64,000 bases of DNA, taken from contig NC_047066.1 of NCBI RefSeq assembly GCF_902459465.1, positions 11,098,001 through 11,162,000 on the forward strand, read 5' to 3'. This DNA is from Asterias rubens (taxonomy: Eukaryota). Position 1 is the stretch's first letter; each line of letters begins with the position of its first letter. This document shows, in pieces, positions 1 to 64,000 of the stretch. A program made the translations under genes and the position numbers. The notes beneath the pieces are model-generated. The model saw only the letters and a list, made by a program, of their open reading frames with translations, had not been told where the DNA came from and ran no database searches.

Positions 1-289
1 TTGAGTTGAGCTAACTCACTTGCGAATATCGCTGTGAAAGGAGGGTTGTGACGTCAAACTCACTTCGCATTCGCATTCACAGGAAGTATCAACCGGGCTT
101 AACTCGTCCTAATTCAAGACTAAACTCTTTGTGACATCCACCCCTAGTGGTTCTGAAAAGGACCAGTGGTTTTACAACTCAATTTTCGATCATATGCTCT
201 GATAGTCTTCAGGAAAAACTACTAAACAGAATTTCCACTGAGCAAATTTTCAAATCCAATTTGAACAATAAAATAGAGAGATCCCATAC

Positions 290-398
290 CTGGGCTAAGG
301 ACTTCGGATGTGAGCTGATAGATGTAGTAGCCATAGATGAAAGTTTTCTTCGCAGCACTGCTGAACACTGCTCGGATGTAACCTTCCTCAAGTATTAC
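290..398 (-). CDS. DEPDC5: DEPDC5 exon (DEP domain end): VILEEGYIRAVFSSAAKKTFIYGYYIYQLTSEVLSP; gene continues past the left edge
   Basis: Aligns to MLEEQLITHAS...TFIYGFYFYKI; AAG/GTATG, phase 0/1. Confidence 0.9.
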
Positions 399-1234
399 CT
401 TGAAAAACAAAAAGCAGCCATCTTAGATTGCAGACTCTTATATTAATGACAACAACAATATTTAATACAGTACAGTGCAAACTATACCAATGAGGTACTC
501 CAGGCACTAAACAAACAGTAACACTTTGAGAAAGGTTTTGAATTTGCTGAGTCATGAGGGGATTTATGTAGCACATTGTAAAGGTTTTTGCAAGGTGATG
601 CCAGAAGTACTGGGCAAACCTCTTCTCTTAGCAATAAGTGTAACTGAGTTACGGGTGTGTCGTGGCCGAGCGATGTAGTTCACTGAGCCCAAGCTTTGGT
701 GCTGTCAGCAGCAATGGGGAAGTTTGAATCCTGTTTATGACACTTACTTTGCCCTTAAGCAAGGCACTTGACCGTAACTGCTTCTTAAAAAGTTGGGAAG
801 GTAGTGCATTCTGCTCTCAACAAGGCTCCTACTGTATAGTCGATGATGTGCGATGGGGGTACATGTATATACAATTTTCCAAAAACTTATTTTTCTAATC
901 ACATCAAATTGCTTCAATCAGTCAACTAATGTGTTTAACAACAAACTCAAACAACTCATCTAACTGCCCTTAGCTACCGGGAAATCTTGGTGATCTAGTT
1001 GGTAATGGACACTGCTCTAGCATTGCAAAGGTCGTGGGTTCAAATCCATCCCAAAATATATATGTCTGTAATTTTTTTAACAGAACTCGGAAAGTACGAA
1101 GTATACAGTGCCATTACACATCGCTGAAAGGGTAAAACACAAACTTATCAAAACCCATACAGATTTGTTAAAAGTCAGTTTGAAAAACAAAAAAAAATTA
1201 ATATTCCATCAATTTTGTTGTGATTTTTATTTAC

Positions 1235-1373
1235 CTGCATAAGGGCCATAGCTTCTTTATGAGTGACACTCCCTGCCAAGGTTTTCCGCACCCAGGCTAC
1301 GCAGTCTGCTGAAACAAAACAGTCTCCTTGGGGCAAACCTTTGACGTCACCCGTGATGAAATTCATTCCTTCA
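1235..1373 (-). CDS. DEPDC5: DEPDC5 exon (DEP domain): EGMNFITGDVKGLPQGDCFVSADCVAWVRKTLAGSVTHKEAMALMQ
   Basis: Aligns to [25 protein letters not shown]...AIDIMQ; TAG/GTAAA, phase 2/0. Confidence 0.9.
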
Positions 1374-1895
1374 CTAAAACAAAAACAAAAAACAATAAAA
1401 GTCACCTGTGAATGTTTCAGCTGAATGCTTGTTCAAAAATAAGCACAAAATTGAAAATATTTTTTCACCAAGACATCGAATCAATAGGTGACAGCAGATA
1501 CCATGTCATCTCTGGCCGAACCATTTATTTACAGACAACACAGAAATTTCAATCTCCAAAAGTTACCCAAGGGCACTTTTGTATATTCATTTTCGTGGAC
1601 TTATTTTAATTTTATTTATAATCCTGACATTCCTTTCACTTGCACCCTGCAATCTAAGGAGTTGTTTTGAGTAGAACATTTCCGTCTGTGAGTCAATTAA
1701 GCTCCTCTCCCAATATGTGGCGTATCTCTCTTCTACGATCAGTCCAGCTCGTATAAAAAAAGAATTGGTATGGATGATGGCCAAGCTGCATTTCCACTGA
1801 GTACGCCAAGAAAGGCCCCTTGCTTGGTAAATCAGCTGCCATCAAAAAGTTCCCCAAAAGTCTCCCATTGAATAAAGCACAATATTAAAACTCAC

Positions 1896-2215
1896 ATCAT
1901 ATCTCTCATCTTGTTGGTTATATACAACAGAGGTGAGGCCAGACTGAGTTTCTCTCTCTCTGGTGAGCTCGGATAACTCTTAAAGACGCCCGACCCGTCC
2001 TCCTTCCCCCTGGCTATACTAATCCCAGCGAGGGCGCTAGTAATGGTGGCTGTGTTGAGACTCAAGTTGGGCTGGAAACTTGTAGGGGTAGAGTCCCCAC
2101 TTCCACTAGTACGAGAAATCAGGCGACGAGTTGTGCTCCCAGCGTTGGGATCCGCAGCCACAGATGGTCTCTGGAAAATAATGTTCACAAAGAATTTCAC
2201 AGTTACATTTTCAGG
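1896..2215 (-). CDS. DEPDC5: DEPDC5 exon (low-complexity linker before DEP): PENVTVKF...LSLASPLLYITNKMRDM
   Basis: Open frame, CAG/GTGAG, phase 0/2 bridges neighbours; 3' end aligns to LTSSSTLTEILEAMK. The acceptor position is less certain. Confidence 0.8.
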
Positions 2216-2349
2216 CTGAGTAGCTTCGAACAGGTACACCCGAGCAAAAATATTGTCAAAAAAGGAAGATGCTATAGCTCAGTTGTTAGTGAAATCAGTC
2301 TGGAGGTTGCAGGTTCAGTTTCATCACAAACCTAAAATTTCTTTAAATA

Positions 2350-2715
2350 TAAAGGCATTGGTAACTATTGGTAATTACTCAAAATATTTGTTAGCATAAA
2401 AACTTACTTGGTAACGAGCAATGGAGAGGCGTTGAGGGTATAAAACATTGTGAGAAACAGCTTCCTCTGAACATGCTCTGAAGTAACATATCTCACTAAA
2501 ATATTAAAAACCTCAGGCCCCAAACCTTTTTTAGTTATCGGAAAGCACACAAATTTGTGCAACAAGGGTCTTCCTTCTTATGCTCTTGCAACGTCGATGA
2601 CCAATTGAGTCAAACTTTTTACCACATATTTGTTATTTTATTCATTATGATGTTGGGGTACACCAAGTGAGAATACTGGTCTTTGACAATTACCAAAGGT
2701 GTCCAGTGCCTTTAA
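2350..2715. mobile_element. Kolobok-type MITE family A (TTAA-flanked, AGG...CCT ends, ~370-400 bp)
   Basis: TIR aaggca.tggacactattggtaatt...aattacca..gtgtccagtgcctt. Confidence 0.8.
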
Positions 2716-2755
2716 AAGCAGTTTCCAATTCTAGATGGTTTATAACAAGTCATAC

Positions 2756-2962
2756 CTTGCTTGGAGGTCGACTCGGCGCTCGTCGCCTACGATTCAATCC
2801 CTCCACAAACCGCAGGAAACCATCTTGCAGAGTCATCTTCTGCGACTCTGTTCTTTCCTCAAAGACATCCAAGGGTCCTTGGTAACTCTGATCACAGAGT
2901 TTGCGCATCAAGGAAGATGCTGAAGGGAGGAGGATGAAACGACTTCGCCAAAACTTCAACGA
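2756..2962 (-). CDS. DEPDC5: DEPDC5 exon: SLKFWRSRFILLP...LQDGFLRFVEGLNRRRRAPSRPPSK
   Basis: Hallmark SLKFWR.RF.LLP and DGF.RFVEGLNR; CAG/GTATG, phase 0/0. Confidence 0.96.
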
Positions 2963-3523
2963 CTGCAACCAAAGCAAAATATTTTTCTATAATTTCTTGC
3001 TCTCTTTAATATGTTTGTTCATTGGTGTTTGTGCTTGTTTTTTTGTATAACCTTTTTGACACTCCTTGAATTTTCTTCTGTGTATTGATGTTGTTAACCA
3101 GCTGTAACCACTGTGCAATTAAGGCATTAGGGCTGCCATGGTGTGAATAAATAAGCAAAAGTTTCAGATTTGTTAAGAATTCAGTAAGTTTGGGTTTTTG
3201 GTCCAACATCTTTTTTTTTTGGTGTGTGATTTTAAAGTTTCAAATGATACAGAAAGGACAACTGAAGACATTTCATCTGTGTGGAGTGGGTAAACAAGCA
3301 AAAGCTTCAAATTTTTTGCGAATTTTGTTAGTTTGGGTTATAGTTTGCTGGCGTCACAAAATTGACAGATTTAGGGTCAATTTTGTGTGTGTGATTTTAT
3401 GGTCTCAAATGATACAGAAAGGACTTCTGGTGACATTTCATTTTTTTTTTTTCATTCCACATTTGTTGAAGTAGGAAAATGTTAATGTCATTTCCATATC
3501 AAACTTTTCGAAAGTCTTCTTAC

Positions 3524-3704
3524 CTCTTGCAGGTCGAAGCCCTCTCTCATAGCAGCACCTCCTAAACAGATGTAGTTATCACGATGATTCCATTTATTAT
3601 CTATTGGATTACGGAATATTCTAGTATGGCGGATCTCGTAGCCAGACTTGCAAATCGGCCACAGTCTGTAGGAGTAACCCAGCTTCAGAGTTGTCCTCTG
3701 TTTC
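3524..3704 (-). CDS. DEPDC5: DEPDC5 exon: KQRTTLKLGYSYRLWP...DNKWNHRDNYICLGGAAMREGFDLQE
   Basis: Hand translated; aligns to HYTYSLCP...EYKWNYLDQYIC...DFSLIE; CAG/GTAAG, phase 2/0. Confidence 0.9.
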
Positions 3705-4342
3705 CTGGGAGAAAAAATAGATGGTATTTAAGCAAACAATCATATATTTGTTTATAGATGCTAAATTTGCATCAGGGATAGAATTTTTATATTTTTTTTA
3801 TATATGGATACATATGTATCTGCTGCATGATGAGTGCCTTATGGTAGGAAATAGTCTCATCAGAAGAGAGATATGCCAAAGTTTGATTAGCTCTTATTCT
3901 GAATGTCTTATATATATACATACATGTATAAATAGGATTCAAACTGCCTCTAGCTACTGGGTATCAAAGATCAGGGGTTCAAATCCCACCAGAGTAATAT
4001 GCCTGTGATTTTTGTTCATAGAACTCGGGCAAGTACTGAGTAATGTATTAAAGTTCTAACTCACATCAGTGGGAGGGTAAAACCAAAATTAATAAACAGA
4101 ATAGAAACAACACTTTTTTTCCATTAAAAATGGCATCCATCCAGGTTAAATGTTTTATGATGCACTCGCTAAATTTCCAATAGTCAATTCTTTGTTTAAC
4201 CCCAAAATCATTTCAAAATTTACCCAGTCAGTTTCCCTTGTGGTTTATATTGATAAATTTCCAATAGATAGAGTTATCATGAAAGATGAAATTAAATTAA
4301 AAGCCTCTAATGTAATAAAGAGACGGGGCGAAGATTACTAAC

Positions 4343-4434
4343 CTCTTTGTGTATCTGACGATCTCTATGCTCTTCATATCTGGCTTGAGGCTTATCTTAT
4401 GATACGACTGACCATAGCTCAAGATAAACACATG
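4343..4434 (-). CDS. DEPDC5: DEPDC5 exon: HVFILSYGQSYHKISLKPDMKSIEIVRYTK(R)
   Basis: Hand translated; aligns to [27 protein letters not shown]/GTTAG, phase 0/2. Confidence 0.88.
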
Positions 4435-5454
4435 CTGTGTGGGAAAAGGAAAGAACATCGGTGAAGGCATAACTATTTATTCCTGGGGTTGTTGGGTATA
4501 CATGCATGTACAATAAGGGAATAACAGAGTGGTAAATCAGCTTTCAGTAACCATCTAATACAAGGCCTTTGTTTCAGCCCCGGGAGAAGGTGCAAGTGAC
4601 CCTAGTTGATTTGGGTCAACAAGCCCAAATCAGTCTGTAGCAGTCACCTTGAAGTGGCCATCAAGTGACGATTCTCACAAACAATTTCTATTAAACAATT
4701 AAACTGTAAAAAAACAAGTTTCGTATAGTGTGATCATGTCAGGTGAATAGTACACAAATATTGACTGCTTTGCGTGCTATGGTTAAAACTACAAATCCCG
4801 AGGGTATCCCCGGAGCGTTCTATTGTTCCTGAGGCGCAGCCGAGGGAAAATTAAATGGTCCGGGGATCACCGAGTCGTAGTGTTAACCTTAGCACGAGTT
4901 AAAGCAGTCAATATTTGTTTTATAACACCCCCAACAGACTGTTTTATCATCTTCGTACACGTAACGTTCGTGCGCGCATTTCAGATACACAGATGCACAA
5001 CTGATTGGGTTCGAGGTGGGTAAAAAGACGTCATGGTAATGCACGCCGTGTGATAGTCGTCATATGGCAAATTATGCACTATCACACGGCAAACGGTGCA
5101 CTATCACACAGCCGCCGTCTAGTAAAACTAAGACATATCATGTGACGCGCTTTAAACCAATGAAAATGCAGAATATTTGTAAGGGGTGTTATAAAACAAA
5201 AGAATGCAGAAGCTCCATCTTGAAGTATAACCCAATGCATCTTTGGAAATTGAGCGGTTAACAAATAAATCAAGCTGCCAAGATGGACGCCATAGTTTAC
5301 ATGTACATGTAACATGCCAGGTTTTATAGCTGTGTAACTGCATTGCTTTTAAATCAGCACGCCATGATGGTTGCCAGTGTTGGTTTGACTCTAGAATCCT
5401 TTTTGCACTGACCATGCACATTGGGAAATGTATAATGTTGAGTCAATGTTTGTA

Positions 5455-5808
5455 GGGTGTCATGACCGAGTGGTTTAGAGCATCGAATTCAAGTTTTAGT
5501 GGTTACATGTAAGTCATCTGAGTGTGGGTTAGAATCCCGGTCGTTACACTGGAGTCCTTGAGCAAGCTGCTTTACTATAATTACTGTGTTCACCGAGGGG
5601 TATAAATGGGTACCTGCAAGGATAGAGGTTGACATTGTGTATGGAAAAGCCACTAGCCCCAAACTGTGGCTCATGGCTGTGTACTCCCCAGGGAGCTGAG
5701 AAAGATTAAATGAATGTTATCGGTCCAATGAACAGGGCACTAATGTAAAGCGCATTGAGATATTAATGTGAAATGAGCTTGAACTAGTTGTTTTTATTAT
5801 TTATTAAT
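5455..5808 (+). mobile_element. tRNA-derived SINE with CORE-like domain; other copies at 653-790 (+, partial) and 20860-21160 (-)
   Basis: A/B-box-like head; gtccttgagcaag...tataaatgggtacc central domain; AT-rich tail. Confidence 0.7.
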
Positions 5809-5814
5809 ACTGAC

Positions 5815-5907
5815 CTTGTCTGGATTAGTGACTAAAGGAAGATGGCTGCTTCCCTTGAGGGATAAATTGGCTATCTCTGATTTGGGCAACAGAATCAGCT
5901 GGTAATT
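5815..5907 (-). CDS. DEPDC5: DEPDC5 exon: NYQLILLPKSEIANLSLKGSSHLPLVTNPDK
   Basis: Hand translated; starts like GYQIIVQPK; CAG/GTCAG, phase 0/0. Confidence 0.82.
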
Positions 5908-6058
5908 CTGCAAAAGGAATGGTAGTCAAAAACAAACAAACAAAGAAACAAAGAATTGTCAGAAAAGAAATGTGCTGTTTTGTTTTGTCAAATTACTTTT
6001 ATGACATTTATACTGATTGTTTTCTTTCGAAATCTCACGTTTTTTTGTAAAGCTGACT

Positions 6059-6438
6059 TTTAAACTAGACACCTTAGGTAATTGTCAAAGACCAGTATTC
6101 TCACTTGGTGTATCTCAACATGTGCATAAAACAACAAACCTATGAAAATTTGGACTCAATTGGTCGTCAAAGTTGCGCGAAAATAATGGAAGAAATAACA
6201 CCCTTGTCGCTTTCAGATGCTTTGAATTTGAGAACTCAGATGAGGTCTCTTATTCAATTCAAATAATTTTATTTAAGTGAGAATTTACCTCTTTCTAGTA
6301 ATAAAATTATGTTTTTTCAGAAGGAGCTGTTTCTTACAATGTTTTAAACTAACAGCAGCTCACCATTGCTCGGTACCAAGTAAGTATTTATGCTAACAAT
6401 TATTTTGAGTAATTACCAATAGTGTCCAGGGCCTTTAA
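6059..6438. mobile_element. Kolobok-type MITE family A
   Basis: Same internal sequence and TIRs. Confidence 0.78.
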
Positions 6439-6925
6439 AAGAATTGTAGTGAAACGACGAAGAAGAATATTACAAAATTGTCAGAAAAGAAAGCTGCTGT
6501 TTGTTTTGTCAAACTAATTATTGTATTTATATTGAAATTGTTTTGTTCAGAAATCTAACCTGTTCAAGCTTGGATGTTAGGGCTTTGTGTACATCTGTTT
6601 ATTTTAAAAGAATTGTAGTGAAACAAAGAGGAAGAATAAAACAAAATTTGTAGAAAAGAAAACAACATCACTGCTTGTTTTGTCGAACTACAAAACACAT
6701 TTAAAAAACAATTCCTCAAGAAATCTTAACTGTTCAAACTTAATTAATCTTTTTGGTATTTTTACTCAAGTGCATTGAAAAAATAAACTTAACTTTGTTT
6801 CTAGTTTCTATTCATCCTGCTATAACAAAATATTAAAAAATAAAAATAAAATTAACAAAAAGGAGTAAATTTTCTTCGAAAGCAAAATATTAAACTTCTC
6901 AAAAAATGCTAACTGCAATGCTAAC

Positions 6926-7128
6926 CTGAATCAATCTCTGTGAGATGAGTTCCTCAAAGACGCTCTGGATGGTTTTACCAGATGGAGACATCTCCTCGCC
7001 ATCTTCGGGAATGATGTCCAAGGTTTGTGGGTTCTCATGGAAGTCCGTCTCCAGGGTCTTGTTGTCAGGATAGAAGTCTGTCGTGATCGGGAAACAGGCT
7101 GTGGCAGTCAGAGACTTCCAATCCACGC
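6926..7128 (-). CDS. DEPDC5: DEPDC5 exon (SHEN domain start): GVDWKSLTATACFPITTDFYPD...QSVFEELISQRLIQ
   Basis: Hallmark GVDWKSLT.PAC.P.TTD..PD and VFEE.I.QRL.Q; TAG/GTTAG, phase 1/0. Confidence 0.96.
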
Positions 7129-7157
7129 CTAAGAACAAATACCAATCAAATAATTGT

Positions 7158-7530
7158 TTAAAGGCAGTGGACACTATTGGTAATTACTCAAAATAATTAT
7201 TGGCAGAAAACCTTTCTTGGTGATGAGTAATGGGGAGAGGTTGATGGTATAAAACATTGTGAGAAACGGCTCCCTCTGAAGCACCATAGTTTTCGAGAAA
7301 GAAGTAATTTTCCACGAATTTGATTTCGAGACCTCAGATTTAGAACTTGAGGTCTCGAAATCAACCATCTAAACGCACACAACTTCGTGTGACAAGGGTT
7401 ATTTTTCTGTCATCATTATCTCGCAACTTCGATGACCGATTGAGCTCAAATTTTCACAGGTTTGTTATTTTATGCATATGTTGAGATACACCAACTGTGA
7501 AGGCTAGTCTTTGACAATTACTGCCTTTAA
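7158..7530. mobile_element. Kolobok-type MITE family A, 30 nt upstream of a DEPDC5 acceptor
   Basis: ttaaaggcagtggacac...ctgcctttaa; small deletion in the right TIR. Confidence 0.85.
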
Positions 7531-7545
7531 CATAGGATTGGAACT

Positions 7546-7765
7546 GCCTCTAGCTACTGGCAGTCACGGTAGTCTTATTGGTAAGACACTGCTCTAGAAT
7601 TGCAAGGGTTGTGGGTTCGAATCCCACCCGAGTAACATGCTGGTGATATTTTTTCACAGGACTCGGGAAAGTACGGAGTATACAGTGCTAACACACATCG
7701 GTGTATGGGTAAAACCCAAAATTAATATTATTTATCCCCGATGCAAATTTAACATCTATTATATA
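7546..7765 (+). mobile_element. tRNA-derived SINE family 2; other copies at 965-1150, 3945-4100 (+) and ~16040-16170 (-)
   Basis: A box-like tagtcttattggt, B box ggttcgaatcc, shared body gactcgggaaagtac.gagtatacagtgc. Confidence 0.72.
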
Positions 7766-8708
7766 ACATAACTTTACTTGTTGGTTCCTTGATCTAAAAA
7801 CATTTAGTAAATGTCAAAGACCAGTATTAATAATAATAATAACAACAAAAACAGCATTTAAAAGGCGCATTATGAAGCACAGATTCCTCAATGCGCCCAA
7901 CAATCAAAACAAAAAGCTAAACACTTTACCAATTAAAATATAGGACAAATACTAAGTTAACCGAAAAATATCTCACTCACACAGCACTTGATGTACCCTA
8001 ACATTTGCATAAAATAACAAATCTGAGAAAATTTGAGCTCAATTGGTCATCAAATGTGCAAAAAAAAAAAAAAAATGTCTGACAATGGCTTCATGTACAC
8101 CTCAAACATTGCCCTCTTGTGGTCATGTTTTAAACTGATTACAATAGAACTTTATCACGCTGTCACCATCTTGGCCATGTTCCCTGTTTCCAATAACAGT
8201 AATGAATGCTAACATTCTTTGAACATACATGTAGCACCAGACTACTATTTTGTCCAGCCTTATAGTTTGGTTACATGAGTTGGAATAGAGCTAAAATCAA
8301 GATGACCACGCCATGATAAAGGTCTTTATCTTCCAGTACGCGCTAATCCACCAATCAGAAGCTCGAACTAATAGGGGGAAAAAACATATACGACCTCTGT
8401 TTTATATCCTACGTACTTCCTCTGTTTTTATTACACAGTGCGTATTGGGAAAAGGTCATTTTGTCACGCTCCGTATACGAACGGTGCAAAAATTACATTC
8501 TTAACTTTGTGCGCATGAAATAACGCTCTGATATTATTAATTTCGCCCCTTGTAAGTTAGACTGGAAGAAAAATTTGTTATCACACGCGCGCTCGTGAAT
8601 TACGAAAAAATATAGCGCGTCTGTGTCCCATATATCCACGCAGAAGCGCTATATTTGTTTGTATTCCACTCGCGCTTGTGTGATAACTTATAATAGAGGT
8701 TACTTTAC

Positions 8709-8831
8709 CTGTTTGTAGGAAGGGTGTCCAAGCTTGCTCTCCAGTAATGCCCCATCCGCATCCAATCCTTCTCTTCAAATTCACCATCAAACCGAGCATT
8801 CTGTTTGGAGAATCTAAACGAAATTCACCAG
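8709..8831 (-). CDS. DEPDC5: DEPDC5 exon: AGEFRLDSPNRMLGLMVNLKRRIGCGWGITGEQAWTPFLQT
   Basis: WG.TGEQ.WTP motif as recalled from invertebrate Iml1; CAG/GTAAA, phase 1/1. Confidence 0.9.
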
Positions 8832-9386
8832 CTGCATTAGCGAAGGGTAAATACCACCATTGAAAACAATAAATCAAGTAGTTTTTCGTACTTTAAAATT
8901 TATATAAATGATTTTTTTTTTTTTTCAAATGAAAAATTACTCCGGTTATAATGCAAAATACATGTAGTCCATACAGGTAGTTTAGCTACAGGATATCAAA
9001 CAAGTCAAAACTAAAAAACTAAAAAAAGGTTTAACTTTTCTTTTTGATATCGTTCTGATAAAAACTGAATGTGAACAGAATTTTGAGGTGTCAAACAACC
9101 ATGTCTTTTGAGAACCATCACAATTCATAGAGAGATTTGTACATGGTGTTACCGCAAACCTAACCAGATTAGAGTCATACAAATGATGTTATCAAAAACC
9201 TTACAAGATTGCATGTTCACAGTGCACAGTTCAAAAACATAAAGTTCTATCACATGGTGATACCGAAAATCTTACTAGATAAATTAATGCCATCCCACCA
9301 TACAAAGTTTCAGGTGTAATCATTACCTCCATGATGTAACATACAAAAATTGGACCCCAAGAGGCATGCATGACCTTTGACCTCAC

Positions 9387-9536
9387 CATCATTAGTAGTC
9401 TCCTCTCCAGCGGATTCATTGAAGAGACTAGATGCACTTGATGATGAACTGATGAGGTCACTGCTGCTGTTACCAGTGGACTCGCTGGTCAGGGAGCTGT
9501 GTTTGTGATGAAGCTGGATCACATCTCCATGAGGTC
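9387..9536 (-). CDS. DEPDC5: DEPDC5 exon: GPHGDVIQLHHKHSS...EETTND (Ser-rich linker)
   Basis: Begins like GPSGEAIQIHH; CAG/GTGAG, phase 1/1. Confidence 0.88.
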
Positions 9537-9727
9537 CTGTACCGAATACAATCAAAACGATCGTTGTAAGGATTAGTTTTGATGAATGTAGAACGTTTTG
9601 AAAATAGGCAAAAAGATGTTATATAATCAGCCCGTGTTATTTCAACTTATAAGATCTCATAAGACTCTTATACAAATGTTATAAGACTGCTCTTAGCAGT
9701 TCAAAAAAGGTTCTTATATGATTCCTT

Positions 9728-10096
9728 TTAAAGACCCTGGACTCTATTGGTAATTACTCACAATATAATTGTTAGCATAAAACCTTACTTGGTAAGAGTA
9801 ATGGAGAGAGGTTGATAGTATCAAACATTTTGAGGAACGGCTCCCTCTGAAGTGTGGTAATTTTAGAGAAAGAAGTAATTTTCCACGAATTTGAATTTGA
9901 GACCGCAGAATTAGATTTCGAGTTCTCAAAATCAAGTATCTGAAAGTACGCAACTTCATGTGACAAGGGTGTTTTTTCTTTCATTATTATCCTGCAACTT
10001 CATGGACCAATTGAGCTCAAATTTGGACAGGTTCTTATTTAACATTGTTTAATGCATATATGTTGAGATACAGCAAGTGAGAAGACAGGTCTTTAA
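9728..10096. mobile_element. Kolobok-type MITE family A (right end truncated)
   Basis: Family homology. Confidence 0.75.
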
Positions 10097-10436
10097 GTTC
10101 TTATTATTACAAGCCGTTTTTGTCCTTTTCTTCTTTTGTCCAACTGCAACCCCCACCCCCCCAAAAAGTTACAAATTTAAATTTTGGCGTTTTAAATTAG
10201 GTTCACATTAGGAGTAAATTAATACCTATCCTCTGCTGTAAAAGAACATAAAATTAAAATAAAACTCGGTACTTTCCCCGGTCCTATGAAAAATGTCGTT
10301 GTTTATATTGTATTTTGAAATGTCAATTGGATTTAATGTGACATCAATTGTGTATACAAACATAAAACTTGCAACATGAGATACAATGCGAACTAACTTC
10401 AGCAATGCTTTTTTGTATTGGTAAGTAATAGCACAT

Positions 10437-10824
10437 TTAAAGGCAGTAGACATTATTGGTAATTGTCAAAGACTAGCCTCCACAGTTGGTGTATCTCAAC
10501 ATACGCATAAAATAACAAACCTGCACAAATTTGAGCTCAATCGGTCAAAGAACTTGCGAGATAACAATGAAAGAAAAAAACACCCCTGTCACACGAAGTT
10601 GTGTGCGTTTAGCTGCTTGCTCGAGACCTCAAGTTCTAAATCTGAGGTCTCGAAATCAAATTCGTAAATAATTACCTTTTCTCAAAAGCTATCACTATGG
10701 CACTTCAGGGAGCCGTTTCTCACAATATTTTATACTATCAACCTCTCCCCATTACTCGTTACCAAGTAAGGTTTTCTGCTAATAATTATTTTGAGTAATA
10801 ACCAATAGTGTCCACTGCCTTTAA
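10437..10824. mobile_element. Kolobok-type MITE family A
   Basis: Both TIRs and TTAA TSD. Confidence 0.85.
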
Positions 10825-10900
10825 ACATAAAGCACAATATTGAGTAATACATGTGCGTGCAGAGGAAGAAAGAAAGGAAAAAAAGAAATTCCTGACTCAC

Positions 10901-11159
10901 CATGAGGGAAGGTATGGGTCCACCTCCTCCGATCTGGAGTCAGCTTGGTCGTCAAGGAAGCAGGTACGAATGGATTATTACACTTCTGTGTCTTCATGTT
11001 GTGCACTTTGAAGATTGACTTGTCAAACTGTGCACATTCATCCATCTCACTGTCTGAATCATAAGATTCATGTGATACTGGATAGTAGATACCAGTTGCT
11101 GTTTTAGGGGGTAGCTTTGGCAGGCTGTTGGCGTTTGTGGAAGCTGTGCTGTTTTTTAA
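10901..11159 (-). CDS. DEPDC5: DEPDC5 exon: LKNSTAS...AQFDKSIFKVHNMKTQKCNNPFVPASLTTKLTPDRRRWTHTFPH
   Basis: Contains the NPF.P.....KLT..RRRW.HTFP motif; CAG/GTGAG, phase 0/1. Confidence 0.94.
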
Positions 11160-12430
11160 CTGTGGGATAAACAAGGCTAGCAGTTAAATACCTAAATTAC
11201 TTTTTCAAAATAAGTTTGAAAATGGGAGAATGTTTGCTTACAGATATCACTGAGTTAAGGCTGATTGGTTAATAATACTTAAAAAAAACATTTAGATTCT
11301 TTTTTTTACTCAGTTAAAAAAGAAATTGTTTATCACTTGTCACTACTAAGGAAATAAAAGTTGAATTGCATAATTGAATTGAAGAGAATTGAGCCCAGTA
11401 ATTGGCTGTTAAATAACTGACTCACAAGGGAAGATCCTAACCATTTGATTTTGTTATGTTTGGTTTGCGATATTCACCATGTGTGTATCTACTTGCCAGG
11501 TAGAGTTTGTTCCATCATTCTGATTGTTGAATCACGTGTTGCATATTATCAATTTGGTTGCCATGCTACCCTTCTCAAATGGGGTACTAAATAATTCCTT
11601 TTGTGAAGACAGGACACAGAACAAAGGACTGTCCTGAGTAAAGATACACAAACAATACAAGACAAGTACGTGAACTATTATACACATATTGACTGCCAAT
11701 GAGGTAAATAGTGCAAGTCTATTCCCCGGAGGGACTTTGAGTGACCAGAAGAGGGCCAATAAATGAAAAACGTCCCTCTTCTTTTTACTTTTTAAGATTT
11801 ATATTCGCAAAGAAACCTTTAGAATTCTTTTTTTTGTGTACGGGCAATAAGGCTTATGAATACAACAATTTTGTGATCATACTTAAGTCTAATTTGTATC
11901 TTTTAGCACGGAATGGTAGTTTAAAACATCACTTTACTTGTATTAAGTTTTTAACCAAAAATGATATACTGGCTAATTTCAAATGGGAGTAACTCAGCAA
12001 CGGCTGCGATTCACCCCAAAGTTTAGACATATACATGTACCCAATAACTGCTAATGGTGTGTTCTTTCCAGCCATGCATATAACTATATTTTTGAAATTG
12101 TCAACACCTCACTCATTTTCACAGAGCGGGTCACATGTGTTTTTTAACACCTCGATCTTAAATGTGAAATAAGAAAAGAAACTTGGAAAAGAAAGGGAGT
12201 TTTTCAGTTGCTGTTCACAGTTCATGTCAAGGGAGGGCGCTGTAACCAGTCAAAAATTATAAGACTATAGTGGGCCTTCCGGCTCGGGCACTGATTCCGG
12301 AAAACATGCGAACGATCACTACATTTTATTAGTTCACCCCACGTGACCGTGGTTCAGCCAACCACAATACAAAACAAGCAAGGTGTGTTATGAAGAAAAA
12401 TAGACCTGACATCAAACGAAGACAACTTAC

Positions 12431-12589
12431 GTTTTTTGTTGGCAGTCTGAACTTTGGAATGAAGTGTGATTGAGCGGATGAGAAATGCCGCTGTCTCTGA
12501 CTAGGTGATAGATAGAAGCTGTAGTTCAGCCAGTATGGGATATGGTGTGTATTGGTGGAATTCAGGCTCTTGGCTTCATCATCACTGAA
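12431..12589 (-). CDS. DEPDC5: DEPDC5 exon: FSDDEAK...HHIPYWLNYSFYLSPSQ...FIPKFRLPTKN
   Basis: Aligns to YNIPHWINHSFYTSKS...FTPRIKL; CAG/GTAAG, phase 0/0. Confidence 0.92.
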
Positions 12590-12757
12590 CTGAGACCAGA
12601 AAAAGCAAAGGACAAATAAGAAAATATACAGTTTTTGATTTACCCTTAGTACGCCAATGTGTGTAAGCACTTTAAAGTCAGTACTTTCCCAAGTTCTGTG
12701 AAAGATATTCACAGGCATAAAATAATGTAAAAGTGAAATGGTCATCGTGTGATCTGA

Positions 12758-13528
12758 ACACAGTGTGATCTCAGTGTGTTTAATGTGTGGACCAACTATA
12801 TTCAAACCACACACCATTCACACAGTTGTCACAGTCTGGGAGTGGTCACACTGTGAAATGATCACCATGTGAACACAGTGTGATCTCAGTGTGTTTTCTG
12901 TGTGGACCAACTATATTCAAATCACACAGTTTTCATAGCCTGGGAGTGGTCACACTGTGAAATGATCACCGGGTGAACACAGTGTGACCTCAGTGTGTTT
13001 TCTGTGTGGACCAACTATAATCAAATCACACGTCAATCACACAGTTTTCATAGTCTGGGAGTGGTCACACTGTGAAATGATCACCATGTGAACACAGTGT
13101 GATCTCAGTGTGTTTTCTGTGTGGACCAACTATATTCAAATCACACAGTTTTCATAGCCTGGGAGTGGTCACACTGTGAAATGATCACCGGGTGAACACA
13201 GTGTGACCTCAGTGTGTTTTCTGTGTGGACCAACTATAATCAAATCACACGTCAATCACACAGTTTTCATAGTCTGGGAGTGGTCACACTGTGAAATGAT
13301 CACCATGTGAACACAGTGTAACCTCAGTGTGTTTTCTGTGTGGACCAACTACATGTACAGTGTATGTTCAAATCACACATCATTCACACAGTTTTCATAG
13401 TCTGGGAGTGGCCACTGTGTGAAATTGTCACCATGTGAACACAGTGTGATCTCAGTGTATTTTCTGTGTGGACCAACTATATTCAAATCACACAACATTC
13501 ACACAGTTTCCATAGTCTGGGAGTGTCA
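12758..13528. repeat. Minisatellite, ~7 units of 102-128 bp, in a DEPDC5 intron
   Basis: Unit cacagtgtgatctcagtgtgttttctgtgtggaccaactat...gggagtggtcacactgtgaaatgatcacc; 219-bp dimer repeated. Confidence 0.93.
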
Positions 13529-13711
13529 CTTAAGGGAGTTGTTTCTCAGAATGTTGCCCGTTACCAAGTAAGGTTTAATGCTAACATACATGTATATTTT
13601 GAGTAAATACCTAATGTGTACAGTGCCTTTGTGTTCAACTTAAAACAAGTTCTCAATTTTAATTATCCAAATCGAAAAAATAAAAAAAAATGGTGTTAAG
13701 TATGTGCTTAC

Positions 13712-13773
13712 CAAGAGTAGAGGTACTGGATGAGGAGGTTGCTCTGCCAGACAAACCAAGTCACTCCCAACAC
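13712..13773 (-). CDS. DEPDC5: DEPDC5 exon: [21 protein letters not shown]
   Basis: Aligns to [24 protein letters not shown]/GTAAG, phase 1/0. Confidence 0.93.
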
Positions 13774-14229
13774 CTGCAGCAAATTTACAAACAATGGACC
13801 TGAATAGTTGGCTTGAGAGGTATTTACACAAGATTGCTCAGGATAAAAAAACACCCTTTAATTTTAGTCTACAAATGACTGTAAATGAAGTTCATGCTAA
13901 AACCATTTATTTTGTAAAATATATCCCTGAGAAATGAAGCAATGTTCAAGAACCGCCAGGGCAAATCACAAGTGCTTAAACATTAAAAAAAAAGAAACAA
14001 ATAAAAAATGAGTGATTTTAAATCTAACTCTTGCCGTATTCTATCTATTCACTTAAAATGTGCAGGCGCACAAAATAAAGACATCTGCAATCAATCACAC
14101 ATCAATTTCTGAAGTACTTTCTGGCTTTACAAGTCCAAGTCACTTGCAGTTCAAAGGCAAGAATTAGATGCAGCCAGTGTCCAGGACGAGAACTACAAAA
14201 ACAGCACCTGCCTCATCAAATATTTGTGG

Positions 14230-14594
14230 TTAAAGGGACACGTTGCCTTGGATCGGTCGAGTTGGACCGTGTAAAAAATGTTTTGAAACTGTTTGTTACA
14301 AAATGCTGGGTTAGAAAGATGTTTAAATTTAGAATATAACAATCGACACAAATATGCCTCAAAATTGCATGGTTTTCCGTATACGTCGAGAACTAGAACA
14401 GCGCGCCATTCATAAAATAACAGACCGTGTTAGTTTGCAAAGTGAAAGGAAAACAACGCAATTTCAAGGCATATTTGTGTGGGTTGCTATATTCCACTTT
14501 TAAAACATCTTTCTAACCATGCAATTTATAACGAACAGTTTCAAACGCTTTTCATGGACCAACTCGACCAATCAAAGGCAACGTATCCCTTTAA
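14230..14594. mobile_element. Kolobok-type MITE family B (ttaaaggga(c)acgttgccttggat...)
   Basis: TIRs + TTAA; homologs at 38415 and 41217. Confidence 0.82.
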
Positions 14595-14600
14595 ACTTAC

Positions 14601-14735
14601 CATAATCAATCATACGATGCTTGGTGATATCACACAGTGTTCTGTCCACGTGGAACACGCCAGCACCAGGCGTAATAATTTCAACCACTTGACCCGTCCG
14701 ATCAAAGTTTCTGTTGACGTAGTGATTGTCAAATA
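14601..14735 (-). CDS. DEPDC5: DEPDC5 exon: [45 protein letters not shown]
   Basis: Strong match to [32 protein letters not shown]...TKQRMID; CAG/GTAAGT, phase 1/1. Confidence 0.96.
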
Positions 14736-15448
14736 CTGTGAGTGGGGTGGACAGAGAAGATGGATGCTTTAAAGTGTTAGGTTATAAGTGCCACTTGGGG
14801 ATTACATATATCTTGAGAAAAGACATCTATCACACTTCAGCTTATCCCCCTTAAACTATGCAGCTATAGGGACCTTGGCATGCTTAGGGCTCAATTTAAT
14901 ATAGCTGCTTAAAGCAGAAAGACAGTTCTCTAAAGGAAAAAACTCTACCTGGCAAGTAGATACACACATGGTGTTATCGCGAACCAAAGAAGTTTTTTTC
15001 TTCTTCATATTTCCCAGTGTCACAGGGTACATCAGCACTAACAAAACTTGCTAAGCACACAAACAAATTGCTAAGCAAAATTAGGCTACCATTGCTGGTG
15101 TGACTGGTACCCCGCTCATTTCTTGCTTAGCAAAGAACTTTGCTCAGCATAATCTTCTGCTAAACAGCTTTACTGGGCCAAGGGGTAGGCTAGCCTGGGT
15201 AGCTGAAGCTAATTATTAGTTTGCCTAAATGTGTCTGTTCTTTATTTTGGTTTCATGACAGTTGTCCTATCAGTTTGTACACAATGATACTGGTAGAGTT
15301 TTGTTCTGCATCCTTTTAACCAAATCAAGTTTTGATACATTAATCTATAAAATCTTATACTCCCTATAATTTTTGCATTGCCTCATCCAAATTAAACGGG
15401 GATTCAAAGATCCTCCTTTGTTGACATGAGTATAATCTATGTACTGAC

Positions 15449-15529
15449 CGTTGAGTGACATGTTGATTGCTTCTAGTAGATTACCATCGGCTGCCTTAGA
15501 GTTGTAGCCTTTTGGAATTCTATCATCTG
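15449..15529 (-). CDS. DEPDC5: DEPDC5 exon: DDRIPKGYNSKAADGNLLEAINMSLN
   Basis: Aligns to [26 protein letters not shown]/GTCAG, phase 1/1. Confidence 0.93.
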
Positions 15530-15554
15530 CTGGAAGAGAAATTCACAACTTGCT

Positions 15555-15920
15555 TTAAAGGCACTGGATATGTTTGGTAATTGTCAAAGATCAGTCTTCT
15601 CACCTGGTGTATCTCAACATATGCATAAAATAAAAAACCTGTGAAAATTTGAGCTCAATTGGTCGTCAAAGTTGCGAGGTAACAATTTAAGAAAAAAACA
15701 TCCTTGTCACACAAAGTAGTGTGCTTTCGGATGCTTGCTTTTGAGACCTCAAAATCTAATTCTGAGGTCTTAAAATAAAATTCGTGGAAAATTACTTCTT
15801 TCTTGAAAACTATGTTACTTCAGAGGGAGCCGTTTCTCACAGTGTTTTATACTATCAACCTCTCCCCATTACACAATACCAAATGAGGTTTTATGCTAAT
15901 ATTTATTTTGAGTAGTTACC
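15555..15920. mobile_element. Kolobok-type MITE family A
   Basis: Left TIR + TTAA, family body. Confidence 0.78.
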
Positions 15921-16301
15921 AAGTAAGTACACAGGGGGTTTTGAAATACATAAACGGAAAGCTCTTCTTGAGGGACATCATAGAGTGTGACAAAGCAGGA
16001 GAAAACTTGTTTGGGTCATTCCATGTCAGACCAACAAACTTGTTTACCTTATGTCTTCAGTGGCATAAGGTAAAAAGGTCTGCAGTCTGCGGGTGGGATT
16101 TGAACCCACAACCTCTGCCATTCTTGAGTAGTGTCTAACCAACAAGACCACTGAGAATGCCTGGTAGTCAGAGGCAGTTTGAATCCTATTTCTTTGGAGA
16201 GTGTCGACTATGCAAAGGCCGAGTTCGGGCGGTGTGTTCTTGTATGCTCCAGAACAAGTACATGTACAATCGCTGTTCACGTTTCATCCGCTACACGAAG
16301 G

Positions 16302-16624
16302 TTAAAGCCCTTATACACTTTCGGTACAGAAGGTAATGGTGAAAGACTTCTCCTGAAATATTAGTCCATGAAATGATTTACTTTTTGAGAAAACATTTAA
16401 TCAATATCAATTCTCGTACGCGATAATTACGGATTTATTTTAAACACATGTCATGACACCGCGAAATGTGCGGAAACAAGAGTGGGTTTTCCCGCGAATT
16501 TCTCCCAACTCCGATGACCGATTGAGCCTAAATTTCACAGGTTTTTAATTTTATATATAAGTTGTGATACACAAACTGTGGGACTTGGACAATACTGTTT
16601 ACCCAAAGTGTATAATGGCTTTAA
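16302..16624. mobile_element. Kolobok-type MITE family C
   Basis: TIR aagcccttatacactttcggta / tacccaaagtgtataatggctt; TTAA both sides. Confidence 0.75.
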
Positions 16625-17257
16625 ATAGATCACCACAAAAAGTGATTCGGTACTGGACATATGACTTCGCGACAGATCAGTCAAATAGGATGTTTTTTAA
16701 TAGTTGGAAACAGGAGAAAAAAAAGACCAAACTTTCAAGCTTTTTCTTTGGGATGACGATTAACTTTCAACTTATCAAAATTAACTGTAACAATCTATTT
16801 GAGAGTCATTTTGCATCTAATTAACTTATTCTCTTGATGTTGTGCTGCCATTTTGTAATGTGTTGTTCCTGAAACCCCAGATGAAAGGTGGTGTGTGATC
16901 TTGTTCCGAGTGAATCATTCTCGGGTCATGTTCTTATCGTTCTGGTATTAGAACAGCGCACACGGGCCAAGAGCACACCGCCCGAACTCAGCCATCAAGG
17001 GAAATTTGCAAACTCCCACAAGGGGCTATAAACACCAAGCTGGCAATAGCCAATCTCTCTCATCATTGCTATAGCGTCTATGATTATGAATTGCACAAAT
17101 CAAGAAACTGTGATCCAGTAACTAGACAACAATACTTATTTTAGTTGTTGTGAAATCAGCAGTTAGCTTGTGGATTCGAACCCAAGCCTTTGTGATTGCC
17201 ATTCCTGCAGTCTAACTACTAGACCACAGTGACCCTGTGACTATGAAAAGTGTTTAC

Positions 17258-17364
17258 CTGCTTGATGGCATGAACTGATGCTCTGATTGTATTGCCACAT
17301 AATCTGTTTGAGTGATGCCAGCATAGGCATCCAGTCATCGCATCTCTCATTATGAATCATGACC
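17258..17364 (-). CDS. DEPDC5: DEPDC5 exon: VMIHNERCDDWMPMLASLKQIMWQYNQSISSCHQA
   Basis: Hand translated (not in ORF track); aligns to [27 protein letters not shown]/GTAAA, phase 2/1. Confidence 0.9.
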
Positions 17365-17799
17365 CTGTGGTGACAAAAACCAAAGTAAAGCCCGGTTCAT
17401 ACTTCATGCGAATGTGAACCAATTTTGACATCAGAGCCATGTTTTCGCTGCAAATGTTTTGCAGGAGATGTGCACATTTCAACTGCTGCGAAATATTCGT
17501 TGCAAATTTGTGACGTCAAAATTCGTCAAAAGTATGAACCAGGCTATAGTCACAATTGAAAACAAAGTACAGCAATCGTACAAAAATTAACATTTAGCAT
17601 TTATTTTTAAAGGTAGGGTAAAAAAATTGCTAATGTGCAAAACTACCAGTCATAGATAGGCCACATTTTCCTGTGTCTATTTTATGAGCAACAGTTTGAA
17701 AACAACTGATGTAGTGGATATCTAAGTTGGATCACTGTGTCGTTTATGATGAACAAAAAAGTACTTGAATTTGTCAAATACAAGATCTGCTAAGAGTTA

Positions 17800-17928
17800 G
17801 GCTGTGTCCGAAGTTGCCGACTTCGGCTACAGCTACGGCTAGGGCGCGCGCGTCTACTATTCTTCAACACTGACAGACGCGCTGATCTAGCCGTAGCTGT
17901 AGCCAAAGGCGCCAATTCGGACACGGCC
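17800..17928. mobile_element. Palindromic PIF/Harbinger-type MITE (TTA TSD); decayed relative at ~41598-41730
   Basis: tta|ggctgtgtccgaa...ttcggacacggcc|tta. Confidence 0.7.
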
Positions 17929-18250
17929 TTACTCAATAATTATATGTTGTTCCATTGCAGTCTTTGTAACAAAAATCGACCCATGATTGTGGCCGTGCAC
18001 TAGTTTATTGGGCAAATCGTCATTAGTGCAGAGTACTTAGTTATGCAGGTATGGTGTTTGTAAAAAAAATTATACATGAGATTGATTTCATCACCCTAAA
18101 CCAACAACGTACCATCCCATCAACCCAAACAATATAGTCACCAACAACATATAACTATCAATATACGTGTACATCAAACTAGTAGTGAAAGGGCCAAACA
18201 ACTCGACATATTGTATTGTTTTACAGATTGCACTTAAAGTAAACAATAAC

Positions 18251-18625
18251 TTAAAGGAACAAGACACCTTAGGTAATTGTCAAAGCCAAGTCTGCTCACT
18301 TGGTGTATCTCAACATATGCATAAAATAACAAACCTGAGAAAATGTGAACTCAATTGGTCGTCAAAGTTGCAAGAGAATAATGGAAGAAAAAACACCCTT
18401 GTCGTAAGTTGTGTGCTTTCAGATGCTCGAATTTGACACCTCAGCTGAGGTCTCGAATTCAATTCAAATATTTTCGTGAGAAATTACTTCTTTCTCAAAT
18501 ACTATGCTACTTCAGAGGGAGCTGTTTCTCACTATGTTTTATACTATCAGCAGGTCTTCATTGCTCGTTTTTAAGTAAGTTAACAACTATTTTCAGTAAT
18601 TACCAATAGTGTCCAGTGCCTTTAA
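18251..18625. mobile_element. Kolobok-type MITE family A
   Basis: TTAA both sides, family body. Confidence 0.8.
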
Positions 18626-18662
18626 GGACCAAACCAAACACAATAAATAAAAAAAAACATAC

Positions 18663-18735
18663 CTGTAAAAATCCTCATAAATTCTACCGCTACCATCCAA
18701 ATGCAATGCACTCTGCATTTCTTCCGGAAACTCAT
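18663..18735 (-). CDS. DEPDC5: DEPDC5 exon: (N)EFPEEMQSALHLDGSGRIYEDFYR
   Basis: Matches DEFP...GRFYEDFYK; CAG/GTATG boundaries, phase 1/2. Confidence 0.93.
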
Positions 18736-18786
18736 CTGTACAAATAGAAAAATGAAATTTAGCATCAAAGTAAGCATGTTCTGTAA

Positions 18787-19080
18787 TGAATATGGTCAAA
18801 ACAATAACTAGGAGACTTGTCATCCTTACTCGCATCTAAGAGCCGAATTGCAAGGACACGGCCGTGTGTTCGAGAAGCAGGCATGCAAGGGTGCCTTTGG
18901 CAGCCAGCCACATCAACCCATTATGAACCACGGAGCACAGCCAGAGATCGAAAGTGTTTGGTTTTACCTCAGGGAGGAAAACCGGATTGTCTGGAAAACC
19001 CTTGTGGCACAGCAGAGAACCAACGCACATCTCAACTCACAAATGGCCCTGGTCGGGTTTCGAACCAGGGTCACCTTGGT
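18787..19080 (-). mobile_element. 5'-truncated SINE (family 3) flanked by a 19-bp target site duplication
   Basis: B box ggttcgaaaccc, ccggttttcctcc central motif; aagtaagcatgttctgtaa at 18768-18786 and 19081-19099. Confidence 0.72.
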
Positions 19081-19238
19081 AAGTAAGCATGTTCTGTAAA
19101 GAAATTGTTCAAAACCATAATAGTTTAACAGAAAACCCCAGAAATAAAGCTGCTGAGAGCTGCGAACAATGCAATCAGGGATATTTTGTACAACAATCAG
19201 AGTGATTTAATATATGAAAAAAAGATATCAGAGAGATA

Positions 19239-19625
19239 TTAAAGGCAGTGGACACTATTGGTAATTACTCAAAATAATTATTAGCATAAAACCTTTCTTG
19301 GTGACGAGTAATGGGGAGAGGTTGGTGGTATAAACATTGTGAGAAACGGCTCACTCTGAAGTGCCGTAGTTTTCGAGAAAGAAGTAATTTTCCTTGAATT
19401 TGATTTCGAGACCCCAGATTTAGAACTTGAGGTCTCAAAATCAACCATCTAAACGCACACAACTGCGTGTGACAAGGGTGTTTTTTTCTTTCATTATTAT
19501 CTCGCAAGTCCGATGACCGATTGAGCCCAATTTTCACAGGTTTGTTATTTTATGCATATATGTTGAGATACACCAACTGTGAAGGCTAGTCTTTGACAAT
19601 TACCAATAGTGTCCACTGCCTTTAA
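19239..19625. mobile_element. Kolobok-type MITE family A (near consensus)
   Basis: Perfect terminal repeats aaggcagtggacactattggtaatt, TTAA TSD. Confidence 0.87.
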
Positions 19626-20467
19626 GAATAACATTACACATTATAGGGACAACATTTCCAAAATCAAAAAGATTTTCAAGTTTGTGTATTTTCAGAGAAA
19701 TTTCTGCAGAATCAGGGAGAGTGAAGGTTCTGAAAGCAAATCGAACACCACTTTTAGATGTTAGTCAGGTGTTAGTTGGACAAAAAACATCCTCAATACA
19801 AGTTTTGTGTCGAAGATCTAAAATAAAAATTTAAAAAAAGGAGCCTTGTGTTTAATGGACATTGCAAGAGATGGACAGACTATACGTGTAAGTTATGTCA
19901 GATTTAAGTGCTTTGGCAACTACCACATGGGAAGAGGAGCAGATCAAGGGTGGCCAAAATATAAGATACAACAACCAACCAGTGAAGACTCAAACCTGAT
20001 GAGGACATAAGCCATAAGCCTTTTTGAGATCTGGCGGACACAATGCTACAACACTATAAGGTTTGGGTAAATTTTTGCGTACTGACCATAGAAATAGATT
20101 GTGTGTTATTCAGTGAAGTGCGCATTTTAGGCGACGAGGGAGTTTACACGTACATAAACCTAATGTCCACCAACATGGTGAGCGTGGCATAAGTCGCGTC
20201 GTGTGTGACGCGCGTATCACGTCCGCCATACCTCAAAAAGGCTTTTGCATGCTGGGCAGGAACATTTGGAAAGCCATCTCATGTGTAATGGAACCCTAGC
20301 CCAGATTGAACTCCTCCATTCCGCATTGACCTTCTACCAAGGTTAATGGAAACCGTGGAATGAATGAATACACTTTTATGTAAAGAAATACTGTTTTAGT
20401 GAAAAGAATAAATGTAAAAATATTAATCAAATTTTATCAATCGAAATAAATAAAAAAAGCTCCTTAC

Positions 20468-20599
20468 TTAATGACTTAGCTTCATAAAATGTTCTTGAAA
20501 ACAAGACCAGCGTCAGTTCACTGTTGATGTTTCTCATCTTCCATTGACTAAAAAGCTCCGTTAGAAAACCATTCACCGCTTTCTCGATGTACAGATCTC
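20468..20599 (-). CDS. DEPDC5: DEPDC5 internal exon, most 5' exon found (SABA domain): [44 protein letters not shown]
   Basis: Matches the DEPDC5/Iml1 motif [13 protein letters not shown]...VLFSRTFY; polypyrimidine tract + CAG acceptor, GTAAG donor; phase 1 in, phase 1 out. Confidence 0.95.
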
Positions 20600-20726
20600 C
20601 TGTATAAATCAAAGAATACAAAAGAGGGAATACAAGTGAATAAATTCTGTTTCATTTCAAATTCAGTTTTGCTAAAACTCAACATTACATGACCTCGGTG
20701 CCGCCTTATTCTAGGATCTAAACCTT

Positions 20727-20795
20727 TTGTTTGTTTGTTTGTTTGTTTGTTTGTTGATGCATTTGTTTGTTTGTTTGTTTGTTTGTTTGTTGTTT
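20727..20795. repeat. (GTTT)n microsatellite
   Basis: Direct inspection. Confidence 0.95.
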
Positions 20796-22366
20796 TTTTT
20801 GATAAGACAATCTCCACAGAGTTTTTTAAAATACAACAAGTGGACAAAAAACAAAAATAAAAACAATAATAATAACCAGCTTTTATGTTGTGCTTTTCAC
20901 ACCCGAAGGGCGTCTCAAAGCACTTCCAACATTATTACCCCTGGTCACTGGGTCTTAATTCATTTCTGAAACCATCTCAGCTCCCTATGGAGTATACAGC
21001 TTGTACGACAAATATGCACTACTCGGCTAAACTCACATCTCTGCCCTTACATGTACACATTTACCCCCTGGGTGTAGAGAAGCTGCAATTAAGTGTCTTG
21101 CTCAGGGACACAAGTGTCATGGCCGGGACTTGAACCCATAATTTGCTGAACAGAAGCACCAGACACACTTCGATAAATACAAGTAGCATAAAAGACATAG
21201 AAAATCTGAGGAAATGTACAGGGAAACACAAATCTTCTGTGCAATCACCTGAAATACAAAACTACAGGTTTGAATACTGTGCGGATTATTGCTGTCTCGT
21301 TTTGGTGATTGCTCTAGTTTTTCCCACACAAAATTAAGGCTCAATAGCAGATCATGTGTAAACAGGGGGAAAACTTTAGTTTCCCAGGCACAGATACATG
21401 TAGGCAGACAGCGTGAACTCTCGTCACATGAGCAAGGCATCCAGGGGCAGAAAAATAAATGTTGTTGTGAAATCCAAGGAACAAAGTTGTTCAGTGCAAG
21501 TTTTGTTTTAGTTGCATGGTGTGTTTCACGAACACTTTCAAAACCTATTATGTAACCAAAGGGTAACTACAATCTTGTTGTCCCCTACAGATAAACAAAA
21601 ATTGTCCCCTGATAAACAATTTCCAAACCAAACCGAACAAAAATTACAAAGAAAGCAAAATGGGTCATTTCGTGTCAATTCAACGCGTTTTTGGACAGGA
21701 CCGTCACAAATTTAAATACAATTTGGTGAGCTGATTTGACTCATTGAAAAATTTCATTTCAAACCATGTTGACCATTTCCAAAAAGCGTGTCCAACTGAC
21801 CTGAAATGACCCAAATAAAATAAAAAAATCGAGGAGAACTTAATTGACATTAAATATTCACAGCCATCTCCCTGGCCTTGCAATGAATCTTCATTACAGC
21901 AGACTATCTGACAGTAATTGCAAAAACAAATTTTCGTTAGATAACAATGCTCTAGACACACATGCTAGAGTTGACATTTTTTAAAGAAGGCAAGCAAGTC
22001 CAACCTTATTCAATAGCAGGCATGAAACATTGTTAAAACAAGTTGACACTACTATTGAAAGGAAAGCGAGTCATTGCAATTAATAAACTATAAGTCAACA
22101 AAATTTAAAAGCACAAGAAGTAAAAAGAAATTGACAAACTTAATGAATGATGGACTTCAAACAATTTCTTGACAGTTTATCTGCACACTTGAAAAGGTCA
22201 ATTTAAGACTTTTTAAAGACTCCTTTGATGCCGCCTTAAACAGCGTTTAACATATTTAAGATTTGGTTTGTTTTTGCACACTTCATACATTTTTTTAAGA
22301 ACTCAAATAACTGAATTTAGTATACGTCAAATTTATTCTCTGGGCTTTAAACTTTGACAGTTTAAT

Positions 22367-22854
22367 TTAAAGGGTGGCTGCAGTTTTTTAATTTTTATTT
22401 AAACGATTAAACATGACTTTTTAAACCTGAAATATGTTTTTATTTTTTTTATTTAATGCGCAAGTATTTGTAAAGTGGTTTTCAAGAGATTAGGGGAACC
22501 CAACCGCCCCTAAAAGGGAGCCTTCATGTGACGTCATGTCGGGAACCCGAGCCGTCGGGCCCCCTGGCTGTGTGCATATAGAGACGTGTGCATTGTGTGG
22601 CCTGGTGCCTAGGCGCCTGTAGTTAGGAACCAGACTCTTTTTGCCGACGATATGTTTGAATTCCCGACGTGACGTCGATGGTAGGGGGCGGCAACAATCC
22701 ACAAAAGGGGGGGCATGACTTATTCGCTAATTACGCAAGTGAGATATGTCGGGGAAAAACAAAACACATTTTTATTGATGTTCAATACATATATCAGAAA
22801 TAAATGACAGCAAAATTAACTGTTTTATTTTAATTCGCTGCAGCACCCCTTTAA
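22367..22854. mobile_element. Kolobok-type MITE family D (GC-richer core)
   Basis: ttaaagggtggctgcag...ctgcagcacccctttaa. Confidence 0.72.
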
Positions 22855-22933
22855 GACTTTTTAATACTTTTTCAGTATCCACAGAAACTGGAGAAAAGTG
22901 TCAAATTTGTTTTGCCCTTAACCAGTTACTTAC

Positions 22934-22943
22934 TGATTGACAG
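22934..22943 (+). promoter_or_regulatory. TGATTGACAG (Pbx-Meis/Prep-type decamer) in a conserved block upstream of GPCR1; homologous (T/A)ATTGACAG at 26255, 29303 and 32608
   Basis: Motif kept at the same position in an alignable upstream block of copies 1-4; function is inferred. Confidence 0.35.
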
Positions 22944-23649
22944 AGCACAACCTTAACTAGATTATAATTATAGGCAATGCATCAACACTTGATTGTGATC
23001 AAACAAAACCCCATTGCTGTTAGTGGTTCAATGCAGTCTTAATTTTAGATAAAGCACACTGTGGGCTAATCTTCTGAAGTAGAGCAGATACAACTGCTGG
23101 CTGTACCAGACTCTTCTCGTTATAAATCTTGTACATGGAGGTACGGTTGTACAAGTCAAGACGGTACACTTCTTTGTGGTTAGTCTGAGACGAAGTTAAC
23201 ACATGCCTCTCTATTCAACTCAATTTTCTGTACATCAAAAAGCAGACATGCAGAAGATCAGAGAAGGTATATGGAAACCGAATAATGGTGAATGAAGATT
23301 TTCAATGATTTGAAGATTTTTACAAAGAGAACCATGGTGTAAAGATATCATGAGTGTTTGGATTTTTGAAGACGATAACAAATTTGTGTCAGACATCTGA
23401 AGAACAGCATACAACAACATAAAGCATCTTGCTTTTTAAACTGGACTAAAACAGAAGCAAAACAGTCTTTCAACTTATCCACAAATTGGAAAGGTAGTTA
23501 CTGCTGATGTAATTTTTCTATGTTTGTATTCTTGAAGCCAAATCCCTGCAAGACATCTTCAATGCACCTTGAAAATATATACTTCTTCTAAGCTGAATGT
23601 TCAGTGACGACTAGATTTTACCAATAAACTTTGCGAGGATAAAGACAAC

Positions 23650-24816
23650 ATGGGTTCAAACGTGGCATTAAGTGACTGCAGTGCTTCTTATAACATCACT
23701 GAGGAGACAGTTTCTGAGTGGCTTTTTACTCCAGCAGACACCATCATTATTACCGTCATCACACCTATCATCATGGCTCTTGGTCTCATCAACAACTCTA
23801 CTTTTCTATTTGTAATTTTCCGTTCTCCAAAACTGAGATCTGAAACTAATATTTACTTGGCACATTTGGCAATGGCTGATCTTCTGTACCTGATTTTGAG
23901 TGTTTTCCACGATCTCATTATGTACAAAACAGGGCCCACAATAAGAGGAAGTGTTATCTGGGGCACATTTCTTATGAGCTCAGCAGAATGCATCTGCTTT
24001 ATAATAGTGACAAATACTGGTTATTTTGCATCAATTGTATTTCTTACCATGGTATCATTTGAGAGATACCTTGCCATGTGCCACCCCTTCAAACATCTGA
24101 AAATACGTGGACAGCGTCGAACAAACAAAACAGTGGCAATCTGCTGGCTGGTGGGGTTGATTTTTTCAGGAATAACCGTTCCTGGCGCAGCTAAACATGC
24201 TATTAAATGTCTTCAATGGCCCGATGATGAAATGTACCATGGGTTTCCATCCACTGTGGCGTCTTGTGGTGCCGTACAGCCATGGGTTATCTACTACACT
24301 ACACCATTGTTAAATATTCCTTGGCTAATTGCACTGGTTGCCAACATTTACATGTTTGTAAAAATCATACAGACATTACACAAGCGCAAGAGTGCCTTAG
24401 GTAAGACACAAAGATACAACGAAGCAGTGAATACTCGAAACCAAGTAGCCAAGATGCTGATTGTCAACGGAGTAGTATTCTTCATCTGCCAGACACCATA
24501 CCGCGTGATAAGTCTGACTGAATGGGTTAGTCTTTTAGCAAAGATTCAGGATCCTTTACATGCAAGTCTTGGGCTTGCAAAAGTATGGGTTTCTTTAATT
24601 CCTCAGTATGTCAACACCATTGTCAACCCTTTGATCTACGGTGTGATGAGTTCTCAATACCGTTCAGCTTTAATAGTTGCCTTTCAGTGCAAGAGAAGAT
24701 CCAGAAAAAAGGAATTTTCTGCGACCATTTCTTCAAATGTTATCAATGCACCTGAGACCGATATGCGATCGTCCAACACAATTAAAGACAATGAAAAGGT
24801 GGAAAGCAGACTGTGA
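23650..24816 (+). CDS. Intronless class A (rhodopsin-like) GPCR, copy 1, 388 aa
   Basis: 7 hydrophobic segments; N1.50, LAMADL, ERY, TM4 W, FFICQTP, NPLIY motifs; N-terminal NITE sequon. Confidence 0.96.
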   Translation: MGSNVALSDCSASYNITEETVSEWLFTPADTIIITVITPIIMALGLINNSTFLFVIFRSPKLRSETNIYLAHLAMADLLYLILSVFHDLIMYKTGPTIRGSVIWGTFLMSSAECICFIIVTNTGYFASIVFLTMVSFERYLAMCHPFKHLKIRGQRRTNKTVAICWLVGLIFSGITVPGAAKHAIKCLQWPDDEMYHGFPSTVASCGAVQPWVIYYTTPLLNIPWLIALVANIYMFVKIIQTLHKRKSALGKTQRYNEAVNTRNQVAKMLIVNGVVFFICQTPYRVISLTEWVSLLAKIQDPLHASLGLAKVWVSLIPQYVNTIVNPLIYGVMSSQYRSALIVAFQCKRRSRKKEFSATISSNVINAPETDMRSSNTIKDNEKVESRL

Positions 24817-26759
24817 TTGAAAACAACTGAATTTTTGTAAATTGAACTGAGGTAAGCCAATTAATTGTCTTGCATCATGATCAACAAGACATTGTTCAGA
24901 GAGGTGTAGAATGGTTGGTAACTTTGGAAAGTCTCTAACAAATCAATAAGGAAGAAGCAAGAAATGTACTCTAAAGACTTTTGTAAAACTTCATTTTTTG
25001 AAACATTTTGTAAAGATTACTTAAAACTGTGCCCTGTTAAACACATTATAAAATGCAAAAAACTGTGCAAATATAGATACCAAATAATAAAATAAAAAAA
25101 TTCACCACAGGGATTAGGGTGTTAAAATAACACAAATACTTTCACAACAAATACATTGGTGTTATTTTCACACCCTTAATGTTAATTTTGATTTTCTCTT
25201 TGGTATCTATATGTGACAACACATAGTTTTTGCAGTGCAAATCCATGATTAAGTTGTACTCTGTCTACTTTGTCATTCAATTCAATTCCATCAAATATTT
25301 CCACAATATTACAGAACTACATTATGCCTAAATACTGGGTTTTATTCCATACTTAATTAATATTCAAACATTTTTAAAAGGGCGAAATCCAATGCCACTT
25401 CAATTGAATATCAAAGTTAGGAAAGAACCAACAAATATTTGAGAATGGGGGAAAAACACTTGAAATGGGACCTAAATATTTCTTACAGATTTATTACAAA
25501 AATTGCACTAACTTGCAGATTTGGAGGGTTACTTTAAAATCTTACTGAAGTTTAATGGCCAGTAGATGGTAACCGTTTGATCACAATTCCACAGCAAACA
25601 GGCTTCCAAGCCTAACCAGCTGTGTAACTGATGCTTTCTTCTAAAATGTGGAATCAGAGATACTCCACAAGCGAGAAGTTAGATTAATTAGGTTCAGGAA
25701 AAATGACAGCTTTATTTTGGAAGATTTGAGGTGATACGAATATTAGATATGAAGTAGTTTAGTACTTTACCAACAGATGGAAAAGGTGATAGAAGTATGC
25801 TTCTTTCATGTATAACAGTCATCAGACCTTTTCTTCTAAAATGTGGAATCAGAAAGACTGCACAAGTGAGAAGTTGGAATGATGAGGTTCAGAAGAAAAA
25901 AAAACCCAGCTTGGGTAACTTAATGACTTTAATCAAAACCTAAAAGTGGCTTAACTCTACATATAGTGACAAGGGTCTGATGAGAGTTGAATGAAGCATG
26001 GCTCTATCACTGTTGGTAAATTACTACACTATTTCAATCACCGACTCACCCCAAAACTTCCAAAATCAATTGCTTACAGACTTCTACACGAACCCATGAA
26101 CTCTTAGCATCCGGTGTCGGGTCAACCAGAGTATTTTTTTACAAGGGTCGAAACGTTTTAGTGTTGATTTTGATGAAAAGAGTCCTTGAGTATTTATTAC
26201 TTGTGAGAACTGTTCATGAGCTTTAATTTTGTTTAACATTAGCCAATCAATTACTAATTGACAGAGCACAATCCAAGCGAGATCATTATTAGATACTGCA
26301 TCACTTTGACCATTATAAAACAACAAAAGAGAACCTCATTGCTGCACTTAGTGCGTCAATACATTATTTATATAAGAAATCAATCAAGGCGAAGTTGAAC
26401 TCAGATAGAGCAGGCAACTACTAGCTGTACAATGCTCCTTTCTCCATAAACCTTGTGCGGGAAGGTATAGTTGGACGCGTACAGACTACGACTGCGATTC
26501 TTGATATCAAACAGTTATCAATGTTCAATCAATACAAACACAGAGCGTTTGCTTTTTTAACTAGACTAAGACAAACGTAAAACAGTCTTACACAAATGGG
26601 ATATGAAGTTGTTGCTGATGTTATTTGTCTCGTTTTGCATTCTTCAAACCGAACCCCTGCAAGACATCTTAATGCAACTAAAAAGAAAAACTTCAATCCA
26701 AGTAAAGTGACTAGTGTCGACCTCAATTCACCAATAAACTCTGCATGGATAAAGCCAAC

Positions 26760-27905
26760 ATGGGTTCGAACGTGGCATCAAGTGACTGCAGTGCTTTTAC
26801 AAACATCACTGAGGAGACAGTTTCTGAGTGGCTTTTTACTCCAGCAGACTCCATCATTATTACCGGCATCATACCGATTATCATGGCTCTTGGTCTCATC
26901 AACAACTTTACTTTTCTATTTGTGGTTTTCCGTTCTCCAAAAATGAGATCTGAAACTATTATGTACTTGACACATTTGGCAGTCGCTGATCTTCTGTACC
27001 TGTTTATGGGTGCCGGATCGAAGCTCGGAAAGTACAAAACAGCGCCAGTTATTGGAGGCACTTTTCTTAAGAACTCAGCAGAATGCATCTGCTTTTTTTT
27101 AGTTATTAATACTTGCTATTTTGCATCGATTGCTTTTGTTACCATGGTTTCGTTCGAGAGATACATTGCCCTGTGCCATCCCATCAAACATCTGAAAATA
27201 CGTGGACGGCGTCGAACAAACAAAACAGTGGCGATCTGCTGGCTGGTTGGGTTAATGTTTTCAGGAATAACATTACCTGGCGCAGCTAAACATGCTACTA
27301 AATGTCTCCAATGGCCCGATGATGACAAGTACCATGGGTTTCCATCCACTGTGGCGTCTTGTGGTGCCGTACAGCCATGGGTTATCTACTTCACTAAACC
27401 ATTGTTAAATATTCCTTGGCTAATTGCGCTGGTTGCCAACATTTACATGTTTGTTAAAATCATACAGACATTACACAAGCGCAGGAGTGCCTTAGGTAAG
27501 ACACAAAGATACAACGAAGCAGTGCATACTCGAAACCAAGTAGCCAAGATGCTGATTGTCAACGGAGTAGTATTCTTCATCTGCCAGACACCATACCGCG
27601 TGATAAGTCTGACCTCATGGGTTAGTCTTTTAGCAAAGATTCAGGATCCTTTACACGCAAGTCTTGGGCTTGCAAAAGTATGGGTTTCTTTAATTCCTCA
27701 GTATGTCAACACCATTGTCAACCCTTTGATCTACGGTGTGATGAGTTCTCAATACCGTTCAGCTTTAATTGTTGCCTTTCAGTGCAAGAGAAGATCCAGA
27801 AATAAGGAAGTTTCTGCAACCATTTCTTCAAATGTTTTCAACGCACTCCAGATGCAATCGTTCGACACATTTAACGACAGTATGAAGATGGAAAGCAGAG
27901 TGTGA
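26760..27905 (+). CDS. Intronless class A GPCR, copy 2 (381 aa from the paralog-conserved ATG; in-frame upstream ATG at 26745)
   Basis: Same motifs; close paralog of copies 1, 3 and 4. Confidence 0.96.
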   Translation: MGSNVASSDCSAFTNITEETVSEWLFTPADSIIITGIIPIIMALGLINNFTFLFVVFRSPKMRSETIMYLTHLAVADLLYLFMGAGSKLGKYKTAPVIGGTFLKNSAECICFFLVINTCYFASIAFVTMVSFERYIALCHPIKHLKIRGRRRTNKTVAICWLVGLMFSGITLPGAAKHATKCLQWPDDDKYHGFPSTVASCGAVQPWVIYFTKPLLNIPWLIALVANIYMFVKIIQTLHKRRSALGKTQRYNEAVHTRNQVAKMLIVNGVVFFICQTPYRVISLTSWVSLLAKIQDPLHASLGLAKVWVSLIPQYVNTIVNPLIYGVMSSQYRSALIVAFQCKRRSRNKEVSATISSNVFNALQMQSFDTFNDSMKMESRV

Positions 27906-28865
27906 ATAAAATTGATGAATTTTTCAAAATTCAAATGTAAGCATCATGATCAACAGGAAGTTGTTCATATTCAGAGGTGTGGAATGATGGGTAAGTTTGG
28001 AAAGTCTCTAACAATTCAATAAGGAAGAAGCAAGGAACGTCCTCTAAAGACCTTTATCTGATGAAACATTTTGTGAAATTTATTTAAAACTGTGCACTGT
28101 GTTACACATTATTGTACATGTGTACAATGCAAAATCTGTCTCACATAGATACCAAATAAGGATCGAAACTTTACACAATAGGATGTTAATACATGTACAG
28201 TATAACACTTATACTGCGAAAGCAATTTACAAGGGGCTTAACATTAGATTTTAATTGCGCCTCTTTCTTGAATCTAGACGGACAGCACCTACATTATGGC
28301 GTTAATTTTACATGGTCACTAATCTACAGTGTATGTCCATATTTAGTTTACTTAGTGTACTTTGTCGTTTTGCATGTACTGGGTGTTTTTCAACACATGA
28401 TTCATATATGTACAAGTATCAACATTTAGTGCAATCATAATTGAATATCAACAAAAGTCAGGCAGGAACTTAACATTTTCTGTATAAGGGGAAAAACATA
28501 CTTAAAATGTGACGTCAAAAAAAAAATCTTTTTTTTATAAAAAGTGCACTTCAAGACTTGGAGGGGAACTTTTTAGCTTTTGTTGAACAGCTGGTGGATG
28601 GGAAAAGTTTGTTCACTTCTGTGTCTTGCATGTCAATGAGTGTTGCTGCTGTGTTTCTTTCAAAGTGGAGTCAAAGAGATTACACATCTCAGAAGCTAGA
28701 AAGATTAAAGTTGAAGCAAAAAAAACAGATAAGCGCCTGGTGGCTTAACTTTACATAAAGTGGCAAGGGAATGATGACTGTAATTTCTTGAAAGAAGCAT
28801 GGTTCAATCACCTTTTATTCCTTATACAATTTTTTTCATGAGCTTTACTTTTCAAAGCTATGTTT

Positions 28866-29230
28866 TTAAAAGCACTCGACATTACACCCGACATTGGTAA
28901 TTACTCAAAATAATTGTTAGCTTAGCAAATTTACTTGGTAGTGGGCAATGGAGAGCTGTTGATAGTATAAAACTTTGTGAGAAACGGCTCCCTCTGAAAT
29001 AACGTAGTTTTTGAGAAAGAAGTAATTTCTCACTAAAACATTTGAATTGAATTTGACGTGTCAAATTCAAGCATTTGAAAGCACACAACTTGTGCGACAA
29101 GGGTGTTTATTCGCTCGAAACTTGACGACCAATTGAGCTCAAAGTTCCACAGATTTGTTTTGTTATGCATATGAGATACACCAAGTGAAAAGACAAGTAT
29201 TTGAGCAATTACCAAAGGTCGAGTGCCTTA
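28866..29230. mobile_element. Kolobok-type MITE family A, inserted before the 3.3 kb duplication
   Basis: Near-identical twin at 32175-32540 in the same flanking context. Confidence 0.8.
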
Positions 29231-30040
29231 GGTATTAAAAAAAAATGTTTTTAAATCTACAAATCTTTGTTTGTTTGACATTTACAAGTCACTTACATGT
29301 ACTTATTGACAGAATACAATCTAAACAAGATCATTATTAAGCAATGCATCAACATTTGACAGTGATAAAGCAACAAAAGAGTAGACTACCTCATTGCTGT
29401 ACTTAGTGAGTCAATAAAGTCTTTATTTAGATAAAGCACATGAGGCAAGAATGTACTTTGAAGTAGACAACTACTATGTACAAGACTCGTTTCCTCCATA
29501 CTCTTGAACAGGAAGGCACACACAGTTGGACACGTCCAGTCTACATTTCTTAATATCATTACTTGATTGTGATATCTCGTTACTCCGAGATGAAGTCTGC
29601 GCAAACAACTGCCTCCCTATATTCAATAGACATTCTTCACCTTAATAGCAGATGTGCAGAAGATCCTTGAACGTATAAAAACCAAATCGTGACGGCACAG
29701 AGATTTTTAATGATTTGATGAATTCTTCAAAGAGAACCACAGTGGCAAAATAATGGGATTGTTGATATAATCCATGTGGGCATATTTAAAAAGTCTTCTC
29801 CGATAGGGCCTATTCAAAGGACAGAAATACAACAGCACAAAGGTATGGCTTTTGAAACTTTACTATAACAATATAAGCAAAAACAGTCTATCAGCAAGTT
29901 GGAGTCTGATGTTAATTGTCTTCAAGCGAAATCCGCAAGACATCTTTATTGCAACTTGGAAAAAAGACTTCCTTGTAAGTATAAGTGACCACCAGTGACG
30001 TGTAGGATTTCATCGTTAAACTTTTAGAGGATATAACAGC

Positions 30041-31189
30041 ATGGGTTCAAATATGACTTCAAGTGATGACTGCAGTGCTTTTACAAACATCACTGAGGAC
30101 AAAGTTGCTCGGTGGCTTTTTACTCCAGCAGACACCATCATTATTACCGTCATCATACCGATCATCATGGCTCTTGGGTTCATCAACAACTCTACTTTTC
30201 TATTTGTAATTTTACGTTCTCCAAAAATGAGATCTGAAACTATTAGGTACTTGACACATTTGGCAGTCGCTGATCTTCTGTACCTGTTTATGGGTGCCGG
30301 ATCCAAGCTCGGAAAGTACAAAACAGCGCCAGTTATTGGAGGCACTTTTCTTAAGAACTCAGCAGAATGCATCTGCTTTTTTTTAGTTATTAATACTTGC
30401 TATTTTGCATCGATTGCTTTTGTTACCATGGTTTCGTTCGAGAGATACATTGCCCTGTGCCATCCCATCAAACATCTGAAAATACGTGGACGGCGTCGAA
30501 CGAACAAAACAGTGGCGATCTGCTGGCTGGTTGGGTTAATTTTTTCAGGATTAACATTACCTGGCTCAGCTAAACATGTTATTAAATGTCTTCAATGGCC
30601 CGATGATGACAAGTACCATGGGTTCCCATCCACTGTGGCGTCTTGTGGTGCCATACAACCATGGGTTATCTACTTCACTAAACCATTGTTAAATATTCCT
30701 TGGCTAATTGCGCTGGTTGCCAACATTTACATGTTTGTTAAAATCATACAGACATTACACAAGCGCAGGAGTGCCTTAGGTAAGACACAAAGATACAACG
30801 AAGCAGTGCATACTCGAAACCAAGTAGCCAAGATGCTGATTGTCAATGGAGTAGTATTCTTCATCTGCCAGACACCATACCGCGTGATAAGTCTGACTGA
30901 ATGGGTTAGTCTTTTAGCAAAGATTCAGGATCCTTTACACGCAAGTCTTGGGCTTGCAAAGTTATGGGTTTCTTTAATTCCTCAGTATGTCAACACCATT
31001 GTCAACCCTTTGATCTACGGTGTGATGAGTTCACAATACCGTTCAGCTTTAATAGTTGCCTTTCAGTGCAAGAGAAGATCCAGAAATAAGGAAGTTTCTG
31101 CAACCATTTCTTCAAATGTTTTCAACGCACTCCAGATGCAATCGTTCGACACATTTAACGACAGTATGAAGATGGAAAGCAGAGTGTGA
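30041..31189 (+). CDS. Intronless class A GPCR, copy 3, 382 aa (chimera of copy-4-like 5' end and copy-2-like body)
   Basis: Same motifs; direct comparison with copies 2 and 4. Confidence 0.96.
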   Translation: MGSNMTSSDDCSAFTNITEDKVARWLFTPADTIIITVIIPIIMALGFINNSTFLFVILRSPKMRSETIRYLTHLAVADLLYLFMGAGSKLGKYKTAPVIGGTFLKNSAECICFFLVINTCYFASIAFVTMVSFERYIALCHPIKHLKIRGRRRTNKTVAICWLVGLIFSGLTLPGSAKHVIKCLQWPDDDKYHGFPSTVASCGAIQPWVIYFTKPLLNIPWLIALVANIYMFVKIIQTLHKRRSALGKTQRYNEAVHTRNQVAKMLIVNGVVFFICQTPYRVISLTEWVSLLAKIQDPLHASLGLAKLWVSLIPQYVNTIVNPLIYGVMSSQYRSALIVAFQCKRRSRNKEVSATISSNVFNALQMQSFDTFNDSMKMESRV

Positions 31190-32174
31190 ATAAAATTGAT
31201 GAATTTTTGAAAACTCAAATGTAAGCATCATGATCAACAGGAAGTTGTTCATATTCAGAGGTGTGGAATGATGGGTAAGTTTGGAAAGTCTCTAACAATT
31301 CAATAAGGAAGAAGCAAGGAATGTCCTCTAAAGACCTTTATCTGATGAAACATTTTGTGAAATTTATTTAAAACTGTGCACTGTGTTACACATTATTGTA
31401 CATGTGTACAATGCAAAATCTGTCTCACATAGATACCAAATAAGGATCGAAACTTTACACAATAGGATGTTAATACATGTACAGTATAACACTTATACTA
31501 CAAAAGCAATTTACAAAGGGCTAAACACCATTATATTTAAATTTCGCCTCTTTCTTGAATCTAGACGGACAGCACCTACATTATGGCGTTAATTTTACAT
31601 GGTCACTAATCTACAGTGTATGTCCATATTTAGTTTACTTAGTGTACATGTACTTTGTCGTTTTGCATGTACTGGGTGTTATTCAACACATGATTCATAT
31701 ATGTACAAGTATCAACATTTAGTGCAATCATAATTGAATATCAACAAAAGTCAGGCAGGAACTTAACATTTTCTGTATAAGGGGAAAAACAAACTTAAAA
31801 TGTGACGTCAAATAAAAATTTCTTTTTTTTATAAAAGGTGCACTTCAAGATTTGGAGGGGAACTTTTTAGCTTTTGTTGAACAGCTGGTGGATGGGAAAA
31901 GTTTGTTCACTTCTCGGCAGCAAACTGTGTCTTGCATGTCAAGGAGTGTTGCTGCTGTGTTTCTTTCAAAGTGGAGTCAAAGAGATTACACATCTCAGAA
32001 GCTAGAAAGATTAAAGTTGAAGCAAAAAAACAGATAAGCGCCTGGTGTAAGCGCTTAATTTTACATAAAGTGGCAAGGGAATGATGACTGTAATTTCTTG
32101 AAAGAAGCATGGTTCAATCCCCTTTTATTCCTTATACAAATTTTTTCACGAGCTTTAGTTTTCAAAGCTATGTT

Positions 32175-32540
32175 TTTAAAGGCACTTGACATTACACTCG
32201 ACATTGGTAATTACTCAAAATAATTGTTAGCATAGCAAATTTACCTGGTAATGGGCAATGGAGAGCTGTTGATAGTATAACACTTTGTGAGAAACGGCTC
32301 CCTCTGAAATAACGTAGTTTTTGAGAATGAAGTAATTTCTCACTAAAATATTTGAACTGAATTTGAGGTGTCAAATTCAAGCATCTGAAAGCACACAACT
32401 TGTGCGACAAGGGTGTTTATTCTCTCAAAACTTGACGACCAATTGAGCTCAAAGTTTCACAGATTTGTTATGTTATGCTTATGAGACACACCAAGTGAAA
32501 AGACAAGTATTTGAGCAATTACCAAAGGTCGAGTGCCTTA
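32175..32540. mobile_element. Kolobok-type MITE family A, duplicated twin
   Basis: See 28866-29230. Confidence 0.8.
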
Positions 32541-33344
32541 GGTATTAAAAAAAAAATGTTTTTAAATCTCTAAATCTTTGTTTGTTTGACATTTACAAGT
32601 CACTTACTTATTGACAGAATACAATCTAAACAAGATCATTATTAAGCAATGCATCAACATTTGACAGTGATAAAGCAATAAATAGTAGACTACCTCATTG
32701 CTGTACTTAGTGAGTCAATAAAGTCTTTATTTAGATAAAGCACATGAGGCGAGAATGTACTTTGAAGCAGACAACTACTGTGTACAAGACTCGTTTTCTC
32801 ATTACTCTTGAACAAGAAGGCACACAGTTGGACACGTTCAGTCTACGTTTCTTAATATCATTACTTGATTGTGATATCTCGTTACCCCGAGATGAAGTCG
32901 GCGCAAACAACTGCCTCCCTGTATTCAATAGACATTCTTCACCTTAATAGCAGATGTGCAGAAGATCCTTGAACGTATGACAACCAAATTGTGACGGCAC
33001 AGAGATTTTAAATGATTTGATGAATTCTTCAAAGAGAACCACAGTGGCAAAAATAATGGGATTGTTGATATAATCTATGTGGGCATATTTAAAAAGTCTT
33101 CTCCGATAGGGCCTATTCAAAGGACAGAAATACAACAGCACAAAGGTATGGCTTTTGAAACTTTACTATAACAATATAAGCAAAAACAGTCTATCAGCAA
33201 GTTGGAAATCTGATGTTAATTGTCTTCAAGCCAAATCTGCAAGACATCTTTATTGCAACTTGGAAAAAAGACTTCCTTGTAAGTATAAGTGACCACCAGT
33301 GACGTGTAGGATTTCATCGTTAAACTTTTAGAGGATATAACAGC

Positions 33345-34499
33345 ATGGGTTCAAATATGACTTCAACTGATGACTGCAGTGCTTTTACAAACATCACTGA
33401 GGACAAAGTTTCCCGGTGGCTTTTTACTCCAGCAGACACCATCATTATTACCGTCATCATACCAATCATCATGGGTCTTGGTCTCATCAACAACTTTACT
33501 TTTCTATTTGTAATTTTACGTTCTCCAAAAATGAGATCTGAAACTATTATTTACTTGGCACATTTGGCAGTCGCTGATCTTCTCTACCTGATCTTGGGTG
33601 CTACATCTAAGCTTGGAAAGTACAAAACAGCACCAGTTATTGGAGGCACTTTTCAAAGAAGCTCAGCAGAATGCATCTGCCTTCAGACAGTAATAAATAC
33701 TGGTTATTTTGCATCAATTGCTTTTGTTACCATGGTATCATTTGAGAGATACCTTGCCATGTGCCATCCCATCAAACATTTGAAAATACGTGGACAGCGT
33801 CGAACAAACAAAACAGTGGCGATCTGCTGGCTGGTGGGGTTAATTTTTTCAGGAATAACAGTGCCTGGCGCAGCTAAACATGCTACTAAATGTCTTCAAT
33901 GGCCCGATGATGACAAGTACCATGGTTTCCCATCCACTGTGGCGTCTTGTGGTGCTATACAGCCATGGGTAATCTACATCACTAAACCATTGTTAAATGT
34001 TCCTTGGCTAATTGCGCTGGTTGCCAACATTTACATGTTTGTAAAAATCATACAGACATTACACAAGCGCAAGAGTGCCTTAGGTAAGACACAAAGATAC
34101 AACGAAGCAGTGAATACTCAGAACCAAGTAGCCAAGATGCTGATTGTCAATGGAGTAGTATTCTTCATCTGCCAGACACCATACCGCGTGATAAGTCTGA
34201 CTGAATGGGTTAGTCTCTTAGCACAGATTCCAGATCCTATATACGCAAGACTGGGGCTTGCAAAGTTATGGGTTTCTTTAATTCCTCAGTCTGTCAACAC
34301 CATTGTCAACCCTTTGATCTACGGTGGGATGAGTTCTCAGTATCGCTCAGCTTTAATAATCACGTTTTGCAGCAAAAGAAGATCCAAAAATAAGGAAGTT
34401 TCTGCAACCATTCATCTCCATGTTTTAACTGCACCTGAGACTGATGTGCGATTCACCAACACATTCAAAGACGATAAGAATGTGGAAAGCAGACTGTGA
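33345..34499 (+). CDS. Intronless class A GPCR, copy 4, 384 aa
   Basis: Same motifs. Confidence 0.96.
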   Translation: MGSNMTSTDDCSAFTNITEDKVSRWLFTPADTIIITVIIPIIMGLGLINNFTFLFVILRSPKMRSETIIYLAHLAVADLLYLILGATSKLGKYKTAPVIGGTFQRSSAECICLQTVINTGYFASIAFVTMVSFERYLAMCHPIKHLKIRGQRRTNKTVAICWLVGLIFSGITVPGAAKHATKCLQWPDDDKYHGFPSTVASCGAIQPWVIYITKPLLNVPWLIALVANIYMFVKIIQTLHKRKSALGKTQRYNEAVNTQNQVAKMLIVNGVVFFICQTPYRVISLTEWVSLLAQIPDPIYARLGLAKLWVSLIPQSVNTIVNPLIYGGMSSQYRSALIITFCSKRRSKNKEVSATIHLHVLTAPETDVRFTNTFKDDKNVESRL

Positions 34500-34653
34500 A
34501 TAAAAACAACTGAAATTTGCAAACTCAACCTATAGGTAAGCAAATTACATCATGATCAACAGGAAGTTGTTCATATTTGAAGATCAGTGTTGAAGGGTGT
34601 GTAATTTTGGAAAGTATCAAACAAATATCATCAAGGAAGAAGAAAAAACTGTC

Positions 34654-35038
34654 CTGGTGGACACTATTGGTAAGTACTCAAAATAATTATTAGCCTAAAA
34701 CCTTACCTGGGAACAAGTTTTGGGAGCTTTGATGGTGTAAAATATTTTAAAAGGCAGCTCCCTCTGAAGTGACATAGTTACCGAGAAAAAAGTGATTTTC
34801 AAAAAATTTGATTCGAGACCTCAGATATAGAACTTGAGGTCTCAAAATCAAGCACCTAAAAGCACACAATTTCGTGTGACAAGAGTGTTTTTTTTTTCAT
34901 TATTATCTCACAACTTCCATGACTGATTGAGTTCAAATGTTCACAGGTTTGTTATTTTATGCATATGTTGAGATACAGCAAGTGAGAAGACTGGTCTTTG
35001 ACATTACGAATAGTGTCCAGCATGTCCAGTGTCTTTAA
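34654..35038. mobile_element. Kolobok-type MITE family A in the 3' flank of GPCR4 (further fragment at ~35270-35570)
   Basis: Family homology. Confidence 0.75.
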
Positions 35039-35726
35039 CACTTTGCTTTTTCAAAATGAGTTTATAAAGTTGGTTTAATTCTGTGTAACAACATAAACTG
35101 CAAAAACATAAACTGCAAACTTTATAACATATGGTCTTAAAAAACAATTACCCTGTTTTTTTTAAAACACCTTATGTTAATTTTAACTCTCTGTCTACGG
35201 TGTGTTTACATGCACCCATGGTGTAACTTTTATCAATCCAACTTTCAAAGTGTATAAAATAATTATCCACGTAATTACTCAAATTAATTGTTTATATGTT
35301 GCACAACAACTTATGTACTTGGTACCGAGCAACAGAGAGCTGTTGATAGTTGAATAATAGTGCGAAACGGCTCCCTCTGAAGTAACCTAGTTTTTGAGAA
35401 AGAGGTTATTTCTTACTCAAATATTAAAATATGTCAGGCCTGAAGCCTTTTTTGTATAGGCATCTGAGAGCACACAAATTTATACAACAAGGGTATTTTT
35501 TTCTTTCATTATTCTCTTGCAACCTCGATGACCCATTGAGTCCAAATTTTCACAGATTCGTTGTGGTATTTGTTGTGTTCCTGGCTGTGGCAGCTGTGTA
35601 TGCACCTTAGCACAATTGCCAACCCTTATAAGGTGCTATATAATTGGGTCTCAGAGTTCATAACTTGATCAATAACCTATTTTCTACTAAAATGTATATA
35701 CTAAGCGCCTTGGTACATTTGTACCT

Positions 35727-36118
35727 TTAAGCCAGTGGACACTATTGGTAATTGTCAAAGACTAGTCTTCACAGTCGGTGTATCTCAACATATGCATAAA
35801 ATAACAAACCTGTGAAAATTTGAGCTCAATCGGTCGTCGAAGTTGCGAGATATTAATGAAAGAAAAAAAAACACCCTTGTAACACCAAGTTGTGTGCTTT
35901 CACAGATGCTTGATTTTGAGACCTAAAATTCTAAACTTGAGGTCTCGAAATCAAATTCAGGGAAAAATACTTCTATCTCGAAAACTACGTCACTTCAGAG
36001 GGAGCTGTTTCTCACACTGTTTTATACTATCAACCTCTTCCCGTTACTCGTAATCAAGAAAGGTTTTATGATGATAATTATTTTGAGTTAATTACCAATA
36101 ATGTCCACTGCCCTTTAA
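35727..36118. mobile_element. Kolobok-type MITE family A
   Basis: TIRs + TTAA. Confidence 0.83.
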
Positions 36119-36699
36119 TGGTAGATACGTGTGCTAAATAAGACATTTTATTATTATTATGAATTTGGGGTACACCAAGTGAGAATACTGGTCTTTACCT
36201 TTAAGTTTGACTTTGTGTTCTTTGTCATTGTAGTCTTGGAGTTAATTGCTTTATGGAATTTTCATCGATGTTTATTACTTTTTGAATCGTGGAACATATA
36301 CATTGTAGTCACAGAGCTGCAGCTTCAACTGCTGTGTATACTTTCATTAAATTGCATGAAGGGAACTGTTGCAGAATACATGCATCGGTATCATGTGTCA
36401 ACAAACAGTGCAAACTAATCAAATGAAACAATCCAAAACATTGTTGGTTTGGTTAATTAACGTCCCTATTTTAGATGAATCTTTGCATAGTAACTAAACT
36501 GCTCGAACAATAAGTTATTTCATATAGATTCCTGGCTAACATTAGGGACATTCAGAATAAATAAAAGACCCATAATTAAAAATGTCTCCTTTTTAGAAGA
36601 AGCATTGTGCGGAAGTGTGTTCCGAGTGGTTAAAGAATGCATACACAAACCAACAAACAATCAATGTTCTGAATTACTTTTAAGTTAGAAGCCTTTAGA

Positions 36700-36925
36700 G
36701 TGCTTTCAGTGACTTTTTCAACATGGTAATTCAGAGCTAGAATTTTTGATCGAGTGTGGAATGGAATTCCACATCCTAGGGCCTGCAACTGCCTGATTTT
36801 ATTTTATTCATTTTTCCACGGGGAGCCAGTGCAGCTGTTTGATCAGTGGTGAAGTGGGGAAGTGGGGTAGGAGAAGATGACAGAAGATGCTCTGTTTTGT
36901 ATCTTTTGTAACTTGCTTCAATCAG
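36700..36925 (-). mobile_element. Decayed, internally deleted L2-clade LINE ORF2 3' fragment
   Basis: Minus strand gives SKLQKIQNRAS, LIKQLHWLPVEK and AGPRMWNSIPHSIKNS, the typical L2 C-terminal motifs. Confidence 0.72.
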
Positions 36926-36940
36926 ATTGTTTGAGTCCAC

Positions 36941-37280
36941 TTAAAGACAGTGGACACTATTGGTACTTGCCAAAGACTACTCTTCACAATTGGTGTATCT
37001 CAACATATGCATAAAATAACAAACCTGTGTAAATTTGAGGTTAATCGGTCATCGAAGTTGCGAGATAATAATGAAAGAAAAATAACCCTTGTCACACGAA
37101 GTTGTGTGCGTTTAGATGGTACTAAATCTGAGGTCTCGAAATCAAATTCGTGGAAAATTACTTCTCTCTCGAAAACTATGGCACTTCAGAGGGAGTCGTT
37201 TCTCACAATGTTTTATACCATCAACCTCTCCCCATTACTCGTAATCAAAAAAGGTTTTATGTAGTGTCCACTGCCTTTAA
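36941..37280. mobile_element. Kolobok-type MITE family A (internal deletions)
   Basis: TIRs + TTAA. Confidence 0.82.
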
Positions 37281-38414
37281 CCGTGGAGGTATTTCTACCT
37301 CCATGACTTAACTAAGAGTTACAGTAGCCCAATCTGGAAAGTATGAGTTCCCTAACAGCACTTAAATATTACCACAATGCATCACTTGTATGGGAGCCGT
37401 CATGTGTCTTGAAGTAAACAATTAAACATAGTTTTCTTGTCAGATCATCATGTCAGTCAACTTTCTATAAAGTTCTCGCCTCCCAAAACCCCTAACAACA
37501 CCTCAAACCCATTCACTTGAAAACAGAGCAAACTCTCATTTTTATTGAGAAAACATTTTGTCATAGTACTACAATGTATTTGTAATGAAGTTTCAACTGT
37601 ACTATATCGTTTATTTACTAATAATATTTAACTTCATTCTCTGTATTTCCACACTAATCATATTAGTGACTAATATGATGAACTATTTCTATGAAGAAGA
37701 CATTAAAATGACATAAGAAAACTTATCACAAATAGATTTAAGTTTTTGAAAATGAAACCACTAGTAATTCAATTTAAAAAATACCTCATGACAAATTACC
37801 ACATAAGCTATTCCAACAAAGGCATGAACATTGAGCATTGAGAGGAGGGTTCAATGTGCTGAATTAGAAAAGACCGACTGCACAAACCCCGGGGCTCTAC
37901 GGTCAGATAGTTTGTATTCACCGAAATGTTGTGTGACCTACATAATCAATCCACACTAATGCATACATTTGTGTGACTTAAGAAATAAGAAATCATTGCC
38001 ATTAATTTTGATTTTTTTTCACACTTACATATCCCTCACCAACTAATACATTAGCTTAAGACAAAAAAAGGGATAACTTGTTGAATATTTCTAAAGTGTT
38101 GAGGCAGTTATTCTTGAAGATTTAACGTTTGTCACATAGACAGACACTTTTCAAAATCATCTCTAATTACAAATTCTTTGATGGAATGTATGAAATGTGT
38201 GGTGATTATAAATGTAGTCAAACTCTTCTGTCTGTACAATATCACTGCAATCTTCACGTACACATTGCTACGATCGGGTCAGGTCATTTCTACAAACAAA
38301 AAATTAGTTTCGCCAGTCAGCTTAAAACACATTTTTTTATGTGTATTTTGTACAGCTCGGCACCAGCTACTTTACGTAGTATCTCAATTTTCAATTCAAG
38401 TGTGTAAGAATCAG

Positions 38415-38787
38415 TTAAAGGAACGCGTTGCCTTGGATTGGTCGAGTTGGTCTTTGAAAAGCGTTTATAACCGTTTTTAATAAAATGCATATGGGTAGAA
38501 AGATGTTGTAAAAGTAGAATACAATGATCCACACAAACACACCTCGAAATTGCACGGTTTTCCTTTAACCTCGTCGACTATTATGGGAGTCAAATTTTTG
38601 ACTCCTTGAATGGTCGACCGTGTTAGTTCGCTAGGTAAAAGGAAAACCACGCAATTTCAAAGCAAATTTGTATGGATCATTGTATTCTACTTTTAAAACT
38701 TTCCAACTATATGCATTTTATAACAAACGGTTACAAACGCTTTTTATAGACCAACTCGTCCAATCCAAGGCAACGTGTTCCTTTTAA
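38415..38787. mobile_element. Kolobok-type MITE family B, ~100 bp past the GPCR5 stop codon
   Basis: TIR aaggaacgcgttgccttggattgg...ccaatccaaggcaacgtgttcctt. Confidence 0.84.
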
Positions 38788-38883
38788 GTCCCAAGTTCTT
38801 TTTAACTGTTTAGGAAAAATAAACAGAAATGCACAAATCTACCTAAAACAAAAAACGTTATCAATTACAGATTGTAAACGGCT

Positions 38884-40059
38884 TTAAAGCCGAGTTATGT
38901 TGGATTTCACAAGCATGGTGTCATTAGTTTCATCATCGGTAAAGTTTCGGGCTCTCTTCATCGCTTGAAGACTGACTGCAGGATTGGCTTTGTCAAATTG
39001 AAGCCGACTAGATCCAGTATTGCATCGAAATGCTTGAATGAATGCAGAACGGTATTGAGCATGAATTGCACCGTATATCAGTGGATTGACTATGGTATTT
39101 ATTAACAGAGGAATTTCGGCAAACCATGCTTTGTTGACTGCCAGTTGTGAGTATGTTTCATTAGAACCGTATGTTGGTATGATCATGTGATAATAATTCA
39201 CCAAATGGTCCACAATGGAAGGTGTCTGGCAGGTGAAGAATACCACACCATTGACGATCAGAAGTTGTGCGACTTTGTTTCGGCTTTGCTTTGCTTGATG
39301 GTCGTTTCCTTTCATAAAGGTAGCACTCCTGCGTTTGTTTAATGCATAAATAATCCGTATATACATAAAAACATTAGCAATCATTGTAGTGAACCAGGCT
39401 ACAAGTGACAGGGGTGGTCCAAAAATGCCTGCAACGTCAACTACAGGCCCACAGTAGCTGAACAATGTTGGAAAGTTCCGGTAAACTTCAGGCCAGATGA
39501 AACAACGTGTTTTCATTACAGCCGAAGTGCTTAATGTCAGTGAGCAAGCAAACATCAACCCCACCACCCAGCAGATAGCGACCATTGTGTTGGTTCGGCG
39601 CCGTCCACGGATTTTCAGATGTTTCCCTGGATGGCATACAGCAAGATATCTCTCCAATGACACCGTTGTAAGCAGAGCAATGGATACAAAGTATCCCGTT
39701 AACCTCAACGACCCGAAGGTGAAACACTTAGCAGAACTGCTCAGGATGACATTGTTTGCCACAGATGGGGATGTTGCATAAGTCAAAATAATAAACACGA
39801 TGCTCGTAACAGTCAGGTACAGAAGATCAGCCACGGCCAAATGTGCTAAGCAGATATTGGTTGCAGATCTCATCGTGGGAACACGAAACATGACAAACAG
39901 AAAAGCTGAGTTGTTGATCACTCCAAGACACAAGATGATTGGTATGACGATGGTAATAACGATGATGTCCTTGGGTGAATAAAGCCACAACGATATATTC
40001 AACAAAGAGATGTTTTTAGCATCAGCTAGACACTCATCTAGTGAGCTATTATCTGCCAT
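38884..40059 (-). CDS. Intronless class A GPCR, copy 5, 391 aa (second subclade)
   Basis: LAVADL, ERY, FFTCQTP, NPLIY; 7 TM. Confidence 0.95.
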   Translation of the reverse strand: MADNSSLDECLADAKNISLLNISLWLYSPKDIIVITIVIPIILCLGVINNSAFLFVMFRVPTMRSATNICLAHLAVADLLYLTVTSIVFIILTYATSPSVANNVILSSSAKCFTFGSLRLTGYFVSIALLTTVSLERYLAVCHPGKHLKIRGRRRTNTMVAICWVVGLMFACSLTLSTSAVMKTRCFIWPEVYRNFPTLFSYCGPVVDVAGIFGPPLSLVAWFTTMIANVFMYIRIIYALNKRRSATFMKGNDHQAKQSRNKVAQLLIVNGVVFFTCQTPSIVDHLVNYYHMIIPTYGSNETYSQLAVNKAWFAEIPLLINTIVNPLIYGAIHAQYRSAFIQAFRCNTGSSRLQFDKANPAVSLQAMKRARNFTDDETNDTMLVKSNITRL

Positions 40060-40110
40060 TGTGTACCTGGTACCACAGACCGTTCTTATAGATTGAGATT
40101 TACAAGACTA

Positions 40111-40230
40111 AGAACACTATCAGACACCTACAAATACAGCTTTTTTCATTGTACAATTTAAGACTGGAATGAGCTTCCTCAAGACATCATCGAGCTGCCC
40201 ACCTTGGAGCAGTTCAAGGAGGCCGTCAGA
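40111..40230 (+). mobile_element. Decayed CR1/L2-group LINE ORF2 C-terminal fragment
   Basis: Translates RTLSDTYKYSFFHCTI*DWNELPQDIIELPTLEQFKEAV (YxYSFFPRTIxDWNxLP motif). Confidence 0.68.
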
Positions 40231-40554
40231 TGCGAGCAGTCATCCAGCATCATGTTTTTATTTATACGTATTCCTATTGTTGTAAATACGTTGGCACCCG
40301 ATGCGTACACAAACCGTCCATCCTCGGCAGCCGCACCCTGATGTCTAGGTGCTCAACAGGCTTTGATGACAAGTTGCTGAATATCGTGTAGATGATGCTC
40401 TAATTAAACTGTCAGCCTATCACTGGTCAACAATGGTATACATGTATACTGATGAAAGAAACACAGTACGCTACTACATTACTAGGCATACCTAATAATA
40501 ACCCATATCAATCACAATTAGGCTTTACCGAAAAAGGTTCTCCATTTACTTGCC

Positions 40555-40916
40555 TTAAAGACACTGGACACTATTAGTACCTGTCAAAGACCAGTCTTCT
40601 CACTTGGTGTATCTCAACATATATGCACAAAATAACAAACCTTTGAAAAGTTGAACTCAATTGGTCGTCAAGGTTGCGAGATAATAATGGAAGAAAAAAC
40701 ACCCTTCTCTCACAAAGTAGTGTGCTTCAGATGCTTGATTTTGGGACATCATAATCAAATTCGTGGAAAACTAATTCTTTCTCAAAAACTACGTTACTTC
40801 AGTGGGAGCCGTTTCTCACAATGTTTTATACTATCAAGATCTCTCCATTGCTTTTTACCAAGTAAGTTTTATGCTCACAAATATTTTGAGTAATTACCAA
40901 TAGTTCTATGCCTTTA
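40555..40916. mobile_element. Kolobok-type MITE family A upstream of GPCR5
   Basis: TIRs + TTAA. Confidence 0.78.
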
Positions 40917-41216
40917 ATGGTGACTATAGTGTTTACTTCATGAGCTGCGCTTTCCATTACTCTGTGCAACATTTTGTTGTAAAGATCATCAATGTTTGAA
41001 GTCAAGGGGCCCAGTTTTACGATATAGACATTGACAATAACCCGTATCAATCACAATTAGGCATCAGGGAGAGATTTTCTCATTAACGTGTAATGGTAAT
41101 TACATGGTTTAGAGGACAAACCGGGCGGCTTCATTCATCGCTTTTCAGTACTGTGCAATATTTGTATAATTCATCATTTTAATTAAGCTCCATTACTCTC
41201 TATGTTTCAAGACTTA

Positions 41217-41598
41217 TTAAAGGAACACGTTGCCTTGGATCGGTCGAGTTGGTCTTTGAAAAGCGTTTGTAACCGTTTGTTATAAAGTGCATATGGTTAG
41301 AAAGATTTTTTCAAAGTATAATGCAATGATCCACATACATTTGCCTCGAAATTTAGTGGTTTTCTTTTTACTTTGCAAACTAACACGGACGGCCATTTAT
41401 GGGAGTCAAAAATTTGACTCCCATAAGTGGCCGACCGTGTTTGTCGACGAGGTAAAAGGAAAACCACGAGTGATACTTGTGTGGATTATTATATTTTACT
41501 TTTAAAAGATCTTCTATTCATATGCATTTTATAACAAATGAACACAAACGCTTTTCAAAGTACCAACTCGACCGATCCAAGGCAATGTGTTCCTTTAA
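41217..41598. mobile_element. Kolobok-type MITE family B
   Basis: TIRs + TTAA. Confidence 0.84.
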
Positions 41599-43011
41599 GG
41601 CTGTATTCAAATTATCATCTACTTAGGGTGTTGCTAAGGACATCCAGTACCTGAGCGCATGATGACGCGAAAATTCAAGCTGTAGCTGTACATTGTAGCT
41701 GTAGGCACCAATTTTAACATGGCCTTACTGTCATTCAGAACTACTGTATGTCAAACTAGAAATTAAGTTTCTGTGAAAAACAAAAGTGTTCTCGACTCTG
41801 ATCTTTTACATATGTTTTTTATTTAATTCATGATTTGTGACTTGGACTGATTATTTTGGTGTAATCATCAATGTTTGAAGTCACAGGGACCCAGTTTTAT
41901 TAATACAGACATTGATAATAACCCATATCAATCACAATTAGGCTCCTGGGAGAGATTTTCTCATTTACGTATAATGGTACTTACATTGTCTAGAGGACAA
42001 ACAGAGCGGCTTATTAAGCTTTCCATTACTGTGCAATGTTTGTATAATTCGTCAATGTCAGCTCCGTAACTTTCTACGTTTCAAGACTTATTAACTGCCA
42101 TTAAAAAACATGTCAAACTGAAACTTGGTTCTTTTGAAACCCCAAAAGGTCTTCGCGACTCTGATCCTTAGTTATCACTTTTTGTTCATAAGTCAAGTTT
42201 TTGACTGAATATTCTGAAACAAAAATCGTCCTCAAAGTTTGTAGTCACAGGGACCCAGTTTCATGACACATATAATTTTAATTAATTAAAGTTTTTGTAG
42301 CAAAGCCCCCTCCACTCACAGTGTTAGGTTAACAAAAACACTTAAAAGTTTGTTTGTATTATTTTACATCTTATTTACATTTTGTTTAACTTACAGACAG
42401 AAACTAGAAACCTTCCAACTGAAAATTCAAGAGAAACTGAGATATTTTATTTTCGTTATATAAGAAAACATGATAATTATATACACCTTAGATATGGCGT
42501 GGAATAGGTCGAATGGTGTTAAACATGACTTGTCCGAAGTTAAGAAGAAAATAACTTAGATTCAAATAGTGGGAAAGAAATTTGTTTAGTTATATAGGGG
42601 AAAAAAACACTTAGGAGACAACTCTAATAAGTATGGCTAAAAAGTTTGCTGTAGCTGCTTGCAGGTTAAACTGGGGAGCACAGATTTAAATTTTGTTCTA
42701 GTAATTTGTCTTCAAATGCTCAGACACGCGTTTTTGTTTTGTTTTAATCAGATAAGCAAAGTTGAACATTTGGGGGCAAAAGGTGTTAAATTGAAGCTGT
42801 AGCAAATTATTGTAAATATATATTGACATTCTGTTTCCTTAAAGTTCAAACATTATAGACGATGTGACCTCTGACGTCACACGAAAACCATAACATGATT
42901 CGCGCGCATACCGCCGGGCAAAACCTTTGTGTTTTGGCAGCCAGCTAGAAAGTGTACGCAATCTTACTTCTTATCACCTCTTATAATCTAATTATTTTGA
43001 TTAGTGTATTG

Positions 43012-43898
43012 AACTTGCATCATACAAAACAGTAAACTTACACCATACAAAACAGTAAACTTACACCATACAAAACAGTAAACTTACACCTACAAAACAG
43101 TAAACTTACACCTACAATACAGTAAACTTACACCTACAAAACAGTAAACTTACACCATACAAAACAGTAAACTTACACCTACAAAACAGTAAACTTACAC
43201 CATACAAAACAGTAAACTTACACCTACAAAACAGTAAACTTGCACCATACAAAACAGTTAACTTGCACCTACAAAACAGTAAACTTACACCATACAAAAC
43301 AGTAAACTTACACCTACAAAACAGTAAACTTACACCATACAAAACAGTAAACTTACACCTACAAAACAGTAAACTTGCACCATACAAAACAGTAAACTTG
43401 CACCTACAAAACAGTAAACTTACACCATACAAAACAGTAAACTTACACCTACAAAACAGTAAACTTACACCTACAAAACAGTAAACTTACACCTACAAAA
43501 CAGTAAACTTACACCTACAAAACAGTAAACTTACACCTACAAAACAGTAAACTTACACCTACAAAACAGTAAACTTACACCTACAAAACAGTAAACTTAC
43601 ACCATACAAAACAGTAAACTTACACCTACAAAACAGTAAACTTACACCTACAAAACAGTAAACTTGCACCTACAAAACAGTAAACTTACACCATACAAAA
43701 CAGTAAACTTACACCTACAAAACAGTAAACTTACACCTACAAAACAGTAAACTTACACCTACAAAACAGTAAACTTACACCTACAAAACAGTAAACTTAC
43801 ACCTACAAAACAGTAAACTTACACCTACAAAACAGTAAACTTACACCTACAAAACAGTAAACTTACACCTACAAAACAGTAAACTTACACCTACAAAA
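43012..43898. repeat. 21/22-bp minisatellite (tacaaaacagtaaacttacacc[a]), about 40 copies
   Basis: Direct inspection; explains periodic ORFs 43112..43432 and 43263..43484. Confidence 0.97.
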
Positions 43899-46228
43899 AA
43901 TGTGTACATGTAGATGTATGGCAATTCACAGCTTGAGTTAATGACATTACAATTCATAACATTAGTGACTGGGTTCGAAGGATGTCTATGTCTAGTACAG
44001 CATGAGCAGTTCATGCAAATTAAAACTTACTGTTTTTGTAATGGTTTCTATTTTCTCATTCATTTTAGTTGAACTAAAAGGCTACATGTTGTTGCAGTTG
44101 GTGCTGTAGCATTGCGCATAGCATGCTGTTAGATGGTCTAGATCTAGCCATGAGATCATACTGTAATGCACATACCACCATATCTGGCAAAACAAAACAC
44201 TGCTTCACATGTATTACACTGTACGAGTCCTTTACACATTAAAAGATAGGGAGTAATGAAGCATCTTGTAGATACATTGTTTTGCCATGTAAAAAGTCTA
44301 ACATAGAATGAAACATTTCTGAATTTCTTTGTTGGCAAAAACGGTGTATCATACAGATAAGGCGTTCTGCCAATGATGTAAACACTACCGTAGAGGTAAA
44401 AATTTACTAAACCCAAAACACTACATCATAATGAAAGCCTCTTCTACCAGATAAACACTGACGTGCTGAACACATAGCTACAGTCGAGCAGAAGACTGCT
44501 TCTTATAAATGGACCGTTTTGCCATAAAATAAAGTGCAGAACAAAGTATCTAAGTCAACATAATGCGTTTTGCCATACCAAACCACACAAAAAGGCAAAA
44601 AGACCACAATTTGTATAGTTGTATCTTGATAATGGAGCCAGGTGCGAAAACGAGACCGGGCTATATGAAAAGAGCGCCCCCAACTTACCCAGGCAACTGT
44701 TTTTCTCAAAAACACCACAAAATTAGTTGCACTGTTTTGCCATATGACGGCCGCGATGGTATAGAGCATTTTGAGAAACATTTCACTTCGAAGAAGTGTC
44801 ATAATGTAAAATTAATTTAGTTTTTATTATGCCCCAAAATTTGAATCTCGGAGGAGTAACATTTCTCTAATTGTGTATTCCCATAGGGGTTATAGGATTA
44901 AAGCAATCAAACACAAAAGTAAAACTATTTGTCCTCAAACCATTTAGATAATGTTTGTTGTACACATAAGTATAATAATTGCGAATCATCTTTTGTTTTA
45001 GCTCCTTTTAAACATCACAGGATTTTGCGATCTTTTCATTTATAAAAGTGTTATTTACAGTTTTTACACAAAAAGACAACACTCAGTTTGACATTTCACT
45101 AAAAGTCTTTGAAAATTATCACCTCTTATAATCATTTATAATTTATTTATTTAAATATTTAATTTCCTTACGATTTTAACATTGTCGTATACTTTTTCAA
45201 AAATTAATGTCATAATTAACATAAAGACAGTGGACACTATTGGTAATTGTCAAAGACCAGTCTTCTCTTTTAATTCAACTGATGTTTCTTTGCCTGCTGA
45301 ACAAAACCCTTCATGCTCAAAGGTCTTAGAAAATAAAAATGCAATTGTTCAGAGTTCAGTACAACCACCTTTGTCTTCAATTGCTGTAAATTTAGTGTTG
45401 AAAGTTTATTTTGCCCTCTTCAATATAGTGACAAACAGATAAAACAAATATTTATTTTGTGATATGTTTATGTCAGAAAAAATTATGATTGCAAATGATT
45501 TCTTTGTGATGTTAAACTTTATACTACATTGAATACCTGTGTTTGGTTTCCAAATTCCGGTTGCAATGTGCTCATGAATATTTTACATTATTCTGAGTGC
45601 AACTTTTTTAATACGAAAGATTTTCCTCCATTATTTTTTTACCATCTGAATTGCATAATTAGTTGATGTTTTACACACACAATTTTTTTGTTTGGGAAGA
45701 CTGTGTGAAGAACTGTAGGTAAATCACAAGATAATGAGACAAAATTTAGCCAAAAAACACATATTCCATGTATGCATCATATTCAGAAAAATTTAAATGC
45801 AAGCACAGAAAAAGATCCCTCATTAGCGATAAGTTTAAAAGCACTCCTTAAACAGATTAAGTTACTGCTGAATATCCATGTAAAGATTTATTTGACCCAC
45901 TCAACTTAGGGTCAGACACGTGTTTTTAAAGCACAATTTCTATTCTCTAATTGTTTGAGTGTCTTGTAGCCAGTCCATGTACATGTAAACTGAACTATTT
46001 TTATTTGATGTAAGCAAAATTGTATGCAAAATAAAATTGAATTCTTATTGCAGCATTTTAAGTTGAAATTTTGTTTGGTCTTAAATTTGTTTTCAGATTT
46101 GATTTGGTTCGCTTTAGGCTGATCTAGCTCTGAGCCTGACTTTTACAACGATTTGGACCTCTCAGTAAACAACACTTTTTATTTAAAAATAATATTCTCA
46201 ACATTCTGATTTTTTTTGTAAACACTTC

Positions 46229-46610
46229 TTAAAGCCATTGGACCCTTTTGGTAAGAGTATTTCGTAGGGGTCACTTGGTGTATCTTAACATATGCATAAA
46301 ATAACAAACCTGTGAAAATTTGAGCTTGATTGGTCGTCAAAGTTGCGAGATACCTATGAAAGAAAAAAACACCCTTGTCACATGAAGTTGTGTTCTTTTA
46401 GATGCTTGACTTTGAGACCTCAAATTCTAAACTTGAAATCAAATTTGTGGAAAATTACCTCTTTCTCGAAAACTACACGTGTGTCACTTCAGATGGAGCG
46501 GTTTCTCACAATGTTTTATACTATCAACTTCTCCCCATTACTCGTCACCAAGTAAGGTTTTATGCTGATAATTATTTTGAGTAATTACCAATAATGTCCA
46601 CTGCCTTTAA
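46229..46610. mobile_element. Kolobok-type MITE family A downstream of GPCR6
   Basis: TIRs + TTAA. Confidence 0.8.
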
Positions 46611-46845
46611 CGGTAGATGTAGTTTTGGTAACTTGTCAAAGACAGTATCACAATAGACATGTATACATATATATGCATACAATTATAAACATGGGCTAGA
46701 AGCAAAGCCTATTTTTTTGTGTTTGTTTGATTATAAACTTTACATGCTATTAAAAGAGGATAAGAAATTGAACAGTCATTCAGTAGGGAAGTTGTCATGT
46801 GCCTACAATGCTATGTCTAACCGTGCAGGGCACATCATGTTGTAG

Positions 46846-47996
46846 TCAAAGGCTGGTGACGTCACACTCCGTCTCATTTAAGTTTCGTGCTCTCTTCATC
46901 ACATGGGCACTGACTGCGGGAATGTTTTTGTCGAATTGAAGCTGACTAGATCCAGTATTGCATCGAAACGCTTGAATGAATGCAGATCGATATTGTGCAT
47001 GAATAGTGCCATATATCAGTGGATTGACTATGGTGTTTATTAACAGAGGAATTTCAGAAAACCAAGGTCCATTCCTTAACAAAGTTTCCAATCCTTCACT
47101 AGCATTACCCGGTGTCGAGTAAAAAACATAGCTAGTTATAACGATCACAACAGATGGAGTTTGACAGATGAAGAATACAACTCCATTGGCGATCAGAACT
47201 TGAGCAACCTTGTTAAGACTTTTCTGCGCCTTGTTGTTGGTTCTTTTCATAAAGTAGCACTCTTGCGCTTGTTCAATGCATAAATGATCTTCACATACAT
47301 AAACACATTAGCAAACATTGCAATGAACCAGGGTACAACTCCCAGAGGCAATGTGATACGCCATATCATTGAATGTAGTCCTTGACAGCCCGATACCTCC
47401 CTTGGATAATCTTGGTAACCCTCAGGCCACTGGACAAACAGCTTGTAATTCACTGCTGAGATGCCTAATGTTGTTGAGCATGCAAACATCAACCCCACCA
47501 CCCAACAGATAGCGACCATTGTGTTGGTTCGACGCCGTCCACGGACTTTCAGATGCTGGATAGGATGGCATACAGCAAGATATCTCTCCAATGACACCGT
47601 GGTCACCAGAGCAATGGATACAAAGTATCCCATGCGCTTCAACAACTCAAAAATAAAACATGCAGCATCACTTTTCGCGATAGCAATGAATGCCACAGAT
47701 GGGGATGCAGTGTAACTCAAAATGTTGAACACGAGGCTCGTAACAGACAGGTACAGAAGATCAGCCACGGCCAAATGTGCTAAGCAGATATTGGTTGCAG
47801 ATCTCATTTTGGGAACACGAAAAATGACAAATAAAAAAGCTGAATTGTTGATCACTCCGAGGCACAAGAGAATCGGTACAAGGATGGTAATTAAGATGGT
47901 GTCTACCTGTGAATACTCCCAATTAATAACATCCTCCTCATATATATATATTTGCTCGTGTTCTGAAGTGCTCTCATCCAGCAAGATACTCGCCAT
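46846..47996 (-). pseudogene. Class A GPCR copy 6 with a single 1-nt deletion in ICL3 at ~47251-47254 (recent pseudogene or assembly indel); ~383 aa if repaired
   Basis: ORFs 47247..48056 (TM1-5) and 46846..47250 (TM6-7) abut; copy 5 reads GCT ACC TTT ATG where copy 6 is one base short; start set at the acacaATGGC context shared with copy 5. Confidence 0.88.
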
Positions 47997-48680
47997 TGTG
48001 TTCATTTTGACAGGTTTTTTTTCTGGATGCTCCTTATGAGTGGTCAACCACAACATCCATACTCAGACTAATTAGAACTCACTATACGCCAAAGCGAAGT
48101 TAACAACGAGAAGTTCCCTCGATCCACCAGGGCGAAGTACTATAGTTCAAGCCAATTTCCCACGTTCCATCCACAGTGGCTAAATAGTAGGGCACAGTAC
48201 TCTCCCGAGCTCCAAAGTCTACTCACACCGACAGAAGAATATATCAAGAAAAGTTCTCAAGTTTTCAAAGAACAAATTTTACTCAGCAAAGTAGATACAC
48301 GTCCACATTGTATCACTGCAACCTGAATAAATATTGTTACCTCTTGCAACATACGTACAACGCCTCAAAGCCCACTGGCTCCATCTGGTGTATATGTGCA
48401 TACAATGGCTAACACTGTCTACTTGGCACTCAGGTAGTGGTAGAAGTCACTCATGCAATTAAGGTTTGATTCTTGTTAGAGATTTAACCTTCATTTTACA
48501 CACGTCTAGATATAATTTCATCGATCACATGTATTGGATTGGCTTTCGAAACCACTGTGACCTTTAAATGCAGTGTTTGTATAAAAATGAACATACAAGT
48601 ACTGTAGTAGTGAGTCAGCACAATAGTCCTCCACTGAACCGAGAAGTTTAGAAACTCCCGAAAAGTTGAACACACTTTGC

Positions 48681-49055
48681 TTAAAGGCAGTGGACACTAA
48701 TGGTAATTGTCAAAGACTAGCCTTCACAGTTGGTGTACCTCAACAAACCTGTGAAAATTTGAGCTCAATCGGTCATCGGACTTGCGAGATAATAATGAAA
48801 GCAAAAAACGTCCTTGTCACACGCAGTTGTGTGCGTTTAGATGGTTGATTTCGAGACCTACATGTAAGTTCTAAATCTGAGGTCTCGAAATCAAATTCGT
48901 GGAAAATTACTTCTTTCTCGAAAACTATGGCACTTCAGAGGGAGCCGTTTCTCACAATGATTTATACCATCAACCTCTCCCCATTACTCGTCACCAAGAA
49001 AGGTTTATGCTAATAATGATTTTGTGTAATTACCAATAGTGTCCACTGCCTTTAA
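48681..49055. mobile_element. Kolobok-type MITE family A upstream of GPCR6
   Basis: Perfect TIRs + TTAA. Confidence 0.86.
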
Positions 49056-50429
49056 TAATGTAAGATCGACCCAAACAAAGCTAAATGTCACTCTTGTTAG
49101 GGCTACAAGAAGAAAATATGTCAGTAGGATTTGAAAAATACAGATTAGAGAAATATCCACATCACTTTGAGAATAAATAAGGGAATCATCGTGTAGTTTT
49201 TCAACTAGTGGTTTAATCCCAACGAGGCCTGGTTCTTGATAACTTACCGAGACAAAGTCGAGGTAAATTATTAAGAACCAGGCCTCGGCGGGTTTAAACC
49301 ACTAGTTGAAAACCGATTCAACACACTTTGATTCCCATTCATAAATACCTTTTCGGTCAAAAACATCATCACTTTTTGGTCAAATAGTAAAATAAATGCA
49401 AAAATTATAATTGTTAAATGATTTCTTTCAACACAACACCCCTCCAGCTATGATATAGTAGAGCCCTCCGCTGCCCTCGCGTAAACAACTCCTTATAAGG
49501 GAATGCTGTGGGCGTCGCGCGTATCGCGTGATGTGGCACAACTGTTTCACCTGTTGCTCTCGACCAATAGGAATGAAGAAACTGTCTTATAAATACAGGT
49601 GCAAGGTCGCGTGTCACGCTCATGAATTAACACTTTTTACCGGTCATTAACAAAAGGTTTATGCACACCCACATGACGCGCTCTCTACCAATAGGAGTAG
49701 AGAAACTGTCTGGGGTATTTATGAATAAATATTTACAGCTATATAAAGTGTTTAGAAAAAAATGTATGCTACAGCAATACACTGGTGGCAAACACCATCT
49801 GCTTATATACACTGCAAAGTCACCTGTTTCATTAATTTGGGGAACTACATACAGCATGTATCAACTTTTGTTTTACAAAATGACTTGTTCCAACATTGCG
49901 TGCATCATATGTTGCCTGAACAGAAAACCGCACACACAAGTCATCAGTGTGTACAGGTCCACCCACTGACTTCAATTTAAATCAACTCGATCAACAATTG
50001 TTTCCATATTGGTGAAAAAGGGAGAATAATAAATAAATTAAATATTTAAGTCAAAGAAACTCAAGAACAGGTCAAGATAATGGAAATTAAATTAAAGAAT
50101 TATAATGTAATGGATTACCGCAGCAAGAAAGGCTTGTTTGTTCCCAATATTTACTTTTATGGCGCACAGGCAAATTGATTGACTTTTTTCATACCCTGAA
50201 ACATTCAATGTGCAGTGTTTGAAAAAGATTTCAACTGACAGATATGCAAGTCTTTACCTGCCAATGCCTGCTGTCAATGCGTCAAATAAAAAATAAATAA
50301 AAACTAGACATTAGGTGTTTGTGAACAAACACAAAGCTGTTCCGTGTTCTTTTGCTTTGATTATGTGTTAACATTACCAAGGAGTCTATAACTGACAAAA
50401 AGTTTGAAAATACTGTACAGTGTCTTGAG

Positions 50430-50890
50430 TTACGGTGCCACTTCATGGGGTCACGGTAAACTAAGGCTAATCTCTAACGCCCAAGGAGGCTGTAACTGAA
50501 AAAAGTTAGAAAATCGGTTGTGTAGTTCTTGAGATATGGTGCCACTTCTGGTTGACCCGGAAGTAGAGGTCAACTTGGGGTCATGGATTTTCAAAGTTTA
50601 TTTTTAATACCTTAGGAGGATAAAACTGAACAAACAGGATTGAAAATCGGTTGTATAGTACTTGGCGTATGGTCCCACTTCCGGTTCACCCGACGTAGAG
50701 GCCAACATGGGGTCACGAGTTTTCACAGTCAATATTAATGTCAAGGAGTCTGTAAGTGAAAACAAATTGAAAATCGGTTGAGTAGTTCTTGAGATATGGT
50801 CCCACTTCCGGTTGACCCGGAAGTAGAGGTCAAATTGAGGTCACGGTTTTTCCAAATTTTTCTCCTATCCCCAAGGAGTCTTATAACTAC
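50430..50890. repeat. ~125-bp tandem array (about 4 units) inside the HINE
   Basis: gaaaatcggttg.gtagttcttgagatatggt.ccacttc.ggttgacccggaagtagagg recurs. Confidence 0.85.
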
Positions 50891-50894
50891 AAAC

Positions 50895-51150
50895 AGTCGA
50901 CATTCTTAAAGAAGAATGTCGTCTTCCTGTGATAATTTATCTCGGAATGTCGACATCCTAAAAGTAGGATGTCGTCTTCCTGTGATAATTTATCTCGGGA
51001 TGTCGACATCCTAAAAGTAGGATGTCGTCTTGCTGTGATAATTTATCTCGGTATGTCGACATCCTAAACGTCAGTTGTCATCTTCCTGTGATAATTTATC
51101 TCGGGAAGTCGACATTCTAAAAGAAGAGGGTCGTCTTCCTGTGATAATTA
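50895..51150. repeat. ~57-bp tandem array (about 5 units) inside the HINE
   Basis: gtcgacatcctaaaagtaggatgtcgtcttcctgtgataatttatctcgg. Confidence 0.9.
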
Positions 51151-51689
51151 ACAATATTTATAATATTCATGGTCATAAACTACGTTAAACTAAAATAATG
51201 GACGAAACAAAATGTCCCACGTAAAACTCCATAAGGTTTGGAACATAATGGTCCCGCAAGTTCAAATACACGCGAGACTTGCTTAGTCTACACAGAAGGT
51301 AATAAATAATTTATTACAAGCAAATGCAATCGTACAATAATAGAAAACAAAAACTAAAAATCAATGCAAAACACATGTAGGGAATGGAGGGGCCCATAAA
51401 AAGCAAACCTTAACGAGTACGGACCCCCTCCCCCCTTTTTTCTAACGAAGAAAGCAATGTAAGCAATTCTATTTAGTGGGTGTAATCTTATGTAGCGGCA
51501 AAACAATTCAAAACTACAGGAAGAACAAACACAAAAACAGTTCGCGTAAAATAAAACTTAACCATATATTTAAATGAAACAGATAAACAAAATACCCAAA
51601 ATAAATACTAGAGAAATTGGGCCCCACAACTCTTGCTGGGAAAAAAATCCATGTCGAAATATACCCGTGTTATCCATTAGAGACGTTTT

Positions 51690-52060
51690 GTAGTCACCTT
51701 GGTTGGGGAGCGAGGACGATTGCACTTTTGGTAATGTCATGTTAAACTCCGGTTCCATGTTGTGCTGTCTGTTACCCTCAACGCATAGATTTTCTTGTGA
51801 ATAGTAGCTGTGTATGATTCATGGTTCGCTGAATAATTTGGCGATAACAAACTTTTATCCTTTTGATCACCATCAGCCCCATGTATAATAAACCTTGAAC
51901 GGCTGACGATTGCACTTTTGGTATTGTCATTGTTAAACTCCGGTTCCATTGTGTGCTGTCTGTTACCCTCCACACATAGATTTTCTTGTGAATATTAGCT
52001 GTGTATGATTCATGGTTCGCTGAATAATGTGGCAATAACAAACTTTTATCATTTTGAACT
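51690..52060. repeat. ~190-bp tandem duplication inside the HINE
   Basis: gacgattgcacttttggta.tgtcat.gttaaactccggttccat.ttgtgctgtctgttaccctc occurs twice. Confidence 0.85.
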
Positions 52061-52711
52061 GAATGCTTGATTTATTGTCTAGAGGTAAGTGCTTGAGGCC
52101 AGTAAGAGTATTGTGCACGTACACCATGTAGTTTTTGTTGGAAACCGTTTGCTAACAGCCATTTATGTTACCCTTTGAAATAAAATCAGAAAATTTATAA
52201 GTCTGCTTGTTGCATAAAATTAAATTGAAGATGATGCCTTAATTGATTTTTACAATCAGAGTTGGACTCTAGACTGACGTGTTGGACTCCTTGAACACTC
52301 CAAGTGGTTCAATAGGTAGTGCAATTCCAATACTTATGCTGATGTTCTCATGATGTCAGCATCAACAGGAAGTTCCAACAACTTTGTCCCCTTGTTCAAT
52401 TAAATATGCAAATATGGGTCACGTGGTTCACTAATTACGATTTTTAATTTTTTTTTGGGGTCGGTGGTTTGATGTTTGATCTAGTACAAGTTGATTTCAC
52501 AGAACTCTTAACCACCATACTCTGCGCTTATGATCACCATTTTTCGCTTACTGTGTTTTTAAACATCATCGTGTCATGCATGCACACAGGTTATGTTGGG
52601 CTAACATTTGAGAAAAAGAAAAGGCAACACTATCGATATAAAGACAAGAATCAAACTTAAATATTACAAAAAGAAATATATTTTTAGTTTTGGGTGATAC
52701 ACAAATATTGA

Positions 52712-52784
52712 TTTCGGACGGAGATTCGAACTCGCAATTCTCAGATGTGTAGTCGCGACTGATGACCACTAGGCTAGAAGGGCA
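52712..52784 (-). mobile_element. tRNA-like SINE head inside the large HINE
   Basis: Minus strand gcccttctagcctagtggtc...gagttcgaatctcc; A/B boxes but no sound acceptor stem. Confidence 0.5.
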
Positions 52785-54903
52785 CGATGTATAAATGGTC
52801 GGTTTTTACATGTGTGCATCAACAGAGGGGATTATGATCCGGCGAAATAATTCTCGTTTCATGATTTTGCGACCATTGTCACTAAATATGAACTGCTAAC
52901 GCCTATAACTATTAAGTAGGGTTGAAATGTAGTATTAGATGCCTTAAGGGGTTTTTTGACGACGACGTCGATGTCGTCAAAAACCCCTATCTAATTACGC
53001 ACGTTCGTTTTAACGAAAACCCATGCACAGAGAAATTGGTCCAGAACGCGGTTAGAAAAACAAAGACAAATTTAACGCACGTTCTAACGAAAATCCTAAA
53101 CCTCCGTACGTTGTGCGTGTACAGAGTAATGTGTCCAGAACGCAGGTAGGAAACAAAATAGTATAGACTCCTCTCAAGAAGTAAACAACTCATCGAGGTA
53201 TATACTGTGTTGTATTACCGAAGAGAATGTTTCACAATAACATGAAAGTGACTGCATCAAGTTTACAAATTAAAAATTCAAATGAAGACCACGTGGTTAA
53301 TTAATTAAGAATGTTAACACTTTTTTATTAGAGTAAAGCTTATGTTCTAAGCTTCAATTTGATATATGATTTAACTCTTTTATCCTTATACTTTAGGAGA
53401 CGGAGCCTGAACAAAAATGCTGTACAAACGCAATGGGGTTTTAGGCAGAAACAAAGAATAATAATAATAATAAAAATAATAAAAATCTCGACGAAAACAA
53501 TACCTGTTCCGACGGTAGGTCGGAACAGCTAAAAATTAGGTTGTGAAAATCTCAGATTGGTATAAAATGGTTGGATAACAATTAATGTAATTGGCATTCT
53601 ACTGGTTGCCGCAAAACACAATAATAATAATAATCACAAAGAGAAATGTCAGTGGCCGTGCCCAGGCCTGTCCATACAGAACTACGGTTTAGTCTTTATG
53701 CAAGAACACAAGCCAAACGTGAAAAGTACAGGTGTATACAAAAGTACAGGTGCATACATGTACACGTAATGGAGACCGTGCTGGGTTCAATTATGTGTTT
53801 TCCATTCACAACGAGAAGGAAATAATAGCACCAAGATACCCAACAAGTTCACACAAATGTCAACAACCATTGTGGAATAAGTAAGCCTGGCTGATTTCAA
53901 TAAAGCGAAAGAGGCGATAACAACAGAGGCGAAACACACGCTGTGGGATGCCTGTTTTGTCAACTTAGAAAATGGCTGCCTGCGTCCATGCCCGGTCGCT
54001 CATATAGGTCAGTGCGCCCTCTAGTTCTTATATATAAACTCTATATGCAAGGATCATTAATGCATTGAGCATTTCCATGCGAGATACGACATCGTTGCAC
54101 CGATGCAACAAATTCAACCGGAGTAAGATTCATCAACCTACACATGTTTTTAAACAATCTGCCAGTATTAATTTTGCAGTAATTTTGTGGACATTGCGTG
54201 CTCATGGTCCCATTGCCGTGGTGAAACAACGGAAATGAGATTGTGTGTATGCATAACTTAGCCCCTACAGGGTAGTACTTAGAATTTGTGATTACTATAT
54301 GGAATGGTTCAACTCGCCAGAGTGTGAAGTTTATAAATTCATTTTAAAATAAAATGTTGATTTTGAAAACAAATTTTACATTTTTTCCCGGTTTCTATTT
54401 GTGACAATACCCACTGTGTGATTATTTAAAAACTCAGTTTTTGCAGTGTATGAAAATGGTGAATTTAGTGTTCATTTCAAATTGTTAATAATTAATTACT
54501 TACTTTTACTATAATTGGTATATGTTACTAATAAATAGGGACACTTTGGAGAACAGTTCTTTGACAACTGGTGGGCAACCCTAGTTGAACCAAGACAACA
54601 CTATATAATTAAGTAAACACGAGCCTTGTAATTGCACCATTTTGCTTTCAACCAATTAATCAACCAATCAATCAATCTATCAGTCAATCAATCAATCAAC
54701 ATTTACTTCCATACAAAACATACGTTTATAAACAATTTGATTTTACAAAACTGAAACTGTATGGAGGCATGACCCATTAAAAGCAAATACTTGTAGGCTG
54801 GGATGCCTTGGTATTAAACTGCTTTCACCTGTTCAATGCACTGCTTCATACAGTGCTCTATGTATAAATGATAGGTACTATATAGGAGGAACGTGAGTGC
54901 AAG

Positions 54904-55295
54904 TTAAAGGATTTGGATACTTTTTGTAACACAAAACCCAATGTCCACAGATTTAAATTAAACTTACACCGTTTGAAGATAATGATAGTAGAAAGCATAC
55001 CTTAAAATGTTAGTTGCTGAGGTGCTGCAGTTTTTGAGAAATGAGTAAAACAATTTGTCATGAAAATACGTTTTTACATGCTAAAATAATTTTCATCTCA
55101 TGATTACTGAGATGAAAATTATTTTCATGACATTGTTTTACTCATTTCTCAAAAACTACAGCACCTCAGCAACTAATATTTTCAGGGAAGCTTTCTACCA
55201 TCATCATCTTCAAACGGTAACAATAAATGTAAATTTAGTGTAAATCTGTAGACATTTTGTTTTTTTGTCATACAAAAAGTACATAGACCCTTTAA
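54904..55295. mobile_element. TTAA-flanked foldback MITE with ~190 bp imperfect inverted arms
   Basis: gttgctgaggtgctgcagtttttgagaaatgagtaaaacaat mirrored by attgttttactcatttctcaaaaactacagcacctcagcaac. Confidence 0.78.
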
Positions 55296-55855
55296 ACAGA
55301 GTGAATGATTAAAGTAAAGTCCTACTGTACAGGTAAAAGGTAACTGCTCTATAATTCGACACCCTCAGTTCCTACAACAACATTCAGAGGGGAAAAGCAT
55401 CATGGTTTAAATGTTAGGGTTGGGATTATGAAGTTACATCATGTACACAGGAGGTGTTGAAACAAAGGGGTGACGGAACATAGGGGTGTTACATATTTAT
55501 GCACAAGAAAGAATTGTACACAAAAGATAAACTGGTATTTTTCAGGGGTAGCTTTATATCAGGGGAGCAATAACTTAGGTTTGCTAAGCTTCCTTTTGTG
55601 CGGTACAAAGATTGACGAAACTCGGACCACAGCTCCAGTATGCAACTACGAAGAATCTTCTTGTTTGAACATTTAAAAAGTTAATATTTGTATTTGTCCT
55701 TAATGTAGGCCTATATTATGCCGGCTTAATGAGCATGTATTGTTTTTTTTGTTTTTTTCTTTTTTCTTATCCTTTATTGTTGGGTAAACACCTGCGATGA
55801 AACAGTTTAATTTGTATTCTTGGTAATACTAATTACCAATAGTGTCCACAGCCTT

Positions 55856-56246
55856 TAAAAAGGCTGTGGACACTATTGGTAATTAGTCCCCAAAAAATGT
55901 TAGCATAAAAACTTACTTGGTAACAAGCACCAGAGAGCTGTTGATAGTATAACACATTGTCAGAAATGGCTCTCTCTCTGAATTTCAAGAAAGAATAAAT
56001 TTTCCACTAAAATATTTGAATTTGATTTCAAGACCTCAGAATTAGATTTTGAGGTTCCGAAATCAAGCATCTGAAAGCACACAACTACATGTGACAAGGG
56101 TGTTTTTTTCTTCCATTATAAGTCTGGCAACTTTGACAATCAATTGAATCAAATTTTCACAGGTTTGTTATTTTGTGCACATGTTGAGATACACCAAGTG
56201 AGAAGACTGGTCTTTGAAAACTACCAATAGTGTCCAGTGTCTCTAA
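55856..56246. mobile_element. Kolobok-type MITE family A whose left end is mirrored by an inverted copy (55828-55855)
   Basis: Family homology; 28-bp perfect inverted arms. Confidence 0.8.
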
Positions 56247-56934
56247 CAGGAAGCTGGGTGACACTTTGTTTGCCTTTGAAACAGAATGAAAAAACAATCA
56301 GTGTAAAAAATTAAGTGTTGTTTCTGGGTAAACACCTTTGGAATAAAACAATTTAATTTTGGTTACTTCTTTTAGAAGAGGGAGGGCTGGACAAACAATC
56401 AGTGCAAACATTAAAGTGTGACATCCATTACTTCGTCCATTCTGTCTTCAGAAATACCACCGTTAGTAAGTAACTCAAGAGTCTCAGGACTCTCAGTGAC
56501 ACGAACAGACAGCCTTTTTGGTCACAGTTCTGGACTTTACCCGCCCCTTCTAATGGCTTTCGATGAATGATTGTATTTACAGAGCTCTACTTCGGTGGTG
56601 CGGCTAAATTTCTATTTGTGTGCACCTGTATCCTGCTTATAAATAGAGGAATATATAACCACAGTGTTCAGGATCTTATCTTATCTGCACGAACTAGTTT
56701 GACCTAAAATTAGAGCAGCAATTTGAAAGCGATAAATGTGCTCCATTTCTTTTCTATTTATGCTGATAATTGACATCAAAGGTCATGGAGTATATATGTA
56801 CGTAACACAAATCTAAATCAACAACAAGTGATGTTTTACAAGCAAGCTACATGTATCAGTCACTTGAAAGGTATGAGAGCTTCATTTTGTTAAAGCAGCT
56901 GTTCAATACACAGGTTTTGAAATTCTCAACTAGC

Positions 56935-58041
56935 ATGGGAGTAGCTATGGCATCGACTGAGTGCGATAAGACTTTTAACATCACCGAAGAGGAAGTTTGG
57001 GAGTGGCTTTACACCTCAGCAGAGGAGGTCCTTATTACTGCCGTGATACCAATTATCTCTTGTATTGGCTTTATCTGCAATTCACTGTTTCTACTCGTTA
57101 TCTGCTGCAATCATACCATGAGCTCGGCAACTAATATTTACTTAGCTCACCTGGCCCTTGCCGATCTGTCTTTCCTCTGTTTGTCTGCCCTGCATCATAT
57201 CTTGAGGTACAGCGCTTCACCATTGTCATATGATCATTTCTTCAAGAACTCGGCTGAGTGCGTTATGTTTTTCATAATTATCAACACTGCATACTTCGGA
57301 TCCATTGCTTTGGTTACCATGGTGACAGTTGAAAGATACCTTTCGCTCTGCCACCCTGTGAGACATCTTGCAATCCGCAGTCGACAGCGAACCAATAGAA
57401 TAGTTGCAACATGCTGGCTGGTGGGGTTTGTGCTTTCGGTGCTGACCGTACCACGAATTGCTGTACATAACATTCGTTGCCTACATTGGCCTTCTGATAA
57501 GGAAACTTACCAAAAACTCCCGTTAACATATTCTACTTGTCGTGCTGTCAAGCCATGGGTAGCTTACTACACAGGACCATTGCTTAACTTTCCTTGGTTG
57601 CTAGCGATGATTGCTAGTAGCTACATGTACGTCCGAATCATACAGTTGCTGCACAAGCGCAGAAATACCAATAGCACAATGCAGGCTGCTCGGACAACTA
57701 TGCGGAACCAAGTTGCGAAAATGCTGATCGTGAACGGTGTGGTATTTTTCTTTTGCCAGATACCATACAGCATTCTAAGTCTGACTGGATGGATTTGCTT
57801 GATAGCCCAGGTTCCCAATCCGTTATACGCTGCTTCAATTGAGAAACAATTAGAATGGATTGCTATTGTCGCTCAGTTGATCAACAACAGTGTCAATCCA
57901 GTGATCTATGGAGTGATGAGCCCACATTACCGATCTGCATTCTTAAAACTGTTTAAATTTCAATTCAAAAACCAATGCAGACGGCGCCAAGTTCCAAAAA
58001 GCCTGACAACAGACCACAGTACCCAAGAAACAAGATTGTGA
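56935..58041 (+). CDS. Intronless class A GPCR, copy 7 (~364-368 aa; start at 56935 or 56947; ORF-track start 56851 is probably too long)
   Basis: LALADL, ERY, FFFCQIP, NPVIY; N-terminal C...NITEE shared with paralogs. Confidence 0.95.
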   Translation: MGVAMASTECDKTFNITEEEVWEWLYTSAEEVLITAVIPIISCIGFICNSLFLLVICCNHTMSSATNIYLAHLALADLSFLCLSALHHILRYSASPLSYDHFFKNSAECVMFFIIINTAYFGSIALVTMVTVERYLSLCHPVRHLAIRSRQRTNRIVATCWLVGFVLSVLTVPRIAVHNIRCLHWPSDKETYQKLPLTYSTCRAVKPWVAYYTGPLLNFPWLLAMIASSYMYVRIIQLLHKRRNTNSTMQAARTTMRNQVAKMLIVNGVVFFFCQIPYSILSLTGWICLIAQVPNPLYAASIEKQLEWIAIVAQLINNSVNPVIYGVMSPHYRSAFLKLFKFQFKNQCRRRQVPKSLTTDHSTQETRL

Positions 58042-59234
58042 ACCGACCATCTTTTTTTTCGATCTTTTTCTTTTTTTCCGACAGGGTCATTGGGCCGGAT
58101 AAATAAAAACTAGCAATTACTTATCAAGTTTAAAGGTTCAGCATTAGCAAGAAGACTGAAAAGTAAAATATCAGGCATGAACATTTTGCTCGCTGGATTA
58201 CCTTTCACTTATAGACATATAAATAAAAACGACATTTTACTAACATACTGTAGCAATTACTTGTATTTTTACAAGCTACTGCATGAGGAGCTTGAGATTT
58301 TACTTACACAACAGTGTTGCATATAATGGTTCGGTATCGCGTCAGTATTAAAGGGTTATTTTTCCCTTGGCCTAATGATCCAACTATAAATGTTACTTAC
58401 AAATTTGTTGTGTACTTTAATTGTTCTAAAAGAACCAATCTCTGGAGCTCTGGCGTGGAGAGGCTGGCTGTTTCCTCATCAAAAACTTGACTAAGTGGAA
58501 ACTGCCCCGCCTGCATTTCAGTTAATATATTGATCTATGAGTCCATGCCTCTATTGTTATACTTCTGAATACCCCGCTATTGTGCTTTTCTCTGACCACT
58601 TACTAATCCGTTCAAGTAAATGGTGTTTTTCCAGTAAAAGGTTATTTATAGAGATTTGAGCAAATTCTCATGCCTGATCTTAAACTTATCGACATTTTGT
58701 TAATGCTGGCCTTTACACGGCCCAGTATCTTGTGAAACTATCAGGTAATAGTAAAATGTCGGTTTTATTTACACCTCAATAAGAAGAGTCCCTCAAGCAT
58801 TGATTTTACCTACTAGTTTGACCAATTACTAGCAATATTAAGGCTTACTTTTATTTATAAGGATTTAAGTAAAAGACTAGTAAAAGCAAATGCTAGTTTT
58901 TATTTATCTGGCCCACTGAAACACTGAAATACTAAAATCTTGACACAAATTGGAAATTAGAGATCTTTCCGGACTAAATTGAGCTTCAAATTTAAGTTTT
59001 TGTTGAGTATTGTTTTATGTTTTCTAGAATTATGGTCCATACAGGTACAATCTGCAATATACCTGCAACATAACATTAGAAGCCTGATGGCGTTCCGGCA
59101 AGTATGCTTTTAGACCAGCTCTAAGGAGATTACACAGTACATTTCCTTTTTGATCAAATTTTGATATGAAGAAATAAGGAGGCACATCACACTATGTATT
59201 TGTTTAACTCTTGAATTTACACGTATGTGAATAC

Positions 59235-59604
59235 TAAGCTTGGGCGATATCGATTTTATTTTATTCACGATATATCGCCGACAATATATCGCGATATTCG
59301 ATATAAACGCGATTAATGAAATTTGACATCATCAGTCTTAAAACTCCAAGTGAAAGTTGTAGAAGAGACAGTCCTAGCATAAGAGAGGTGTTCTAATGAC
59401 CTATTCTTCTGGTTTTACTCCAAACCTATGGGGTGCAAGATGTCTCAGCTAGCAAATACATCGCGATATTTACTCGATATATCGATACATCGCGATTATC
59501 GCGATATATCAATATTGCGATTAAAACCAAATCCATCCGATATCGAAATCGTGTCCAAATTAATATCGCGATATTCGATAATATCGTGATATCGCCCAAG
59601 CTTC
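59235..59604. mobile_element. hAT-type MITE rich in cgatat motifs
   Basis: TIR aagcttgggcgatatc/gatatcgcccaagctt; 8-bp TSD gtgaatac/gtggatac (7 of 8 match). Confidence 0.75.
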
Positions 59605-60113
59605 GTGGATACTATTATACAAAAATGTTAAATTTTACATTATGATCAGTGAAGTATCTTGCTGCTGCCAGGATGTGGCAGTAGGCCTACAATATCATCC
59701 AGAAATCATTCAAAATCTACCGATTTGAGTTCTAAAACGGATCCAAATTCCCAGCTGACTCAAAAAGTTGAATTTTGAAGTGCACTCGGTCTCCTAAGCA
59801 GTATAAATCTATCATATAGTTTTCCAATGACAAGGAACACTTTAGGGCTACCATGACCGCTTTAGAAAACAAAAACGACTTCTACCAAGTATATTGAAAC
59901 CAAGTTTTCAATTTGCAACAGAAAAGTTAATAACGAGCCAATAAATTGTTATAATTGCATTTAAACAAAGTTTTGAAGTGAGTTTATGGAGGCGTTAAAT
60001 TTTTGTTGTTGCACTATGTGACTGCTTCGAGTTAGCAATGAAAGAAGAACATCTGCAACTTTCCTTTTACTTCTTATCAATTGTTTTGGTGAAAAGGTTG
60101 TTGGGACGACTTA

Positions 60114-60293
60114 AGCCCGATTCATACTTCCTGCGAATGCGAATGCAATACAAATGTTAACGTCACAAATTCGCAACGAAATTCGCACTGAGTTGACTTG
60201 AGCGCAACTCACTTGCCAATATCGCTGCAAAAGGAGGGTCGTGACGTCTACATGTAGTTCGCATTCGCATTCTCAGGCAGTATGAACCGGGCT
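60114..60293. mobile_element. Palindromic PIF/Harbinger-type MITE (TTA TSD); other copies at 1-99 (partial) and 17390-17545
   Basis: tta|agcccgattcatacttc...gtatgaaccgggct|tta. Confidence 0.7.
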
Positions 60294-60353
60294 TTATGTC
60301 ACTTAAAAATGAAACTGAACTTATGTGTGTGTCGTGTTGTATACAATATGGTA

Positions 60354-60736
60354 TTAAAGACAGTGGACTATTGGTAATTGTCATAGACTAGCCTTCACAG
60401 TTGGTGTATCTCAACATATGCATAAAATAACAAACCTGTGAAAATTTGAGCTCAATCGGTCATTGAAGTTGCGAGATAATAATGAAAGAATGAAAAAACC
60501 TTGTCACACGAAGTTGTGTGCGTTTAGATGGTTGATTTCGAGACCTCAAGTTCTAAATCTGAGGTCTCGAAATCAAATTCGGAAAATTACTTCTTTCTCG
60601 AAAACTATGGCACTTCAGAGGGAGCCGTTTCTCACAATGTTTTATACCATCAACCTCTCCCCATTACTCGTCACCAAGAAAGGTTTTATGCCAAATATTA
60701 TTTTGAGTAATTGCCAAAAGTGTCCACTGCCTTTAA
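60354..60736. mobile_element. Kolobok-type MITE family A
   Basis: TIRs + TTAA. Confidence 0.85.
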
Positions 60737-61078
60737 AGGTTAAAACAATACATTTAATGCAGTCGAGTATTTGGTTTCGTCTCTTTGATAATCACTCCTA
60801 ACTTTAATGGCATACACACGTATGTAACCCTTTTGGTTTAAACAGCCTACAGCAGCTTTCGATATGTACAAAGCATTTTGAGAAGTAGTGCGGTTATGTG
60901 TTTTAGGCCCAAAAAATTTAACCTGAGAAATGTTTTTATACTGCCACAAACGTTTGTCAGGTTGTGTATTCCAATTACACTATTCTTCCTGCGTGGACAT
61001 AACCGCTCCGGATTTTCAGCAATATCTAAACGAGTTAATGCAATCACCTATTGAAATGATTTGTTCATAGGTTGATTT

Positions 61079-61614
61079 ATTAGCAGTTTCGTAGCGAAGC
61101 GCAGCGAAACAGCTCTTGTTTTTGTTGAAGTTTTTTTTAGCTGTTTCGTAGCAAAGCGCAGCGAAACAGCTCTTGTTTTTGTTAAATTTTTTTTGTTTAT
61201 TTTTATTTTTTATTTGTCATCTTCATATGTGTGAAGTTTCAAATCAATGACATCATTGGGGGTCACGTGACGCAGCCTTAAAGGTGTACTTTTTGAACTA
61301 ATATAACTCCCGAAGTAATCATGCGATCATGTTGAAACTTGGTAGGTTGTTGGATATTGGCAAGTTCTTGTGAAATGTGAAATGACGTCATGATGACGTC
61401 ATCACATGATTTTTTATGATTTTTTCCATTTTTGCACCTCTAAGTCATAAAATGCTATCTGAACATGGTATAATCCAAATTATTTATTTAAATAGGCTGG
61501 ATTGGTCATAACTATTTTGATTCAAAGAGAATTTCAAATTAAGTGCAAACAATAATTTGAAAATTTTATTTACGAAACAGCTCTGCATTTGTGCACAAAT
61601 GCAATTATGTCTAG
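61079..61614 (+). mobile_element. HINE-like element with tandemly duplicated 5' terminus
   Basis: 12-bp subTIR agctgtttcgta (61139)/tacgaaacagct (61571); palindrome tgcatttgtgcacaaatgca, then atgtCTAG. Confidence 0.65.
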
Positions 61615-61737
61615 CTGTATTTGCATAGCATAATTAAAACAACCGATTGTTTCCAAATCCACAGTTTACCTTTAATGTATTGCAGTTTTTAGAATTCAGT
61701 GCATACGTGCACTGCTCTCATCATGTTTTGAATGAAT

Positions 61738-62126
61738 CAAAGGCAGTGGACACTATTGGTAATTACTCCAAATAATTATCATTAGCATAAAACCTCACTT
61801 GGTAGCGAGTAATGGGGAGAGGTTGATGGTATAAAACATTGTGAGAAACGGTTCCCTTTGAAGTGACGTAGTTTTCAAGAAAGAAGTAATTTTCCACGAA
61901 TTTGATTTGGAGGCCTCAAGTTTAGAATTTGAGGTCTCGAAATCAAGCATCTGAAAGCATACAACTACGTGTGACAAGGGTATTTTTTCTTTGATAGTTA
62001 TCTCTTCAACTCCGACGATCAATCGAGCTAAAATTTTCACAGGTTTGTTATTTTATGCATATTTTGAGATACACCAAGTGAGAAGACTGGTCTTTGACAA
62101 TTACCAATAGTGTCCAGTGTCTTTAA
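61738..62126. mobile_element. Kolobok-type MITE family A (further fragment at ~62940-63110)
   Basis: TIRs; left target site is tcaa. Confidence 0.83.
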
Positions 62127-63652
62127 ATATTGCATGCAAAGGCTTGTTTAAAAATTATTGTACTGCAGTGGTGAGCAAAAAGTATCAGCTGCATTATTCA
62201 CTGCCAAAAAGAAACCCATTAATGTAACATGAGGTCTGATCAGTATTCTACACTTTGTGGATGTATTCTATGTCTATTATTAAAAACCTGAATGAATATA
62301 TTAATAACACCATAATGTATCATTTACTACAATCAGCAAGAAAGGTGTTTCTTCATAGAGCAACATTATTGCAGGTTTGTTGCAGTCCAGTTATACATTT
62401 GGTGATACATGTAATTGAAGTGGTCTATACAAAACAAAACTCAATGTATTGCTAGTAAAAAAGAAATGCATTATAGAGCGCCACCAAGAGTTTAATTGGG
62501 GCCATTTTCAAAGTCTATTCTAGAAGACTAGCAAATAATGCACACGTTATAAGCTTTGAGCTTTTCAAAGCATTCCATAAAGCCGTGCATATAACAACAT
62601 ATAATTATCACTGTTAACAGACACAAGTTTACAACAAAAAACTTAATAATAAAATCAGTTTAATCGTTCAAACGCTTACAAAGTCCCAGAAACCTCGTTC
62701 CAGGGGTGATCCATGCCGCGTCCTTTAAGCAAGTTTGCGCTGCTTGCTTTGCCCACAGTATTTGTTACTAAAAATGTTCCAGTACATGTATTAATATTTC
62801 AAACAGGCCTGTGTGGTTGAACCACTCAAACCACTCAACGTGCGCGCTTTAAGTGCAATAGCCTGCAATAGAGGCACAAAGAGCAGCCTATAGTCTCCTC
62901 TCGTTTTTCTTTTATAACGTGACATGTCAAACTGTATGCAGTTTTTTTAGAAAGAAGTAATTTCCAACTTAAATATTTGAATTTGAATATGAGACAAACT
63001 TTCTACTCATTTGATTTTGAGACCTCAGATTTAGAATTTGAGATCCCCAAAACAAGCATCCAAAAGCACACATCTTCGTGTGACAAGCATGTTTTTTATT
63101 CCATTATTACTTCCCTACCAGGGGTAAGTGATGAGAGGTATTGATACGGCGTGACACCCTGGTTAGTGAGGCTGTTATTACCCATCTCGCCAATTTAACT
63201 GATGCTGCTAGCGTGGACTTCAAACATGTCTGAGAAGGAACACTGTTTCCATGTTACTATTAATGGCATTTAATTGGCCACAAGGCTCAAATATTAACTG
63301 CGACTGTGCAAAGTTATGTGGTTGTCCCAGGAGATTTGTAAAAATAACCGTTGTGAAGATTGAAACTGTTAAAAACAAAAAAATCAAAGCACTGATGAAA
63401 TACCGCTCCAATAAATTGTGTTTATTTTTATGGTTAATTATTTGCAAGTGGTTAGCAAAGAATTGATTGATGTTTTTATTTCACATATCATGGGATACAC
63501 AGTCAGACGGAAGAGGCAGGAGCAGGACTTGTGGTTCATAAAAGCTTCATCGAGTAGCTATTACACCACAACTGCGAGTTAAACACAAGCGAGACGTGTT
63601 GAGATACGATCAACTGTAACTCCTGTTTGCAGAAGATTAAAAGCGAATCGTC

Positions 63653-64000
63653 ATGGGGAATGATGTGACATCAGATAGCTGTAGTTTGTCCTATAACATC
63701 ACTGAGGAGACCACATCCGATTGGATTCATACACCGGTGGATACCATCATAACCACTATCATCATACCGATTATAGTAACCATAGGAATCTTCAACAACA
63801 CTACTTTTGTTTTTGTCATATTCCGCATTCCTAGAATGAGATCGGAAACTAATATCTATTTGGTACACTTGGCACTGGCTGATCTTCTGTTCTTGTGCCT
63901 ATCTGCGTTACAGTACTTCTGGCTCTATGCAACATCGCCAGTGTTCGATAGTGTCATCTTTGTGACCTCGGCAGAGTGTGTCAGCTTTTTTGTAGCCATA
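63653..64000 (+). CDS. Class A GPCR copy 8, 5' partial (116 codons; N-terminus to start of TM3), runs off the right edge
   Basis: Hand translated: MGNDVTSDSCSLSYNITEETTSDWIHTPVDTIITTIIIPII...FNNTTFVFVIFRIPRMRSETNIYLVHLALADLLFL...SAECVSFFVAI; missing from the ORF track because there is no stop in the window. Confidence 0.95.
   Translation, partial: MGNDVTSDSCSLSYNITEETTSDWIHTPVDTIITTIIIPIIVTIGIFNNTTFVFVIFRIPRMRSETNIYLVHLALADLLFLCLSALQYFWLYATSPVFDSVIFVTSAECVSFFVAI

Follow-up and report, generated by a model that had tools for sequence, protein, structure and literature searches.

A nested array of class-A GPCR genes in a 62-kb intron of a DEPDC5-like gene in Asterias rubens

Introduction

Can a whole array of receptor genes lie within one intron of a DEPDC5-like gene, and how might it have come to be there? 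The question is raised by a stretch of 64,000 nucleotides of the starfish Asterias rubens (C5:11098001-11162000), here called the window, past both edges of which window-equivalent coordinates are used. A preliminary description of this DNA had placed at least eight receptor genes, six antisense and two co-oriented, in a single intron of DEPDC5, a repressor of mTORC1, and had inferred that the 5' exons of that gene lie beyond the right edge. A literature search found no paper describing the A. rubens DEPDC5-like/GPCR locus.

The host gene and its fifth coding intron

The host gene lies on the minus strand, and its main features are as follows.

20468-20599, minus strand: host coding exon 6, whose phase-1 acceptor is at 20599 (sequence reading and Pfam IML1 match)
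291-18730, minus strand: 17 more host coding exons (colinear tblastn matches of two orthologs, P0084 from Patiria and P0359 from A. amurensis)
82674-82872 (window-equivalent), minus strand: coding exon 5 (EMWDFDTCG), past the right edge on the same contig and strand
86928-87104 (window-equivalent), minus strand: coding exon 4 (DMWR), on the same contig and strand
20600-82673 (window-equivalent; in-window part 20600-64000), minus strand: coding intron 5, 62,074 bp

Reading of the sequence confirms exon 6 as first described, with the acceptor context ...tttatacag| and the donor gtaagg, and this exon matches positions 88-135 of Pfam IML1. The 17 introns to its left are indeed short, measuring 0.5-1.8 kb each on the tblastn exon map, and the final host exons lie left of the window, reaching window-equivalent -4977. 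In the other direction, the next upstream exon ends 18.7 kb beyond the right edge in a phase-1 donor (...EMWDFDTCG|gtaag, at L002:1515), which gives coding intron 5 its length; every other host intron spans 0.45-4.1 kb. The host ATG is found at window-equivalent 90857. With the orthologous proteins of Patiria and A. amurensis as tblastn queries, no DEPDC5 match appeared between 20.6 and 82.6 kb, including the interval 20.6-23.6 kb, where an upstream exon would have spoken against nesting. The donor phase of exon 5 and the acceptor phase of exon 6 are compatible, the IML1 exon matches follow in order on one strand, and the map is colinear with the orthologs across residues 1-1435, giving one colinear gene of about 96 kb. 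A position of the 5' exons on another scaffold or strand would also have spoken against nesting, but they lie on the same contig and strand, so that the placement of the whole array in one intron is upheld. A misjoin that put the 5' exons 62 kb away has a negligible probability: no supporting evidence for it was found, the 114 kb examined contain no assembly gaps (no N), and in the independent assembly of A. amurensis exons and receptors follow one another in the same order and with the same orientations.

Splicing across the intron was addressed with contigs from sequencing runs presumed to be RNA, a nature that is guessed, though the contigs are spliced. Exon 6 is covered with 0 mismatches by spliced contigs from runs X1, X3 and X5. 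In particular, the segments 17258-17363, ~18656-18730 and 20468-20600 are joined, again with 0 mismatches, in two contigs, one of 4031 nt (X1) and one of 350 nt (X3); both use the 20599 acceptor and then extend by 37 nt of non-intron letters (the letters themselves being unread). Since exon 5 shares an identical 56-nt block with the other DEPDC5 paralog, a contig built with k=31 would be expected to stop exactly 37 nt on if exon 5 is what precedes the acceptor. From this length, with the junction letters unseen, we infer that the exon 5 donor is joined to exon 6. Use of the predicted acceptor at 20599 is thus borne out in two presumed RNA runs, and the spliced contigs do not begin at exon 6, as transcripts starting there would. 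By position, acceptor use and the length of the 37-nt extension, the internal genes lie wholly between two host exons that are spliced together.

RefSeq gives the A. rubens host as two gene models, whereas in the A. amurensis annotation they form a single gene with nine GPCRs nested in it. The 5' model includes XP_033628434.1 (isoform X2, 194 aa), which continues from ...DTCG through the exon-5 donor into 12 intron-encoded residues, while XP_033628143.1 (1225 aa) begins with MRNINSEL at an internal Met of exon 6. Taken at face value, these separate models would mean that A. rubens has a functionally divided host, with a short 5' gene stopping shortly after the start of the former intron and a separate 3' gene beginning near exon 6, the array being intergenic. 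Such a split is very improbable, as the contigs of two runs cross the 20599 acceptor with an extension of the length predicted for exon 5, and the splice phases fit. Moreover, the five 5' exons are intact and their protein is 100% identical to that of A. amurensis, whose annotation keeps the gene in one piece, and a product without its first 204 residues would miss most of the conserved N-terminal domain. The RefSeq gene therefore appears to be wrongly split because of the 62-kb intron, and users would mistake its protein for a truncated one.

The receptor array

Intron 5 contains ten rhodopsin-type GPCR loci, of which nine are intact and one is frameshifted; eight are antisense and two sense to the host.

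23650-24816, plus strand (antisense): GPCR1, intact, 388 aa (Pfam 7tm_1, E=3e-34)
26745-27905, plus strand (antisense): GPCR2, intact, 386 aa
30041-31189, plus strand (antisense): GPCR3, intact, 382 aa, recombinant
33345-34499, plus strand (antisense): GPCR4, intact, 384 aa
38884-40059, minus strand (host strand): GPCR5, intact, 391 aa
46849-48008, minus strand (host strand): GPCR6, a single frameshift near 47245-47250, within the third intracellular loop
56851-58041, plus strand (antisense): GPCR7, intact, with the ORF opening at 56851
63653-64786, plus strand (antisense), crossing the window edge at 64000: GPCR8, intact, 377 aa
73524-74603 (window-equivalent), antisense: a further receptor copy, past the right edge
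80543-81694 (window-equivalent), antisense: GPCR10, past the right edge

All eight receptors first described in the window, in both orientations, are therefore real, and two extra antisense copies lie past its edge. GPCR7 likely starts at 56935, matching the 368-aa database protein P0029. The ten ORFs, uninterrupted or broken once, occupy 59 kb, and no family member is found within 10 kb to the left of the window or within 21 kb past the far end of the intron. Values of dN/dS in the array range from 0.28 to 0.54; GPCR1 is 91% identical to its A. amurensis ortholog, with a dN/dS of 0.4. GPCR5 also has an ortholog there (90% identity), which is the sole sense copy of that species, and no counterpart of GPCR6 was found in A. 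amurensis.

The 7tm_1 profile (PF00001) is matched by all four copies tested with 91-119 bits, against a cut-off of 30.5, over profile positions 2-260 of 260. An ERY motif (...SFERYLAMCHP...) and NPLIYG, corresponding to the E/DRY signature after TM3 and the NPxxY signature in TM7 of class A, are present in the translation of every intact copy. Matches above 40% identity come from starfish alone, those from brittle star and crinoid reach at most 33%, and the A. rubens genome holds about 25 close family members. Automatic names (kappa-opioid, neuromedin-U, capa or somatostatin receptor 'like') vary among near-identical copies, and non-starfish matches stay at or below 33%. Judged by sequence, the array consists of intronless class-A orphan GPCR genes of a starfish-restricted expansion. 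The receptors presumably use their own promoters and are putative receptors for chemosensory or other lineage-specific ligands; only a fraction of 0.06-0.10 of the words of the GPCR1 ORF is present in two RNA-type runs of unspecified tissue.

The array, made of single-exon ORFs in a tandem arrangement confined to one lineage, resembles the surreal-GPCRs of sea urchins and the ApORs, putative olfactory receptors of Acanthaster (Roberts et al. 2017, PMC5442662), which are likewise class-A 7TM receptors encoded by single exons in tandem arrays of both orientations, limited to one echinoderm class and inconsistently named by automatic annotation. The likeness is one of features and not an assignment to a named ApOR or surreal group, and PMC5442662 reports no nesting in a host gene (0 occurrences of 'intron' or 'nested').

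Which DEPDC5 paralog hosts the array

Echinoderms carry two DEPDC5 paralogs, the slower-evolving clade C and the faster, echinoderm-only clade L. Clade C comprises the copy closest to the single DEPDC5 of other animals (1589-1626 aa), and clade L is longer-branched (about 1370-1435 aa). The host ortholog groups with clade L (SH-aLRT 100) and outside clade C. The clade C copy of A. rubens is located at C5:1.28-1.32 Mb, 9.8 Mb from the host, with a 2.2-kb intron at the equivalent position; a reading of this 1.3-Mb copy as a degenerate duplicate, suggested by its poor match to the Patiria query, was dropped once both paralog clades were resolved. The domains of the A. amurensis host ortholog are IML1_N, vWA_IML1, DEP (weak) and DEPDC5_CTD; the A. 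rubens exons match PF12257 and are 88-100% identical to that ortholog exon by exon. With this domain set and the DMWR and EMWDFD motifs that it keeps, the host ortholog resembles the DEPDC5/Iml1 subunit of GATOR1, from which it differs by its place in clade L, where a GATOR1 role is putative. Thus, of the earlier identification, membership in the DEPDC5-like family stands, but the host is not the slow-evolving copy; for this faster-evolving paralog, specific to echinoderms, repression of mTORC1 is assumed only. The existence of two paralogs is relevant to studies of mTORC1/GATOR1 signalling in echinoderms.

Origin and growth of the array

The same intron holds GPCRs of this family in three other starfish, as the synteny comparison raised in the preliminary description reveals. 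In A. amurensis, the 86.8-kb gene has a 57-kb intron with 9 annotated nested GPCRs (8 antisense, 1 sense); in Acanthaster planci the intron measures 29 kb, with two intact and two broken antisense copies; in Patiria miniata it measures 12.4 kb, with one intact and one frameshifted antisense copy. The true ortholog in the sea urchin Strongylocentrotus purpuratus has an intron of 0.5 kb with no GPCR, and comparison with the sea-urchin clade C paralog gave the same outcome. Three candidates proved not to be nested: the Acanthaster GPCR P0008 and a large Patiria cluster are outside the host gene, and Acanthaster P0025 sits 9.6 kb downstream of the host 3' end.

These data make it very probable, for the explanation as a whole, that the array is nested in one DEPDC5-like intron, had a single origin in early starfish and is a tolerated, largely neutral by-product. 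A GPCR of the array family would have landed in a short intron in early starfish, as the sea-urchin intron of 0.5 kb suggests. Copies may then have been kept mostly antisense, the orientation least apt to disturb splicing and polyadenylation of the host, and the array may have multiplied via unequal crossing-over. Such growth is indicated by GPCR3 and by the extra duplicates that each Asterias species has of its own. Indeed, the 5' flank and first ~155 nt of GPCR3 are 94-99% like GPCR4, and the remainder and 3' flank 95-100% like GPCR2; its dS to GPCR2 (0.065) is below that between the two Asterias species (0.09-0.10). GPCR3 is thus a recombinant of these two and represents an unequal crossover caught in the act, showing the route by which the intron would have been enlarged, from 12 kb in Patiria to 29 kb in Acanthaster and 57-62 kb in Asterias. 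The intron would so have grown more than 100-fold (from 0.5 to 62 kb) purely via the birth and death of a resident gene family.

Nesting might instead not be ancestral, with separate entries of the family into this intron in the Asterias and valvatid lineages, or with movement in and out. The ML tree groups the intronic copies of the valvatids Acanthaster and Patiria in a clade of their own (100/99), whose sister is the whole remainder of the starfish family (96/80) and not the Asterias nest; non-nested Patiria copies are nearer to GPCR1 (49%) than the intronic ones are (38%), and A. amurensis has a relative of GPCR5 on another chromosome. However, this basal placement joins long branches and is flagged as unreliable, and a single clade of intronic copies is still compatible with the data in an AU test (p=0.42). 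Nest copies also come first in the reciprocal search, where the seven best whole-genome matches of the Patiria intronic GPCR in A. rubens are all nest copies, and intron, family and antisense orientation are identical in three genera. Independent entry is accordingly unlikely, and a single early entry remains the preferred reading.

Possible functional nesting and known analogues

A different possibility is that the nesting is functional, in that host transcription gates the receptors or receptor transcription causes intron retention or early termination in the host. Starfish of different orders retain the arrangement, one RefSeq isoform reads through the exon-5 donor, GPCR10 runs convergently towards exon 5 and ends only about 1 kb short of it, and such effects are documented in other systems (PMC3192792, PMC13309782, PMC12393541), as in ant arrays, where transcriptional interference gates odorant-receptor choice (PMC12393541). 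Against this, copy number and intron length differ five-fold among species, long introns are known neutral sites for the landing and growth of young duplicates (PMC5174743), and the coupling of host and receptor expression is hypothetical here, all of which leaves functional nesting quite unlikely. For transcriptional interference or premature polyadenylation at GPCR5 and GPCR6, as raised in the preliminary description, the truncated 194-aa isoform is the sole hint, and it ends at the exon-5 donor, far from both of these and about 1 kb from the nearest receptor. This isoform recalls intronic polyadenylation of the H13/Mcts2 type (PMC13309782), in which a nested unit likewise accompanies a truncated host isoform ending in that intron, whereas dependence of the A. 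rubens isoform on receptor transcription is hypothetical. That the array was retained since early starfish because it is used, with host transcription through the eight antisense genes, or the reverse, gating the receptors or yielding the 194-aa isoform, would seem slightly less probable still; if true, it would link a nutrient-signalling paralog to chemoreception.

Most probably the nesting itself is tolerated and largely neutral, a by-product of the site where the array grew. Nested genes of Drosophila and mammals (Assis 2016, PMC5174743; Kaer et al. 2011, PMC3192792) are likewise short and intronless and lie in a long intron of a many-exon host; 71-73% of those in Drosophila are on the strand opposite to the host, compared with 8/10 in the A. 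rubens array. As here, catalogued animal nested genes include several internal genes per host and originate as young duplicates. The array does sit in one intron, as first described, but since nested antisense genes in long introns are common (PMC5174743), the host is less unusual for a chemoreceptor-like array than had been claimed. With the arrangement common to other starfish and absent in the sea urchin, the A. rubens array counts as an ordinary instance of intronic gene nesting, albeit a large and old one. It differs from the catalogued cases in being a ten-member paralogous array in one intron that takes up about 65% of the host span, and in an occupation common to starfish orders while copy number changes. 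The resulting series of two copies in Patiria, four in Acanthaster, nine in A. amurensis and ten in A. rubens could serve to test whether a nested antisense array is a burden to its host.

Location of the receptor array within the host gene

The preliminary description had placed at least eight receptor genes (six antisense, two co-oriented) in at least 43 kb of a single intron of a DEPDC5 gene on the minus strand, with the upstream exons beyond the right edge of the window. The array does lie within a host intron and this structural inference was correct; indeed, the intron spans 62,074 bp and contains ten G protein-coupled receptor (GPCR) loci, GPCR1-GPCR10. Exon 6 (minus strand, 20599-20468) is preceded by …tttatacag| and closed by a gtaagg donor. 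It opens with the last two bases of a codon, so its acceptor is in phase 1, as originally described. The window corresponds to C5:11098001-11162000. When the IML1 Pfam profile (PF12257) was run in six frames over the whole 417.6-Mb A. rubens assembly, profile positions 88-135 fell on exon 6, while positions 23-94 and 1-31 were found on the same strand at C5:11180660-11180872 and C5:11184904-11184996, respectively. The flanking features, in window-equivalent coordinates, are:

82674-82872, minus strand: host exon 5
20600-82673, minus strand: host intron 5 (62,074 bp)

The 3' end of exon 5, …GAG ATG TGG GAC TTT GAC ACG TGC G|gtaagt, codes for EMWDFDTC and the opening base of a Gly codon, and provides a phase-1 donor. 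The predicted exon 5|exon 6 junction reads …GACACGTGCG|GAGATCTG…, and the joined exons give …EMWDFDTCGDLYIEK…, in exact agreement with the A. amurensis, Acanthaster, Patiria and Strongylocentrotus orthologs. By tblastn with the Patiria (P0084) and A. amurensis (P0359) host orthologs, the gene is colinear, starting with the ATG at 90857 and ending in an exon near -4977; the 5' exons are on the same contig and strand, and neither query matched between 20.6 and 82.6 kb. The other host introns measure 0.45-4.1 kb.

One host gene or two

In RefSeq, two models stand for the A. rubens host, which would leave the array intergenic: a 5' model whose isoform X2 (194 aa) runs past the exon-5 donor and continues for 12 residues encoded by the intron (L002:1477-1515), and a separate 3' product of 1225 aa starting at an internal Met in …WKMRNINS… of exon 6 (window 20468-20599). 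Three results argue against this split. First, among contigs from four RNA-type (presumed RNA) runs aligned to 17200-23199, a 4031-nt contig from run X1 and a 350-nt contig from run X3 join 17258-17363, ~18656-18730 and 20468-20600 without mismatches, and are thus spliced RNA. Each carries 37 extra letters past 20600 that depart from the intron sequence; since the contigs continue without entering the intron, the acceptor is used and exon 6 is not a transcript start. The length of this continuation can be compared with that predicted for exon 5. Relative to the second DEPDC5 paralog (clade C), exon 5 diverges in its final 8 nt and is identical over the 56 nt before them, so that contigs assembled with k=31 must stop once they contain 38 nt of the exon's 3' end. 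Among these 38 is a G that also matches 20600, leaving 37, equal to the observed value. We thus infer exon 5 as the upstream partner from this length rather than from junction letters. Second, in the independent assembly of A. amurensis the annotation has one gene of 86.8 kb encoding 1435 aa. Third, the five 5' exons encode residues 1-182 without disruption, and this protein stretch is identical to that of A. amurensis. The 62-kb intron probably led the RefSeq annotation to split the gene in error.

Tens of thousands of RNA-type contigs (90-99% identity, depth in the 10^5 range) align to the intronic repeats at window 18200-19800, which look like a very abundant, transcribed, MITE-like short repeat family.

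The receptors and the growth of the array

A tblastn search with three ORFs as queries over 114 kb (the window plus 10 kb to the left and 40 kb to the right) returned ten GPCR loci, all within intron 5. Eight run antisense to the host on the plus strand, and the remaining two, copies 5 and 6, share the host's minus strand. In nine loci the ORF (359-396 aa) is intact; copy 6 has a single frameshift in the third intracellular loop. The receptors match Pfam 7tm_1 over its full length and carry ERY and NPLIY motifs. As automatic names (kappa-opioid-like, neuromedin-U-receptor-like, capa-receptor-like) clash between near-identical copies, we treat them as orphan class-A receptors. Relatives above 40% identity are found only in starfish, and the A. 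rubens genome has about 25 close family members, with the nest as the largest cluster. Orthologs of A. rubens and A. amurensis show dN/dS of 0.29-0.45 (dS ~0.09-0.10), and the intronic copies of the valvatids (Acanthaster and Patiria) 0.28-0.50; to judge from these ratios, the copies are under constraint, though loose. This is the typical pattern of lineage-specific receptor expansions, of which the Acanthaster ApORs and the sea-urchin surreal-GPCRs (PMC5442662) are examples, and by analogy the nest receptors may have a chemosensory role.

One member records how the array may have grown:

28541-33735 (window): GPCR3 with flanks, GPCR4 (5') / GPCR2 (3') recombinant, breakpoint near ORF +155 nt

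The 5' flank and first ~155 nt of GPCR3 are 94-99% identical to GPCR4, while the remainder and 1.4 kb of 3' flank are 95-100% identical to GPCR2. GPCR3 sits between the two, and would be the product expected of an unequal crossover in which GPCR4 misaligned with GPCR2; such exchanges between misaligned copies would add members to the array. The recombinant is specific to A. rubens: GPCR3 and GPCR2 are separated by a dS of 0.065, less than that between the two species, and a single gene occupies this place in A. amurensis. A. amurensis has its own GPCR1 duplicate (dS 0.055).

Between GPCR5 and GPCR6, window 42001-44000 has a GC skew of -0.27 and an AT skew of +0.20, and is probably a simple or tandem repeat.

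The same intron in other echinoderms

GPCRs occupy the same intron in all three other starfish compared, and in A. amurensis they follow the same order.

Table. Clade-L (host paralog) intron 5 in echinoderms
Species; intron 5; GPCRs of the nest family in the intron
A. rubens; 62 kb; ten copies (8 antisense, 2 sense), one frameshifted and the other 9 intact
A. amurensis; ~57 kb; nine annotated copies, all but one antisense
Acanthaster planci; ~29 kb, interrupted by assembly gaps; four antisense copies, 2 intact and 2 broken, 0 annotated
Patiria miniata; 12.4 kb; two antisense copies, neither annotated: one intact, the other near-identical but frameshifted
Strongylocentrotus purpuratus; ~0.5 kb; none

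Crown starfish are roughly 200 My old. A single early entry of a GPCR into intron 5, followed by separate expansion in each lineage, is the history we consider fairly probable; independent entries are less favoured. In support of the latter, the receptor tree groups the valvatid intronic copies in one clade (100/99) that is sister to all other starfish members and not to the Asterias nest, a basal placement that joins long branches. Against it, the AU test does not reject a single clade of nest and valvatid intronic copies (p=0.42), and when the Patiria intronic receptor was searched against the entire A. rubens genome, nest copies took the top seven places. Monophyly of the Asterias nest is likewise not rejected (AU test, p=0.52). 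The nest is a large, evolutionarily persistent case of a known type of arrangement.

The intact ORFs in Patiria (L022:37968-43484) and Acanthaster (L027:21774-45886) are absent from the called genes of those records and look like missed genes. A BEN-domain gene lies antisense in the host intron after coding exon 2 in both (L022:8369-16485 and L027:5248-10392); this intron is only ~1.2 kb in A. rubens, so the BEN gene is absent there.

Relation to known nested genes

Nested genes are common, mostly antisense, and typically young duplicates that landed in introns (PMC5174743). The A. rubens nest is alike, with 8/10 copies antisense, and its broken copy is one of the two sense copies. Among the recorded costs of nesting are retained introns and polyadenylation at cryptic or intronic sites (PMC3192792, PMC13309782). 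GPCR10 is convergent with the host and ends ~1 kb from exon 5; this and the exon-5 read-through isoform of RefSeq are only hints of interference. The public annotation of A. amurensis shows the nested layout and that of A. rubens mis-models it, and the locus is undescribed in the literature searched for it.

Identity of the host paralog

Searches with the Patiria protein separated echinoderm DEPDC5 proteins into two sets. A tree of 24 sequences recovered two clades, each with crinoids, brittle stars, starfish and sea urchins, and hemichordates as sister to both combined, which places the duplication on the echinoderm stem; echinoderms as a phylum thus carry two DEPDC5 paralogs. The host belongs to clade L, with longer branches and ~1370-1435 aa. 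Its DEPDC5 family membership, as first proposed, stands, while its description as an mTORC1-repressing amino-acid sensor is an extrapolation to this faster-evolving paralog. The other A. rubens copy (RefSeq 1589 and 1626 aa) is at C5:1.28-1.32 Mb, 9.8 Mb from the host on the same chromosome, and its equivalent intron is 2.2 kb and empty:

G000:C5:1280001-1330000: clade-C DEPDC5 gene (records L015-L019, exons at L001 and L006)

Exon 4 of the host (L007) shows 93% DNA identity to clade C (L001), with 86% at third codon positions, and exon 5 (L002:1515-1713) shares the 56-nt identical tract with L001. The similarity stops at the flanking introns, which are unlike, and looks like patchy gene conversion between the DEPDC5 paralogs in Asterias.
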